Source of the DNA: Prorocentrum cordatum
Taxonomy: Eukaryota
Assembly: GCA_963575745.1 (NCBI GenBank)
Contig: CAUYUJ010000285.1
Coordinates: 62,001-115,849 of the forward strand
Length of the DNA stretch: 53,849 nucleotides
Reading direction: 5' to 3'
Under the pieces are notes generated by a model. That model searched no databases and was not told the DNA's origin. It worked only from the letters and a program-made list of their open reading frames with translations. Shown here piece by piece: positions 1 through 53,849 of this stretch. Position 1 is the stretch's first letter. Every line of letters begins with the position of its first letter. Both the position numbers and the translations under genes were made by a program.

Positions 1-139
1 GGGGAGAAGGAGGATTTTTTTGATTTCCGCGCGGGTGATCGTCTGCCGAACACTCCTGCCCGTGGCGCCGAAACGACGAGCGAGGGGCCCGAAGGAGGGC
101 CGAAAGAAGCGAGGGACGGACCAGGACCCGAACAGAGCC

Positions 140-370
140 GAGCAGGAGGACGAGGGGGAGGAGGAGGAGGACGAGGGGGAGGAGGAGGAGGAGGAGGAGG
201 AGGGGGAGGAGGAGTGAGGAGGAGGAGGGAGGAGGAGGAGGAGGAGGAGGAGGAGGAGGAGGAGGAGGAGGAGGAGGAGGAGGAGGAGGAGGAGGAGGAG
301 GAGGAGGAGGAGGAGGAGGAGGAGGAGGAGGAGGAAAAGGAGGAGGAGGAGGAGGAGGAGGAGGAGGGGA
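140..370. repeat. (GAG)n microsatellite
   Basis: Direct. Confidence 0.95.
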
Positions 371-964
371 CTGTGGCCGTGGCGGTCGTCCACCGGTCCG
401 CCAGGAGGAGCAAGGAAGGATGTGCCACCCACCCGCGCGCGCGCGGGGAGGAGAGGCTTCACCGAAGAAGACTCTAGCTGCCCGTTGTCAGAGAGGATTG
501 TTCTGTGCAACCTTACAAGTGCAGGAGGTTGCCCGAGCGGCGTCACTCTTCGAAGCGCCTCGGCCACGCGAAAAAAATAGGGGGCACCGACTGGATTGGG
601 GGAAGCGGGGGCCGGGGTAGCAAGAGGCTGCCAAATACCAAACTGTATAAAAAACGACTGTCGATACTGGCTCCTCTGACAGATTGACAGGGTCTGGGGA
701 TGACTGGGTTCGAGGATGCATGGCTGAGAGTTGCGCCCCCTCTTGGCAGAGCCTAAGCGGGCATATATTGTTTTATCCAGCGGCTTCCGGAAAGTGCAAG
801 CCTCATCAGTCCAAGGGAGGAGACTTGAGCCTACTCAATCCCACCAGCCCTCTGGGCGTAGGTGGTCTAGGGAGGCTCCTTTTCCAACCCCCTTTTCCCC
901 CTTCATAGGTTACCACCGTTCCCTATTTATAAACACCCCCTCCCCCACCCGGCCGGCAGCCAAC

Positions 965-1935
965 CCGGAACCATGTGCACACTATGAAGGCCCCCCCCGC
1001 CATCCCTTTCAAAAAACAATACACAACGCACTCTGCCTCCAAAATCGGGGCATGCGCAACCAACCCGATGCGGGCCCCCCCACCATCCCTGTCAAAAACA
1101 ATACACAATACACTTTGGGGCAAAGTCCGGAATCATGTTCGTGAGGCCCGCGGGCACTTTGTATCGTTTGTCAACAGGGACGGCGGGGGTGTCAGCATAT
1201 TGCCTGCTGCGCGCAGGGCTATCATCCCTGTTAAACACACCATACAAAATGCACCTCGCGGCTAAATGTGGATAGTGCGCGGCCACCCCGCGATCATTGC
1301 CAAGTGGTTTTTGTCAGGGACGGCGGGGGTGGTGGCGTATGGCCTGCTGTGCGCAGGCCCACCATACAAACTGATGGGCAATGGATTTCGACAGGGATGG
1401 TGGGGCCCGACATGTTCCCCGATGTGTGCTGTCACGTGCGCAGGCGCACCTGACAAACTCTGCACGTGCCCCGGACGTGGCTGGAGGGAACATCAGGCGC
1501 ACCAGGCGTGCCTAACACGCTCGGGCCCCAGGGGTGCCTGGCGCGCGTGGCACCAACGGCACGCGTGGCGTGCCTCGCCCCAACGTCGCACACATGGGTT
1601 CGGTTTTGGTTCCCAATAGTTGTCCATCAGAAAAACGGCCGCGGAACATGCTGAGGCTCGGGTGTTACCTGTGTGCTGGGAGGGCTGGTGGGGGTGAGCT
1701 TGACGGCTTGCTATCTGGAGGGTGCCTTGATCACTGTTCCCTATTAGTAAACACTTACTCCCCCAGGGGACTGGTAGCCAACCAGGAACCATGAAGGCCC
1801 CCCCCCCCACCAACCCGTCGCAAAAAAAACAAACATGCAAAACACACTCTGCTTCCAAATTCGGAGCATGCGCAGCCAAACCGATGCGGCGTCCCCCCAC
1901 CATCCCAGTCAAACAACAATACAGAATACACTTGG
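965..1935. repeat. Diverged local duplication (965-1115 vs 1785-1935) with inverted sub-copies
   Basis: Shared aaggcccccccc...gcatgcgca...ccaccatccc.gtcaaa.aacaatac; inverted cagggacggcggggg copies between. Confidence 0.6.
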
Positions 1936-3179
1936 CGGCGGCGGCGGCGGCTGGAGCGGCGGCGGCGGCGGCGGCGGCGCGGCGGCGGCGGCGGAAACGG
2001 CGGCGGCGATTTGGCAGCGGGGGCGGCGGGCGGCGGCGGCGGCGGCGGATTCGCACCCGGCAGCTCCATCCAAAGACGACAGCTGCATATGCTGAGGTTC
2101 GGGCCAGACTCGGGTGCGACGTATGTGTTGGGAGGGCGGGCGGGAGTGAGCGAAACGGCTTGCGGGCGGGGAGGGAATCTTGACCCTTACTTCTTATGAT
2201 TAAACACCCCCGACCCCCCCTAGCCCCTAGCCGGCCGAAAGCAACCCCGCCGTCCGAACTGTCAAAGAACAGTTGAAACTCATTTTTTTCCTCGCCAACA
2301 TGTCGTCGAACTTCGAAAAATGCAGCAGGAATGGGACGGAATGAACGTCGCTTGGGTGGCCTAAATGGGTGGTCGCGTCCCGACAACGTGGACTGTCTCG
2401 TCGTCGACGCTGCGAAAACTGTAGCAGGAACGGGACGCGGCGCACATCGCGCGCGGACGCCTGGCCAACCCTACGCGGGACCCCCCGTCCTACCTGGCAA
2501 CAAACACCGCAACGTCGACGTTTTTCTTGCCAACATGTACTTTCTCCTCGTCGGCGCCGCGAATCGCGTAGCGGGAATGGGACGCGGCGCAGATCGCGCG
2601 GGGACGCGTGCTCGTCAACGTGGACTTTCTTGTCGTCGACGCTGCGGCCCGTCGGGTTGAGGAGCTGAGCGGGCGGCACGTCATAATGCTTGAAGCAAGT
2701 GCGGTTCGCCGCCGGCGCGCCCGTTGTCGTGTCCACGTAAGAGACCTCTCTCCCTCCCCTCCTCCTCCTCCTCGTCCTCCCCCTCCTCCATGCGCGGCAG
2801 GAGCGATAAGATTGGCGGTGCAACGCGCGTGGCTGGAATGAGACGCGGCGCACTTCGCGCGCTTGACATGTTGTCGCCGACGGTGCAACATGACAGGCCG
2901 GAGCGGGGCGCGGCGTACATCGCGCGCGTCCTTGTTTCTCGTCGACGTTACTCAATACGCGGCAGGAATAGGACGCAGCTCATGTCGCGCGCTGAACGTC
3001 TACCCGCCCACGATATAAGATGAGCGACAGGCGTCGGACGCGACGCACTTGCTTCTTTTTTTGTGGGGGGGCGGGTGGGAGTGGACGGAGCCCTTTGGTT
3101 CGTTCGAGCTGGCTAACTTGACCCGTCTCCCTACCCCCTCCCCTGGACCTAGACGGGGGTGGTGGTGAGGGGGTTGGAG

Positions 3180-3715
3180 CGTCTAAGATGGCCCAAGACG
3201 GCTCCAAGAGGGCCTCGGAGAGCCCAGGATGACCTCCAAGATGGCTCAAGATAGCCCAAGATGCCTCAAGATGGCTCCAAAGATGCTCCTGGAGGCCCCA
3301 AGAACGCTCCGTGACGGCTCCAAGTGGCCAAAGAGCTCCCCAATGAAGCCCCGAAAAAGCCAAAATCCTTACAAAACCAAGAAAATCAATGATGCTTGCT
3401 TTCTCGCCTTTTCGTTTCCGATGGCCATCCGAGGTCTCAAGACGGCTCCAAGGTGGCCGAAGAGGGCCCTAAGAGAAGCTCAAGAGAGGCCCAAGACGGC
3501 CCCAAGAGCGCCCAAGAGCACTCCAAAAGCGCCCCAAGAGGCGATGTTTGGGGCTTCCGAGGGGGGAGGCTCATTGAAGCTCCCATCTTTTTTGATCGAT
3601 GTCCTCCAAGATGGCCCCCAAAGCGCCCCTCAAGTTCCCAAGAGCGCCCCAAGAGGGCTCCACGAGGTGCCCAGACGGCCCCAAGAGGCGCCCAAGAGGC
3701 ATCCAAGAGGCTCTC
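3180..3715. repeat. Degenerate ccaagacgg/ccaagagg satellite-like repeat
   Basis: Many ~9-11 bp units; the same family recurs at 14850-16250. Confidence 0.8.
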
Positions 3716-4449
3716 AAATAAAAAACCATGCAGGCTGCAAGAGGCTCTCGCAAAGCGTCAAGAATTGCACTAGGTGGGGACAGTCATCCGCGATCTCCCA
3801 TGGTGGTTGCACACGGGACGATAGCCCCGGGGCCACCAGAGCCTGCCCCCTACGAGTCGGGGCCCCAATGTGTGGGCTCAGTGCCCTGCTGGTGGACTTG
3901 AAGGGAACTGAGACACACAAATAAATACACACAAATAAACATATCCCCCATATTTTCCCATATTTTCTGGGTTTTGTCTTCCCCCTCACTTCCCATATTT
4001 TCCCATATTTTCTGGGAATCGACGATTAATCGTGTCTGTGTGTTTTTCCCCCTCCTGAGGACTGCACGTCTGCTGCCAGTATTGCCTCTGTTGCCTGGAG
4101 GGCCACCGTCGCAACCGTGCCGTGGAACGCCTGTGAAGGCGGCGGGGTGACCGCCCAGGAGTCCGCCGACCGCCGCTCGCTGGGGGTGACGCGGCGTGTG
4201 AGACATTTGGCGCCGCAGCGCCGAGGCATCGCCGATGCGGCTCGCGGTGGGGCTCAATGTTTGTTTTCCACGCCGACGTCGCCGATGCGTCGCCCACGTC
4301 GACGATGCATCGCCGGTGCATCGCCGGTGCATCGCCGATGCATCGCCGACGTCGGTCGGTGCGGCGGCGGCGGCGGGTCGACCGGCGCTTGCCGGGGGTC
4401 CCCTCCCCCAGGGCACAACATCGCGTGTCGGGGCCAGGCTCCTTAACGC

Positions 4450-5015
4450 ACCTCCTCCTCCTCCTCCTCCTCTTCTTCTTCTGCGTTTTCTTATTGTGTT
4501 CCTTATTATTCTTGTTATTATTCCTATCATTATTACCATTATTCGTATTGATCGTATTGTTATTGTTATTATTATTAATAATAATATTATTTTTATTTTA
4601 TTATTATTATTATGATTATTATTATTATTATTATTATGATTAGTATTAATATTATTATTATTACTACTACTACTACTACTATTAGTATGATTCTTATTAG
4701 TATTGTTATTACTAGTAGTATTATTATTACTATTATTATTATTATCATCATTGACATTATCATTATCATTATTACCATTAGTACCATTCGTATTCGCCTT
4801 TTTCCTCTTACTATGATTCGTATTCGCCTTATTCTCCTCCTCCTCCTCCTGCTCCCAGGTGTGGAGGGTGGGGTGCACGATGCGCGCGGTCCGGGAAGGC
4901 CCGCACGGAGGCGGGGCCGGCAGGCGCACGGAGAGCGGCCTCGGAGGGAGGAGGAGGAGGAGGAGGAGGAGGAGGAGGAGGAGGAGGAGGAGGAGGAGGA
5001 GGAGGAGGAGGAGGA
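4450..5015. repeat. Degenerate (ATT)n tract with flanking (TCC)n and (GGA)n
   Basis: Direct. Confidence 0.9.
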
Positions 5016-5687
5016 AGAGGCCGACGCCGCAGGCCAGGAGAAGGCAGGGCCAGGGAGGGCCGGCCGCCGAGGACGCACTCGGCGCGCCCGGGCGGGAAAG
5101 CAGAAGGGGGTACCCATCGGTCGGAAGAAGTACACCCTGCGAAATGCTTAAGAAATCATGGGTGAAGAAATTCATAGTCCCAGAACTTGAATAAAACCCA
5201 AAACTTCTATCAAACTCTTGGGATTCACATTGAAACATTAAGAATAATCGAGACTCTGGCCGAAAACTTGGGTTTTCTTAAGCATCGCTTAAGGTGTAGG
5301 TAGAAACAAAAAGTAGGAAGGCGTTGGAAATGGATTGGGTTTCCGCCCGCCTCCTGAAGAGAGGAAGGAGGAGGGAAAACCACTCGACTCTTGAAGTAGG
5401 AAGGCGCTGAAAGTAGATTGGAATCTGGGAATCCAAAAATACCTACTTTCAACGACCGGTGGGTACAGTCGGCCTTGATTGGACAGGACACGCGAGAGGA
5501 CACAGGACCCTTCCGAGGGCCACAGCGCCCTGGGAGTGTCAGAAGGCACGCGTCGCGAGGCACGGGACACAGGGGTACCCTTGAGCTGGCGGGGTCGACC
5601 TGCTAATGCAGGCCGCCTGTAAGTTCGACGCTTTCTGACGCGTTCGCCTGTTGCCAGAAGCTTTCCAGCCTCGGGGTGCTTTCCAGC

Positions 5688-5868
5688 CTGGGTAGTCGAA
5701 GCCAATCTGGCGCCAATCTGGCAGGCCCAATCTGGCAAACGGGGGCAATCTGGCGAGGGAGCCAACGCGAATCCAGTCTGGCGAATAACCCAAATCCTCC
5801 AGTTTGGCCAGGCCAGATTGGGCCGCGGAGCCCAATCCAATCTGACAGTCTGGCCTTCGACTACCCAG
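5688..5868. mobile_element. 181-bp MITE-like element
   Basis: 14-bp TIR ctgggtagtcgaag / cttcgactacccag; 5-bp direct repeat ccagc at 5683-5687 and 5869-5873; internal caatctggc repeats. Confidence 0.7.
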
Positions 5869-5909
5869 CCAGCACCTGCGCCTCGCCGCCGAGGGGCCGC
5901 CGCCGCCGC

Positions 5910-6075
5910 AGGAGGGGGAGGAGGAGGAGGAGGAGGAGGAGGAGGAGGAGGAGGAGGGGGAGGAGGAGGAGGAGGAGGAGGAGGAGGAGGAGGAGGAGGA
6001 AGGAGGAGGAGGAGGAGGAGGAGGAGGAGGAGGAGGAGGAGGAGGAGGGGGAGGGGGAGGAGGGGGAGGAGGAGG
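5910..6075. repeat. (GGA)n microsatellite
   Basis: Direct. Confidence 0.95.
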
Positions 6076-7869
6076 GGTGCCAGGATCGCCCCGAGCGGCC
6101 CCCGGCGGCCCGAGTTATGACCCGAATGCCAAAAGTCGGCGGCGCACCCAAGAGGGGGGGGGGAGTGGGCCTCCTCAGAGGCTCAAGAGATGGCCTTCTC
6201 GGGGATGGACAGACCTCCCTTTGGGAAAACGTGGTTTAGTGAAAACGACCTCGGGCCCAAACGTGGCGGGCGCAAGCCTGGAAAATAACGGCCACGGCGC
6301 CCTCTCGAAAACCGAAGACGGACAATTCACTAATCGACGTGTCACTATTGGGGGTTCTGTCCACCCCCGACCTTGTGAGAAGCATCCTGAGCCTCCCCGA
6401 AGTCCCGCCGCCTTCCGAGAAGGCATGCCCCCTCCGTCACCTCCGCCTCGGCGCGCCAGGTTGACGACGGGCAACGATGCGGGGGGACCAGCTGAGGGGG
6501 GGCAACCGTGGACCTGGAATCGCCGAAACTAGGGAGCCCGCATAAAGGGTACGCGCCCAACCACGTACATGAACACGGCCCCCCGATCCGCCGCAAAATA
6601 TGAGCGCTCGCGCGATGCGTACTATCGAAACCACATGACGTGGATTCCTGCGCGTGGCTTGCGCTCCTGAGATGCATCGCCGATGGATCGGTGGTGCCCG
6701 ATGGCGAATGCGAACGCTCCCGGGTGGGGCGGGCCCTCGGGCCCCAGCGGCGACCAACGGGCGATTTCGGGGTCGATACACTCTTCCCTGAGCCGACTTA
6801 CAGTCGGACCTAGGCCAGAAGAACATCCTTCAAGAACATGAGACCCCCCGTCGGCCAAAACTAACAGAACATCCAAGGGCACCCTCCCCAGGAGGCACAA
6901 GAACACCCAACAAACACGAAGAACACGAGGGTAACCTCCCCGAACCAACCTCGATCTTATACCTCGGACCGACTGTATGTCCGATGGGAAACGATCCCAC
7001 CAAACACAAATCACCGGGCGCCCCCCCAGGACATCCCGGACAACCCATGCTGATCCACGACGACAAAGCGACCTACCCTGGCCAGTCCCTTGGACAGACC
7101 GGCCGGGACCTGGACAACCCCGCCAGACAACCCCTCTGTGGACAAGCCTCCCCGGGATTTTTTCCAACAAATATAATTACTGCCCTCCCTTGTGATCCTC
7201 GTCGCTCAATTTTCGGATCATAGCCCCGTCTCCGGCGGCCGTCCGGGACGATCCGGGCACCCTTGGAGCGCTCTCCGCGAGGCGCGGCTGCTGTAGAGCA
7301 CCCCGAGGCCGGAAAGCCGCCAGGAAACTCGAAAAACGCATGAAAAACTCGAAGACGTCCACCACCACCCCGCGAAACGCCTGAAGACATCAAAAACGTC
7401 CCCCAACCCCCCGCCCCTAAGGTTGCCCCTGGGAGGGGAGGCGCTCCGAGCCGCCCTCCCCCGCGCGGGCGCCTCGCCCGGAGGCGCTCCTGCGACGTCG
7501 CTGCTGGAAGCCGCTCGGTCCGGCGCCTCCTGGCGAGCACGGTACCCCACGGCCGTCATCTCGAGGCCTCCCAGTTGGGTCGAAGTACATCGATGGGGTC
7601 GGAGGATCGAGCCGCAGCGGCGATGCATCGCCGATGCATCGGCGACGTCGGCGATGCACCGCCGACGTCGGCGTGGAGAGAGTCGGGCTCCACATTGAGC
7701 CGCACCCCCGAGGCATAGTCGATGTAGCGCGATCCTCCGACCCCATCTACTCTGGCACGCGTCCTCACCAACATGTCGAGGCGGATCAGACCGCGGCGAC
7801 CGTAAACGCCCTCAGAGGCCCAGAGAAAGGCGAAAATAGTAGTGCCGAAATGCTTGGGGCGAAGGTCGA

Positions 7870-9615
<1,746 letters not shown>

Positions 9616-10689
9616 CCATCGCCGCGGCAGGCCCGTCCCAACGCCTGCGCGAAGGGGGGTCTTGGGGACACTGCCGCCGCTCGGCCTCGCTAGACTCTGG
9701 GCTCAGCGGTTCCAAAACCATGTTCCACAAGTGGGAGCTCAAGTAGGGGCCTCCTAGTTGGGGTCCGAGTACATGGGGTAGGAGGATCGCGCCGCATCGT
9801 CAATGCATCACCGATACATTGGCCATCCATCGGCGATGCTGGCGTGGAGAACATCGAGCTCCGCATCGAGCCGCATCGTCGATGCATCTTCCACGCGGCA
9901 CGATCCTTCTACCCCATCTATACTCTGACCCCACCTGGGAGGCCTGGATCAAACCGGCAAGCCCCTGAGTCGAGCACACGCCAACATGGATTGCGGATCC
10001 GTGGACCTGGCGCGTGGACGCCAAATCCACGGATCCGAGAAGACGCTCCCCGAACCGTGGGGCCAAGGCCGCCTCACTAGGCGACGGCGCGCGCCGGTTG
10101 CGTAAAATCGGAGCTCGACCACAAGGAACCTTCCACAAGAAACCCAACCCTGGGACCCCAGGAAGTCCATTGATTCTTGGTGTGGGAACGTCACGCTTTC
10201 CATCGCAAAAGCATCGAAACCCAAGAAACCCAGGGGACCCTGGAGGCAAGCGGGGTGTTTCTTGGCACTGGTTTCCACTGTGCGGGAACGGGATCCGCCA
10301 CTAACCCATGCCCCCTAGTCCATGTTTGCGCTTCCTCGACTGAAGAAGATCAGCGAGAGAACACACGAATGTAAGGAGATCTTCGCACGACCCAGCACGC
10401 TCTTGCAAGAGCCTGCCCAGCTCACCCCGCCTTCCCCGCAGAGCACCTCACTGTGCGCAGTCCCCAAGTTTAGATGTTTGTTTTGGGACCTTCCGGGAGC
10501 CACGCGGTCCGTTCATGCGTCGATGCTGCGTCGAACGCCCGTCGGCAGGAGTCGATCTTGAGCCGAGCTGGAGTCGAGCTAGAGTCGAGCCAGAGTCGAG
10601 CTAGAGTCGAACTGGAGTCGAACTACATTCGAACAAGACACGTTAAGTGGCCCCAAGCAGGTCCCCCTGAGGAACGCCTGACCCTACTC

Positions 10690-10945
10690 TTCGCATCCTC
10701 GTCCTCATCATCATCCTCCTCTTCGTCCTCCTCCTCCTCCACACCGTGCTTCTCCTCCTCCTCCTCCTCGTCCTGCACACCGTCCTCCTCCTCCTCCTCC
10801 TCCTCCTCCTCCTTCTCCTCCTCCTCCTCCTCCTCCTCCTCCTCCTCCTCCTCCTCCTCCTCCTCCTCCTCCTCCTCCTCCTCTCTCTTCTTCTCCTCCC
10901 TGTCATCCTCCCTGTCCTCCTCCTCCTCCTCCTCCTCCTCTTCAC
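10690..10945. repeat. (TCC)n microsatellite
   Basis: Direct. Confidence 0.95.
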
Positions 10946-11489
10946 TAATTCCCATCTCCTTCCACCTCTCCCCCTCCCTTCTGCCGACCGCCAGACCCAG
11001 GGCGGGAAGGTGGCGTCACTGGACTGGCCCCCGCCTCCTGCTGCTGACGCCGTTGCCGCCGCCGCCGCCGCCCGATGCCTCTCCAGTGCCCGCCGCTCCG
11101 TTGTATATTGTCCTCCTCCTCCTCCTCCTCCTCCTCCACTTCCCTCTCCTCCCATCTTCGTCCGCCTCCTCCCTCTCTATTAGTTTCCCCGACCCCCCCT
11201 CCCTCCCTCCATTCTCCTCCTCGTCTCCATCCACTTTAAGATCGAGCACGCTCTCTGCGAAGCCCCGCGGTGAACAACAAGAACCTCCTCCTCCTCATCT
11301 TCCTCCTCGTCCTCCTCCTCTTCCTCCTCCCCCCGATGAGCTTATACTGCTGCTGTCTCTGCTCCATCCATTTCCCTTTATAAGTTACTCCTGTTCGTCG
11401 CACCACCAGGCGTGTCAACAGGGCTGGCCAGCTGTTTCGCATGACATCCTCGCCATTGTTGACCTGGAAGCTTGATATGTGCAGCAATT

Positions 11490-12190
11490 GTACGGATGGA
11501 GAGCGCGACCTCTTCAACATGCGGCTCTCCCCTTAGGACTGCGCACTTTCGTCCGAAAAGTGTGCGACACTGTCACGGCTGAAGGGCGGGTGGTGTTCAA
11601 AATGTGGCTGTCGCCTCAGCGCCGCGCACATCCGTCTTCGAAATGCGAAGCAACTGTACGGATGGAGGGCGTTTCGTTTCAACGTGTGGCTGTCGCCTTA
11701 AGCGCCGCGCACAACTTCGTCGTACGAATCTGTGGCAGCTTCGCGGAGTGAGGGCGGAACCTCTTCGAAACGTGTGGCCCTCGCTGCAGCCTGCCGCGCA
11801 CAGTCGCCCCGATACAATCGGGGCGTTGACCTAAGGAACCCTAAATAAGGAACGAGCCCCCTTGTTTCCATAAGTTAAGCTTCGAATTCCGATCGAAGAC
11901 CTAAGGAAGACCTAAGTCGAGCTGCAAAACAACTAAGGAACACTGAGCCCCTGCCAAACGAAAAGGAATCCTTCTTCAGAGCCCCGACTGCAGCTTGCGA
12001 CAGGTTCACGGATGGAGGGCGGGCGACTTTCAACATGCTGCTCCAGCCCCGCGGACGTTCGTCCTCAAAGCTTGCCGCCGCTGCAGGGATGGAGGGCAGC
12101 TCCTTACCAGAGCGTGGCTGTCGCCTCAGCTCAGCCCCTCCTCGCCTTGCACCTCTGCAGCCGCTTTCTAAGGAGTCGTGTGGCCGAAGT
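11490..12190. repeat. Diverged ~65-80 bp tandem repeat (cggatggagggc...gtggctgtcgcctcagc)
   Basis: About 5-6 recognisable copies. Confidence 0.6.
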
Positions 12191-12552
12191 CCCAGGCATG
12201 CTATGCTGGCGCGGCCTGGGTCTGTCAGGGCGCAGCAGCCACGCTGATTCGCGGTGATGAAGTCCCAAGAATGGCGTTCTGGTGCGATTCGGGATTGCCA
12301 AAGCATTATTCCCACGTTGATCCGCGGCGTCGGAACCCGAGGAACGCTGTCTTGCCACGATGGAAGATTCTTAAACGGTTGTCTTCTAATGGGCCACTTC
12401 CCGCAATGACATTAAATTATGTCAGGGACCTTCCGTTGATGCGTCTTGGATTCGCGCCTGCCCTGCTCCTCCCCCCTCTTCCTCCCCGCCCCTCTTCCTC
12501 CCAACCCCGGTTCATCCCCACCCTTCTTTACCCCCGCCCCTGGTCCTCCCAA

Positions 12553-12760
12553 GAGCCTGTTTTTCTTTGGATTCGGGCAAGTTTACTTGCATGGACGGGG
12601 GGGGGGGCTGAGTCTGAAGCAAGCCGAAAACAATTCGACGTGCGGAAATCACGCAAGTCGAAAGGCGCTTGCACGCTCGTGTTCGATTGAAGAGGGGCGA
12701 GGGGGGGGGGGGCGAACGCCATGCAAGTAAGCTTGCTTGGATATAAAGAAAAACAGGCTC
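12553..12760. mobile_element. 208-bp MITE, possibly PIF/Harbinger (Tourist)-like
   Basis: ~42-bp imperfect TIRs starting gagcctgtttttcttt / aaagaaaaacaggctc; 3-bp direct repeat caa on both sides. Confidence 0.72.
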
Positions 12761-14849
12761 CAACCCCTTTTCATACCGACCCCTCTTGCTCCCCGCTCCT
12801 CTACCTCCCAACCCCTTTTCATCCTGGTCCCTCTTCCTCTTCGCCTCTCGCCCTCCCCTCCCCTCTTCCTCCCCTCCCCCTTCCGCCCCATCTCCCTCTG
12901 TCTCTTTCGGCGACGTTCAGGACTCAGGAGGAAACCCTGATCGGGGTCAGGCCAATAGTCGCATCGAGATCCAAGCGAAGTCCGCCTGGCTGCCATCGTT
13001 GATCCCTGCCCAGGACCCCCCCAACTGGCCAGCTCTGCGCGCACACGCCAGACACGCGCACTCCAAAACACTCCGCTGCGTCACAGAGACGCCCCAGGTC
13101 CTGCGGTCGTCCGGCGCGGCGCGTCCCCCTGCGGGGCGCCGTGGGCCTCCGATGAGGCCCCGAGGCCCCGACTGGGCCTCCGTGGGCCTCGGCGGCGTCT
13201 CGGCGGCGACTTCTCGGTGGGGTCTCGGTCGGTGGGGCCCCGGCAAAAGTCTCGCTGGGATCGCGGTGGAGTCTCGGTAAAGGTCTCGGCGGGGTCTCGG
13301 AGGTCTCGGCGGGGTCTCCGCGGGGCCTCGGAGGGGTCGGGGTCTCGGTGGGGTCCAAGGGGGGGAGGGGCAGCTCACCTTGGTGGTGGTGCAGCGATGG
13401 GGTCCTGAGGGATGGGGCCACGAGAGCGAGGGGCCTCAACCAGTGCAAGTCCAAGCTTGGGCCTCGTCCCTCAGGGTCCCATGCTTGAGCCGCCGATCGC
13501 CCCTCTGCGCCTCGTGGGAGGGCGGCGGGGTGCAAATCACCGCGGCGAGCCCGCGGCTTGCACACCGCCGCGCTCCCTGAAGGAGCTGGGGTGCCCGTGC
13601 ACGACTGCTCGCGGCGTGCTGGCCCCTCGGGGGGCCCGCGAAGAGCCTTCCCCCCGGCAGCTCGGCCGTGGCACGCTGGGCCGGGGCGGCGCGCCTTCTT
13701 GCAGGCCCAGCCGACGCGCGACCTCAGCTCGGCCTCGGCGGCCTCCCCGGCCCACCGGACGCCCAGGAGGGGAGGGAGGTGCTGGCGGATGGCCTCGAGG
13801 TCGGGGGCGCGCAGACACGGATTGGCGATCCGTGGACCTGGCGCGCGGCCGCCAAAGCCGTGGATCGGGGGAGGTGCCCTCCCCCAAAATGCAGCCGGTG
13901 CCGCCTCGCTCGGCGGCGGAAATCTGGCGATCTCCCATGGAGACGGGACGCGTCGCCAATCCACGCCCCCTCGATCCATGTGTTCGATCGCCTGACTTCG
14001 CTGCCCCGGAGCCCTCCCTCACCATGGCCCCCTTCCCCTCTCTGCTCCAGCCCCTTCCCTCCCTCTCTCTTCGCGCGATCGGACCTCCCAGAGAGGTTCA
14101 GCGGCTGATGCAAGAGGGTAGGAGGAGGAGGCGGAGGAGGAGGAGCAGGAGGAGGAGGAGGAGGCGGAGGAGGAGGAGCAGGAGCAGGGGCAGGAGGAGG
14201 AGGAGGAGGAGGAGGAGGAAGAGGAGGAGGAGGAGCTGCGACTCGTCGCCCGAGCTTCCCCGAGCGGGGCGCTCTCCCCCTCGGGCTCTGACCCTCGGGA
14301 GAGCTCCCCTTCGCCGCTTCGCCGCAGGAGGAGAGCACCGGCGCCCGGGACGCACATCCAGGGACGGAGGGAGGGAGGCAAGGGAGGGACGGAGGGAGGG
14401 GAGAGGCCGGGAAGGGACGGAGGGAGGGAGGCGAGAGGCCGGGGAGGGGAGAGGCCAGGGACGGAGGGAGGGGGGGACCAGGGAGGGTCATGAATCCTGT
14501 GGACAGCTCCTTGCGCACAGTGCCTGTGGCCGCGCGGCACCACCGAGGCGCGAAATAATGATCCGCCGCCGTGCCTGCACGGAGTGGGCGCGTTAGAACC
14601 TGGGCCGGCACGGGAACGGAAAGAGCGGGTCCGTGGACCGCACATGTCACACGGTCTCGGGGGTTCGGCGGCCGTTTACGCGGCAGCGATTTGGACATAC
14701 GGATTGCCATGCATGCTTGTTGGAGCAAGCTGGGGTGCGAGTCGCGGTAAAACGGCCGCCGTGGTGATCGGAGTTGTTATGTCACCGTCAGCTCCGAGGA
14801 GCCTTGGAAGTCAGAGCGTTTGACGGCACGGTTCGCTCTGGTGAGGCCT

Positions 14850-16250
14850 CGTCAGAGGCTCTTGGAGGCATCTCGGAGTGCCTCTAGGAGGCCTATTGGC
14901 GGCCTATTGGAGGTCGTTTGGGCCGGTTGGGTGCCTTCTAGGGCCCTCTTGGACCGTCTTGGGGGGCTTGGGCTGGCTTGCCTGGGAGGCTCTTGGGCTT
15001 CTGTGGGGCCCTCCTTGGCTCGTCTTGGGGCTCTTCTAGGCCGTCTTGAGGCGCTCCAGGACCGTTTTGGAGCCTCTGGGGCAGGTTTGGGGGCGACCTC
15101 GGAGGCCCCCTGGGCCGTGTGTGGCCGGTTTCGATCCCAAAAGGCGGGGACCCCAAAATCCTCAAAAAGCCTTAGGGGAATCAATGGTTTTTGCCTCCGG
15201 AGTTCCTCTTGGAAGTGCTCGTGAAGGCCTCTTGGGCCGTCTGGGAGGCTCCTTGGACCGTCTTGGGGCCATCTTCGCCCCTTTCGGAGCGCTCTTGGGC
15301 TGTCTTGGGGCCTCTTGGGCGTCTCTTGGGTGGAGGTACCTTAAGCCGTCTTGGGGGCCTCGTTTGGATCTCTTGGACCGTCACAGAGTGGGCGTGTTAG
15401 AATATGCTCGTCTGTTGTCCGGGAGGTTGTGGAGAATCTTAACGACGCGCGCCTGCCTGAAAAACGCTCCTTCTGAAATTGCTTTCTGGCGGTCTTTTTG
15501 GCCTCCTGAGGGCCATTATGGCCTCTAAGACGGCTTCTGAGACAACCAAGACGACAACAAAACCGCTCGGGATGGCCCAAGGCAGTTGAAGAGCCTGTCA
15601 AGAGAGACTCAAGACGGCTCAAGATAGCCCACGAGGGCCTCAAGACGGCCAAAGAGGACCCAAGACGGCCAAAGAGGACCCAAGACGGCCCGAGAGAGCT
15701 CCTAGAGGCCTTCCTGGAGAACCTGAGGGTGCCAACACCATCTCATGTTCCGTAAGTTTTGGAGGTTCTCGCCTGTTCGGGTTTCCGACCACCCAAGACG
15801 GCCCAAGAGGCTTCCAAGAGGCCTCCTGGATAGCTCCAAGACAGCCCGAGCAGCCCCCAAGAGGGCCCCAAGACGGCCCTGAAACGCTCCAAGAGAGCCT
15901 CAAGGCGGTCCAGAGAGGCCTCTTGGGCTGTCTTGGGCGGTCGGACACTTAAACATGCCAGAACCTCACAATCCTTCAAACACCTACGGACCATCAATGG
16001 TTTTGGCCTCCTCGGGCTCTCCTGGAGGGCCTCTTGGAGAGCTCTTGGGCCGTCTTGGGGGCCTCCTGTCTTGAGGCCTTCTTGGGAGCCTCATGGCCTT
16101 CAGGACGGCTCCAGAGGCTCCCCAAACAGTCAGACGGGCCAAGAGTGCCCCAAGTAGGCCCACAGGCCCACGAGGCCTCCCAGAGCCCCACAAGAAGCTC
16201 TTGGGACGCACCCATGCGGCCCCCAGGAAGCCCCAATAAGGCCCAAGACG
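14850..16250. repeat. ccaagacgg/ctcttgg satellite blocks in alternating orientation
   Basis: Strand switches near 15520, 15920 and 16100. Confidence 0.75.
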
Positions 16251-17284
16251 CCTTCTCCTGCTCATCCCTGTCCTCCTCCTCCTCCTCCTCCTTCCTTTCC
16301 TCCTCCTCCTCCTCCTCCTCCTTCCTTTCCTCTTCATCCTCCTCCTCCTCCTCCTCCTCCTCCTCCTCCTCCTCCTCCTCCTCCCTACTGCGCGCACGAA
16401 GATGAGGCAGGGATCATGGCCCGCCCCAAGGCATGCTACTCGTCGGATGTACGCTGCCCCTACACTCAGTCTCCTTCCTGCTGCGCTGTTGCAGGCATGG
16501 TGGCGAGGTTTGCCGCAGGCAGCTGGATACATGCCAGATGCGACACGCTCTATTTTCCGATCCATGTGTTCGTGGAAATCAGAAGTATGGGGCAACGACG
16601 GCGGCTGAGACGGCATCAGGGACTTCATAACTCAACGCGCTGGAGGATGTAGAGGAGGATCGACGAGAAGGGGGGCCGAGGAGAGATCGACGCGACATCG
16701 AGGGAGGGAGGGACGGAAGGAAGGAGAGGCGAATGGGCGGGGAGGCTGCGGGAGGGGGCGGGTGCAGGGAGCGGTTTAGGGGGCGGGTACGTGCAGCGTC
16801 GTGCGCCCCGCGAAGCGCGGCGCTCGAAGGTAGCGCCGCGTCATGGTGCGCGCACGGAGAGCAGAGAGGGTGACCTGGGCCACCCAGCTTCCCGCGAAGC
16901 GCGGCGCGCGAAGGTAGCGCCGCGTCGTGCGCGACGCGCGGCGCGGGGCTGTCTTCGCGCCCTCGCGCCGCCGCCGCGGAGGGGGACGCCTTGCTCTGCG
17001 CCCCGGCGCCGCCGCCGCGGAGAGGGGCACCTGTGAGGCCCAGGTCGCGACGCGCGAGGCGCGGTCAGCTTCGCGCCCCTGGGGGTGGCCCAAGTGATCG
17101 ACGAGAACGAGACCCTGGCTCCTTGCCTCTCTCCCTGGCGCGCGCCTGGAAGACGCAGGCGGCCTTGTCCGTGAAGCCTGTGCGCGCTGCGCGGCCTCAC
17201 CCCTGCCTCCACCCTTCGCTGCCTCGCCCCCCCTCCCTCCCTCCCTCTGCCCCCTCTCCTCCTCTCCTTCTCTGTCTCTGTCTA

Positions 17285-18902
17285 TATGCATACACACGTA
17301 CACACATACATACATACATGCATACATGCATGCATGCATACATACATACATACAATCATACAGTCATACATACATACAAACATACATACATACATACATA
17401 CACACATACATGCATGCATGCGTGCATACATTATATACATACATACATACATACATACATACATACATACATACATACATACATACATACGTACACACAT
17501 ACATGCATGCATGCATGCATGCATGCATACATACACACATACACACACATACACACACATACATACATACATACATACATACGTACATACATGCATACAT
17601 GCATACATGCATACATACATACACACATACACACATACATACATACATACATACATACATACATACATACATACATACATACATACACAAAGACGTACAT
17701 ACATACATGCATGCACACATGCAGACAAGCAATCATACAAACATACATGCATGTATACCTACATACCTACCTACATACATACACACCGATACACATACAT
17801 CCAACCATGCATGCATGCATGCATACATGCTTACGTGCATACACACAAACGTACATGCATGTATGCATCCGTGCATACACACATACACACGCGCACACAC
17901 ACATATATGCATACACACACGCACATGCATACTCACAGCCATACGTACACACATACACGTATACACGCATACATACACACATCCATACACACATCCATTC
18001 AGCAATCCATGCATGCAAGCATACATACAAATATACATGCATATATGTATACACATACAAACAACCGTGCATGCACACCTACACACATACATGCCTACAC
18101 ACATACATAAACACACATCTACATGCATGCACACCTACACACCGACAACCATTCGTACATACGTACATATATACACATACACACAATCATACATACATAC
18201 ACATGGACACATACATACACATACACACATACACATACGTACACGCATGCATTCCTTACGCTAATACATACATGCGTACACATACGTAACTACCGACATA
18301 CCTACATACATACATCCATCCAGATATATGTATATGCGCACGCACATACACATACATACATACACACCCATACATACACACATTCATACATACATACCTA
18401 AATCCATACATACATACATACATACATGCATACACACATACATACACGCACACATACATACATACATACATACATACATACATACATACACACATGCATA
18501 CCTACATACATACATGCATACACATACATGCATACACATACATACACACATATGTACACGTACACATACACACATATATGCCCACACATACGTACGCACA
18601 TATCTACATACACACATACATGCATACATAAAATCATACATGCATACATGTATATACACCTACGTACAGCCATGCATACACACACATACATACACACTTG
18701 CACACATACATACATACATACATACATACATACATACATACATACACACATACATACATACATACATACATGTATACACATACCTACACACATACATACA
18801 TCCATACATGCACACATACGTACATACGTACATACACACATGCATCCATCCATGCATCCATCCAGCCATGCATGCATGCGTGCACGGGCACAAGCATACA
18901 TA
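17285..18902. repeat. Degenerate (CATA)n microsatellite, continuing at 25174-25385 after E1
   Basis: Direct. Confidence 0.95.
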
Positions 18903-18978
18903 TAAGCAGTGCCAGCACGTGTTTCTTCTGAAGTTTGATAGAACGGTGCGATCCCTTCTTGGTTCTGTAGCTGTGTGG
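18903..18978 (+). repeat. E1 terminal repeat A1
   Basis: taagcagtgccagcacg...gtagctgtgtgg recurs at 24860-24935. Confidence 0.92.
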
Positions 18979-18985
18979 GCTCAGC
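18964..18985 (+). promoter_or_regulatory. SL-like motif 9 nt upstream of E1 ORF0
   Basis: tctgtagctgtgtgggctcagc, 15/22. Confidence 0.5.
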
Positions 18986-18994
18986 AGCAACTTT

Positions 18995-19438
18995 ATGTCT
19001 TCTTGGTGGCCTGCTCTCACCACAGCAGGCTCCTGTCAGAGAGAGGCCCTCGAGGCCTCATTCTATTGCTTTGGCTGGACCGCGAGCCTGAACGGAGCAT
19101 ACACCTCAGAGGGTATCTTAGTGGCTGTCATCCTCGCGCTCGGTGCGGCGTTGCTCTTCATATCAGGGTGCTGCTGCGGAGTGGTGTCCTCCGCTTTCTT
19201 CCAGATCATCTGGCTTCAGCTGCCTGGATTCTTCGAGAAGAGGACGGCCCGTCGTGCTGCTCACGAGGCGGCGCCAGCGCTGTCATCGGCCCCAGCTCAA
19301 CCTGTGCGTGTGCCGCATCAGGTTCTGAAGCCAGTCAAGCACTATGGAGCGGGGCACGAGAGTGTTCGTGAAGTACGTGGGTCATCCTATATGGCACGAA
19401 AGACTTTTACTGGAGAAGGTGGGAGATTCGGCGACTGA
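18995..19438 (+). CDS. E1 ORF0, 147-aa putative membrane protein of unknown function
   Basis: ATG 9 nt after an SL-like motif; hydrophobic stretch GILVAVILALGAALLFISGCCCGVVSSAFFQIIWL; overlaps the gag-like ORF by 95 nt. Confidence 0.45.
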   Translation: MSSWWPALTTAGSCQREALEASFYCFGWTASLNGAYTSEGILVAVILALGAALLFISGCCCGVVSSAFFQIIWLQLPGFFEKRTARRAAHEAAPALSSAPAQPVRVPHQVLKPVKHYGAGHESVREVRGSSYMARKTFTGEGGRFGD

Positions 19439-20456
19439 CTGGATCATCGCCACCCCCGACAGCGATGTGTATATGGAGGACTTCAGCCGACACAACGAGG
19501 ACATCGAGGGCTTCCGTCTCTCCGACCGTCGTGGTGGAGGTCCCCACGGCATTGACCCGCAGGATGTCTACCGGTTCCGCCAGGAGCCAGAGGGAGCCCA
19601 CCTGCAGGGCCTTCGAGATGAGGCCAGGCTGTTGGCGCGCTCCGAGGCTGCTCGCGGAGGAGGTGCTCCCGCAGGCAATGCCGACCTATGGTATGCTATC
19701 GAGGAGGCGCCAGGCATTCAGACGGGCAGCGTCGTCCGCCTCACTGAGGAGGCAGTCATCAGCGGCGACAGGGCGATCCACTCTTATGTCCATGACGGCG
19801 TGGAGAAGAGGGTTTTCTGCGTCAGATGCCCAGCTGCTGATCTGGCCGATGTAAAGAAGAAGTTCCGCATCGAGACGGACGACGACGGCGACGCGCGGAC
19901 CCTGCCCATCAAGAGTGTGGCAGGCCAGCGCAAGCGGGACTTCAGCGACGCGGTCGAGAAGATGGAGCTCGTGAGTTTCTCGGACTGGGAGACGCACATC
20001 CCTGGCCCGAGGACGACTCGCTGGTGCCTGGACTTCCTACGACGGAGCAATGGGCCGCTGGCACACCACGAGTGGTGGAAGTCCACCGCCAAGCTGAACA
20101 GCGACGACTACGGTGTCTCGTTCCACGAGGCTGTGCTGCGTGCCGTGCAGACAAGCGCGGAGTACGATCAGCTGGACCTGGTCAACTTGGCATCGATGGA
20201 GCACTTGCTGCGCTCCGCCCAGCTGGTCGAGTATTATCATCGTGAACGTACCCGACAGGAGGGTGCGGCCAGTTCCAAGACGGGAGTGGACATGGAGGAG
20301 CAGACGGTCATGCTAGGAGTCCACCAGAGCCAGGGCAACCTGATGATCGCCCCCGATCTGATCACGTACACGTCGAAGGAGCTGGAGCGGCAGAGTGCTA
20401 TTGACAAGCAATCCCGCAAGGCGCGTGAGGAGCGCGCCTTGCGGCGGCGAGGATGA
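19344..20456 (+). CDS. gag: E1 gag-like protein (370 aa)
   Basis: Long, normal-composition ORF immediately upstream of RT inside the terminal repeats; assigned by position, no CCHC knuckle seen. Confidence 0.7.
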   Translation: MERGTRVFVKYVGHPIWHERLLLEKVGDSATDWIIATPDSDVYMEDFSRHNEDIEGFRLSDRRGGGPHGIDPQDVYRFRQEPEGAHLQGLRDEARLLARSEAARGGGAPAGNADLWYAIEEAPGIQTGSVVRLTEEAVISGDRAIHSYVHDGVEKRVFCVRCPAADLADVKKKFRIETDDDGDARTLPIKSVAGQRKRDFSDAVEKMELVSFSDWETHIPGPRTTRWCLDFLRRSNGPLAHHEWWKSTAKLNSDDYGVSFHEAVLRAVQTSAEYDQLDLVNLASMEHLLRSAQLVEYYHRERTRQEGAASSKTGVDMEEQTVMLGVHQSQGNLMIAPDLITYTSKELERQSAIDKQSRKAREERALRRRG

Positions 20457-20721
20457 TGATGAGCGTTGGCCAGGCTTTCCCTCGCGCCTGGCCGGCTTCA
20501 CGGGAGGGGGGCCGCGTCATTTCAGCCAGTGACGCGGCAGTGAAGGAGGCTGACTCTGCTCTTGGGCCTTCGCAGCTTCGAGGGTGCCGAGCTGTCCAGC
20601 GACGCTTCAGGAGAAGGGAGCACGTCGGTGAGAAGGTTGCTGCCCTGGGTCGTGTCCTGAGCCGGCTGAGGGCCACGCCTCGCTTCTTTCGCCTGTTGAG
20701 CATACTTTTTTAACCTCTCGG

Positions 20722-23700
20722 GTGCGGCGCATGGGCCGTCCACCAGAGGGGCTTGACCCTCGGGGAGCCTTCACTGAGCTCCAGGGGGTCGAAGACTACG
20801 CTGGGATTCCGTGCCACCTGGCTCCTCTAGATGTGGACAAGCTGTCCCTCCCACAGCCTGGTTTCCAGCCGCGGCCCCTGGGCGACCTTTTGGGGGTCCG
20901 CGGCGCTGAGTTCATCAAGAGGATTTCATGTGATATAGTTTTGCCTAAGGAGCTGCAGCAAAGAAATCGTGAGGAAGCTGGTCTAGTTAGGCCGTACAGT
21001 GACCCACGTCTGCGTTCTAAAAGGGTGTACAAGTCTCTCGTGGCTCGCCTTCAGGCCGCGGGGCTCGTCGAGTTCAGTTTAACGGATGGAGTCCGAACGG
21101 GGATCTTTGCGGTTTGGAAGTCGGACGGGGTGAAGCAACGCCTCATCCTGGACGCTCGGATTTCCAATTGTAGTTTTGAGGTCCCCGAGTCGCCCGACCT
21201 CCCCACGGCTAACGCTTTCTCGAGGTTGAGGCTCCAGGGGGAAAGTCTGTTGCACACGTTTTCCTCGGATTTGAAGGATGCTTTTTATGCTATGGAACTC
21301 CCCGACCCCCTTAGGAGGTATTTCACCATGGAGCCCCTCAGTGCCAAGGACTTGCAGATCTCGGAGGTGTCTGGGGTCCCAGTGGATCCTACTACTCGTG
21401 TTTACCCGCGGTTCAGGGCTGTACCTATGGGGTGGTCGCACGCTGTCAATGTCTGTCAGTGCGTCGTCACTTCGTTGATCCAGGAGGCGATCCCAGATAA
21501 GCACCACTTCCTGATCACGGATCGGGAGGTCATTCCGAAGTTGGAGGAGGGGGCGGTTATACCTTACGTGGACAACATCATTACCATAAGTACCCAGGAG
21601 GAAAAGGGGAGGTCCATCCAAACAAAAATCAACAACATCATGGAGGAGAGGGGTCTCATCGTTCATGATAAGAGGTTTGATCCAGAGGTTCTCGAGGCCT
21701 TGGGTTGGGAATTCCGTCGAGATGATAGGTGTATTGTGCCGAAGGGGCGCCGCGTATGGCGTCCATGGCTTGCACTTTTTCACGCACTGGAGCGCCGCCA
21801 GGGGACTGGACGTCAGCTTTCTCGGCTCGTCGGACACTTTGTCTCCATGGCGCTGGTGAAAAGAGAAACCCTTTGCTGCCTCAACGCGGTCTACGCTTTC
21901 GTGGCTAAGCACCCCGAGGACTCTGCTCCGTTCTGGCCGTCGGTCGTTAGGGAGCTCCGCTGGATACAGTCTTTGTTGCCCCTCCTCGTCCATGATCTGG
22001 CCAAGCCTTTCAGTCCCAGGGTCCTGGCATGTGACGCCTCGATGTGGGGAAAACGAGTCGCTCACAAGTCCCTCTCCGTGGGGACGATTCGGGACCTCTC
22101 GCAGTACTCGGAGCGCTGGCGTTATCACGGGACCTCGGGATCTGCCAGGACGGGGGCGCTGGAGGAGGCTCTCGGCGGGGCGCTGCCTTCAGGTGAGTTC
22201 TTGGAGCTGAGCTTCGCCGACGAGGGTCTCGTGCCCAACCTACCGATCTCTGGGGAAGGCGAAAGTCGTGGGCTCTTGGGAGGCTCTTGGAGGATCCTAC
22301 ATCGTAAGAAATGGGACCGCCGAGAACACATCACCGCCCTGGAGTGCCGCACATTGGTTTGGTGTATTCGGCATCTGACAAAATCCGTCTCGAACAGGTC
22401 TCGCAGATTCTTGATCATCAGTGACAGCATGGTCTCTATTTTAGCTTTGCTCAAGGGCCGCACCTCGGCTCCAGGCCTCGTGCGACCTGTCCGGCAATTT
22501 TGTGCAGTGGCCCTCAGAGCTGATGTTACGGCGGATCTCAGGTGGGTCGTCTCCGAGCTCAACCCAGGCGATCCTCCCTCGAGGAACAGGTCGGAGCTCG
22601 AGCCCTGGTCCAACACCCTCGACGCCCTCGCCGCCGCGTGGCAGCGCTCGCGAGATGGCAAGGACCCACATGCTCGAGAGCCCGATCCTGGTGCGAGACC
22701 CTCCCACAGCCGCCGTGCGGCGCCGCCGTCCAGCGCGGAAGCGCCCGGCCGCTGCACAGCCCAGCAGGACGGCCATCGAGACCAGCAAGTCGCACCCCGA
22801 CGGAGGAGCGCAAGAAGGCCGGCGCTCCCTGCACGCTCTCGAGAGGAGGAGTCTCCAGGCCGTGGGCCGGTCCTTCCTCGAGCAGGGGAGTGTCTCTCGG
22901 ACAGTGCAGCAGCAGTACAAGGCAGCGCTCGACCGCTTCGTGAAGGATCAGAGTATCAGGGACCTCTACGCGCTGGCCCGCACGCCCAAGGCGCTGGACC
23001 AGAAGCTGAAGTGCCACCTCGACGACCTCTACTTCGAGGGGGAGCTGAGTGGCGTAGCGAACACTCTAGTGGCGGCTATCCGGTGGAAGTTCCCACAGTT
23101 TGGTCGCCAGGGGGGCCAGTCCTTGCCCGAGACTGCCCGAGCGCTGCTGGGCTTCAGCAAGCTCTCTCCGGCGGCCTCTCGGCTGCCGATCCCAGCGACG
23201 GTGGTCTTCGGCCTGGTGCTGTGCTCGCGGGGCTTCACCCTCGCCGCCTTCGGGAGCCTCCTGGCCTTCCACCTCTACCTCAGGCCGTCGGAGTTGATGC
23301 GCGTGAAGTGGAGGCATTGGTCCCCGCCGTGCGGGGCAGGCCGAGGAGGGACCGACGGGTGGTGTCTGACGTTGCACCCCCGAGAGGACGGCGTCCAGTC
23401 CAAGGCAGAGGAGTTCGACGAGAACATATCGATCGACGCAGACGGCCATCTCAGTTTCCTCAATCAGGTGATGTCGGTAATGCATGCCAAGGCGAAGCGG
23501 GAGGCCCGCCTCGACGAGCTGGTGGTGGGCGACCTCGGCGGCCGCTCGTTCCTCATGGTCTTCAAGATGGCGGGCGAGAGGCTTGGTCTTCCCAAGCCGC
23601 CAGTGGCGCACCAGCTCCGCCACGCAGGTCCGAGCTACGACCTGGCCCAGCGGATCCGCCGCCTGGCCGAGGTCAAGGCTCGTGGCCGCTGGTCGGCGGA

Positions 23701-24564
23701 CTCTTCCGTCAGGCGCTACGGCAAGCAGAACCGCATCAACGAGCAGATCGCCGCGCTGCCTGTCGCGGTGCGGGCCTTCTGCGACGACGCCTGGAAGAAA
23801 ATCGGAGATGTCCTCTTGAAGCGTTCGAATCCCTTAGAGCTGCCGTGAGTGCTGGACAACGTCGTCTACCTCGAGTGGCAGTGGAGTTCTTCTCAGGCTC
23901 AGGCAAGTGGTCTTCAGCAATGCGCAAGAGAGGATACGTGACGATTGAAGTTGATGTGATTCATGGGCCCCAAAGTGACGCCACGAATCCACACCTCGTC
24001 AAGTTGTTTTTCCAACTCCTCAACTCAGGGGTGATCTGGGCCGTGCACCTCGGTACGCCTTGTTGTACTTTTTCTCGTGCCCGGGGCCGTGGTGACGGCC
24101 CAGGTGCTCTGCGCAGCTCAGACCGCCCCCGAGGGCTTGACGGCCTTCTATCGGCAGCCGACAGTGACAAAGTGAAGGTTGGCAACCAGCTTGCCGACTT
24201 CTCAGCTCGTGCTTTTGAGCGTTGTCGCCTCCGACGTGTCCCATGCTCGTTGGAGAATCCGCACACTTCTATTTTGTGGTACCTTCCGCAATTTGTGAAG
24301 CTGATCGCACGTGAGGATGTGCGCTCAGAGTACACAGACTTTTGCATGGACGGTAAGCCCTGGAGGAAGAGAACACGTTTGATGACCACGCATATTGATT
24401 TATCCCGTGTGGTCCGCCAGTGCACATCAGTTAATGGGATATGCTGCCGCACTCACCGAGCCCATCAAACCCTGGAAGGCAAGAATGAGAAGGGGATTTT
24501 TTGGGACCAAAATCGCGGAGCCCTATCCCTGGAGGTTGTGCTCCCGAATGTCAGCAGCTGTTGA
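20722..24564 (+). CDS. pol: E1 pol: reverse transcriptase + RNase H; frame stays open across the YR gene into a C5-MTase domain. The N-terminus probably starts at ATG 20453 with a frameshift before 20713.
   Basis: RT motifs GIFAVWK..RLILDAR, SDLKDAFY, VPMGWS, YVDN. DIRS-type RH motifs CDAS, HITALE, SDSMV, RWVVSELNPGDPPSR. Confidence 0.88.
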   Translation: MRRMGRPPEGLDPRGAFTELQGVEDYAGIPCHLAPLDVDKLSLPQPGFQPRPLGDLLGVRGAEFIKRISCDIVLPKELQQRNREEAGLVRPYSDPRLRSKRVYKSLVARLQAAGLVEFSLTDGVRTGIFAVWKSDGVKQRLILDARISNCSFEVPESPDLPTANAFSRLRLQGESLLHTFSSDLKDAFYAMELPDPLRRYFTMEPLSAKDLQISEVSGVPVDPTTRVYPRFRAVPMGWSHAVNVCQCVVTSLIQEAIPDKHHFLITDREVIPKLEEGAVIPYVDNIITISTQEEKGRSIQTKINNIMEERGLIVHDKRFDPEVLEALGWEFRRDDRCIVPKGRRVWRPWLALFHALERRQGTGRQLSRLVGHFVSMALVKRETLCCLNAVYAFVAKHPEDSAPFWPSVVRELRWIQSLLPLLVHDLAKPFSPRVLACDASMWGKRVAHKSLSVGTIRDLSQYSERWRYHGTSGSARTGALEEALGGALPSGEFLELSFADEGLVPNLPISGEGESRGLLGGSWRILHRKKWDRREHITALECRTLVWCIRHLTKSVSNRSRRFLIISDSMVSILALLKGRTSAPGLVRPVRQFCAVALRADVTADLRWVVSELNPGDPPSRNRSELEPWSNTLDALAAAWQRSRDGKDPHAREPDPGARPSHSRRAAPPSSAEAPGRCTAQQDGHRDQQVAPRRRSARRPALPARSREEESPGRGPVLPRAGECLSDSAAAVQGSARPLREGSEYQGPLRAGPHAQGAGPEAEVPPRRPLLRGGAEWRSEHSSGGYPVEVPTVWSPGGPVLARDCPSAAGLQQALSGGLSAADPSDGGLRPGAVLAGLHPRRLREPPGLPPLPQAVGVDAREVEALVPAVRGRPRRDRRVVSDVAPPRGRRPVQGRGVRREHIDRRRRPSQFPQSGDVGNACQGEAGGPPRRAGGGRPRRPLVPHGLQDGGREAWSSQAASGAPAPPRRSELRPGPADPPPGRGQGSWPLVGGLFRQALRQAEPHQRADRRAACRGAGLLRRRLEENRRCPLEAFESLRAAVSAGQRRLPRVAVEFFSGSGKWSSAMRKRGYVTIEVDVIHGPQSDATNPHLVKLFFQLLNSGVIWAVHLGTPCCTFSRARGRGDGPGALRSSDRPRGLDGLLSAADSDKVKVGNQLADFSARAFERCRLRRVPCSLENPHTSILWYLPQFVKLIAREDVRSEYTDFCMDGKPWRKRTRLMTTHIDLSRVVRQCTSVNGICCRTHRAHQTLEGKNEKGIFWDQNRGALSLEVVLPNVSSC
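22655..23848 (+). CDS. E1 tyrosine recombinase
   Basis: YLRPSE (catalytic R), K in QSKAEEFD, HQLRH (HxxR), RGRW and VRRY (catalytic Y); in-frame ATG at 22655 just after the RH domain. Confidence 0.9.
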   Translation: MARTHMLESPILVRDPPTAAVRRRRPARKRPAAAQPSRTAIETSKSHPDGGAQEGRRSLHALERRSLQAVGRSFLEQGSVSRTVQQQYKAALDRFVKDQSIRDLYALARTPKALDQKLKCHLDDLYFEGELSGVANTLVAAIRWKFPQFGRQGGQSLPETARALLGFSKLSPAASRLPIPATVVFGLVLCSRGFTLAAFGSLLAFHLYLRPSELMRVKWRHWSPPCGAGRGGTDGWCLTLHPREDGVQSKAEEFDENISIDADGHLSFLNQVMSVMHAKAKREARLDELVVGDLGGRSFLMVFKMAGERLGLPKPPVAHQLRHAGPSYDLAQRIRRLAEVKARGRWSADSSVRRYGKQNRINEQIAALPVAVRAFCDDAWKKIGDVLLKRSNPLELP

Positions 24565-24616
24565 TGCCAGCAATGCTTCGTTGTTTACCAAGAATATGTC
24601 TAAGTTGCTGGTATGA
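23845..24616 (+). CDS. E1 C5 cytosine DNA methyltransferase-like domain, with an apparent 1-nt frameshift near 24500
   Basis: Motif I EFFSGSG, motif IV GTPC, motif VI ENP, motif VIII-like FCMDGKPWRKRTRL. The C-terminus appears to continue as TKIAEPYPWRLC in the 24395-24616 frame. Confidence 0.8.
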
Positions 24617-24652
24617 CCCTCCCACCCTACCCAGAGTACCAGATTGCATTAT

Positions 24653-25173
24653 GCTCTTGAGTATTGCATACGGCTCGCCTGTCTGTTCGATTTCTTGCTG
24701 GGCGAGCGCCCAGAAATACGACCAGGTGCAAAACGTTCTGATTCGAGCGATCGTGGTTAAAACAGTACAGAGACAGGCATCCCTCTACGTCGTCTTCTGA
24801 GGCTGTCGCCACTCCGCGGTATTCAGGGGGTCGGGGGAGTTCCCAAACCTAGGAGAAGATAAGCAGTGCCAGCACGTGTTTCTTCTGAAGTTTGATAGAA
24901 CGGTGCGATCCCTTCTTTGTTCTGTAGCTGTGTGGCCCGCCCGCCACTCCCTTTATATAGCAGAGCGCTCTTGAGTATTGCATACGGCTCGCCTGTCTGT
25001 TCGATTTCTTGCTGGGCGAGCGTCCAGAAATACGACCAGGTGCAAAACGTTCTGATTCGAGCGATCGTGGTTAAAACAGTACAGAGACAGGCATCCCTCT
25101 ACGTCGTCTTCTGAGGCTGTCGCCACTCCGCGGTATTCAGGGGGTCGGGGGAGTTCCCAAACCTAGGAGAAGA
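24653..25173 (+). repeat. E1 3' end: B1 (24653-24859), A2 (24860-24935), spacer, B2 (24967-25173)
   Basis: Direct visual alignment; the B1|A2 boundary reproduces the predicted circle junction. Confidence 0.92.
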
Positions 25174-25384
25174 CATACATGTATACACATACATACATCC
25201 ATACACACCTACACATACGTGCACACATGCATACACACATAGATACATATATACACATACATACGCATACATGCATACACATACATACATACATGCACGT
25301 ACATACATACATATGCACATACATACATACAAACATACACATTCGTACACATATACATCAATGCGTACACACATACGTACGTAT

Positions 25385-26970
25385 GGGACACCGGCGGGAC
25401 ACCGCGGGACAGCGGCGGGACACCGCGGGCCACCGGCCGCCCGGGAGTCATTTGGTCCGGCCGCGCCTCAGCCACACGGGACACCAGCGGGACAACGGCG
25501 GGACACTGCCGGCCACCGGCCGCCCGGAAGGGAATCATTTGGTCCGGCCGCGCCTCAGCCACAGGAGACTTTCTCTCGCCCGCCCACGCAGCTTCGCCTC
25601 GCCCGTACGGCACGCACGAACACGAAACCGAAATCGATTTCCCGGTAAGGGGGCTCTCCGTTCCACTTCGATCTCACCCCCTCACCTCCGATGCACATAC
25701 ATACATACATACATTCATTCATACATACATACACGCATACATACATACATACATACATAAATACATACATACATACATAGACACATACATACATGCATGC
25801 ATGCATGCATACATACATTCATACGTACAAACAGTCATACATACAAACATACACACATACACGCATCAATCCACCCATCCATCCATACTTACGCACGCAC
25901 GTACGCACGTACCTACATACATACATGCATCCATACATACATACACACATACACACATACATTCATACATACATACATACATACATACATACATGCAGAC
26001 AGACAGACAGACAGACACACACATTCATGCATACATACATACCTAGACGACCACCCTTTATCGGTCTCGCTCGATCGATCTCACAATCGATATCACTCGA
26101 TCTATCTCACAATTGATCTGACTATCGATCTCACAATCGATCTCACAGTCGATATCACATTCGGTATCACGATCGATCTCACTATCGATATCACAACCGC
26201 TCCCACAATCAACGTCATCATCATAATCAACAACAACATCAGCATCAACATCATCATCACCAACATCATCATAATCGGGACACAGCCCTCATCATCAACA
26301 CCAACATCATCATCATCATCACGGTCATCAACATCATCGGGACACCACCATCATCATCATCACCACCATCACCACAATCATCATCATCATCATCAACATC
26401 AGCATCATCATCATCACCATCGGGACACAGTCATCGTCATCATCATCATCATCAGCAGCAGCATCATCATCGGGACACCATCATGATCACCATCGTTATC
26501 ATCATCATCATGATCATCGGGGCACCATCATCATCATCATCATCATCTGATCCTCATCATCGACATCATCATCATCAGCATCATCAACATCAGCATCGTC
26601 ATCATCATCGTCATCATCGGGGCACCATCATCATCATTACCAACATCAGCATCAACATCATCATCATCATCAACATCATCATCACCATCGGGACGCCATC
26701 ATCATCAACATCATCATCATCATCACCATCACAATAATTATCATCATCGGGACGCCATAATCATCATCAACCTCATCATCATCAACATCATCATCATTGG
26801 GACACAATCGTATTCAGCATAATCAACATCAACATCATCATACTCATCATCATCGGGACACCATCATCGTCATCATCATGGCCATAAACATAATCATCAT
26901 GATCATCCTCATCCTCATCATCGGGACACCATCAGCATCATCATCATCATCCTCATCATCATCATCATCG

Positions 26971-27011
<41 letters not shown>

Positions 27012-27156
27012 GGGACACCATCATCATCATCATCATCATCTCATCATCATCATCATCATCATCGTCCTCTTCATCACCATCATCATCAGCATCACCATCA
27101 TCATCATCGTCATCATCAACAGCATCATCATCATCATCATCATCATCAGCATCACG

Positions 27157-27204
<48 letters not shown>

Positions 27205-27236
27205 TTCATCATCATCAACATCAACATCAACATCAA

Positions 27237-27309
<73 letters not shown>

Positions 27310-27920
27310 GCGGGACACCGCGGGACACCGGCGGGGGACACCGCGGGGCACCGCGGACACCGCGGGACACCGCGGGACACCGGCGGGACACCGCGGGCCA
27401 CCGGCCGCCCGGAAGGGAATCATTTGGTCCGGCCGCGCCTCAGCCACACAGGACTTTCGCGGGACACCGGCGGGACACCGCGGGCCACCGGCCGCCCGGA
27501 AGGGAGTTATTTGGTCCGGCCACGCCTCAGCCACAGGAGATTGCCCGCCCACGCAGCTTCGCCTCGCCCGCACGCACGGCACGCACGAACACGAAACCGA
27601 AATCGATTTCCCGGTAGGGGGGCTCTCCGTCCCACTTCGATCTCACCCCCTCACCCCCGACATACATGCATGCATGCATACCCACATACCCACATACCCA
27701 CATACCCACATACCCACATACCCACATACCCACATACACACATACACACACACACACACATATACACATGCACACATACATACATACATACATACATACA
27801 TACATACACATACATACATACATACATTACATTACATTACATTACATTACATTACATTACATTACATTACATTACATTACATTACATTACATTACATTAC
27901 ATACATTATATACATACATG
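25385..27920. repeat. Two copies of a ~310-bp GC-rich module (25385-25690; ~27360-27660) with intervening (CATA)n and (CAT)n and trailing (TACAT)n
   Basis: Shared cgggacaccg repeats, tttggtccggccgcgcctcagccac and cacgaaaccgaaatcgatttcccggta. Confidence 0.85.
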
Positions 27921-30900
27921 CGACATCTGTATATTTCACCACTCGCTCTGTCTGCTCGTGGCCCGCTCCGCCGCCCCCGCCGCGGACCGCGCGCCCTGCC
28001 GCCTCTCCTTCCCCCGGTGCGCCTCCCACCACACCCCACGACCGTCCAGCAGTGCGGCGGACACTCATCGGCGGCGGGCCCTGGGGGGGAAGTGGGGGGG
28101 GAGCAGGCCTTCGCTCGCGGCGGCGGGGCTTCCTAGAAGCCCCCGCACCTTCTGGGGAGCCCCGTGGCCCTTCTCCAAGGCCACAGGCTGCCTCTCAGAG
28201 GGCGCGGGGGCTGCTGGGAGGTCACGCCTGCGTCTGAGGAGGCCTGCCCCCTCTCACGTCCACCTGGGCTCGCCGCCGATCCGAAGGAAGCGGCGCACGA
28301 CGCCGTTGGCACTGGCTGCGCACGCGGGCGTTCGCCAGGGCCGCGCCACGCGGGAGACGACCACGAAGAGCCACACGGGGCCACGGGCCGCCGAACTGAA
28401 TCCTTGCCCTCGCCCCGCGCACGAGGCGGCTGCCAGGCGCCCCAGGACATGGGCAACCGAGACATGCCCAACGCCACCAGGGAAGCAAGTGAACAATCCA
28501 GCTGCCACTCGAGCGCAGAGAAGAAGGAGGAAAGGTCAACGTGGTGAGGAGGGGAAGTAAGGGACTCTCAGGGCCAAACAATCGCGTGGGTCCCATGACG
28601 CAGACACGCACGGATAATCGACTGACACGACAACAATAAACAGCAAGCTAATCAGAATAGGTCCCGTGCTGAGAGACCAAAGCTCTGCACATAGAAGGCC
28701 TCCCACCTGGGCCGGGCCCCCGACCTGGCGACTGAAAGGGGAAGCTGAATACCAATGGCTGGCTGGCAACTGAAGATCGCCATGCTCAAACGGCCTGGAA
28801 GCACCAATGGCCCTGGCAGCGGGGGGCCAGCCGGCCCTGCAGTATGGGAGGCTGGGTAGGGGGGGGGTGAGATCGACAGAGCGGGTGTTCTCCGTTTTCC
28901 TTCGGTTCCTGTGGACATCCGATTCCCAAATTCCGATTCCTGGGAAACGTGGCCGGGGATCTCTCTTTCCAATGGGGCATCCGAAACCGAAGCCGGTCTC
29001 CTGGGGACATCGGTTTCGGCTTCGGCTCGTGCCACGCGCGCGGGCGAGGCATAGCTGCGCGAGGGCGAGGAAGAGACCCTCGGGCTACACGCAGCACGTG
29101 GGGTGACCTTCGCTGCGCGGTTTTCTGGCGCCGTGGGGACACCACTCCGACGCGCGCAGGCCAATGCTGGGGTCGCCCTGTGGGCCCGCACTGTAGGCCA
29201 CTCCGGCGAGGGGCCACTCTAACGCATACTCCGGGATTCTCAATAAGCGTCGGGGGGGCGTCACCCCCGCCGACAGCCCCACACCGATCCCCGTCGCGGG
29301 CAGCCACCGCGCGCCGAAGGCGCTCCGAACCCCGTCGCGGCGCGACGACGAGGCGAGTTTGACCCCCGTCGGGAAAGGTACCCCCCTCCCCCCGCTTACT
29401 ACTAAGAAGCCCAAATCGCCGAATCCTTCCCCTGCCCCCCGCCGGCCGGCAGGTGGGCCCTGGGCTTTCCCGTTGCTGGCTGTCCCGGCTGTCCGTGCTG
29501 CCCCTGGGGGAACCACAAGGCACCAGTGCCGCTGCTCCCCGGAGCTCTCCCAGGGGGGCGCTCTGACCAAAATGTCGGGCGACTCCAGCGGTGGCGACGA
29601 GGGCCCACCAAGAGGCCCAAAGAGGCGAAAACGAGGCAAGGGTAGCGGTATCAGTACCCGTTCCTCCTCTGAGTCCCTGGGCCGTGAGATGGCTCGCTGA
29701 TTTCTCGGATCGGCGCGCTCCCCCCCTCCCCGCACCTGGCGCGCGTAGCGCGCCAGGGGCGTTCCCGCCAAGGGCACCCGGCGCCGATCCGAGAAATCCG
29801 ATTTGGCCTCCGAAAGTTCATGCTCATGCCAAGTTTTGTTCTCCGAGTCCCGTTGCGCGTGAGCCCTGGGTCGCCCAGCGGCCATCCCAGTGGTTGCCCC
29901 GTTGCTGCCAGTCCTGGGGCTGCCCTGCGCCGCTTGCTCTGTGTGCGGCCGTCCGCGTGCGGCTGTCCTCTGCGCGCGTCCGAGGTGGCTGTTCCGCAGT
30001 CGCCCCATGCGCTGGTTACGCGGTCGTCCCGCGGCTGCCCTGCAGTCTTCGCGCTGCCATGAGGAGCCATGGGGCTTTCGAGCCTCGGCCGTTCCACGAC
30101 CTGGATCTAAGGAGCGGTCCAAACACCAAGGCTCCCCCGAACCAGAAGTGGTCCCAAGAACCCTCCAGAAGCGCCCAAGACGCCTTTTTCCTTTCAAGCC
30201 CGAAGGATCCAGATTCAAGCGGGACACCAGCTGCCGCACATATTGACAGAAGCGTTGCGAAACCTCTAAACTCCGCCCGAGGTTCTGTCCAGAGGAGGCT
30301 TAACATACGAAGCCGACGCAGATACATGCAAACAAATGCGAACCACTCAGAGAGCCCGCAGCTGCAGTGGTCCTCGCCAACACGCGCCCGAGGCGCACAA
30401 CCCCCTGTTGGCGGGGCTGGCCCTCAGGTGCGGGGGCCGCGAAAGCTGGACCCCTTGCCCTTTGCACTACGATCGCTCCTCCCTTCCCCCCCGCGTGGGC
30501 GTCTAAGGATTTGGACACTGAGCGGGATCCTGGACTCAAGGACTTCCGATGCGAATGAGGGCTCTTGGGGCTGATCACCAGCCGCGAAGAAGGCAGAGGA
30601 GGGAGGCGGAGGGTGAGGAGCAGGAGGAGGACGAGAGGGGACAGAACCTTGCACCATCATTGTTGCAAGACGGGCAGTGTGCAAACGGGCGGGCGGAAGC
30701 CTTAATGCATCACGGTCCGCTGCTAGCTGTGGTCCTCCAGGAGCTTGCACCCGCTCGAGCGGTCCGCGGGGTGCTGGGCCGTGGAGCCGAACGCCGCCCT
30801 CGGCGACGACCGCAGCTTTCAGGAAGTCCTCGATCGGTGGGGCCAGCCTGCGACTCTTGCTCACGTGCCACGCCAGCGTGCAAAGCAATTGACCCTCATC

Positions 30901-31444
30901 TCTGCAACGTGCGACATGCAGGCCGATGAGAGGTGAGCGGTGCAGATTCTGAGCATGTCCGCAACCTGGTTCCTCTCTTTTTCATCGCCCCAAAATCTCG
31001 CAGCGATTTGGGGGGCAGGAAAATCCTGGGAGCGGGCCCCTTGGTGGCCTCTTCCCCTCGGGGCCTCTGCGGCTTTCAATGCTCGCTCTCACTGCTTGGC
31101 AGTGCCCTGGCGGCGCCGCGGACCTTTCTCACAGTCGGTGGCCGCTGGCCGGCGGATTTGGCGGTGCCACGCCCTGCCTCCTTCCGCTTGTCTTCCGCTT
31201 CTGTTGCTGGCGGCTGGTTGGTGATTGATTGGCAGGCTTCTCGTCCCAGACTGCCCCGCGTGCCCGGATAGCACCTGTGGCAGTTGCTGTTCGCTCTCGC
31301 CCTGGCGCCGGCTACCGTTCATACGCCTCAGCGCTGGCCACCCCATGGTTCGGCTGGTGTGTCGCTGGTGCTCTCGTCGCCACTCTGAGCCCTGCCCGTG
31401 CTCTCGTTGCCACGGGTTGGGGGTTGGCACTGCTCGGCATCGGC

Positions 31445-32295
31445 AGCCCAGGTGTGCTGTGCATCGCTTCTGCCCCAGGTGTGGCAGCGTTTTCGGGCCC
31501 AGGTGTGCTCGCTCGGCGTTGTACAGCCCAGGTGTGCTGTGCATCGTTTCTGCCCCAGGTGTGGCAGCAATTTCGGGCCCAGGTGTGCTCGCTGGCGTGG
31601 TGCAGCCCAGGTGTGCTGTGCATCGCTTCTGCCCCAGGTGTGGCAGCGATTTCGGGCCCAGGTGTGCTCGCTCGGCGTTGTGCGGCCCAGGTGTGCTGTG
31701 CATCGCTTCTGCCCCAGGTGTGGCAGCAATTCCGGGCCCAGGTGTGCTCGCTCGGCGTTGTCAGGCCCGGGCTGTTGTGCGTCGCTCTGCCCCAGGTGTG
31801 GCAACAGTTTCGGGCCCAGGTGTGCTCGTGTGGCGTTGTCCAGTCCAGGTGTGCTGTGCGTCGTTTCTGCCCCAGGTGTGGCTGCAGTTTCGGGCCCAGT
31901 CGTTCCTGCCCCGGGTGTGGCAGCGTGTGCAAGCCAGGTGTGCCGGGCCGTTGCAGCCAGTGCTGCTGCGTGTCGTCGTGCCCCTGGGGAGGCAGCGTTT
32001 TCGGGCCCAGGGGCGCTCGCTCGTTGCCAGCCCCGATGTGCTGCACATGGCTTCTGCCCCAGGTGCGGCAGTGCTTGGGGCCCAGGTGGGCTCTGTCGGC
32101 CCTGTGCCGGCCCGTCTGTGCCGCACGGGAGCCTCTTCGGGCTCAGGGGTGTTCTGTTGGGGGCTGTACCTGCCATCGTTTCTGGCCAGGTGCGCAGTTT
32201 CTGCGGGCCCACGTGGGCTCGGCCTGCGGTGTGCTACCCCTGGTGTGCTGCGCGGCACTTCTGCCCCAGGTGTGGCGGTGTCTTCGGGGCCAGGT
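31445..32295 (+). repeat. Minisatellite in the element A 5' region (core cccaggtgtg, ~27-31 bp units in ~85 bp higher-order blocks)
   Basis: More than 20 visible copies of cccaggtgtg. Confidence 0.85.
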
Positions 32296-32441
32296 CTGCC
32301 GTATCGGGCCAGCCCCAGTGGGCTGCGCATTGGCTGCGCCCCGGGTTGGCTGCTAAGCGCTCGTGCATTGAACGTGGAGACGTTTCGGACCCAGGCGTGT
32401 CCAGGGGGCAAGGCCCCGCTCCAGGCATGTATTGGCCGTTG

Positions 32442-32463
32442 TGCGCAGTCACTTGGGCTCAAG
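32442..32463 (+). promoter_or_regulatory. SL-like motif 52 nt upstream of the A gag ATG
   Basis: tgcgcagtcacttgggctcaag, 17/22. Confidence 0.65.
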
Positions 32464-32515
32464 CTGCCTGCCGCTCAGTTTGCGCCCCCTACGCTGGCGT
32501 CTTCTGCCATCACTA

Positions 32516-33781
32516 ATGGCTTTCGCGCACCAGGATGTGCTTGCCTTCGTTGCTGGGTTGCCCCAGGGTGCCCTGGGAGGCGCGGCGCAACAGGACATGG
32601 TGGAGTGGTGCTCGTTCCTGCTCGACGTTGATCCGTCGCCGAAGGCGAAGCACGACCTCTTCTGGTACCTGTCCGTCGGGCGCCTGCTGGGGGAGACGAT
32701 GGGCTCCATCTCTCCCCTGGACTTGGCCGAGCCTGCCATGCGGGACGTCATCAGCAGCACGATCAAACACGGCGAGAAGCCGTACGACAAGGATGGTGAG
32801 AGCCCCGTGTTCCGTGCGTGGGCAGTGCAGCCAGCCCAGATCGCCTTCGCACTCCGTGTTCAGAGGAAGTGCGGGGCCACAGAGCCGCCCCCTCCAACTC
32901 CCGAGGCCACCTTGGCTTCCACGATGCGCGAGTACTTGGAGGCCCAGGCGGCCACCCACAAGCGGTCAACCAAGGCGCTTTCTTTTAAGCTGTCTGAGCG
33001 GGTTGCTGAGCTTGGCATGGCCACCTTCCCGGAGGATCTGCTGCCATCGGAAGAGAACTTGGCTGTTTTCGAAGCGGCAGGCCGCGTCGCACGTGACAAA
33101 GGCCGCTTGTACATCGGCAGCGCAGAAGGCGAGGACCTGCAAAGGAACTTTCGCCCTTCATGGTCACGCGTGCCGGCCGTCGAGGTCCCCGGTGGGGACG
33201 GGTCGGTGCCCGACCGCCAGCGGCAGATGGCCGAGCTGAAGCGCGCTCGCGCCGCCACGGAGGTCGACTACCCCGGCTACGCCACTTTCCAGGCCCATTT
33301 GCTTGATTGGGGAGTCAAGCTGATCCTCATGAAAACCGCCACCCCCCAGGACATCCTGGGGTACAGCTTCCTGCTGGCCAAGGTGGCGGAGGAGCACGGC
33401 GGCGCCCGCGCCGCGTACCAGTACGACATCCTGGCGCGGAAAGCGATGGCCAAGGGCCTAGAGAAGGGCGACGCCGACTGGAAAGTGATGTTCTCCAGGA
33501 TCGACCGGGACTTGGCCAAGGAGGCCAGGGGCAAGGTGACGGCCAGGGCTTCTGATGCTGCGAAGTTCGCCCACACCAAGGGCAAGGGCAAGGGGAAAGC
33601 CGACGGCGCCGCTCAGAAGGGCGGTTCCGGTCACGGCTCTGCCGCCAGCTCGGCGGCGCAGTCCCCTGCGCCCAGGTCTCCGTTGGTGCCGCCGCGCTCG
33701 CGCAGCCCGCGCAAGCAGCAGGGCGGCTGGCAGGGCGGCTGGCAGAGCCAGGACCGCGGCGCCAAAGCGTGGAAGAAGTGA
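32516..33781 (+). CDS. gag: Element A gag-like protein (421 aa)
   Basis: Clearly homologous to the ORFs at 44170-45523 and 47370-48713 (AKHDL, IGSAEGEDL, RPSWSR, YATF, AEEHGG.R.AYQYDIL.RKAMA); position upstream of RT. Confidence 0.85.
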   Translation: MAFAHQDVLAFVAGLPQGALGGAAQQDMVEWCSFLLDVDPSPKAKHDLFWYLSVGRLLGETMGSISPLDLAEPAMRDVISSTIKHGEKPYDKDGESPVFRAWAVQPAQIAFALRVQRKCGATEPPPPTPEATLASTMREYLEAQAATHKRSTKALSFKLSERVAELGMATFPEDLLPSEENLAVFEAAGRVARDKGRLYIGSAEGEDLQRNFRPSWSRVPAVEVPGGDGSVPDRQRQMAELKRARAATEVDYPGYATFQAHLLDWGVKLILMKTATPQDILGYSFLLAKVAEEHGGARAAYQYDILARKAMAKGLEKGDADWKVMFSRIDRDLAKEARGKVTARASDAAKFAHTKGKGKGKADGAAQKGGSGHGSAASSAAQSPAPRSPLVPPRSRSPRKQQGGWQGGWQSQDRGAKAWKK

Positions 33782-34516
33782 GCGGCTTTCGTTAGCGGAA
33801 ACAGCAGTGAAGATTCTCGTGCGGCCGCTCTCCTCTGGGATGGTCCTGTGCGCTCGCACGGACCGTTGGGCGACACACAGCGTGCAGCCGGGCAGGGGAG
33901 CACGAGAGACCCCAAGGAGCCCTCGAGACCCAGCCCGGCTAGCACACAAGACACCCCAGGGAGGGCGGGCGGGAAAGCCGGCCGCGCCGGCAAAAGCGAC
34001 GCCCCAGGCGACCAACGCCCGCGGCCCGCAGGAGGGCGCGCCGGCCCGCCAGAGCGTCGCCCCGACGAGGCCGCGCGCGCCCAGGCCACACTGCACAGCC
34101 GTTGGCCTGCAGCGTAGCCACGCGGCCCCCACGGGAGCACTGGCCGATATTTGCTACCCCGCCTCGGGCCCGGGCGGCAAGGGGAGCGGAGACGCCGAAA
34201 GGCAACCGAATCACCGAATCCCCGAATGGGGACAGAAGCGGCCTGTGAGAATCTTCCTCCCCAGAACCAAAGCTTAGGGATGATGAAGATTCTCGTGCGG
34301 CCGCTCTCCTCTGGGATGGTCCTGTGCGCTCGCACGGACCGTTGGGCGACACACAGCGTGCAGCCGGGCAGGGGAGCACGAGAGACCCCAAGGAGCCCTC
34401 GAGACCCAATGCTGGGGCTCTCGGCGACCCGGACCCCAACCCCACTGCTGACGACGAGAGCACAGCAGCACTGATGATGGCACAGACCCGACGATGATTT
34501 TCACAGTCTCCACTGC

Positions 34517-36020
34517 TCACGGCGCGCCGTCGGACGCAGACGAGTCCGAAAACTCCACTGGCCACTCCGCAGCAGTCATGGCGTCTCTGGAGGCGGCAGA
34601 GGCGTAGCCGAACGCAGCGACGCCACGCCAGCCTCCACTGTGGAAGAGCGCCGGCACGCCGCCCGCCGCTAAACACTCGTCCGCCCAGCCTCTGCGGAAG
34701 GCATGTGTACCCCACTCGGCCGCGCGCTCGAAGCCGAGCGCCAGCGCCGATGCTTTCAGCGTGGCCAGAGCCGCCCTGTAGGACAGGCCAGGGAAGAGGC
34801 GCCCCCGCCCAGCCCGGCGCTGCAGGACGCACACCCCGCACAGCTGCCGCGACTGGAGAACGCAGATGCACCGCCTCGTCACCACCACTGTCTCTGTGTG
34901 CATCTTGCGCTTGTGCAAGTAGATGCACGCCTTGGGCAAGCCCCCGTCGACCGAGAGCACGACCCTGGAGTGCGACCCGTCGCTCCAGAGGCACCACCTC
35001 CGACGCGAAACGGAGACAGAAATGTCTGGCGACCACGAAGGAATCCGCCACCAGCGGATCCCGGAGCACCTCCCGCACGTGGCCAGCAACGCTGCGGGTG
35101 TCGTGCGCACTGGCCCGCGCTCGAAAGCGGCTCGTGCCGGGCACCGTTTTGGCGGCCCCCCGTGCCAGATTTGAGGTATCTTCCAAACACCCCAGAGGGA
35201 CCCGGACCAACCGCAGGGCCGCCCGGACCTGTGTGCAGTACGTCATCAGCGTGTTGCCGTTCTGCACTGCGAAAGGGCCCTTGGCTACCTGGCCCCAAAG
35301 CCGCACTGCGGACGCATACTTGTAAGCACTCCGATGCCACCCGCAGAGCTCTCGTCTCAAAAGCTCCTGCGTCGCTGCAAACTCAGACATATTGCCCACC
35401 AGTTGCAAAGCACGCTCTCTCGGGTTGCCCCCTGCGCCTCCGTGACGCCGAGCCCATGCCACTTGGAGCTCTTCAGGCGTAACGCGGCCCAGCGTTTGCA
35501 CTGCGTCGGCCAAGTCCTTGGGCTCCAGGAACGTCCTCCGAAAGCGAGCTGCGGCCAGGAAGCCAAGAGCAGCAAGGGCAGCTTCAGCTTCGCCCCCTTC
35601 TGGCCCTGCGGGCGTGGCGCTTTCCACCAAAGGCGATGCGACCTCACCGCTCGGGCCGCCGCTGCCCTGGGAGTGCCCTGCCGGCGGCGCCACAGGAGAG
35701 CGCTTCCCGGAAGGGAAAATGGCCAAGAATTCACTGGCCAGCTCTCGAAGGCACGGCCAGACGTCCCGAAGTTCCTGCACACTCATGTCGTTGAAGTCAT
35801 CTCCAACCACGGCCCCGCCACTGGCGAGAGCGCGCAACACATTGTCAGGCGATGCCGGGTGGTAACGCGGCGGCGTGCGCCGAATCACCCCTGTAAACCA
35901 CTGTGCAAGAGCAGGCGGCACCACATCATGGGAGCATGCTTCTTCTGGCGGCTCAGGGTCCGAAGCGCCATCGCCCAAAGCCCACCGCGCGCGTTTGCGG
36001 TTGATGAACTCAAGTGCCAT
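34517..36020 (-). CDS. Element B tyrosine recombinase, one frameshift near 34975
   Basis: Starts MALEFINRKRARW; FCLRFASE (R), WGTHAFRRG (HxxR), GGWRG, FGYA (Y). Confidence 0.85.
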
Positions 36021-36042
36021 GTTGGGCCAAGCTGACTACGGA
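36021..36042 (-). promoter_or_regulatory. Dinoflagellate spliced-leader-like 22-mer abutting the B YR ATG
   Basis: tccgtagtcagcttggcccaac vs DCCGTAGCCATTTTGGCTCAAG, 17/22. Confidence 0.7.
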
Positions 36043-36136
36043 TGACTGCGTGGGAGGCCGTGCGCCGGAGTACGCGGCAAGAAACGCTGACGAATCAACA
36101 ACTGCACTTTTTTCCTTCCTCGCGAATGCATGCCCG

Positions 36137-37440
36137 TCACCGCCTGTGCTGCCAGAAATCCACTGCCGGCCAAGCCCACTCGAGGCGAGCGAAGCCGCGA
36201 GAGACCAGCTGTGCCAACTCCGATGCCTTCTGCTCTGGACGAGTTGGCCAGTCTGCCAAATTTAAATGTGAAGGCACGCGGAATGCACTTAAAAAGTGGC
36301 CACGGTCTGCTGCAGCAAACCACACGCCAGCCACCATAGCATTCCAGTCACGCTGGCGGGAGCACCCGCGGAGCAGCGTCCCGAGTGCGACTGTCGAGTC
36401 GATGAAAATCACAACGTCGAGCCCCGCTGCGCCTTCGGGCAGACTGAAAAACTGCCAGAGTGCACACACTGCAGCTACTAGTTCCCAGGTGTGGATTTGC
36501 TGCTGACGCGGGCAGGCCCACCTCGCAAGCCAGCCCGGCACTGGCGCTGAAGCGAAAAACTTACGCCCGGCCAGCACTGCCACCCAAGCCAGCACGCCTG
36601 CTCCCGAGGCGTCAGTGTACACCACCAAACGTGGCTTCACCGATGGCGACAGCGGGACGGCCCTGCTTGGCTGCGAATTGAGGAAACGCTGCCACCACAG
36701 GAGCGCAAAGCGCAAACGCTTGGAGATGCGAGTGCTTCTCCCGGCTGAATGCCGGAAGAGCGGCGCCAGATAGACGCGCGCGCCCTTCCCGAAGACTGCT
36801 GTGGCCCCCCAGCTGAGCCGGCCGGCCAACTTCTGCGCGCGCGCTGGCGTTAAACGCTGGTCCCGGAGCACCTCTGCGATTTCCGCCAGCCACTTGGCGC
36901 ACTTGTCGCTGGGCACGACAAAATTTAAACACTCTGTGGTTGCGTCCACGGACACACGAACGCCCAGCGCAACAAAACTCAACGCTGCCGTAACTGCTTT
37001 ATGTGAATCAAGACGCCAGCCCAGCAAGTCCTGGATGACGAATCTAGCTAAAGAGGCGGCGCCTACGGCGCTATCACCCCATTCGTGCGCTTGCTCTGCA
37101 TCAATGCCGAAAAAATCGTCCACGAAACGTGGATACACGATGCTAAACAAACGCAAAAGTATGGCTTGAAAAGCCGCGCCCACGCGCTGCCAGGCATGGA
37201 CACTCGCCTTCCCCCCAAATGGACAGCAGAACAGCTGCAGGAACTGATCCTGCGAGACGGACTCCGCCGTCACAGCGGCCGCAAACGGGAGGTGCTCACT
37301 ATGCAGCGGGAGAGTTTTGTAGGCCTCGCAGACGTCATCCTTGCGGAAGCGGACGTCCGCTGCGCTGGCTCCACCAGCGACGAGGCACTGCGCCGCCGCC
37401 ACTAAATCATCGAGAGTTTCGTGGGCGACGCGTTCGGAGA
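36137..37440 (-). pseudogene. pol: Element B 5'-truncated RT-RNase H
   Basis: HETLD, RKDDVCEAYKTLP, CPFG, RFVDD, YTDASG, TWEL, FIDS, RVPSHLNLADWPTR; fused directly to repeat A1. Confidence 0.88.
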
Positions 37441-37722
37441 CCCAGGCGACCAACGCCCGCGGCCCGCAGGAGGGCGCGCCGGCCCGCCAGAGCGTCGCCC
37501 CGACGAGGCCGCGCGCGCCCAGGCCACACTGCACAGCCGTTGGCCTGCAGCGTAGCCACGCGGCCCCCACGGGAGCACTGGCCGATATTTGCTACCCCGC
37601 CTCGGGCCCGGGCGGCAAGGGGAGCGGAGACGCCGAAAGGCAACCGAATCACCGAATCCCCGGATGGGGACAGAAGCGGCCTGTGAGAATCTTCCTCCCC
37701 AGAACCAAAGCTTAGGGATGAT

Positions 37723-39501
37723 GCTGCCAGCGATGATTCGGCCACTTTTGTCGCCGGCGGTGCTGTTGGTGCGTCTCCGCTCCGTTCTGCCCCGCGGGGG
37801 GAGGTGGAGCTTCCTTTTCAGTTTGCATGCCTCGATTGTCCTCGTGTCGCTGCGGCGCGGAGGGCTGTGCATAGCTTCCTGGACGATCCTGCAGTGCGTG
37901 ATTGCACGCCGCTCGATCATTTGAACTGGGCTCTGGGTCTTCCGTCCTGTGACGAGCTTCCCGAGATCCCTGCAGCTGTGGCAGACTCGCTTTGCCAGGT
38001 GCTTGCCTTCGACGGGCATGCGTTGGCCGAGTCCCGCGCTGCGAGCCTCGAGTACTGGCGGCAGCGCAAGCGCGTGCTGGACCCACTGTGGGCGGGCAAA
38101 TTCGCGGGATTGCCTGCGCACGTCCGCAGCGTTCTTGGTCCGAAGAAAAATTTGCTTGTTCTGTCGGAGATGCTCGAGGCGATCAGCTGGCCCGACGACC
38201 GGCTGGTGCGCGACCTGCAGTGTGGTTTCCCTCTGATCGGCGAAATTCCGCGCAGCGGGGTTCTGCCATGCATCTCTTTCTCTGCTCCCGCTGAAAATGC
38301 GGTTTCTTTGCGCGCACAGGCGCCAGTTTTGAACTCTGTCACGCGTCGCCGTGTGAGGCGGCCTCGGGCTGTGGAGCAGTCCGTTCGCGATGCGTTTGAG
38401 CAGAAATACATCGAAGAGGCCAGCGATGGCCACGCAAGGTGGCGCCCGTTGCGTGACACATGCGTGCTCACAGCCAGGTTTCCAGCCGACGAGGGCTGGA
38501 GAGGGGATTCACGGAAGGTGCGCTGCGTCGACGATTTCACGGCATCCCGTGTGAATGCGGCTGTGTCAGTGGGTGAAGCCATCCAGCACGACACGCTGGA
38601 CCATTTCGTTGCCGTGGCGTGCAAGGTTGTCCGCGCGGGCGCTGGCGGAGCCGCGCTTCGCAAGGAGGATTTCGTAGGTGCGTTCAAGACCCTTCCCCTC
38701 GCGAGCTCCCACCTGCAATTTGCGGTGGTGACGTGGGGTTCGGCGGAGGCCCGCGGACTGGGCCTGCAGCTTCTCGCTTGTCCCTTCGGCGCTGTCGCGT
38801 CCGTGTACAAGTGGGAACGCTTTGGCGCGGCCGTCCGGGCAATTTTGGCCAAGCAGTTCCATGTTGTTTTCCTCCGGTTCGTGGACGACCTTTTTGGGCT
38901 GGACGGAACCCTCGAGGGCGCGCCGCACTTGGCAGCGCCAGCTGGGGCCAGCGCAGTTGCCGCAGAGGTGATATCTGAATTGCTAGGGTGGGAGCTCGAC
39001 GCTTCCAAGCGCGTTTCGGCGTCAGCAGCGGCTCCGATCCTTGGAGTTGACTGCGCGGTCGAGCGCGAGGCCTGCGCTGTGCGATTGTCGGTTGGCCCTG
39101 ATAAGCTCTCGCGATGGAAGCGCCAGATTCAGGACATTCTTGCGCGGCAGGCGATTTCCCCAGCAGAAGCCAAGAAGTTGGCCGGCAAACTCAGTTGGGG
39201 AACCTCAGCGGTTTTCGGCCGAGCAGCGCGCGTGCATTTGGCACCCCTGTTCCGCCACTCTACCGGGGAGTCTGGGCGTTGGACCGGGCGCCTGGAGCGG
39301 GCGCTTCAGTGGTGGCTGCGTTTTCTAGACTGCGTGCCGCAACGGCGCGTATTTAGCTTGCAGCCCACAGCCAGGACCAAGTGCATAGTTTACTCTGACG
39401 CCACTGGCGGTGGTGACCTCGCCTGGGTGGTTTGTGCGCCCAACGCGCGCGTCTGGTCCTCGGCACGAGTTTCCGGTGCTGTCTGGCGCTGGGTTTGCTA
39501 T
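37723..39501 (+). pseudogene. pol: Element A pol (RT + partial RNase H), disrupted by insertions B and C; first codons at 33782-33808
   Basis: KVRCVDDF, KEDFVGAFKTLPL, CPFGAVASV, RFVDD, KLAGKLSW, YSDATG. Confidence 0.88.
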
Positions 39502-39842
39502 GAAAACACTACCGACGACCTCCGCGGGAGCAGTGGGACGCGACAGACCCCGCTGCCTGACTGGGAGACTCTGGGACAAGTCCAAATCCCCAGTCAGGCG
39601 ATCGCCGAAAACCGAACCACCACCACCAGGGCGGGTGGGCGGGAAAAACCGAACACCGAGCAGCCGGCACCAAGAAGACCGCCCCCAGCGGCCCACCGAG
39701 GGAGCGCGCCGCCAGTGACCAACACCGCGGGCACCATGGCCGCGAGCACACGGCCACCGAGCCCCCGAAAGGGAACTGCGGCGCCACCGCCCCCAAGGGC
39801 AAAGACGACGACGACGCCGACGACAGACAGACAGACAGACAG

Positions 39843-39910
<68 letters not shown>

Positions 39911-40319
39911 CGGCCCAGAGAGACCGACGGACAACCGCGACCTCACCGAGGCCCCCAGGCGCGTGAGAAGCAACACCGCCGACGGGAAGCGCCGCCAGGC
40001 ACCACCAGCTCCACCAGGAGCACCCACTTTGGGATAAGGCGAGTGAGCAAAGAAGCGGAGGAGTACATAGACAACTCCGGCCGCTCGTTGTTTTCTCGCG
40101 CTGAAAACGCTACGCGTTTTCGCGCGGAGAAAACACTACCGACGACCTCCGCGGGAGCAGTGGGACGCGACAGACCCCGCTGCCTGACTGGGAGACTCTG
40201 GGACAAGCCCAAATCCCCGCTGCACCCAGACCTCCCAGGCGGAAGCTGACCACGCGTTGCCTGTGAAGCAAGAGAGAATCTTTTTGGAACCACAGCCAGG
40301 CCCAATGCACCAAGAAAGT

Positions 40320-41871
40320 TCACTCGCCGTCTGACGAGCTCGAATGCTCGACCAAAAATTCAGCTGCCTGCAGGGCCCCACGTGCCCGGGCACTGGCGTA
40401 CGCAAAGGCAGTCAACCCACGCCAGCCTCCACTGTAGAAGAGGGCAGTCGGACCTCCTGCTTTGAGAGCATCCGAAGCCCAACCACGCCTGAAAGCATGC
40501 GTGCCCCACGCCTGCGGGGACCTCAGATTGCACGCGGCCGCTGCTAGTTTTAAGAAAGCCAGCGACTCGGAATAAGATATGTGTTGGAACGGTGGCTCTT
40601 TGGCCTCGACAACAGGCACTAAGGCGCACACGCCGCACAAAGACGGCCCCTGCGTCCCGCATATGCAGCCCCTGACCACTTCAACTGGCTCCTTGTAACA
40701 TTTCCGCCGCAGAAATGTTACGATCACCTGCTTCTTGCCCTTGGCCTCCTTGATTCTAAGTGGGGCCAGGCTCGTACCAATAATCAAGGTTTCACTATAG
40801 CGCAAGGTGAAGTGGCGCGACACAACCCACGACCGAGCCACGTCCGGCCTGGATGCCGTCTCGGAAGCCCACTTTGCCAGGGCGCGCGTGTCTCCTGGCG
40901 AAGCCCTCAACTTCACGGCGAGTCGCCGGATCCGTGGCCTTCTCAGCGCCCCGAATCAAGCGGGAAGTGTCCGCCAAAGGACCTGGTGAACTTTTCAACC
41001 AAGCCAACACTGTTCGAAGACGAGACACATACTGCGCCAACGAAGCTCCGCTCCGAAAGAGAGACACGAAGCAATCCAAGATGCACTCCTGAGGGGGCCA
41101 AGGCTCCACGCGCACCGTAGCCGCTGCCTGTCCCCACAAAACCACAGCAGGCGCATAACCCAAGGCACTTTTTCGCCAGCCTTGAAACTCAATCCAGCAT
41201 GCCCGCTCCGCGAAGACGGCGGCGGGAGCGGGGCTTCGTTGAGCTTCGCGAGCTTCAGCTGTTGGCGCCTGGCCAGGCATGTCCACGGGCGGCTCTGGCA
41301 CTTTGTGGAGCACGCGTATGGCGTGTGCCAGTACCGGCGGCGGGGGGACACAAACCGATTGCCTTGCAGCCACTACCAGTCGCAATGCTGCGAGCGCTTG
41401 CGCCATTTCTTCGGCTGACGCCGAGGCTGGCGCAGCTGGACCCGCCAATGAACGCTCACGGCTGTGAGGCTGGCGGTCCGTCTGCGATTCCTGCACCGCT
41501 GGCTGCTGCATCCCCCTATCCGCTCGACCACAGAACAACAGAAAAACCTTGACGATGGCAACGTCCAGCTGGCCCAGAGCAGGCCAAACCTCCTGCGCCT
41601 CGAAAGCGTCCAACGAGCCAAAATCACTGAAGGAAGTCGCGCCGTCGCGTTGCAGACTTGCTGCAATGCCGTCCGCGTCATGGACGTCCTGCTTCGCGGC
41701 GCCACCGGCCCTCTGAAGCACGCTCGCCAATTCACCGCGCCAGCGATCCGCAGGATGGCCAGGACGTGGAAGGGAAGCGCCAGGCGGCAGTGCTGGCTCG
41801 CTGGCCTCAGGAAGCCCCTCTCGTAAGCGCTGCCATCGCGCCCGCTCTGCGTTGACAAAACTCAACGCCAT
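40320..41871 (-). CDS. Element C tyrosine recombinase, frameshift near 40915
   Basis: Starts MALSFVNAERARW; GWRKSA..Y, FTLRYSE, WGTHAFRRG, GGWRG, FAYA. Confidence 0.85.
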
Positions 41872-41896
41872 GTGCCGGCCTGCAACCCGCAATCTG

Positions 41897-41916
41897 TTTG
41901 AGCCGAAGGCTACGGA
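41897..41916 (-). promoter_or_regulatory. SL-like motif 25 nt upstream of the C YR ATG
   Basis: tccgtagcc--ttcggctcaaa, 18/22 with a 2-nt gap. Confidence 0.72.
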
Positions 41917-42014
41917 AGACAAAGCAGAAGTGCCAGGCAGAAGCCGCACGTGGAAAACTGAGTGCGCCTGCGCTGCGCATATTTTCCTTCCGCGGACACC
42001 CAGCCATTGCCGCC

Positions 42015-44169
42015 TTAGCTGTCCCAGGGGAGCGCTGGCCAACGCCAAGCCGTCTCCCGGAAAGACAAGCTGTCTAGTTCAGCGCGGCTCTGCTCTGCTT
42101 TACTTACGCGAGTAGGCCCATCTGCCAGATTCAACGCAGAGGGGACATAATGAGCGTGCATAAGCACACTTGCTGCAGCTAGATCGAACCAGATGGTGCC
42201 CAAAACTGCGTTGAGGTCAGGCTGCCGGGAACTGCCACGCAAAAGTGCGCTCAACGCCGCTGTGTTGTCGATAAACACAATGAGCTCTGGTGACTCGACT
42301 CCTTGCTCCAAGAAAAGCCGCACGCCGCACAATGCTGCCACTAATTCCCAGAGGGTCACCTGCGTGCGCCTGGGCCGAGCCCAAGCCCAAGCTCTAGACG
42401 GAATCTTTGCTGCCGCCCAGACACGCTTTGACAGAGTTTGAAGCACTACAGCCAAGTTCCCTCCGCCAGTGGCGTCAGTGTACAGGATGCACCTCTGGAG
42501 CGGAGGTTGGCTGAACCGCACGAAAACGGAAGGGTCAGAACTTAAAAACCGTTCCCACCACTGCAGAGCATTGCGCACGCGAGCTGCCAGCGTACGTTTC
42601 CGTTGGCTGCTCTGCCAGAAGAGCGGTGCCAGAAAAACTCTCGCACCGCGGCCAAAAACCGCTGTGGTCCCCCAGCTAAGGCGACCAGCAAGTTTAGCAG
42701 CCTCTGCTGGCGCCAACGCGTCACTACGCAAAGCATCACGAATTTGCTGGAGCCACTTATTTTTCTTCTCGCACCCAATCCAAAACCAAATGCCCTCCAG
42801 GCAGGCCTTCGCCTCTACGCCTAACACGGTCATTTGTGTCGCCTCAGCAACTGCTTTGGATTCATCTAGCAGCCAGCCAAGCAAGTCCACGATCACTGTG
42901 CGCGCCAACCCCGCCGACCCTCGCGGACCCACCAAAGATCCGGGATCCGCGGTGCTCGCGCACGCGTCTGCGCCGAACAAATCGTCGACGAAACGCGGAT
43001 AAGCAAGCAGAAATATACGGGCCAAAATTGCTTGCACCGCGCTACCGAATCGATGCCACGCAAACACAGAAGCCGCCGCGCCAAAAGGACAAGAGAGCAA
43101 CTGTAATCCCTTGTCCTGCTGCGCAGCACTACTCCACGTGGCAACTGAAAACCGGAGATGGTTCTCCTGCACAGGAAGCGTCTTGAACGCACTCTTAAAA
43201 TCATCCTTGCGGAAGAGCAGAGGCGAACCCCCCTCTGCAGCGTCAAAACAAGCCCGGGCCACACCAACAAGTGCATCGAGCGTGTCGTGACGCATTTCCT
43301 CTGGAATGCAAGTGGCAGAATTGAGACCGTTGCCACTGAAATCGTCGATCAGACGTACTTTCCTACTCCTCTGCCCGGCACGTTCCCGCCAACCTTCGTC
43401 GACAGGGAAGCGGACTGCAAGCAAAGCATCTACGGCGGAAAGCTAAACCCAAAAAGCTTTCCTCTGCGCAACCTCTTCTTTGCATTTGTTCTCAAACGCC
43501 TCCTCTACCGCGGGGCACAGCGACGTGCGGGCCCACACCTTGCACAAAGTGTCGGCGTTGATAGCGCCCACCGAAGATTCCAGCGCACTTACGGCCACTG
43601 GTTCGGACACGTGCCGCTTCGGAGGCATTATACCGGAAGGATTCAACCTACCTACGATCGGAAACCCGAAAGCTAAGTTATGTACAAGCTCTTTATCTGG
43701 CCACGCGATGCTCTCGAGCATCTCCGCGAGAAGCAGCAGATTCTTCCCCGGCCCTACCAGCTGCTGCACGTGCAGCGGTAATCCCTGCAGAATTTGCTCC
43801 CAGGGGACAGCCAGGTCACGTTTCCGCCCCTGCCAGTACTCTAAAGCGTCAGCGCGCCATCTATGCAAAGCCCCCGGGCTGAGAGCCGAGGATTTTTGAA
43901 TTGCATCCTGCAGCAAAGGGGGGCAAGCAGCCCTCACGCGCGACGCGCGGCAAAGACTGCGCCCATTTAAAATGCACCACAGGTGTCATAGCAGACCGGG
44001 CGTCCCGATCCTGTAGCAGAGCATGCACGGCCGAACGGATCTCGACAAGAAAACCCTTTCCACCACTACCTGGAAACTCGATTGTTTCCTCTGTACCCTG
44101 AGAAGAGCTCCCGTCAGAAACCTCGCTCAGTTGTTCCTCCACGTCTGTGTCGGGGAATCGTCCTTCCCC
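42015..44169 (-). pseudogene. pol: Element C pol (RT + RNase H), frameshifts near 43920 and 43440
   Basis: ORF pieces 43861-44142, 43443-43937 and 42015-43424 are collinear with D pol; KVRLIDDF, RKDDFKSAFKTLP, RFVDD, YTDATG, FIDN, YVPSALNLADGPTR. Confidence 0.88.
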
Positions 44170-45523
44170 TCACTTGTTCCACCACTTGTCCTGCCAGGAC
44201 TTGTTGCCCTGGTTGTTGCCATGGCCGCCCTTGCCTCCCTTGCCGTTGGAGTTGCCGCCGTTGCCAGAGCGCTTTGGCGACCTGGACCTCTTCTTCTTGG
44301 GGGTGCTCGGCGCGGGCCCAGCCCCTTTGTGCGCCTTGCCCTGGCCCTTCGGCGCCGCCCCGCTGGAGCTGGCATTGCCCAAGCCTCCGTAACCAGAGCT
44401 GCTGCCACCGTAGGTCCGGGAGCCTCCGCCGTGCTGCGCCGGTGGTCGCCCGGCCGGTGGTCTCCTTCATCTTCTGAGATACTTTATCTTTGGCCTTCCG
44501 GGCCATGTCCTCGTCGAGCACGTTGAAGTAGTGCGAAAGCCGGTTCTCGCCTCGCTCGAGCGAGCGCGCCATCGCCTTACGCTGCAAGATGTCGTATTGA
44601 TAAGCCGTCCGGACCCCGCCGTGTTCCTCAGCTATGTGGGTCAGATTGAACAGGTAAGCCAGAAGCTCCGTGGACGAGCACGCTCTCATCAGCACGCACT
44701 TCATCCCCCACTGGAACACGTGACCCATGAACGTAGCGTAGCTCTGATAATCAAGCTTCAACTCGTCCGCTCGGGCTTTCTTGTCGTCGAGCACATGCCT
44801 CAGCTTCTCCTCGATAGATGAACCAGTCGGTGGCGCAGCCACGACAGGCGTGCGCGACCATTCCGGTCGGTGGTGCGTCTGCGGACACTCACCGTCCGCG
44901 CTGCCGATCCACTTGCGCTGCTTCTCGGCGGCCACTTTGCCAGCATGCTCGAATTTGGCCAAGGTTTCTTCTGAAGGGAGCCCATCCGACGGGAATTGCG
45001 CCAAACCCATTTCTTGGATCCGCTTGGCCAAATCGAAAGACAAACCCTTCTTTGCAGAGCCCGCCGCGGCCGTGTGAGACGTCGCCTGGACGAACTGCTG
45101 CATGGCATTGGCGAACACCGAGACCCCTGCAGCATCCGAATCCGAAGCCATCTTCATCTTGGACTGAAACCTACCCTGCGCACGCAGAGCCAGCGACAGC
45201 ATAGCAGGCGTCAAAACAAATTCTTTCCAACCCTCAGGGCCGGAAGAGGCGAACGGCTTGTCGTGGAGCACCAAGCCAGTCTTGAGGGAGTCGCGGATGA
45301 AGTCGTCTGCGTAATCCTCCATCTGGACGCCCTGCACGACCTCTGCCATGGCACGCGCCGTGCCAGTGTAAAAGCGAAGGTCATGTTTAGCCTTGGCGTT
45401 TTCGTCTACAGAGCAGACGAACTTGGCGAACTCCAAAATATCTTCTGTGGAAGCGCCTGCGAATGCTCCCTGCGGGAGGCCGGCGAGGTCCGAGCTGATC
45501 TCATCTGCTGAGAACGAAGCCAT
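44170..45523 (-). CDS. gag: Element C gag-like protein, frameshift near 44440
   Basis: Homologous to the A and D gags; the true C-terminus (RSRSP...WQDKWWNK) is in the 44170-44382 frame. Confidence 0.82.
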
Positions 45524-45602
45524 GACGCAGCAGTACAGGACAGGAGCCTGCAGGTGATCTGCAACGCAGCTGCTGCACAGTAGCACTTGAGTGTGTGATT
45601 TG

Positions 45603-45624
45603 CCTGAGCCAACACAGCCACGGT
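45603..45624 (-). promoter_or_regulatory. SL-like motif 79 nt upstream of the C gag ATG
   Basis: accgtggctgtgttggctcagg, 17/22. Confidence 0.65.
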
Positions 45625-46549
45625 GCTGCATGCTTGCGCGCATAACAACAATGACTGGCTGCAACGGATCATGACCGATACTGCTGTTGCACCGGGACAT
45701 GGGCGCACGCAACGTTGCAGCCCCAGAGAGCCCGCACCTGCGTCCCGCAACCAGTTCTTCGAACGCGCCCAGCTGTCACCGACGGCGCGCCAGCGGCTAG
45801 AGCCACACCCAGCAAGAAGGAGGGAAAGAAGAGAGTCCTCCGCTCCGCTCCGCCTCCGACGGCACCAACTCGCACAGTGACGCTGCTGCGCATCCCGGCG
45901 ACCCCCCTTTGACGTTAATCGCGGCCAGGGGGGCCACTCGGGTCACCCTTGCGCGAAACCATGCAAGCTACAGCGGTGCCACGCCAATCCCAGTCGAACC
46001 CCTTTGACCGCCGAGCGGCCAGGGGAGCCACATGGGTCTCCCTGCACCCCCCCCTCCGCCAGGCCAGGTCAGAGCAAGGAGAGAGGAATTTTGAGCGTAA
46101 CGAGGCCTGTTTTGGCCAAGTAACCTCACGCGAGAGGGCTTCCGCTCATCCCACGCTACTTCGGCTGACCATCGTCGGACATTTTTCATGATTCATAAAC
46201 TCGTTTATGCTGCAGGAAAACCGTGAGGAGCAGCCCCACGTGTGTTTGCCTCCACTCCTCAATTCCTGCACGCTCAATGCCTGCGCAGCGGGCTGGTGTC
46301 GGCGGCCGGCGGTTTCTGCGCGAAGCGGCGGAAGTATGCTCACCTTGCTCTGTTCGTGTGTACTCTGGTGCGGTCTCGCATGGCGGTTCGCCCGCGCTGC
46401 TCGGGTCTCGTCTGCTGGGCCGATCGTGTCTCGCAGTTCTTCTGTCGCTGCTCCCGTGCGCTGGCTCCTTGAAGCCAGATCGAGAATGCTCGCTGATACG
46501 AGCAGCGGCAAAACAAAACTCGCCGACAGCGGCTGCACAAACAAGACAG

Positions 46550-47010
46550 GCTCCCTGATAGGAGCGGCGCGTCCGAAGCTCCCTGAAAGGAGCTGCGCCT
46601 GCGTGCTCCCTGATAGGAGCCAGCGGCGCCTAGCGCTCCCTGAAAGGAGCTGCGCCTGCGTTCTCCCCGACAGGAGCGGCGCCCTAAAGCTCCCTTGCGC
46701 GTGTTCCCTGACAGGAGCAGCGGCCGAAAACTCCTTGACGGGAGCGGCGCCTCGAAGCTCCCTGATAGGAGCGGCGCTTCAAAGCTCCCTGACAGGAGCG
46801 GCCCCCCCAGAACAGAAGTTCGCCGAAGGGGGCGGCGCCCCATGCTCCCTGAAAGGAGCTGCGCCTGTGCGCTCCTCGACAGGAGCGCTGCCCACCAGAG
46901 CTCCTTCCTGTGCTCCCTGACAGGAGCAGCACCCCCAGGCTCCCTGAAAGGAGCTACGCTTGCGTGCTCCCAGACAGGAGCGGCCCCCCCAAAGCTCTAT
47001 AGCAGGAGTC
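46550..47010 (+). repeat. Array of ~15 palindromic units gctcc-ctgaNa-ggagc (period ~27 bp) in D repeat A1; shorter copy at ~53025-53290
   Basis: Counted directly. Confidence 0.85.
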
Positions 47011-47264
47011 GCGCCTGCGCGCCTCCTGGGGCGGTTCCGTGGCGCTGCGCCGGCGCGCCCCCCAGCAACAGCCTGGCGGCTGTCTGCCAACTTTCTGAGC
47101 GCCGGGCGTCCGAGTGCCCAGAATTACATTCTGTGCTCGTTTCTGCGCTCTGGTGCCAGGCGCGACTTGGCGACCATTTGGGCCTCGCGAGTGTTGTGCT
47201 TCGCACAATTGGGGTTTTCATATTCAGTCGGAAGGACTGCCATTGCTGGAGAGTTTGGTCATTA

Positions 47265-47286
47265 CCTGTCGCTTTTTAGGCTCAAG
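47265..47286 (+). promoter_or_regulatory. SL-like motif 83 nt upstream of the D gag ATG
   Basis: cctgtcgctttttaggctcaag, 16/22. Confidence 0.6.
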
Positions 47287-47369
47287 TGAACCACTCCTGC
47301 TGGGATTGAACCCTTCTTCGCACTGCAGCGTGCTCCACAGGTGTAAGTTGCAACCCAGCCGTGCCCACC

Positions 47370-48713
47370 ATGGCTTTCTCTTCCGGCGACGTCTCTGCCA
47401 TGATTGCCACTGCGCCGAGCGGGGCCTTTAACAAGGCCAACGCTGACCAGATCCGCGATTGGGTCGACTTCGTGCTGAATGTCGAGCCCAACGCGGCGGA
47501 GAAACACGAGTTGTTCTACTACGTGTCGGTGGCTCGCCTCTTGGCGGAAACGATCGGCAGCACCTCGCTCTCGGATTTCGAGGATCCACACATGCGCGAG
47601 ATGATTAAGGCAGCGATTGTTGTGAACGATTTGCCGTACGCCGCAGAGCAGGATCCAGCATGGAAAGCCTGGAAGGTTTCGCCAGCACAGGTCGTCTTCG
47701 CACTCAAGGTGCAGACCAAGTGCGCCCAAGCTGCACCACCCGCCCGCTCGGCTCCAGAAGCCGGCGCTGGGTCGAGCGACGTGGCAGGAATGGCCGAAGC
47801 TGTGAAACAGCTTGCAGAACTACAGACCCAGGCGCTCCAGAAGGGCAAGCCGAAGGGACTCAGCTTCAAGCTTCAAGACAGGATCGTTGAAGTGGGCTTG
47901 CAGAATTTCGATAAAGACACCCTCCCGTCCGAGGAAATCTTGGCGAAGTTCGAGGCCGGAGCCAAGATCGCCAACGACAAGGGCCGGGCTTGGATCGGCT
48001 CTGCAGAAGGCGAAGATCTCCGCGATCATCACCGCCCAGCATGGAGTCGCACCCCTCTCGTCGACGCGGTCGTGGGCGACGGCTCCCACGAGGATCGCGT
48101 GAGACAGAGTGCGGCCGCCAAGCGCGGAAGCGCTTGGATCGATAAGATCGATTACGTGAGCTTCGCGACCTTCATGGGGCATCTCCACGAGTGGGGTTTC
48201 AAGGTGATCCTCACGAAGGCGTGCAGCATGGCGGACTTTTTCTCCTACGTGCATATTATGATCCGCATCGCTGAGGAGAACGGCGGGGTCAGGACGGCGT
48301 TTCAATACGACGTCCTCCAGCGGAGGGCCATGGCCAAAGCGCTGGAGAGGGACGAAACCGATTTGAGCAGGTACCTTACAAGGATCGATGTTGATCTCCT
48401 GCGCACGGCCAAAGACAAGGTGGATAAGCGCTTCGCGGAGCTCGCTCGTGCATCTGGCGCGCCCAAGGGTCAGTCCAAGGGCCAGCCCAAGGGCGCCTCC
48501 AAGAGCTACGGCGACGGGGGCAGTCATGCCTCCAGCAGCGCATCCTCTGGCGGCAAGGGCGGCAAGAGCGCTAAGGGCGACAACCGGCGCGTCCGTTCGC
48601 CGCCCGCGCGGCACAAGGGCAGCGCTGGTGGCGGCCAGCAGCATCGGTCGCGCAGCCCGCGCGCTGGATGGCAGCAGTCGGGCCAGTGGGACAAGCAGTC
48701 CTGGAGCAAGTGA
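47370..48713 (+). CDS. gag: Element D gag-like protein (447 aa)
   Basis: Intact ORF homologous to the A and C gags. Confidence 0.87.
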   Translation: MAFSSGDVSAMIATAPSGAFNKANADQIRDWVDFVLNVEPNAAEKHELFYYVSVARLLAETIGSTSLSDFEDPHMREMIKAAIVVNDLPYAAEQDPAWKAWKVSPAQVVFALKVQTKCAQAAPPARSAPEAGAGSSDVAGMAEAVKQLAELQTQALQKGKPKGLSFKLQDRIVEVGLQNFDKDTLPSEEILAKFEAGAKIANDKGRAWIGSAEGEDLRDHHRPAWSRTPLVDAVVGDGSHEDRVRQSAAAKRGSAWIDKIDYVSFATFMGHLHEWGFKVILTKACSMADFFSYVHIMIRIAEENGGVRTAFQYDVLQRRAMAKALERDETDLSRYLTRIDVDLLRTAKDKVDKRFAELARASGAPKGQSKGQPKGASKSYGDGGSHASSSASSGGKGGKSAKGDNRRVRSPPARHKGSAGGGQQHRSRSPRAGWQQSGQWDKQSWSK

Positions 48714-50833
48714 GCGGTCACGCCGCTCGCTGACAGTGCCGACGGTCAGCAGTCGGAAAGCGAGTCAGGGGACGATGAGCCCATGGAGCGCTCTTCGGCT
48801 CGTCCCAGCGCTGCTTTTAAGCATTCTAAAGCTGGGCTGTCGCATGTCGGTGCGCGTGTACATAGCTTTCTCGCTCGCGATGATTTGCATCGCCTAGATC
48901 CATGGGATCACTTGGAGTGGGCGTCGGCCTTGCCTGTTTGCGCAGAAGTTCCTCTTTTGCCGCACTTTTTGGAAAAAGGCTGCGACCGCGTGACAAGATT
49001 GACCCCTGCAGAATTGCACTCGGCTCGTAAATCAGCGCTCGCTTACTGGTCGGAGAGGAAGCGAGTGACGGAGCCCTGCTGGCAACGCGCGTTCGCGCAG
49101 CTGCCAGCGCACTGCCAAGGTGTGTTAGGGCCCCGGAAAAATCTTTTTCTCCTTAGCGAGATGCTTGAGTCCATCAGCTGGCCAGACGCCACGCTGATTA
49201 GCAATTTAATGCACGGTTTTCCTCTTGTCGGCTTGCTCCCAGCGAGTGGGATGCGCGTTCCGACAGGGAACGCAGCGCCGGAGGTAACCAAAGCTGCTCT
49301 ATTGGCCACTGCGAGCGTTCAGAACAGACGCATTTTGCGGCGATCGTCTTTGCCACTCGGGATGGACAGATCTGTCTGCGAAGTTTTTGCTTCTGCATGC
49401 GACCGGGAGGTCGCGGACGGCAAGGCTAGAATGCGTCCGTTGAACATAGAAACTTGTGTTTTAACCCCGAGATTCCCAATCGTGCAAGGTTGGAAGACCG
49501 TAGGCTGGGAAACGTTTCCCAAAGTTAGATGCATCGATGATTTTTCTGCGTCGCGCATCAATGAAGGCACGCAAGTATCCGAGAAGATGCTTCCCGAAAC
49601 GCTAGACTCACTTGTAGCGCTGGTGTTGAAGCTCACAAAATCAAGAACAATGCGCATTCGTTGGCGCAAAGATGATTTTGTGCAAGCCTTCAAGACACTA
49701 CCAATATGCAGCTCTCACCTTCCATTGGCAGTTGTCGTGTGGCAGGAGGCGTTGGCTAAAGACCAGTGTCTCCAGCTCCTGGCAATGCCCTTTGGCTCTT
49801 CCGCCTCCGTGTCCGCCTGGGAGCGGTTCGGTTTGGCAATTCAGGGCGTGCTTGCGCAGATTTTCCTAGTGCTGTACCTTCGCTTCGTCGACGATCTGTT
49901 TTCGGGCGACGCGATGGAAGAGCAAATAGATGTTGGCGGAGACCCTCTGACGGGCCCTGCTGGCACTGCCAAGCTGGCCAGGTACGTAATTTCAGATCTT
50001 CTCGGCTGGGATTTGGATGCCGCCAAGGCTGTCACAGAACAGCCATCGGCCACCATTCTCGGCGTCGGCGTTCGTTTTGATGACGCCCGGCAAGAGATAG
50101 TTTTTGACGTGGGTCCGGAGAAGCTCGAGTTGTGGAGCTCCCAAATCGTCAGGGCCCTCAAAGCGGGCGCGTTGCCGCCGGCAGAAGCGCAGAAGCTGGC
50201 CTTGCGTTTGAGTTGGGGTGCCAGCTCAGTTTTTGGCAAGGGGGCGCGTGCTCCGCTGGCAACTTTGTTCTTTCATGGCGCAGGCCGCACCAGCCGTCTC
50301 ACTGCGAGGACGAGGCTCGCGCTCATATGGTGGCGTAAGTTTTTGCAATCGCCACCCTCGCGGCGTGTACCGCTGCAACTCCGCGAGCGCCAGCGGTGCA
50401 TTTTGTACAGCGACGCAACCGGCACTGGCATGATGGCGTGGGTGCTGCACGCTCCTTTCGCCAAAGTCTGGGCCGCCACCAGGGTGCCCGACAGCGCTCG
50501 CCAATGGGCACACTGGCGAAAGAACCAAATCGGCACCTGGGAGCTGATGGCAGCGATCTGCGCATTGAAATGGATTTTAAGCATTGGCCAAGCAGATCTC
50601 GAGATCATCTGCTTCGTCGATAACAAAAGCGCATTGGGTGCGCTTGTGCGAGGTTGCTCGCGGAAGTCCGATTGGAATTGTCTGATTGGCAATCTGTGGC
50701 TTCTCGTCGCCGACAAGGCGCAGATGCCCCCACACGGCCGTCTGAGAAGGCAGAGCAAATTGCCGAGCTGCAGGCGCGAAATTTTCAACGCGTTGAGTGG
50801 CTGTTTCCGCCGGATGCACCCTGGGGCGGCTGA
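48714..50833 (+). CDS. pol: Element D pol (RT + RNase H), in frame with gag after TGA; small deletion/frameshift near 50722
   Basis: KVRCIDDF, RKDDFVQAFKTLP, MPFGSSAS, RFVDD, YSDATG, TWEL, FVDN. The VPSxxNLA segment is missing; DAPTR...PWGG* resumes in another frame. Confidence 0.88.
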
Positions 50834-50905
50834 GAAAAAAGTGAAACAATAACATGTGCACAGGTTCTGATTGGAGGAAGAATGCCATGCGCCAGTCTTG
50901 CCTTC

Positions 50906-50923
50906 TCCGTAGTATCGGCTCAA
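50906..50923 (+). promoter_or_regulatory. SL-like motif abutting the D YR ATG
   Basis: tccgtag-tatc-ggctcaa keeps both ends of the SL. Confidence 0.62.
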
Positions 50924-52431
50924 TGCTTAGTTTTGTAAACGAGAGCCGAAGCAAGCGTCTGCGTGCTGAAGGTGCCCCGCCAGGGCAGCCGAGCGATGTG
51001 AACTCGGTTTTCGCTTGCGTGCTGCAGGGCGTGGCTGGCGTGAATATGGTTGATATCTCTGGTCTTTGCGAAGCTCTGGAGAACGGTGGCTTCCAGCATT
51101 TGTCTGATTTGGGCGGCTTGGAAGCAAATGAATTGGTAGATCTCGTCCCTGCGTTTTCTGGACAGAACGTTGCGCTCGTCAAAGCCTTCTTGGCGCAGTG
51201 TCAGCGCCAGGCCGACCGAGAGTTAGCGGCCGCGGCGTGCCGACAGGCAACGCTCACCGAGGCTGCCTCGTCCTCTTCAGGGGCTGGGGCAGAGGCGCAA
51301 ACCCGAGTTGCGACCCAAAGCGATCCACGTGAGGCAGCCAACGACGAGCAAGGTCGTGCTGGCTTGATCTTGCTTGGTGAATCGCGCCGTGCTCGCGTTG
51401 TTCCCGAACCTCCTGTGCTAGCAGCCGCGCTGGCGGCCGCCGCCCGCTGCAATTGCTATCCAGGGGCGGAGCCAATTGGCAGGCCCCGTGAAGAAGTCAA
51501 ACGTGCACGTCGCGATGTTCCTGGCGGAGATCATCTCCATCTCCACACTCTGTGGGTCGAGTTCGCTGCCTGGCGAAAAAGTGCTCCACAATACGCTTCC
51601 GCCGTCCGCTTGTGGGGCGAAGCTGCCAAGGCCATTTCGGCGCCCAGCTGGCCACCGTCCGAATCTGTTCTCAATGCCTTTGTGGGGTTATTCCGTAATG
51701 GGAACAGTTTGCAAAAATATGTTTCTCATGTTCGCAGTGTGCTCTACCTATTGCAGGCCCCTCTCGGTGTTCTCGACGACACAGAAAGGCTGGCCAGGGG
51801 TGCCGAGAAAATTACCCGAGACGTATTCAGGAGAGTGAAGATCCGGGCGACGGCGGAAGAAACCAAACTCATCCGCAAGTGGTGCGCTGAAGCTGGATAT
51901 CCGCTGTTGGCGGCGTCGTGGGTGATCGCTCGCCAATTTTGTTTGCGTTACTCTGAGTTGCTGCTCCTCGGGTCAAATGTTGTGACATTCCGCTTCAGCG
52001 GCGATGAACGCAAAACCTGTGTCATTCGTTTCGCGCATCGCAAATGTTACAACGAACCGTGTGAGACAACCAGACGTTGTATTTGTCAGCTGCAAGGGCG
52101 CTCCTTGTGTGGCGTCTGCGAATTATTCTCTGTAGGAGCAGCAGTGTCGGTCCCCTTCGCAAGCGTGCAATATGCCGACGCTCTTGCTGTTCTCAAACTT
52201 GCAGCAGCCGCTTTGCAGTTGCGGAGTGCTGCGGCCTGGGGCACGCACGCTTTCAGGCGAGGCTTTGCCGACGAGGCGCTCCAACAAGGAGGGCCCGCAG
52301 CTTTGTTTTCTAGTGGTGGTTGGAAGGGCGTGGCGGCTTTCGGTTACGTCAGCGCCCAAAGTCGCGGTGCTTTGTCGGCGGTCGAATGGCTAGTTGACCA
52401 CTCCGACTCAAGTGACGGCGAGCAAGCCTGA
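50923..52431 (+). CDS. Element D tyrosine recombinase (502 aa, intact)
   Basis: Starts MLSFVNESR; FCLRYSE, WGTHAFRRG, GGWKG, FGYV. Confidence 0.9.
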   Translation: MLSFVNESRSKRLRAEGAPPGQPSDVNSVFACVLQGVAGVNMVDISGLCEALENGGFQHLSDLGGLEANELVDLVPAFSGQNVALVKAFLAQCQRQADRELAAAACRQATLTEAASSSSGAGAEAQTRVATQSDPREAANDEQGRAGLILLGESRRARVVPEPPVLAAALAAAARCNCYPGAEPIGRPREEVKRARRDVPGGDHLHLHTLWVEFAAWRKSAPQYASAVRLWGEAAKAISAPSWPPSESVLNAFVGLFRNGNSLQKYVSHVRSVLYLLQAPLGVLDDTERLARGAEKITRDVFRRVKIRATAEETKLIRKWCAEAGYPLLAASWVIARQFCLRYSELLLLGSNVVTFRFSGDERKTCVIRFAHRKCYNEPCETTRRCICQLQGRSLCGVCELFSVGAAVSVPFASVQYADALAVLKLAAAALQLRSAAAWGTHAFRRGFADEALQQGGPAALFSSGGWKGVAAFGYVSAQSRGALSAVEWLVDHSDSSDGEQA

Positions 52432-53510
52432 CTGTGGCATCGTGTGCGTGGGGTTGTAAAACCAATAGGAACAGGAAGCGGTCCTCACGATGTACCCCTG
52501 CCAGGCGCTGCCGCGCGGTCCGTCGCCTTCTGGTGCATTGGGAGCCCAAGGGCGGTATCCCAGAAGGCTCCTGCCAGCCAGGCAGCGCCGTTCACACGCC
52601 CTATGCTGGCGCAAGGACGCCGGCCATTCTACAGTGGGCCTGGCTACCGCAATGGTTTTCATGATTCATAAACTCGTTTATGCTGCAGGAAAACCGTGAG
52701 GAGCAGCCCCACGTGTGTTTGCCTCCACTCCTCAATTCCTGCACGCTCAATGCCTGCGCAGCGGGCTGCGGTGTCGGCGGCCGGCGGTTTCTGCGCGAAG
52801 CGGCGGAAGTATGCTCACCTTGCTCTGTTCGTGTGTACTCTGGTGCGGTCTCGCATGGCGGTTCGCCCGCGCTGCTCGGGTCTCGTCTGCTGGGCCGATC
52901 GTGTCTCGCAGTTCTTCTGTTGCTGCTCCCGTGCGCTGGCTCCTTGAAGCCAGATCGAGAATGCTCGCTGATACGAGCAGCGGCAAAACAAAACTCGCTG
53001 ACAGCGGCTGCACAAACAAGACAGGCTCCCTGATAGGAGCGGCGCGTTCGAAGCTCCCTGAAAGGAGCTGCGCCTGCGTGCTCCCTGATAGGAGCCAGCG
53101 GCGCCTAGCGCTCCCTGAAAGGAGCTGCGCCTGAAAGGAGCTGCGCCTGTGCGCTCCTCGACAGGAGCGCTGCCCACCAGAGCTCCTTCCTGTGCTCCCT
53201 GACAGGAGCAGCACCCCCAGGCTCCCTGAAAGGAGCTACGCTTGTGTGCTCCCAGACAGGAGCGGCCCCCCCAAAGCTCTATAGCAGGAGTCGCGCCTGC
53301 GTGCCTCCTGGGGCGGTTCCGTGGCGCTGCGCCGGCGCGCCCGCGAGCCCACATGGCGCGCGCTTCCCGCCTCGCGGCAAAAGCCACCATGTGGCCGAAA
53401 ATGCGGAGCAGCGTGCCCTGCCAGGTTGCTAGCAGCCAAACCCTAGGGAAAGGCGAAGCGCCGAACAGTTTGCCGAAGGGCAGGGACTGCTTGCAGCTAC
53501 CGCTGCGAAC

Positions 53511-53645
53511 AGGGGTCATCGGCATTGCCCTTGCCAGGTTGCCTCGCCCAAGCCGTGCACAGGGGTCCTCGGCATTGCCCATGTCAGGTTGCCTCGCCCA
53601 TGGCTGAAATGAGAATCATCGGCATTGCCCATGTCAGGTTGCCTC
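53511..53645. repeat. Three ~50-bp tandem units in the C 5' region
   Basis: tcggcattgccc.tg.caggttgcctc three times. Confidence 0.8.
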
Positions 53646-53849
53646 CTCTCCATCTCGCCGGCAAAACCTGCGATGAGGAGCGCCAGCAAAACCGAACACC
53701 GAGCAGCCGGCACCAAGAAGACCGCCCCCAGCGGCCCACCGAGGGAGCGCGCCGCCAGTGACCAACACCGCGGGCACCATGGCCGCGAGCACACGGCCAC
53801 CGAGCCCCCGAAAGGGAACTGCGGCGCCACCGCCCCCAAGGGCAAAGAC

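What the first reader, a model, noticed from the sequence alone, without database searches (positions are those of the whole stretch)
24841..52700. All four visible circle junctions fold into an asymmetric, attC-like hairpin
Seen, in element orientation with | as the B-A junction. E1: agaaga|taagca-gtgc-ca-gcac-gtgtt-tcttct (24854-24886). B: gagaatcttc|28 nt-gaagattctc (~34247-34294). C: tgttttc|tccgcgc-gaaaacgc-gta-gcgttttc-agcgcga-gaaaaca (40089-40135). D: ggttttc|atgatt-cataaac-tc-gtttatg-ctgcag-gaaaacc (52654-52695). The sequences differ but the architecture is the same: the 3' terminus pairs with a site 21-33 nt into A, with an inner stem, and the crossover sits off-centre. Known: integron IntI and XerCD/CTXphi recombine folded single-stranded sites, and DIRS-1 is reported to make single-stranded cDNA. 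Inference: these YRs may integrate a folded ssDNA junction rather than a dsDNA circle.
Basis: partly seen in the sequence, partly recalled or inferred. Interest (0 to 1): 0.76.

Follow-up and report, generated by a model that had tools for sequence, protein, structure and literature searches.

The report
attC-like fold-back at retrotransposon end junctions
In several jumping genes of a likely dinoflagellate genome, the point where the element's two ends meet is a four-part fold-back sequence laid out like the bacterial integron attC site, so their recombinase likely inserts a folded single DNA strand, a mechanism that is untested here.

Summary
The four inverted repeats are at the stated coordinates, at B|A junctions of split-direct-repeat tyrosine-recombinase (DIRS-order) retrotransposons. 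C, D and B fold better than shuffles. E1, from another recombinase group, has only a 6-bp stem and folds no better than shuffles. In the C/D clade the site has four boxes (TTT-N11-AAA, variable apex, TTT-N11-AAA): outer stem, 7x7-nt spacer, inner stem, with the element boundary at the spacer's 5' edge. The same layout lies 220-259 nt after the recombinase stop in 5 of 9 related loci. The outer stem is paired in 34 of 35 cells across five families, and non-box bases add stability (Fisher p 1.5e-6). All 8 readable insertions show the product expected from one sense-strand exchange. Against: box covariation also fits protein binding on dsDNA; strand bias is weak; the DIRS-1 single-stranded cDNA is antisense and its authors favour a double-stranded circle; there is no biochemistry. 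A's missing end was not checked directly; an A-like relative ends GATTTTC. It works like attC or CTXphi attP (about 0.55) but is not an attC. The scan noted similar junction hairpins on other DNA.

The parts
18902..18978 (+). E1 repeat A1 (left end), inserted in a (CATA)n array; 1 nt (A) shared with junction and right end
20722..24564 (+). E1 long ORF: RT, RNaseH-like region, C-terminal C5-methyltransferase-like motifs (FFSGSG, PC)
   Evidence: Pfam RVT_1 E 2e-6; motifs read from the translation, their meaning recalled
22502..23848 (+). E1 tyrosine recombinase in a second frame (LRPSE, HQLRH, GRW, RRY)
   Evidence: distant homolog P0024 carries PF00589
24653..25173 (+). E1 B1 (24653-24859), A2 (24859-24935), gap, B2 (24967-25173)
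24854..24886 (+). E1 junction: 6-bp anchored stem, weak hairpin, no TTT/AAA boxes
30979..31026 (+). Left end of element A (first base inferred at 30984) behind host TTTTTC; four-box layout with box 1 supplied by the host
   Evidence: E 0.063; 85% over 46 nt to the L001 junction
33808..37723 (-). Element B: A1 37723-37441, YR gene in two frames 36020-34517, B1 34408-34284, A2 34285-34003, B2 33932-33808; CA shared by junction and both ends
34247..34294 (-). B junction: 10-bp outer stem, 28 nt between arms, weak inner stem
   Evidence: last-ranked hit (E 1.8) of the C+D model
39502..39591 (-). Element C repeat B2 (right end, ends GTGTTTTC, followed by host DNA of element A)
40089..40135 (-). C junction: four boxes, 7x7 spacer that can pair with two single-base bulges, -21.7 kcal/mol
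40320..42048 (-). C tyrosine recombinase, frameshifted near 40913 in this copy
46183..46224 (+). D left end: host TTTTC followed by A1 with the element's own spacer and boxes 2-4
50854..52431 (+). D tyrosine recombinase, open 525-aa frame (CLRY, RK, HAFRR, GGW, FGY); catalytic domain about 323-495
   Evidence: lambda Int Z 11.9, rmsd 3.6, 150 aligned
52654..52695 (+). D junction: 7-bp outer stem, mostly unpaired 7x7 spacer, 6-7-bp inner stem; 229 nt after the YR stop; B2 absent from the window

Best explanation
The B|A junction of these retrotransposons is a fold-back with four similar boxes, and it likely acts as a folded single-strand recombination site for the element's own tyrosine recombinase. 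Shown: boxes 1/4 and 2/3 are complementary, the two spacers are equal and fixed in length, the apex varies, and the element boundary lies at the 5' edge of spacer 1. Inferred: the sense strand (from a single-stranded intermediate, or extruded from a circle) folds into outer stem, 7-nt spacer and inner stem. One monomer on the outer stem cuts after TTTTC and exchanges that one strand with a double-stranded target that needs only a partial box (TTC to TTTTC, sometimes one base). Host replication or repair resolves the junction. This leaves the element's spacer at the left end, the host's at the right end, and no target duplication. The claim covers the C/D/A/B clade; E1 is left open.
For: (1) TTT-N11-AAA/apex/TTT-N11-AAA occurs 4 times in 19000-53849 (A left end, C junction, D left end, D junction) against a shuffled mean of 0.017 (motif defined after seeing the sites). 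(2) A covariance model built from C and D alone returns, besides its own sites, L001 (E 6e-5), A's left end (0.063), one probably chance L004 site (0.57) and B's junction (1.8) in 90 kb. (3) Of 9 related loci, 5 have the layout 220-259 nt after the YR stop (window elements 191-232): L001, L005, L007 with N11, L004 with N10, L008 with N9, equal in both halves each time. (4) Outer stem positions -7 to -1: 34 of 35 cells are Watson-Crick in five families, with 2-4 pair types at four positions. (5) Box identity outside TTT: 1-4 23/28, 2-3 14/28, 1-2 12/28, 1-3 8/28, 3-4 6/28. (6) With boxes fixed and the rest shuffled within segments, real sites are more stable: Fisher p 1.5e-6 for 7 sites, 7e-4 for C, D and L008, whose boundaries are known from repeats. 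(7) 8 of 8 readable insertions keep the element spacer at the left end and/or a host spacer at the right end: E1, B, C, D, A (inferred from 5/7 identity to L001), L008, and two other C copies in runs X2 and X5; 0.5^8 = 0.004 if two-strand heteroduplex products were equally likely. (8) Only 1-5 nt are shared with targets, which excludes 6-8-bp overlap homology. (9) The attC layout of two antiparallel core sites, unpaired central spacer, variable terminal structure and one exchange resolved by replication is described in PMC2727003 (Introduction part 1).
Against: No biochemistry or extrachromosomal DNA. The single-stranded DIRS-1 cDNA is antisense and mostly linear, and the authors treat a double-stranded circle as the integration substrate. 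Position -6 matches non-partner +13 in 5 of 5 families, so much covariation may reflect four binding sites, not pairing. D, L001 and L005 are individually not significant in the fixed-box test (p 0.09, 0.10, 0.23), and L004, L005 and L007 were spotted as hairpins first. Sense-strand preference is weak: 9 of 11 with DNA parameters (p 0.14 against a 61.5% background), 11 of 11 with RNA parameters (p 0.015), which fits an RNA role as well. L002 and L009 lack the site; L003 lacks most of B1 and has no proper outer stem. E1 folds no better than shuffles. No bulged base is conserved. The covariance model missed L005, L007, L008 and the true L004 site. One search showed only 24 of 91 loose ends. The model does not explain why only one of two identical junctions in a circle is used.
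Confidence: 0.55

Rival explanations
1. Two separate jobs. Boxes 1-2 are an ordinary double-stranded core site. The complementary 3' half makes a hairpin in the RNA or cDNA that serves reverse transcription, packaging or end joining (a splint holding the B end next to the A start, as the DIRS-1 internal complementary region is thought to do). Integration uses a double-stranded circle.
For: The junction is transcribed in split-repeat elements (recalled model). Sense strand is more stable in 11 of 11 sites with RNA parameters, p 0.015. The strict stem ends exactly at the boundary in E1, B and D. End pairing through the ICR is essential in DIRS-1 (PMC7192593).
Against: Mismatches and bulges cluster in the spacer while its length stays equal on both arms, as a recombinase substrate needs and a plain stem does not. 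It does not predict the 8-of-8 one-strand product.
Confidence: 0.25
2. No folding matters. The site is an array of four recombinase binding boxes on a double-stranded circle (core pair plus accessory pair). Integration is homology-independent, as recalled for the Tn916/Tn1549 family, with biased repair of the spacer heteroduplex.
For: All boxes share a family-specific consensus; -6 and +13 covary in 5 of 5 families. Tn1549 Int is among the tied structural matches (Z 11.1, rmsd 3.3, 144 aligned). The standard model is a double-stranded circle (PMC3266345, PMC7192593 passages).
Against: Distance between the two box pairs varies from 4 to 20 nt, off helical phase. Identity is nested (1-4) rather than core-wise (1-2). 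Non-box bases add pairing, with a compensatory C-G/T-A change between A and L001 in the spacer. An extra repair bias is needed.
Confidence: 0.17
3. Chance complementarity in short T/A-rich runs.
For: E1 folds no better than shuffles; two AT-rich background hits of the motif in the loci (L004:33, L008:1968; shuffled mean 0.43).
Against: Anchored-stem frequencies of 0.016 to 0.00014 at four junctions; 4 of 4 motif hits in the window at element ends; conserved position after the YR stop.
Confidence: 0.03

Closest known systems
Split-direct-repeat YR retrotransposons (DIRS order: Ngaro, PAT-like; SymbioDIRS with and without Dnmt3, PMC5890265; Cafeteria Ngaro, PMC8547959)
   Same: A1-ORFs-B1-A2-B2 ends, gag-like/RT-RH/YR genes, no target duplication, short sequence shared between junction and target.
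   Different: No junction fold-back or four-box site appears in the passages read. A double-stranded circle and a 3-bp overlap are the published model for DIRS1-like elements; overlaps here are 1-5 nt.
Integron attC site (PMC2727003, PMC4792948)
   Same: Two antiparallel core sites that pair outer-outer and inner-inner, a central spacer, a variable apex, crossover at the inner end of the outer stem on one arm, little sequence conservation.
   Different: 33-48 nt in the window against 57-142 nt; TTC/GAA, not AAC/GTT; no conserved extrahelical base; no attI platform or cassette array; one-strand use not shown; eukaryotic retroelement.
CTXphi attP(+) (PMC3089051)
   Same: Two core-like sites in opposite orientation that would pair to unmask one site; single exchange, host resolution.
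   Different: CTXphi borrows host XerCD, targets dif, and has about 90 nt between its sites; these elements encode their own enzyme and use loose targets.
Internal complementary region of DIRS-1 (PMC7192593, PMC3266345)
   Same: Intrastrand pairing that covers the circle junction.
   Different: The ICR is a distant copy complementary to both inverted termini; here the complement lies 21-35 nt away inside direct repeat A.

Membership tests
Split-direct-repeat YR retrotransposons (DIRS order) | A1-ORFs-B1-A2-B2 repeats | tested here: met
   Complete for E1 and B; C's A1 runs off the window; D lacks B2
Split-direct-repeat YR retrotransposons (DIRS order) | Reverse transcriptase and RNase H genes | tested here: met
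   RVT_1 E 2e-6 in E1, RVT_3 E 1.7e-4 in C, 2 of 28 ORFs plus one irrelevant hit; B, A and D have similar ORFs by eye, no Pfam hit
Split-direct-repeat YR retrotransposons (DIRS order) | Tyrosine recombinase with R, HxxR, Y | tested here: met
   Motifs conserved in alignment; D model matches lambda Int Z 11.9 and Cre Z 11.4; E1
Split-direct-repeat YR retrotransposons (DIRS order) | No target-site duplication; short junction/target overlap | tested here: met
   E1 1 nt, B 2 nt, C copies 3 and 5 nt, D 5 nt
Ngaro versus PAT superfamily | RT/YR phylogenetic placement | not tested
   No tree built
SymbioDIRS-Dnmt3 (E1 only) | DNMT domain in the Pol frame | tested here: inconclusive
   Motif-like residues in the translation; no Pfam or NCBIfam methyltransferase hit
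Integron attC | Two antiparallel core sites pairing outer-outer and inner-inner | tested here: met
   (C/D clade; not E1)
Integron attC | Central spacer and variable terminal structure | tested here: met
   7x7 spacer, mostly unpaired in D and pairable with bulges in C; apex 4-20 nt
Integron attC | Conserved extrahelical G and T | tested here: inconclusive
   Predicted bulges in C, L001, L004, L005, L007 differ in base and place
Integron attC | AAC/GTT triplets and 57-142 nt length | tested here: not met
   TTC/GAA or TAT/ATA; 33-48 nt in the window; definition; no Rfam match in 18000-53849
Integron attC | Cognate IntI with the I2 insertion | tested here: inconclusive
   IntI not among rows shown; no NCBIfam hit; the wide search did not run
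Integron attC | Only one folded strand is bound and recombined | not testable with these tools
   Indirect only: 8 of 8 insertion products
CTXphi-type attP | Uses host XerCD at dif | tested here: not met
   Elements encode their own YR; targets are unrelated beyond 1-5 nt
DIRS-1 type (ITR + ICR) | Inverted terminal repeats with internal complementary region | tested here: not met
   Terminal repeats are direct

The most novel reading that the evidence does not exclude
Eukaryotic DIRS-order recombinases integrate a folded single DNA strand by one strand exchange, an integron-like reaction that arose in a retrotransposon. The short fold-back in split-repeat elements and the ICR of DIRS-1-type elements would be two ways to build the same duplex site in a single-stranded intermediate. 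D's recombinase with its 42-nt site would be a compact structure-directed integrase for eukaryotic chromatin.
Probability: 0.4. Interest if true: 0.87.

Novelty: new variant of a known kind. Interest (0 to 1): 0.68.

Why it matters
The substrate of DIRS-order recombinases is an open question: PMC7192593 (2020, passages) says their specificity had not been investigated experimentally. This work gives a defined 42-47-nt site, a predicted cut, a predicted strand and an open 525-aa enzyme, so the question becomes an oligonucleotide assay. PMC4792948 (2016, passages) names CTXphi as the only reaction resembling cassette recombination. A eukaryotic, element-encoded third case would be a surprise, and would explain loose targets with 1-5 nt homology and no duplication.

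Tried and rejected
No whole genome is held, so no copy census was possible. Scans of viral and prokaryotic contigs found no relatives of the D/C or E1 recombinases, so E1-type junctions could not be compared. No RNA holder was listed. The G.T versus A.C strand argument was tried and downgraded: 14 versus 7 in register, and the background already favours the sense strand in 61.5% (DNA) and 68% (RNA) of 494 windows. The pair counts (7 of 13 pairs with double changes, 0/500 shuffles) are not used: that alignment holds both strands of the same sites, host-flanked ends and a probable chance hit, and is fitted to the model. MAFFT alignments A4 and A5 were out of register and not counted; the count uses the 5 N11 families and leaves out L004, L008, B, L003, A and E1. 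Sliding 64-nt fold scans did not rank the junction among the top two windows for E1, L001 or L005. The PDB sequence search gave nothing useful, Foldseek no hit below E 0.001, and IntI was not listed. An antisense-strand register (overlap = TTTTC) was considered and set aside because the second monomer's site would be unpaired beyond -7. Ten literature searches found no paper describing this site; (DIRS with integron/attC terms) returned none. The Goodwin, Poulter and Butler papers on these elements were not read, no supplements were opened, and they may mention junction palindromes.
Full report
Setting. The window is GC-rich, repeat-laden eukaryotic DNA. Named homologs of the D recombinase are from Prorocentrum cordatum and Polarella glacialis (2 named of 17 hits), so a dinoflagellate is likely. 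No genome is held. Self-BLAST and translation show five retroelements. E1 (18902-25173, +) and B (37723-33808, -) have complete A1-ORFs-B1-A2-B2 repeats. C (-) has B1, A2, B2 and the tail of A1 at the window end. D (+) has A1 and A2 but no B2. A (+) starts near 30984 and is interrupted by B and C. D's 525-aa protein keeps R, K, HxxR, W and Y motifs across homologs. Its model (mean pLDDT 74.5) matches the catalytic domains of lambda Int (Z 11.9, rmsd 3.6, 150 aligned), Cre (11.4) and Tn1549 Int (11.1), which are tied. E1's recombinase is a different group, in a second frame, with a methyltransferase-like tail on Pol, like SymbioDIRS-Dnmt3 (PMC5890265 passages).

Observation. The four stretches are as written. 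The B end is complementary over 6, 10, 7 and 7 nt to a site 21, 28, 33 and 28 nt into A; background frequencies are 0.016, 0.00014, 0.005 and 0.005. The strict stem stops exactly at the boundary in E1, B and D, and 2 bp later in C. Fold z-scores are -5.6 (C), -2.7 (B), -2.1 (D) and +0.6 (E1). So the feature is real for three elements and weak for E1.

Anatomy. In C and D the site is four boxes: RTTTTC, 7 nt, an inverted box with AAA, a variable apex, a TTT box, 7 nt, GAAAAY. As a pattern, TTT-N11-AAA/apex/TTT-N11-AAA hits four places in 19000-53849, all element ends, against 0.017 in shuffles; the pattern was defined after seeing the sites. A metagenome scan with the D/C recombinase alignment gave 9 loci. 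Five carry the layout 220-259 nt after the stop codon, against 191-232 nt for B, C and D: L001, L005 and L007 (N11), L004 (N10), L008 (N9). L002 and L009 lack it, L006 ends 80 nt after the stop, and L003 is a B-like copy that lacks about 150 nt of B1 and keeps only TTC before A. In L008 the boundary is fixed independently by an A1/A2 repeat and falls in the outer-stem register. A covariance model from C and D alone found L001, A's left end, a probably chance L004 site and B's junction in 90 kb, and missed L005, L007, L008 and the true L004 site.

Does it fold? Outer-stem positions -7 to -1 are Watson-Crick in 34 of 35 cells in the five N11 families, with up to four pair types per column. That alone is not proof: -6 also matches +13, not its partner, in 5 of 5 families, as four copies of a protein-binding box would. 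Three results go further. Box identity is nested (1-4 23/28; 1-2 12/28; 3-4 6/28). The apex varies from 4 to 20 nt while the two spacers stay equal. With boxes held fixed, the remaining bases add stability over within-segment shuffles (p 0.005 C, 0.086 D, 0.099 L001, 0.23 L005, 0.0075 L007, 0.0015 L004, 0.021 L008; Fisher 1.5e-6; 7e-4 for the three with known boundaries). A and L001 differ by a compensatory pair in the spacer. Strand preference is weak: 9 of 11 with DNA parameters (p 0.14), 11 of 11 with RNA parameters (p 0.015).

Insertion products. Junction and target share A (E1), CA (B), TTTTC (D), and TTC or TTTTC (two other C copies, loose ends in runs X2 and X5, 24 of 91 loose ends shown). 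That is too little for the 6-8-bp overlap homology of classical sites. The box symmetry puts the boundary at the 5' edge of a 7-nt spacer. By recalled recombinase chemistry (cut at the spacer edge, 3'-phosphotyrosine on the bound box) this is a cut of the sense strand by the monomer on the outer stem. A two-strand exchange across unlike spacers would leave, after replication, the host spacer at the left end in about half of the copies (inference). In 8 of 8 readable events (E1, B, C, D, A by likeness to L001, L008, X2, X5) the left end has the element's spacer and/or the right end the host's. This fits one exchange, though biased repair would look the same.

The prediction for A. A's own 3' end could not be read. 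L001 is 85% identical over 46 nt to A's left end and has GATTTTC before the boundary, 7 of the 8 predicted letters; its own stem is 6 bp. This is indirect support only.

Mechanism. Most likely (0.55) the folded sense strand is the recombination substrate, with one exchange and host resolution. The main rival (0.25) is a duplex core site plus a hairpin serving reverse transcription or end joining. A pure duplex array gets 0.17 and chance 0.03. Unexplained: where sense-strand single-stranded DNA comes from, since the DIRS-1 cDNA is antisense and mostly linear and the authors favour a double-stranded circle (PMC7192593 passages); why a circle's second, identical junction is never used in the six elements where order can be read (E1, B, C, D, L004, L008); and E1.

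Comparison. The elements are members of the known split-direct-repeat DIRS-order group (PMC8547959, PMC5890265, PMC3266345, passages). The site resembles attC in layout (PMC2727003, author summary and first part of the introduction) and CTXphi attP (PMC3089051 passages). It fails attC membership on the AAC/GTT triplets and length; extrahelical bases and the I2 insertion (PMC4792948 passages) are inconclusive. PMC3212892 (passages) gives only the classical inverted-repeat site for Cryptons. Ten searches of the open library found no description of this site; key subscription papers and all supplements were not seen. Earlier AI notes of this scan report junction hairpins in the same genome, a diatom element and Cryptons; these are leads, not support.

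Verdict. A real, conserved and apparently undescribed recombination-site architecture in a known element class, with a testable integron-like mechanism. Novelty: new variant of a known kind. Interest 0.68.

Noticed in passing
window 33959-33973 (+), 39629-39643 (+), 24632 downward (-); The only three perfect short-loop G-quadruplex motifs in 19000-53849 lie on the antisense strand of B and C in the A2-B2 gap and just before B1 of E1. E1's gap has an imperfect one, and a CCCGCCC loose end follows D's A repeat in run X3 (47097). Possibly a priming or processing signal.
   Followed up: partly
window 50854-52431, residues about 52-126: The D recombinase has an N-terminal helical domain weakly like RadA/Rad51 N-terminal and NusA repeat domains (Z 6-7, below the tool's caution level), and a conserved CIC...LCGVC cysteine cluster inside the catalytic domain that could bind zinc.
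   Followed up: no
window 53349-53687: D's A2 stops about 30 nt short and B2 is absent; the following 340 nt (with a 50-bp tandem repeat) may be C's 5' leader, so D's right end looks deleted.
   Followed up: partly
window 37722-37730 and 33800-33809: B's two host flanks carry a short inverted repeat (GCAG and CTGC) around the shared CA and no TTTTC box; one case only.
   Followed up: no
window 28700-53849: Four related elements are nested (B and C in A, D in C), consistent with their preference for short TTTTC-like targets or for each other.
   Followed up: no
L008:9764-10688: A roughly 0.9-kb derivative with A1, only the last 100 codons of the recombinase, B1 and an intact junction with an outer stem of about 18 bp: a likely non-autonomous element.
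   Followed up: partly
window 50719-50722: Three of four runs carry 39 extra letters here, in the long RT-RH frame of D, relative to the window copy.
   Followed up: no

What the first reader, a model, noticed from the sequence alone, without database searches (positions are those of the whole stretch)
32442..50925. Retrotransposons carrying their own spliced-leader mimic ahead of both gag and the internal recombinase ORF
Seen: a degenerate match to the dinoflagellate SL (DCCGTAGCCATTTTGGCTCAAG) lies on the sense strand 0-83 nt upstream of all three family-2 gag ATGs (32442-32463, 17/22; 45624-45603, 17/22; 47265-47286, 16/22). It also precedes all three YR ATGs (36042-36021, 17/22; 41916-41897, 18/22; 50906-50923, both SL ends kept). 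The surrounding UTRs look unalignable, so the motif appears selectively retained. Known: DinoSL is trans-spliced onto nuclear mRNAs, and relict SLs mark retrogenes. Inference: a decaying retrogene scar would not persist at two homologous positions in four strongly diverged elements. These may be functional cis-encoded SLs that let an unspliced or subgenomic RNA be translated, or that direct trans-splicing or internal transcription starts. I do not know of a description of this.
Basis: partly seen in the sequence, partly recalled or inferred. Interest (0 to 1): 0.88.

Follow-up and report, generated by a model that had tools for sequence, protein, structure and literature searches.

The report
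Spliced-leader relics inside dinoflagellate retrotransposons
Jumping genes of a dinoflagellate carry worn DNA copies of the host's universal mRNA leader in front of each of their two protein-coding units, and the copy before the recombinase gene has been kept so long that it probably marks where that gene's own messenger RNA is made.

Summary
In the whole 53.8-kb window, both strands, only four ungapped matches of 16/22 or better to the dinoflagellate spliced leader (DinoSL) exist. The two gapped recombinase sites are caught by a two-block pattern: 3 hits, 0.03 expected.

The elements are DIRS-like tyrosine-recombinase (YR) retrotransposons of a Prorocentrum-type dinoflagellate. Gag and pol are joined by one in-frame TGA, so there are only two translation units, gag-pol and YR. 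Each is preceded by a leader relic.

The YR relic recurs in 4 of 4 DNA copies. It also appears, as translated N-terminal extensions, in 4 of 4 protein clusters down to 35% identity, in three reading frames. So it is a conserved non-coding element.

Best reading: relict leaders from reverse-transcribed trans-spliced element mRNAs, kept as the processing site (mini-poly(A), pyrimidine tract, AG) that releases a separate YR mRNA. No RNA data could be obtained.

Relict leaders, and the ideas that they act in cis or as promoters, are already published for host genes. Their conserved place inside a retrotransposon was not found in print. New variant of a known kind; moderate interest.

The parts
46183..47066 (+). 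Left terminal direct repeat of element III (has internal tandem repeats)
   Evidence: Self-blastn: 46183-47066 matches 52656-53348 at 86-90%. Homology ends at 47066/53348.
47265..47286 (+). Relict DinoSL in the gag leader of element III (CCTGTCGCTTTTTAGGCTCAAG, 16/22), 83 nt before the gag ATG and about 200 nt inside the left repeat
47370..50852 (+). gag (47370-48713) joined to pol (RT/RNase H, 48714-50852) by one in-frame TGA: a single translation unit
   Evidence: gag homologues of 85-98% identity are named Prorocentrum cordatum. Other copies carry 39 extra bases at 50719/50722.
50906..50922 (+). Relict DinoSL directly abutting the YR ATG of element III (TCCGTAG tatc GGCTCA | ATG), preceded by a pyrimidine-rich tract
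   Evidence: P0001 (98% identical protein) translates it as LLRSIGS|M.
50923..52431 (+). Tyrosine recombinase ORF of element III
   Evidence: Profile vs PDB hits Cre at E 4.5e-4 with H-x-x-R, W and Y aligned. AF2 model with Foldseek gives Cre as the top hits, best E 3.8e-3.
52656..53348 (+). Right terminal direct repeat of element III
45603..45624 (-). Relict DinoSL in the gag leader of element II (ACCGTGGCTGTGTTGGCTCAGG, 17/22), 79 nt before the gag ATG at 45523
42015..45523 (-). Element II gag (ATG 45523, TGA at 44172-44170, one frameshift) and pol (to 42015, one in-frame stop)
41897..41916 (-). Relict DinoSL before the YR of element II (TCCGTAGCCTTCGGCTCAAA), 25 nt before ATG 41871. Pyrimidine fraction of the 30 nt before its AG is 0.77
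40323..41871 (-). YR ORF of element II (frameshift near 40946)
32442..32463 (+). Relict DinoSL in the gag leader of element I (TGCGCAGTCACTTGGGCTCAAG, 17/22), 52 nt before ATG 32516
32516..33781 (+). gag of element I. Its pol continues at about 37687-39510 after an inverted insertion
36021..36042 (-). Relict DinoSL abutting the YR ATG of the truncated element IV (TCCGTAGTCAGCTTGGCCCAAC | ATG). Its TAG is an in-frame stop
   Evidence: Close relative L001 reads TCCGTAGTCAGGATGGCTCAAA|ATG.
34523..37591 (-). Element IV fragment: pol C-terminal part (37591-36140) and YR (36020-34523, frameshift), flanked by 283-bp 99.6% direct repeats (34003-34285 / 37441-37723)

Best explanation
The motifs are relict DinoSLs: DNA copies of the 22-nt leader that dinoflagellates trans-splice onto nuclear mRNAs. 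They are embedded in DIRS-like YR retrotransposons of a Prorocentrum-type dinoflagellate.

The elements have only two translation units, gag-(TGA readthrough)-pol and YR, and one relic stands in front of each. I infer that the relics entered the elements when trans-spliced element mRNAs were reverse-transcribed or recombined into element copies. This is the same route that gives host retrogenes their relics.

I also infer that the YR relic has since been kept by selection because it is part of the RNA-processing site between pol and YR. In this reading, the gag-pol message ends at a mini-poly(A) (AAAAG/C) site shortly after the pol stop. A pyrimidine tract followed by the AG of TCCGTAG then accepts a fresh leader, giving a monocistronic YR mRNA whose short 5' UTR is the rest of the relic.

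The gag relic marks the corresponding 5' processing site of the gag-pol mRNA. It sits inside the leader, downstream of the terminal repeat, so trans-spliced RNA would serve as mRNA and unprocessed RNA as the template for copying.

Shown: the identity of the motifs, their placement, their conservation and the anatomy of the spacer. Inferred: their origin, the use of the AG, and the existence of two mRNAs.
For: 1. Similarity to DinoSL is far above chance, and only at these places.

2. gag and pol are separated by a single in-frame TGA in elements I, II, III and L001, so there are two translation units and two relics.

3. The YR relic is present in 4 of 4 DNA copies of the family (3 in the window plus metagenome locus L001). 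It is also present in 4 of 4 protein clusters whose predicted N-terminus runs upstream: P0001 LLRSIGS|M, P0004 SVAFGS|M, P0206/P0207 SVASART|M and P0016 SVAIVAQ|M. The leader itself reads SVAILAQ.

4. These lineages share only 27-63% YR identity. The relic stands in three different frames relative to the ATG, once with its TAG as an in-frame stop. It is therefore conserved as nucleotide sequence, not as protein.

5. Flanks are unalignable. Elements II and III share the derived state TCGGCTCA, which argues for inheritance rather than fresh capture.

6. The 30 nt before the AG of TCCGTAG are 60-77% pyrimidine in 4 of 4 copies, against 46% (sd 14.5) before all AGs in the window.

7. AAAAAAG or AAAAAAC lies 59-77 nt upstream in IV and L001, and in the last pol codons of III. 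This matches the published poly(A)-site motif and spacer layout (PMC2488372, passages).

8. The two relic classes differ systematically. YR relics keep A6-G7 in 4 of 4 and lose G22 in 4 of 4. gag-type relics (window I-III, L002 twice, L009, L023) keep G22 in 7 of 7 and A6 in 1 of 7.

9. Related metagenome elements carry clearer relics on the sense strand: L002 19/22 and 18/22, L009 gapped score 15. All 6 hits with score 12 or more in the 24 loci are on the sense strand.

10. Precedent: the Cer1 retrotransposon of C. elegans has an SL1 trans-splice site used by a subgenomic mRNA but not by the full-length gag-pol RNA (PMC3315495, passages).
Against: There is no RNA evidence at all. No RNA run was listed, and the four runs laid were contigs of DNA or unknown type.

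Use of the AG rests on 4 DNA copies from 3 independent lineages. The protein extensions cannot show position 6.

A splice acceptor alone does not explain why GGCTCA(A), or the exact TCCGT, is also kept.

Element II has GGAAGGAAAAT rather than AAAAG/C.

gag relics lack A6-G7 in 2 of 3 window copies and have no obvious pyrimidine tract, so their role is less clear.

Replication needs a full-length RNA that escapes both internal polyadenylation and trans-splicing. This is assumed, not shown.

In 9 more distant YR-element loci, no relic with score 10 or more lies within 120 nt of the putative YR start. The internal relic is therefore a family trait, not a general one.
Confidence: 0.5

Rival explanations
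1. Cis-encoded leader mimic. A transcript starts at the first base of the relic, from an internal start for YR. It then carries a leader-like 5' end and is translated without trans-splicing.
For: The exact 5' heptamer TCCGTAG is kept in 4 of 4 YR copies, more than a splice acceptor needs. The part that decays is the U-rich middle (positions 10-14). I recall this stretch as the Sm-binding site, needed only by the leader RNA itself. Bachvaroff and Place raised the same possibility for a 21/22 genomic leader of the peridinin-chlorophyll protein gene (PMC2488372, passages). An unchecked note of this scan (e1-5545970) reports promoter-plus-DinoSL cassettes in giant viruses.
Against: The relics are only 16-18/22, with indels. 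gag-type relics have lost the 5' end in most lineages. No promoter is evident. The pyrimidine tract and mini-poly(A) upstream fit trans-splicing. There are no RNA data.
Confidence: 0.15
2. Neutral scars. The relics have no function. They are by-products of reverse transcription of trans-spliced RNA and are seen because they are recent or repeatedly re-acquired.
For: This is the standard origin of relict leaders (PMC5585692, PMC2488372). Mismatches of the three gag relics to the leader are almost all private: only 1 derived state is shared. That is what independent decay from a canonical leader would give. A weaker second leader-like stretch lies upstream in the element III leader and in paralogous contigs.
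Against: The YR relic is found in every lineage for which upstream sequence or translation exists, down to 27-35% protein identity. It shares derived states and has unalignable flanks. The two relic classes differ in which AG they keep. No tandem pile-up of truncated relics is seen before YR.
Confidence: 0.15
3. Core promoter. The TTT(T/G) of the relict leader acts as a TATA-like element driving transcription of the ORF behind it, as proposed for retrogenes by Song et al. 2017.
For: The gag relics lie 52-105 nt before the ATG, inside the -50 to -100 zone where Song et al. found relict leaders best conserved (PMC5585692, section 11 read whole).
Against: Within positions 11-15 of the leader, TTTT or TTTG survives in 1 of 3 window gag relics (III) and 0 of 4 YR relics. 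In three YR lineages the ATG abuts the relic, which leaves no room for a start site downstream of it.
Confidence: 0.07
4. Strand-transfer homology. The leader copy plays the part of a retroviral R region. cDNA that ends in the complement of the trans-spliced leader anneals to a leader relic elsewhere in the RNA.
For: In L002 and L009 the relic lies inside the A repeat, which occurs both before gag and near the 3' end (A1 ... B1-A2-B2).
Against: In element III the relic lies 200 nt outside the terminal repeat and has no 3' partner. This does not explain the pol/YR position. After such a transfer the relic should be canonical downstream of the switch point, but the middle is the most degraded part.
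Confidence: 0.05

Closest known systems
Relict spliced leaders of dinoflagellate retrogenes and tandem-array genes (Bachvaroff and Place 2008, PMC2488372; Jaeckisch et al. 2011, PMC3229502; Song et al. 2017, PMC5585692; Slamovits and Keeling 2008, recalled and cited in those papers)
   Same: DNA-encoded, degraded DinoSL on the sense strand shortly before a start codon. It is paired with a mini-poly(A) upstream. The AG inside the relic can serve as acceptor. Cis use and a promoter role have already been proposed.
   Different: Here the carrier is an autonomous retrotransposon. There are two relics per element. One lies at an internal cistron boundary (pol/YR) and is conserved across lineages with 27-63% protein identity. 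The T-run stressed by Song et al. is the least conserved part.
DIRS-like (YR) retrotransposons of Symbiodiniaceae (de Mendoza et al. 2018, PMC5890265)
   Same: Divergent RT that Pfam barely sees, a separate YR ORF, and terminal or split direct repeats (A-coding-B-A-B, seen here in L002 and L009).
   Different: No DNMT domain in this family. That paper does not discuss leaders in the elements (one mention of trans-splicing, in its discussion).
Cer1 Ty3/gypsy element of C. elegans (Dennis et al. 2012, PMC3315495)
   Same: A retrotransposon in a trans-splicing host with an SL acceptor. That acceptor is used by a subgenomic mRNA but skipped by the full-length gag-pol RNA.
   Different: Cer1 has no DNA-encoded leader copy at the site. 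It is a different host, a different leader and a different element class.
Retroviral subgenomic env mRNA made by cis-splicing (textbook knowledge)
   Same: The downstream ORF is expressed from a processed RNA, while unprocessed RNA is the genome.
   Different: That is cis-splicing from a 5' donor. Here trans-splicing of the host leader is inferred.

Membership tests
Relict DinoSL | Sequence similarity to the 22-nt DinoSL above chance | tested here: met
   4 hits of 16/22 or better against 0.87 expected. 3 hits of 17 or better against 0.075 expected. Two-block pattern 3 hits against 0.03 expected.
Relict DinoSL | Sense orientation, within a few hundred bases upstream of an ORF start | tested here: met
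   All six lie on the coding strand, 0-83 nt before the gag or YR ATG.
Relict DinoSL | Host is a dinoflagellate that trans-splices DinoSL | tested here: met
   gag homologues of 85-98% identity are named Prorocentrum cordatum by NCBI/UniRef. DinoSL-bearing transcripts are reported for that species (PMC10666404, passages). No whole genome is held for the window.
Relict DinoSL | Derived from a reverse-transcribed trans-spliced RNA | not testable with these tools
   Inferred from the carrier being a retroelement and from the mini-poly(A) plus leader pairing.
DIRS-like YR retrotransposon | Reverse transcriptase / RNase H ORF | tested here: inconclusive
   Pfam gives only RVT_3 at 22.4 bits (cutoff 21.6) in one copy. 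Conserved YVDD-like FVDD and RNase H-like blocks appear in alignment A2. Divergent RT of dinoflagellate DIRS elements is reported to escape Pfam (PMC5890265).
DIRS-like YR retrotransposon | Tyrosine recombinase with R..H-x-x-R..W/H..Y instead of a DDE integrase | tested here: met
   The profile of 7 sequences hits Cre at E 4.5e-4 with H-x-x-R, W and Y aligned. Foldseek's top 26 rows are Cre, best E 3.8e-3, then lambda Int, XerH and XerA. Single-sequence Pfam fails.
DIRS-like YR retrotransposon | Terminal inverted or split direct repeats (A1...B1-A2-B2) | tested here: inconclusive
   Element III has simple direct repeats and no B pair was found. L002 and L009 show the split arrangement.
Cis-encoded functional leader (leader mimic) | Transcript 5' end coincides with the first base of the encoded leader | not testable with these tools
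   No RNA holder was listed. Contigs cannot show RNA ends.
Relict DinoSL as TTT(T/G) promoter (Song et al. 2017) | TTT(T/G) motif preferentially conserved within the relic | tested here: not met
   Retained in 1 of 3 window gag relics and 0 of 4 YR relics. Positions 10-14 are the most degraded.

The most novel reading that the evidence does not exclude
The retrotransposon encodes its own leader mimic. An internally started YR transcript begins exactly at TCCGTAG, so it resembles a trans-spliced host mRNA to the cap and translation machinery without using the trans-splicing apparatus. The Sm-site-like U-run has been purged because it is useless or harmful on an mRNA. Leader-tagged ORF cassettes of this kind could also explain how dinoflagellate YR elements shuffle ORF order.
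Probability: 0.15. Interest if true: 0.8.

Novelty: new variant of a known kind. Interest (0 to 1): 0.55.

Why it matters
How multi-ORF retroelements express a downstream gene in hosts where nuclear mRNAs are generally leader-capped is essentially unstudied in dinoflagellates. A relict leader conserved at the pol/YR boundary would be one of the clearest cases of selection acting on a relict DinoSL. It would show that mobile elements have adopted the host's polycistron-resolving machinery (or mimic its product). It also gives a simple sequence marker for the 5' ends of element mRNAs. The prediction is directly testable with existing leader-primed or full-length cDNA data from Prorocentrum.

Tried and rejected
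- RNA evidence: no RNA holder was listed for element III. The four runs laid (X1, X3, X5 'DNA?', X2 '?') are contigs and cannot show RNA ends or trans-splicing.
- More DNA copies: two viral-contig scans and two genome-contig scans found no relatives. The single metagenome scan gave 24 loci, of which only L001 belongs to the same family.
- Whole genome: none is held.
- Pfam on single ORFs: no family at E 0.01 or better for gag or YR; at E up to 10, 2 of 7 YR C-terminal sequences touch Phage_integrase, best E 0.2.
- Rfam: no family at gathering score in the window.
- Tandem piles of truncated relics: only one weak extra stretch (score 8) was found, 186 nt before the gag ATG of element III.
- Internal relic in distant YR elements: 0 of 9 putative YR starts have a leader-like stretch of score 10 or more within 120 nt.
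- N-terminal region search for more extended proteins: only P0001 came back.
- Hairpin idea: I considered that AGCC/GGCT of the leader is kept as a stem with a variable loop. By my own count from the strings, 5 of 7 stem changes keep pairing. About half of all transitions would do so by chance, so I dropped it.
- Other GGCTCAAG octamers: 6 further copies in 1-16 kb are 9-14/22 to the leader, and two lie in a CAAGATGGC-type repeat. They are not convincing relics.
- Earlier notes of this scan: none on this genome and none with all the search words.


Full report
**Observation.** I scanned the window on both strands for the 22-nt dinoflagellate leader (DCCGTAGCCATTTTGGCTCAAG).
- Nothing matches at 3 mismatches or fewer.
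- Order-2 Markov simulations expect 0.075 hits at 17 or better (3 observed; none of 200 simulations reached 3) and 0.87 at 16 or better (4 observed; 1% of simulations).
- The other two sites need gaps. With a gapped local score, 41916-41897 scores 13. The site at 50906 scores only 7.
- The two-block pattern TCCGTAG-N(0-10)-GGCYCA occurs three times in the window, exactly at the three recombinase starts, against 0.03 expected.
- At gapped score 12 or more there are 6 hits against a null mean of 0.83. One lies in RT coding sequence, in a stretch that reads AILAK.

**What the elements are.** Protein comparisons and tblastn resolve four copies of one family.
- Element III (+, 46183-53348) is complete, with 86-90% direct repeats at both ends.
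- Element II (-, about 45624-40323) has a frameshifted gag and YR.
- Element I (+) is split by an inverted, truncated element IV (-).
- The copies are only 36-49% identical in protein.
- The last ORF is a tyrosine recombinase. A 7-sequence profile hits Cre at E 4.5e-4 with H-x-x-R, W and Y aligned. An AlphaFold model (mean pLDDT 70.8) has Cre as Foldseek's top 26 rows (best E 3.8e-3), followed by lambda integrase and Xer proteins.
- Pfam sees almost nothing. This agrees with what de Mendoza et al. 2018 say about dinoflagellate DIRS elements (passages).
- gag homologues at 85-98% identity are named Prorocentrum cordatum, so the host condition is met.
- gag and pol are separated by one in-frame TGA in I, II, III and the metagenome relative L001. 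The elements therefore have two translation units, and each has a relic in front.

**Relatives.** One metagenome scan gave 24 loci.
- L001 (42% RT identity) has TCCGTAGTCAGGATGGCTCAAA directly before the YR start MALEFIDRKRARW.
- More distant YR elements carry clearer relics of the classical 5'-truncated type. L002 has GCCATTTTGGCTCAAG (19/22 and 18/22) inside its A repeat, 89 nt before a CCHC gag and again in A2. L009 has one in A2. L023 and L024 have a weaker one.
- All 6 hits with score 12 or more in these 96.6 kb are on the sense strand.
- In 9 distant loci no relic precedes the putative YR start.

**Depth of conservation.** Predicted proteins from public assemblies sometimes start upstream of the true ATG and so translate the relic.
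- Four clusters of the YR family show such an extension, and all four read as a leader: LLRSIGS|M (P0001, same as element III), SVAFGS|M (P0004 and 3 members), SVASART|M (P0206, P0207) and SVAIVAQ|M (P0016). The leader itself translates as SVAILAQ.
- These lineages are 27-63% identical in the YR.
- With the DNA copies, the relic occurs in three frames relative to the ATG. In IV and L001 its TAG is an in-frame stop. So it is conserved as non-coding nucleotide sequence.
- The flanks do not align.
- II and III share the derived TCGGCTCA. IV and L001 share 8T and 11G.
- For gag, two extended proteins read SGAMMAH and SVAAWAR 23-27 residues before the start. This is my reading and is suggestive only.

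**Anatomy of the pol/YR spacer.**
- The 30 nt before the AG of TCCGTAG are 60-77% pyrimidine in 4 of 4 copies, against 46% (sd 14.5) before all AGs.
- An A-run ending in G or C lies 59-77 nt upstream in IV and L001 and in the last pol codons of III. II has GGAAGGAAAAT.
- Bachvaroff and Place 2008 (passages) describe the same layout between tandem dinoflagellate genes: stop, short 3' UTR, AAAAG/C at the poly(A) site, spacer, AG acceptor, 5' UTR. They also note a leader-like motif before start codons.
- The two relic classes differ. YR relics keep A6-G7 in 4 of 4 and lose G22 in 4 of 4. gag-type relics keep G22 in 7 of 7 and A6 in 1 of 7. Counting independent lineages (6 against 3), my own Fisher arithmetic gives about 0.05 and 0.01.

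**Interpretation.**
- The motifs are relict leaders. This much I hold at about 0.9.
- The best mechanistic reading (0.5) is that they mark the 5' processing sites of the two element mRNAs. The YR relic would be kept as part of a poly(A)/trans-splice site, with a new leader added at the AG of TCCGTAG.
- In element III the gag relic lies 200 nt inside the left repeat. Trans-spliced RNA would therefore lack the repeat and serve as mRNA only, as in Cer1 of C. elegans.
- An acceptor alone does not explain why GGCTCA and TCCGT are conserved.
- The promoter model of Song et al. fits poorly, because the T-run is the least conserved part and the ATG often abuts the relic.
- Neutral scars fit the gag relics better than the YR relic.

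**Other data.**
- Contigs of four public runs cover element III at 90-99% identity. In three runs they carry 39 extra bases at 50719/50722. In one reading frame these read WYVPSHLN, which resembles the HYVPSALN near the RNase H C-terminus of element II.
- Several contigs break or diverge between 47142 and 47274. One paralogous upstream part ends in another leader-like stretch.
- None of this bears on RNA.

**Literature.** No paper holding DIRS, dinoflagellate and spliced leader together is in the library. Four other searches found no description of a leader relic inside a retrotransposon. Song et al. 2017 report that reverse-transcription genes are enriched among relict-bearing genes. Supplements were not opened and may list such genes.

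Noticed in passing
window 48711-48713; 44172-44170 (-); 33779-33781; L001 189-191: gag and pol are separated by a single in-frame TGA in all four copies examined. This implies stop-codon readthrough, as in some retroviruses, rather than frameshifting.
   Followed up: partly
window 50719-50722: Contigs of three public runs carry 39 extra bases here. In one reading frame they read WYVPSHLN, which resembles the HYVPSALN near the RNase H C-terminus of element II. The window copy of element III therefore seems to have a small deletion at the end of pol.
   Followed up: partly
window 20731-24564 (+): A 1277-aa ORF of another retroelement family. It has an RT (RVT_1 at 28.1 bits, just under the cutoff). 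By eye, its C-terminus carries C5-methyltransferase-like motifs (FSGSG, TPC, ENP), reminiscent of the DNMT-bearing elements of de Mendoza et al. 2018. No leader relic of score 10 or more lies near its start.
   Followed up: no
L002 130-356 / 7338-7564 and 7232-7277 / 7592-7637; L009 2683-2763 / 3010-3090: Distant YR elements from metagenomes show the split direct repeats A1...B1-A2-B2, with a well-kept truncated leader relic inside the A repeat. It is therefore present at both ends. This could matter for strand transfer.
   Followed up: partly
window 47170-47200 and loose ends before 47220 in runs X1 and X5: A second, weaker leader-like stretch lies about 90 nt upstream of the gag relic of element III. 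Paralogous contigs have GCCATTTCTGGCAAG at the corresponding place. These may be tandem relics from repeated cycles.
   Followed up: partly
window 39645-39806 = 53688-53849; 33808-33932 = 34284-34408; 34003-34285 = 37441-37723; 39502-39591 = 40129-40218: Short stretches of 98.9-100% identity are scattered around the nested elements. They point to recent rearrangement or to assembly duplication.
   Followed up: no
window 3243-3290 and 15600-15700 (+): GGCTCAAG occurs 8 times in the window against 3.2 expected. Two of the extra copies lie in a CAAGATGGC-type short repeat, and none of the six extra copies is more than 14/22 to the leader.
   Followed up: partly
window 26000-28600: A low-complexity, strongly strand-skewed stretch (GC skew -0.49) with long homopolymer-like codon runs. 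It is unrelated to the finding.
   Followed up: no

What the first reader, a model, noticed from the sequence alone, without database searches (positions are those of the whole stretch)
33770..48785. Conserved in-frame TGA between gag and pol with a 3' stem-loop: probable stop-codon readthrough
Seen: A ends tgg aag aag TGA gcg (33779-81), C ends tgg aac aag TGA ggg (44172-70) and D ends tgg agc aag TGA gcg (48711-13). In each, the same frame continues without stops through an acidic/Ser linker into pol; for A this holds after removing B. A and C have no nearby pol ATG. Hairpins follow the stop: C ggggaa-ggacga-ttcccc; D gagcgg-tcacg-ccgctc then gctgac...gtcagc; A a weaker gcggc...gctgc stem. 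Known: gammaretroviruses make Gag-Pol by readthrough aided by 3' structure, whereas DIRS-order ORFs are usually overlapping or separate. Inference: programmed UGA readthrough or recoding in a YR retrotransposon family.
Basis: partly seen in the sequence, partly recalled or inferred. Interest (0 to 1): 0.78.

Follow-up and report, generated by a model that had tools for sequence, protein, structure and literature searches.

The report
Leaky gag stop in dinoflagellate retrotransposons
Three jumping genes in a dinoflagellate genome have their coat gene and enzyme gene in one reading frame split by a single TGA stop, so ribosomes likely read through that stop now and then to make the enzymes, a strategy known from retroviruses, while the proposed RNA hairpin signal is not kept across relatives.

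Summary
The in-frame TGA is real in A, C and D, which are nested Ngaro-like tyrosine-recombinase retrotransposons of a Prorocentrum cordatum-type dinoflagellate. A is in frame once B is removed at its repeat-defined junction. C's two frameshifts are absent from contigs of other runs, while its TGA stays. All 4 metagenome loci found (3 lineages) also have TGA: L001 is directly in frame, L003/L004 and L002 after predicted introns are removed. Linkers differ in length but are all multiples of three, stop-free, and protein-conserved upstream of the only semi-conserved Met; A has no pol ATG for 158 codons. None of the top 150 Gag homologues is fused to Pol, and 19 of 31 complete ones end in Trp or Lys. 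A Gag-Pol fusion by UGA readthrough is the best reading (about 0.62), but it is inferred: no RNA or peptide data. The hairpin claim is weaker. It is significant only in C and D, overlaps the stop, and does not match the gammaretrovirus layout. TGA identity alone is weak evidence, as dinoflagellates favour TGA. I found no report for DIRS-order elements in print; this scan noted similar junctions in two other genomes.

The parts
32516..33781 (+). Element A: gag-like ORF1, ATG to TGA, basic/Trp-rich tail ending WKK
   Evidence: 42% identical to D gag
33779..33781 (+). A gag stop TGA, context AAG TGA GCG
33782..33809 (+). A linker, 5' part; continues in frame at 37724
   Evidence: shared TG core at 33808-09, 34284-85 and 37722-23
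33808..37723 (-). Element B: internally deleted YR retrotransposon (part of A1, 3' part of pol, YR, B1, A2, B2) inserted 26 nt after A's stop, into the 5' arm of A's distal stem
   Evidence: 37441-37723 = 34003-34285 (283 nt), 34284-34408 = 33808-33932 (125 nt)
37724..39492 (+). A linker 3' part and pol (RT, start of RNase H); one in-frame ATG only, at codon 159 after the stop; cut off by element C
39502..40218 (-). Element C 3' repeats: B1 40218-40129, A2, B2 39591-39502
   Evidence: 90 nt, 99% identical
40320..41871 (-). C tyrosine recombinase ORF with its own ATG (MALSFVN); one frameshift in this copy
42015..44169 (-). C acidic/Ser linker and pol; in-frame ATG at 43989-87; copy-specific 1-nt gain near 43920
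44152..44169 (-). C hairpin GGGGAA/TTCCCC starting at the first base after the stop
   Evidence: 30-nt window z -4.2; 60-nt window z -2.4
44170..44172 (-). C gag stop TGA, context AAG TGA GGG
   Evidence: kept in a variant that differs at 12 of 140 letters
44170..45523 (-). C gag-like ORF1; copy-specific 5-nt loss near 44437
46183..47066 (+). Element D 5' direct repeat (A1), matching 52656-53348
47370..48713 (+). D gag-like ORF1, intact, ending WSK
48711..48713 (+). D gag stop TGA, context AAG TGA GCG
   Evidence: unchanged in the three contigs of three runs that span it
48710..48750 (+). D hairpin 1 enclosing the stop (48710-48730) and hairpin 2 (48729-48750); the two overlap slightly
   Evidence: (z -3.3 for hairpin 1, -1.4 to -2.4 for hairpin 2)
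48714..50833 (+). D linker and pol (RT with FVDD, RNase H); in-frame ATG at codon 24; frameshift near 50720 in this copy; no methyltransferase domain after RNase H
50926..52431 (+). D tyrosine recombinase ORF from the conserved ATG (MLSFVN), with HAFRRG and the GGW...Y motif
52656..53348 (+). D 3' direct repeat (A2); a B2 copy was not found before the window ends

Best explanation
These Ngaro-like retrotransposons carry gag and pol in one frame split by a single TGA, and they likely make Pol as a minor Gag-Pol fusion when a ribosome occasionally decodes that UGA as an amino acid instead of stopping. Most ribosomes would stop and release Gag with its basic, Trp-rich tail; a few would continue through an acidic Ser-rich linker into RT and RNase H, which sets a high Gag to Pol ratio and tethers the enzyme to Gag. 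The recombinase is separate and has its own conserved ATG. Shown: the layout, its spread over the family, the coding signature of the linker. Inferred: suppression of the stop, the inserted residue (Trp is the usual guess, recalled), the ratio. The cis signal is unresolved. The shared part is the immediate context (Lys or Trp codon, TGA, then G or C); RNA structure varies by lineage and at most helps in some.
For: TGA with pol in frame 0 in 3 of 3 window junctions and 4 of 4 metagenome loci, 3 lineages as L003 and L004 are near-identical. These six lineages fall in four separate well-supported clades of a Gag tree. Stop-to-anchor distances are 213, 186, 186, 195, 291 and 297 nt, all multiples of three; frame 0 holds 0 stops and the other frames 0-7. 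The 22 codons upstream of the semi-conserved Met are conserved as protein in frame 0 (mean pair score 9.5 against -7.4 and -7.8 in the other frames; 0 of 3000 shuffles reach it; 16.8 for the four intron-free lineages alone), and Asp/Glu/Ser make up 28-40% of the first 40 codons in 5 of 6. A has a single ATG in 598 codons, at codon 159. Contigs of other runs lack C's frameshifts but keep the TGA; D's TGA is unchanged in three spanning contigs. None of the top 150 of 273 Gag homologues is longer than 577 aa or has a Pol match, so the stop is family-wide. The last Gag residue is Trp in 10 and Lys in 9 of 31 representatives, against 17% for both together in the tail (p 4e-8), and Trp and Lys alternate on the tree.
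Against: No expression data. A Met sits two residues before the PxDHxxW motif in 4 of 6 lineages, and D has an ATG at codon 24. The base after the stop is G in the three window copies and L001, not the leaky C. No conserved stimulatory structure at a working distance. Frame 0 in L002, and the stop-free linker in L003/L004, depend on introns that I predicted. The six junctions share ancestry, so their probabilities are not fully independent. In Tca2, a gag-UGA-pol junction did not direct readthrough in a yeast reporter and held a cryptic promoter (PMC2194720 abstract). The Trp/Lys bias could be a protein-level feature of the Gag end.
Confidence: 0.62

Rival explanations
1. Pol is made separately from Gag, from an internal promoter, a spliced-leader trans-spliced RNA or reinitiation, starting at the Met before PxDHxxW or at a non-AUG codon; the shared frame is a relic.
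For: Met at that position in C, L001, L002 and L004 (4 of 6), ATG at codon 24 in D. The YR ORF of the same elements has its own conserved ATG, so internal starts are used. Tca2's junction has promoter activity (PMC2194720 abstract).
Against: A and D lack that Met, and A has no ATG for 158 codons although it is otherwise intact there. Protein conservation extends at least 20 codons upstream of the Met. Near-cognate starts are not at a shared position. A separate start would free the bases next to the stop from frame, yet all six linkers are multiples of three from the TGA itself.
Confidence: 0.15
2. A splice removes the stop. The G before TGA starts an intron (GTGAG or GTGAC), so the unspliced RNA gives Gag and the spliced RNA gives Gag-Pol.
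For: All six DNA junctions read GTGA, four of them GTGAG, which fits the standard donor (consensus recalled). Lys, Trp and Arg, the usual last residues, mostly have G-ending codons. Relatives carry short introns. Phase-compatible AG sites exist in every linker.
Against: An intron's length is free, so six linkers in frame 0 would be a coincidence. The clearest predicted introns of L002 and L004 are mostly preceded by G and followed by G, whereas this donor would be preceded by A. No phase-compatible YAG|G acceptor lies in the linkers of A, C, D, L001 or L004. The acidic composition starts within a few codons of the stop.
Confidence: 0.11
3. RNA editing turns the UGA into a sense codon (for example UGG) in a share of transcripts, guided by the hairpin that encloses the stop.
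For: In D, C and L001 the predicted stem includes the UGA or its flanks, where it could serve an editing enzyme but not a decoding ribosome. About 70,000 putative nuclear editing sites are reported for P. cordatum, not experimentally verified (PMC11453091 passages).
Against: No such hairpin in A, L002 or L004. The stems are short (6-10 bp). No RNA was available to test it.
Confidence: 0.07
4. The TGA is decay or chance, or the host reads UGA as Trp everywhere, so gag-pol is a single ORF.
For: Every window copy has lesions. An Amoebophrya species reads UGA as Trp or stop (PMC11453091 passages).
Against: The stop is at the homologous place in six lineages and survives where other lesions do not. 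Six intact frames of these elements hold 88 TGG and 0 TGA, and TGA ends the pol and YR ORFs. No fused Gag-Pol among 150 homologues.
Confidence: 0.05

Closest known systems
Ngaro retrotransposons, DIRS order (Cafeteria burkhardae types, PMC8547959; fungal Ngaro, PMC3783388; Xenopus, PMC9210276; passages read)
   Same: Split direct repeats A1-ORFs-B1-A2-B2, order gag / RT-RNase H / YR, no methyltransferase, ORF1-deleted derivatives like B.
   Different: Those passages describe three separate or overlapping ORFs and do not mention readthrough; here gag and pol are one frame split by one TGA. RT-based placement inside Ngaro was not tested.
LTR retrotransposons with an in-frame gag stop: Tj1, Tcry1, Tosmo1-3 (bioRxiv 2022.12.06.519325, passages) and Tca2 (PMC2194720, abstract)
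   Same: gag-TGA-pol in one frame with a conserved codon before the stop; read as programmed readthrough that limits Gag-Pol.
   Different: Those are integrase-bearing LTR elements with a protease, context GAA TGA CT; here a YR element without protease, context AAG TGA G or C, with variable structure.
Gammaretrovirus (MoMLV) gag-pol readthrough, type III (PMC13517186, passages)
   Same: One in-frame stop between gag and pol; G after the stop in four of six lineages.
   Different: MoMLV uses UAG, an 8-nt spacer and an H-type pseudoknot from +12. Here the stop is UGA, the clearest stems begin at the stop itself, and no shared structure follows a spacer.
SymbioDIRS-Dnmt3 and other Symbiodinium DIRS elements (PMC5890265, passages)
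   Same: Dinoflagellate YR retrotransposons with A-coding-B-A-B repeats and a divergent RT that fits Pfam poorly.
   Different: A, B, C and D show no DNMT domain; the passages read do not treat how gag and pol are joined.

Membership tests
DIRS order (YR retrotransposons) | RT and RNase H in a pol ORF | tested here: met
   FVDD and RNase H motifs in the sequence; Atlas neighbours include RVT_1 clusters at 0.96; Pfam RVT_1 only below cut-off (E 0.095 for B, 0.0015 for a homologue); no PDB sequence match
DIRS order (YR retrotransposons) | Tyrosine recombinase with His-x-x-Arg and catalytic Tyr, no DDE integrase | tested here: met
   HAFRRG and GGW...Y in B, C, D; Atlas: 19 of 30 hits in Phage_integrase clusters, score 0.97
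DIRS order (YR retrotransposons) | Insertion without target-site duplication, through a short shared core | tested here: met
   B shares only the 2-nt core TG with its target; not tested for A, C, D
Ngaro superfamily | Split direct repeats A1-ORFs-B1-A2-B2 | tested here: met
   Full pattern in B; B1/B2 and a partial A match in C; only A1/A2 in D; A's ends lie under insertions or outside the window
Ngaro superfamily | Order gag, RT-RNase H, YR on one strand; no methyltransferase after RNase H | tested here: met
   pol ends shortly after RNase H in B and D; no DAM hit in Pfam
Ngaro superfamily | RT-RNase H groups with reference Ngaro rather than PAT or DIRS1 in a tree | not tested
   No reference sequences were fetched; hence 'Ngaro-like'
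Gammaretrovirus-type (type III) readthrough signal | UAG-G, 8-nt spacer, pseudoknot from +12 | tested here: not met
   Stop is UGA; stems start at the stop in C, D, L001; windows from +9 to +20 give z near 0 in C, L001, L002; pseudoknots were not modelled
Type II readthrough signal (UGA CUA or UGA CGG) | C directly after UGA, hexamer UGACUA or UGACGG | tested here: not met
   G follows the stop in A, C, D, L001; L002 has UGA CCC and L003/L004 UGA CAA CUG, close to the type I CAAUUA
Programmed stop-codon readthrough (general) | Conserved in-frame stop with an open, conserved frame behind it and no shared start | tested here: met
   the Met in 4 of 6 lineages is a partial exception
Programmed stop-codon readthrough (general) | Fusion protein or ribosome passage through the stop | not testable with these tools
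   No ribosome or proteomic data in reach

The most novel reading that the evidence does not exclude
Dinoflagellate YR retrotransposons recode the gag UGA with a signal unlike the three known types: a selected Lys or Trp codon before the stop plus a hairpin that encloses the stop itself, acting before the ribosome arrives or as a target for an RNA edit. This would be the first recoding signal for DIRS-order elements and a first handle on programmed stop suppression in core dinoflagellates.
Probability: 0.15. Interest if true: 0.8.

Novelty: new variant of a known kind. Interest (0 to 1): 0.52.

Why it matters
How DIRS-order elements make their reverse transcriptase and balance it against Gag is not addressed in the papers I read. 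A family-wide gag-UGA-pol junction would show that they reached the same solution as gammaretroviruses and a few LTR elements, without the same RNA signal. It also gives short, testable cassettes from an organism group that ends most genes with TGA and in which programmed readthrough is little studied, and it explains why gene callers annotate these Gag and Pol proteins as unrelated orphans. The strategy itself is known, so the gain is in range and in the signal, not a new principle.

Tried and rejected
No whole genome is held for this window, so copies in the host genome could not be tabulated. Scans of viral contigs and prokaryote genomes found no relatives; the one metagenome scan gave 4 loci from 486 pattern matches. 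No RNA holder listed. No contig joint skipped the stop, but these were DNA or unlabelled contigs, so this says nothing about splicing. Searches for fused Gag-Pol: one search gave 4 proteins, none a Gag-Pol fusion (one is a gene model joining gag to the YR frame); one search gave none, weak evidence by the tool's own note. AlphaFold model of D pol had mean pLDDT 40; not used and no fold search run. Rfam on 32000-53849: 2 matches far below threshold, none at a junction. A DNA alignment of the six junctions was too poor for covariation counts. By eye, D and L001 share a GAGC-x-G stem with one double-sided change, and a C variant keeps its stem by one G-C to G-U change; too few for a test. Codon effects of contig variants in the linkers were mixed, synonymous and not, with no stop or indel, and were not informative. 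A whole-linker similarity test was only marginal (30.3 against a null maximum of 30.9); the anchored test replaced it. The A-pol codon count was out of frame and was redone. Hairpin z-scores come from 20 windows per lineage, so best values are selected. Selenocysteine recoding was considered; no SECIS-like Rfam match, not pursued.
Full report
What was checked. In D the gag frame of 467 codons is followed directly by a pol frame of 712 codons. Gag homologues up to 98% identical are named Prorocentrum cordatum in NCBI, so the host is that dinoflagellate or a close relative. No whole genome is held.

Anatomy. The region is a nest of four related tyrosine-recombinase retrotransposons, about 40-48% identical in Gag and Pol. 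B (33808-37723, minus strand) has the pattern A1-body-B1-A2-B2 and lacks gag and the start of pol. Its two ends and its internal repeat junction share only the dinucleotide TG, which fixes the empty site as 33809 joined to 37724. That join, set by the repeats and not by the frame, gives A a stop-free frame of 598 codons after its TGA with one ATG, at codon 159, inside a conserved pol block. A is cut at about 39500 by C. C has B1 and B2 repeats, and its A repeat matches the window's last 162 bases, which suggests D lies inside C's 5' region. Pol carries FVDD and RNase H motifs and ends without a methyltransferase; the third ORF has HAFRRG, GGW...Y and its own conserved ATG. Pfam sees these proteins only below its cut-offs; the Atlas places them next to RVT_1 and Phage_integrase clusters. 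This fits Ngaro as described in PMC8547959, PMC3783388, PMC3266345 and PMC9210276 (passages). I did not test the RT tree, so I call them Ngaro-like.

Is the stop inherited or decay? C is damaged: a 5-nt loss near 44437 and a 1-nt gain near 43920. Contigs from 3 of 4 laid runs lack each lesion, and no letter differs at 44170-72. Two contigs of one run bridge the site, one of them a variant differing at 12 of 140 letters; two more cover it near their ends. For D, three contigs from three runs span the stop, and all their listed differences lie elsewhere. One run may be the source of the window. The single metagenome scan gave 4 loci. L001 reads AAG TGA GCT and continues in frame through an acidic linker into the first pol block. 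L003 and L004, near-identical, read AAG TGA CAA CTG and stay in frame for 74 codons to a predicted 54-nt intron that holds a stop. L002 reads CAG TGA CCC GCG CAG and is in frame once a predicted 73-nt intron is removed. These loci have many other short introns of the same AG|G style in conserved regions, but the linker introns are my predictions. On a Gag tree of 28 rows the six lineages fall in four separate clades: A; D; C with L001; L002 with L004. Among proteins, 273 cluster representatives match the Gag profile; the best 150 are at most 577 aa and none matches the Pol profile. So Gag ends at this place across the family.

Is the linker translated? Distances from the stop to the PxDHxxW anchor are 213, 186, 186, 195, 291 and 297 nt; frame 0 has no stop in any, the other frames have 0-7, and shuffles give a stop-free frame with probability 0.03-0.23 each. 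A Met lies two residues before the anchor in C, L001, L002 and L004, which is the main point against fusion. But A has Cys and D has Leu there, and the 22 codons upstream are conserved as protein in frame 0 (mean pair score 9.5; other frames -7.4 and -7.8; 0 of 3000 shuffles; 16.8 for the four lineages that need no intron model). Asp, Glu and Ser make up 28-40% of the first 40 codons in 5 of 6 lineages against 0-20% in other frames. Near-cognate starts share no position. Translation therefore seems to enter pol from upstream of any shared start, in the frame of gag.

What is not evidence. TGA is 73-80% of stops in four Alexandrium species (PMC3229502 passages), so six TGAs are expected about 1 time in 5. 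UGA is not a general Trp codon here: six intact frames hold 88 TGG and no TGA.

The context. Of 172 proteins scanned, 48 had the Gag core and a full-length tail; 31 of these are 50%-cluster representatives, a few probably truncated or frameshifted and kept in the count. Their last residue is Trp in 10, Lys in 9 and Arg in 5, against 5%, 12% and 10% in the preceding tail (Trp or Lys p 4e-8; against the last five positions p 3e-6). Trp and Lys alternate between sister rows on the tree. Their stop codons are not known, since only proteins were returned. This suggests selection on the codon before the stop, as in Tj1 and its relatives where that codon is conserved (bioRxiv 2022.12.06.519325 passages), but a protein-level role of the Gag end is not excluded.

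The hairpins. Thirty-base windows starting at the stop fold better than shuffles in C (z -4.2) and D (z -3.3), among the best 1-4% of 40-nt windows in each element; L001 has a 7-bp stem in the same place (z -1.2); A, L002 and L004 have none. A has a strong stem 20-80 nt downstream (z -4.1) and D a moderate second one (z -1.4 to -2.4); C, L001 and L002 have nothing there. About 11-12 nt 3' of the A site lie inside the ribosome, and known stimulators sit behind a spacer of 8 nt or more (PMC13517186 passages). A stem that encloses the stop is thus melted when the stop is read and cannot act as in MoMLV. The gammaretrovirus analogy holds for the layout, not for the signal.

Rivals. Separate pol initiation has the Met in 4 of 6 and the Tca2 precedent (abstract), but does not explain frame 0 from the stop itself or the case of A. 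A splice from the G before TGA fits the GTGAG string, but leaves the multiples of three unexplained and finds no phase-compatible YAG|G acceptor in five of six linkers. Editing fits the stop-enclosing stems and the many putative editing sites reported for P. cordatum (PMC11453091 passages), but three lineages lack such a stem. I put readthrough at 0.62, separate initiation at 0.15, splicing at 0.11, editing at 0.07 and decay or a changed code at 0.05.

Novelty. In-frame gag stops are known from gammaretroviruses and some LTR retrotransposons. For DIRS-order elements, searches for DIRS, tyrosine recombinase, retrotransposon and readthrough (3 papers; passages of one read), the same with read-through and gag (2 papers; passages of one read), Ngaro with gag and stop codon (10 listed) and DIRS1/Ngaro/PAT with frameshift (20 listed) led to no description. 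Four YR-element papers had no occurrence of readthrough or read-through in their main text. I read passages only and opened no supplements; the Poulter and Goodwin reviews and Repbase notes were not seen and may mention it. Earlier notes of this scan report in-frame gag stops in YR elements of two other genomes (UAG in a marine protist, UGA-C in a diatom-like genome) and intron-rich YR elements in this genome; I did not check them.

Verdict. A Gag-Pol fusion across a conserved UGA is the likely design, most simply by readthrough; the stem-loop is not the conserved part. New variant of a known kind, interest 0.52.

Noticed in passing
L002:1288-4556, L004:613-4725 (also L003): These relatives carry many short (about 50-70 nt) GT/GC/GA-AG introns in gag and pol, several at the same protein positions in L002 and L004, which is odd for elements copied through RNA. 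Earlier notes of this scan describe such families.
   Followed up: partly
window 19329-24564 (+): A different RT element with RNase H and C-terminal DNA-methylase-like motifs. Its first ORF ends in three TGA codons overlapping three ATG codons in the -1 frame (about 20445-20459), a stop-start overlap and so another way of joining the first ORF to pol. The ATG frame is not the RT frame in this copy.
   Followed up: no
window about 48625 to about 50985 (protein P0029): An NCBI gene model joins D-type gag (ending HKGSAG) to the YR frame (QPSDVNS), skipping pol. It may be a prediction artefact, but it resembles a gag-to-recombinase splice noted by this scan in another genome.
   Followed up: no
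window 33802-33809 and 37724-37767: B inserted into the 5' arm of the strongest predicted stem of A's junction region.
   Followed up: partly
window 52400-52431, 40320-40345, 34520-34560: The YR proteins of B, C and D end in a short SxSDG motif much like the acidic Ser stretch right after the gag stop.
   Followed up: no
window 31432-32353, 46488-47066, 52963-53650: The 5' regions and direct repeats of A and D hold tandem arrays (about 80-nt units in A, 27-68-nt units in D, 50-nt units near 53500).
   Followed up: no
window 30900-53849: Four members of one family are nested in each other (B in A, C in A, D probably in C), which suggests insertion preference for their own kind.
   Followed up: partly
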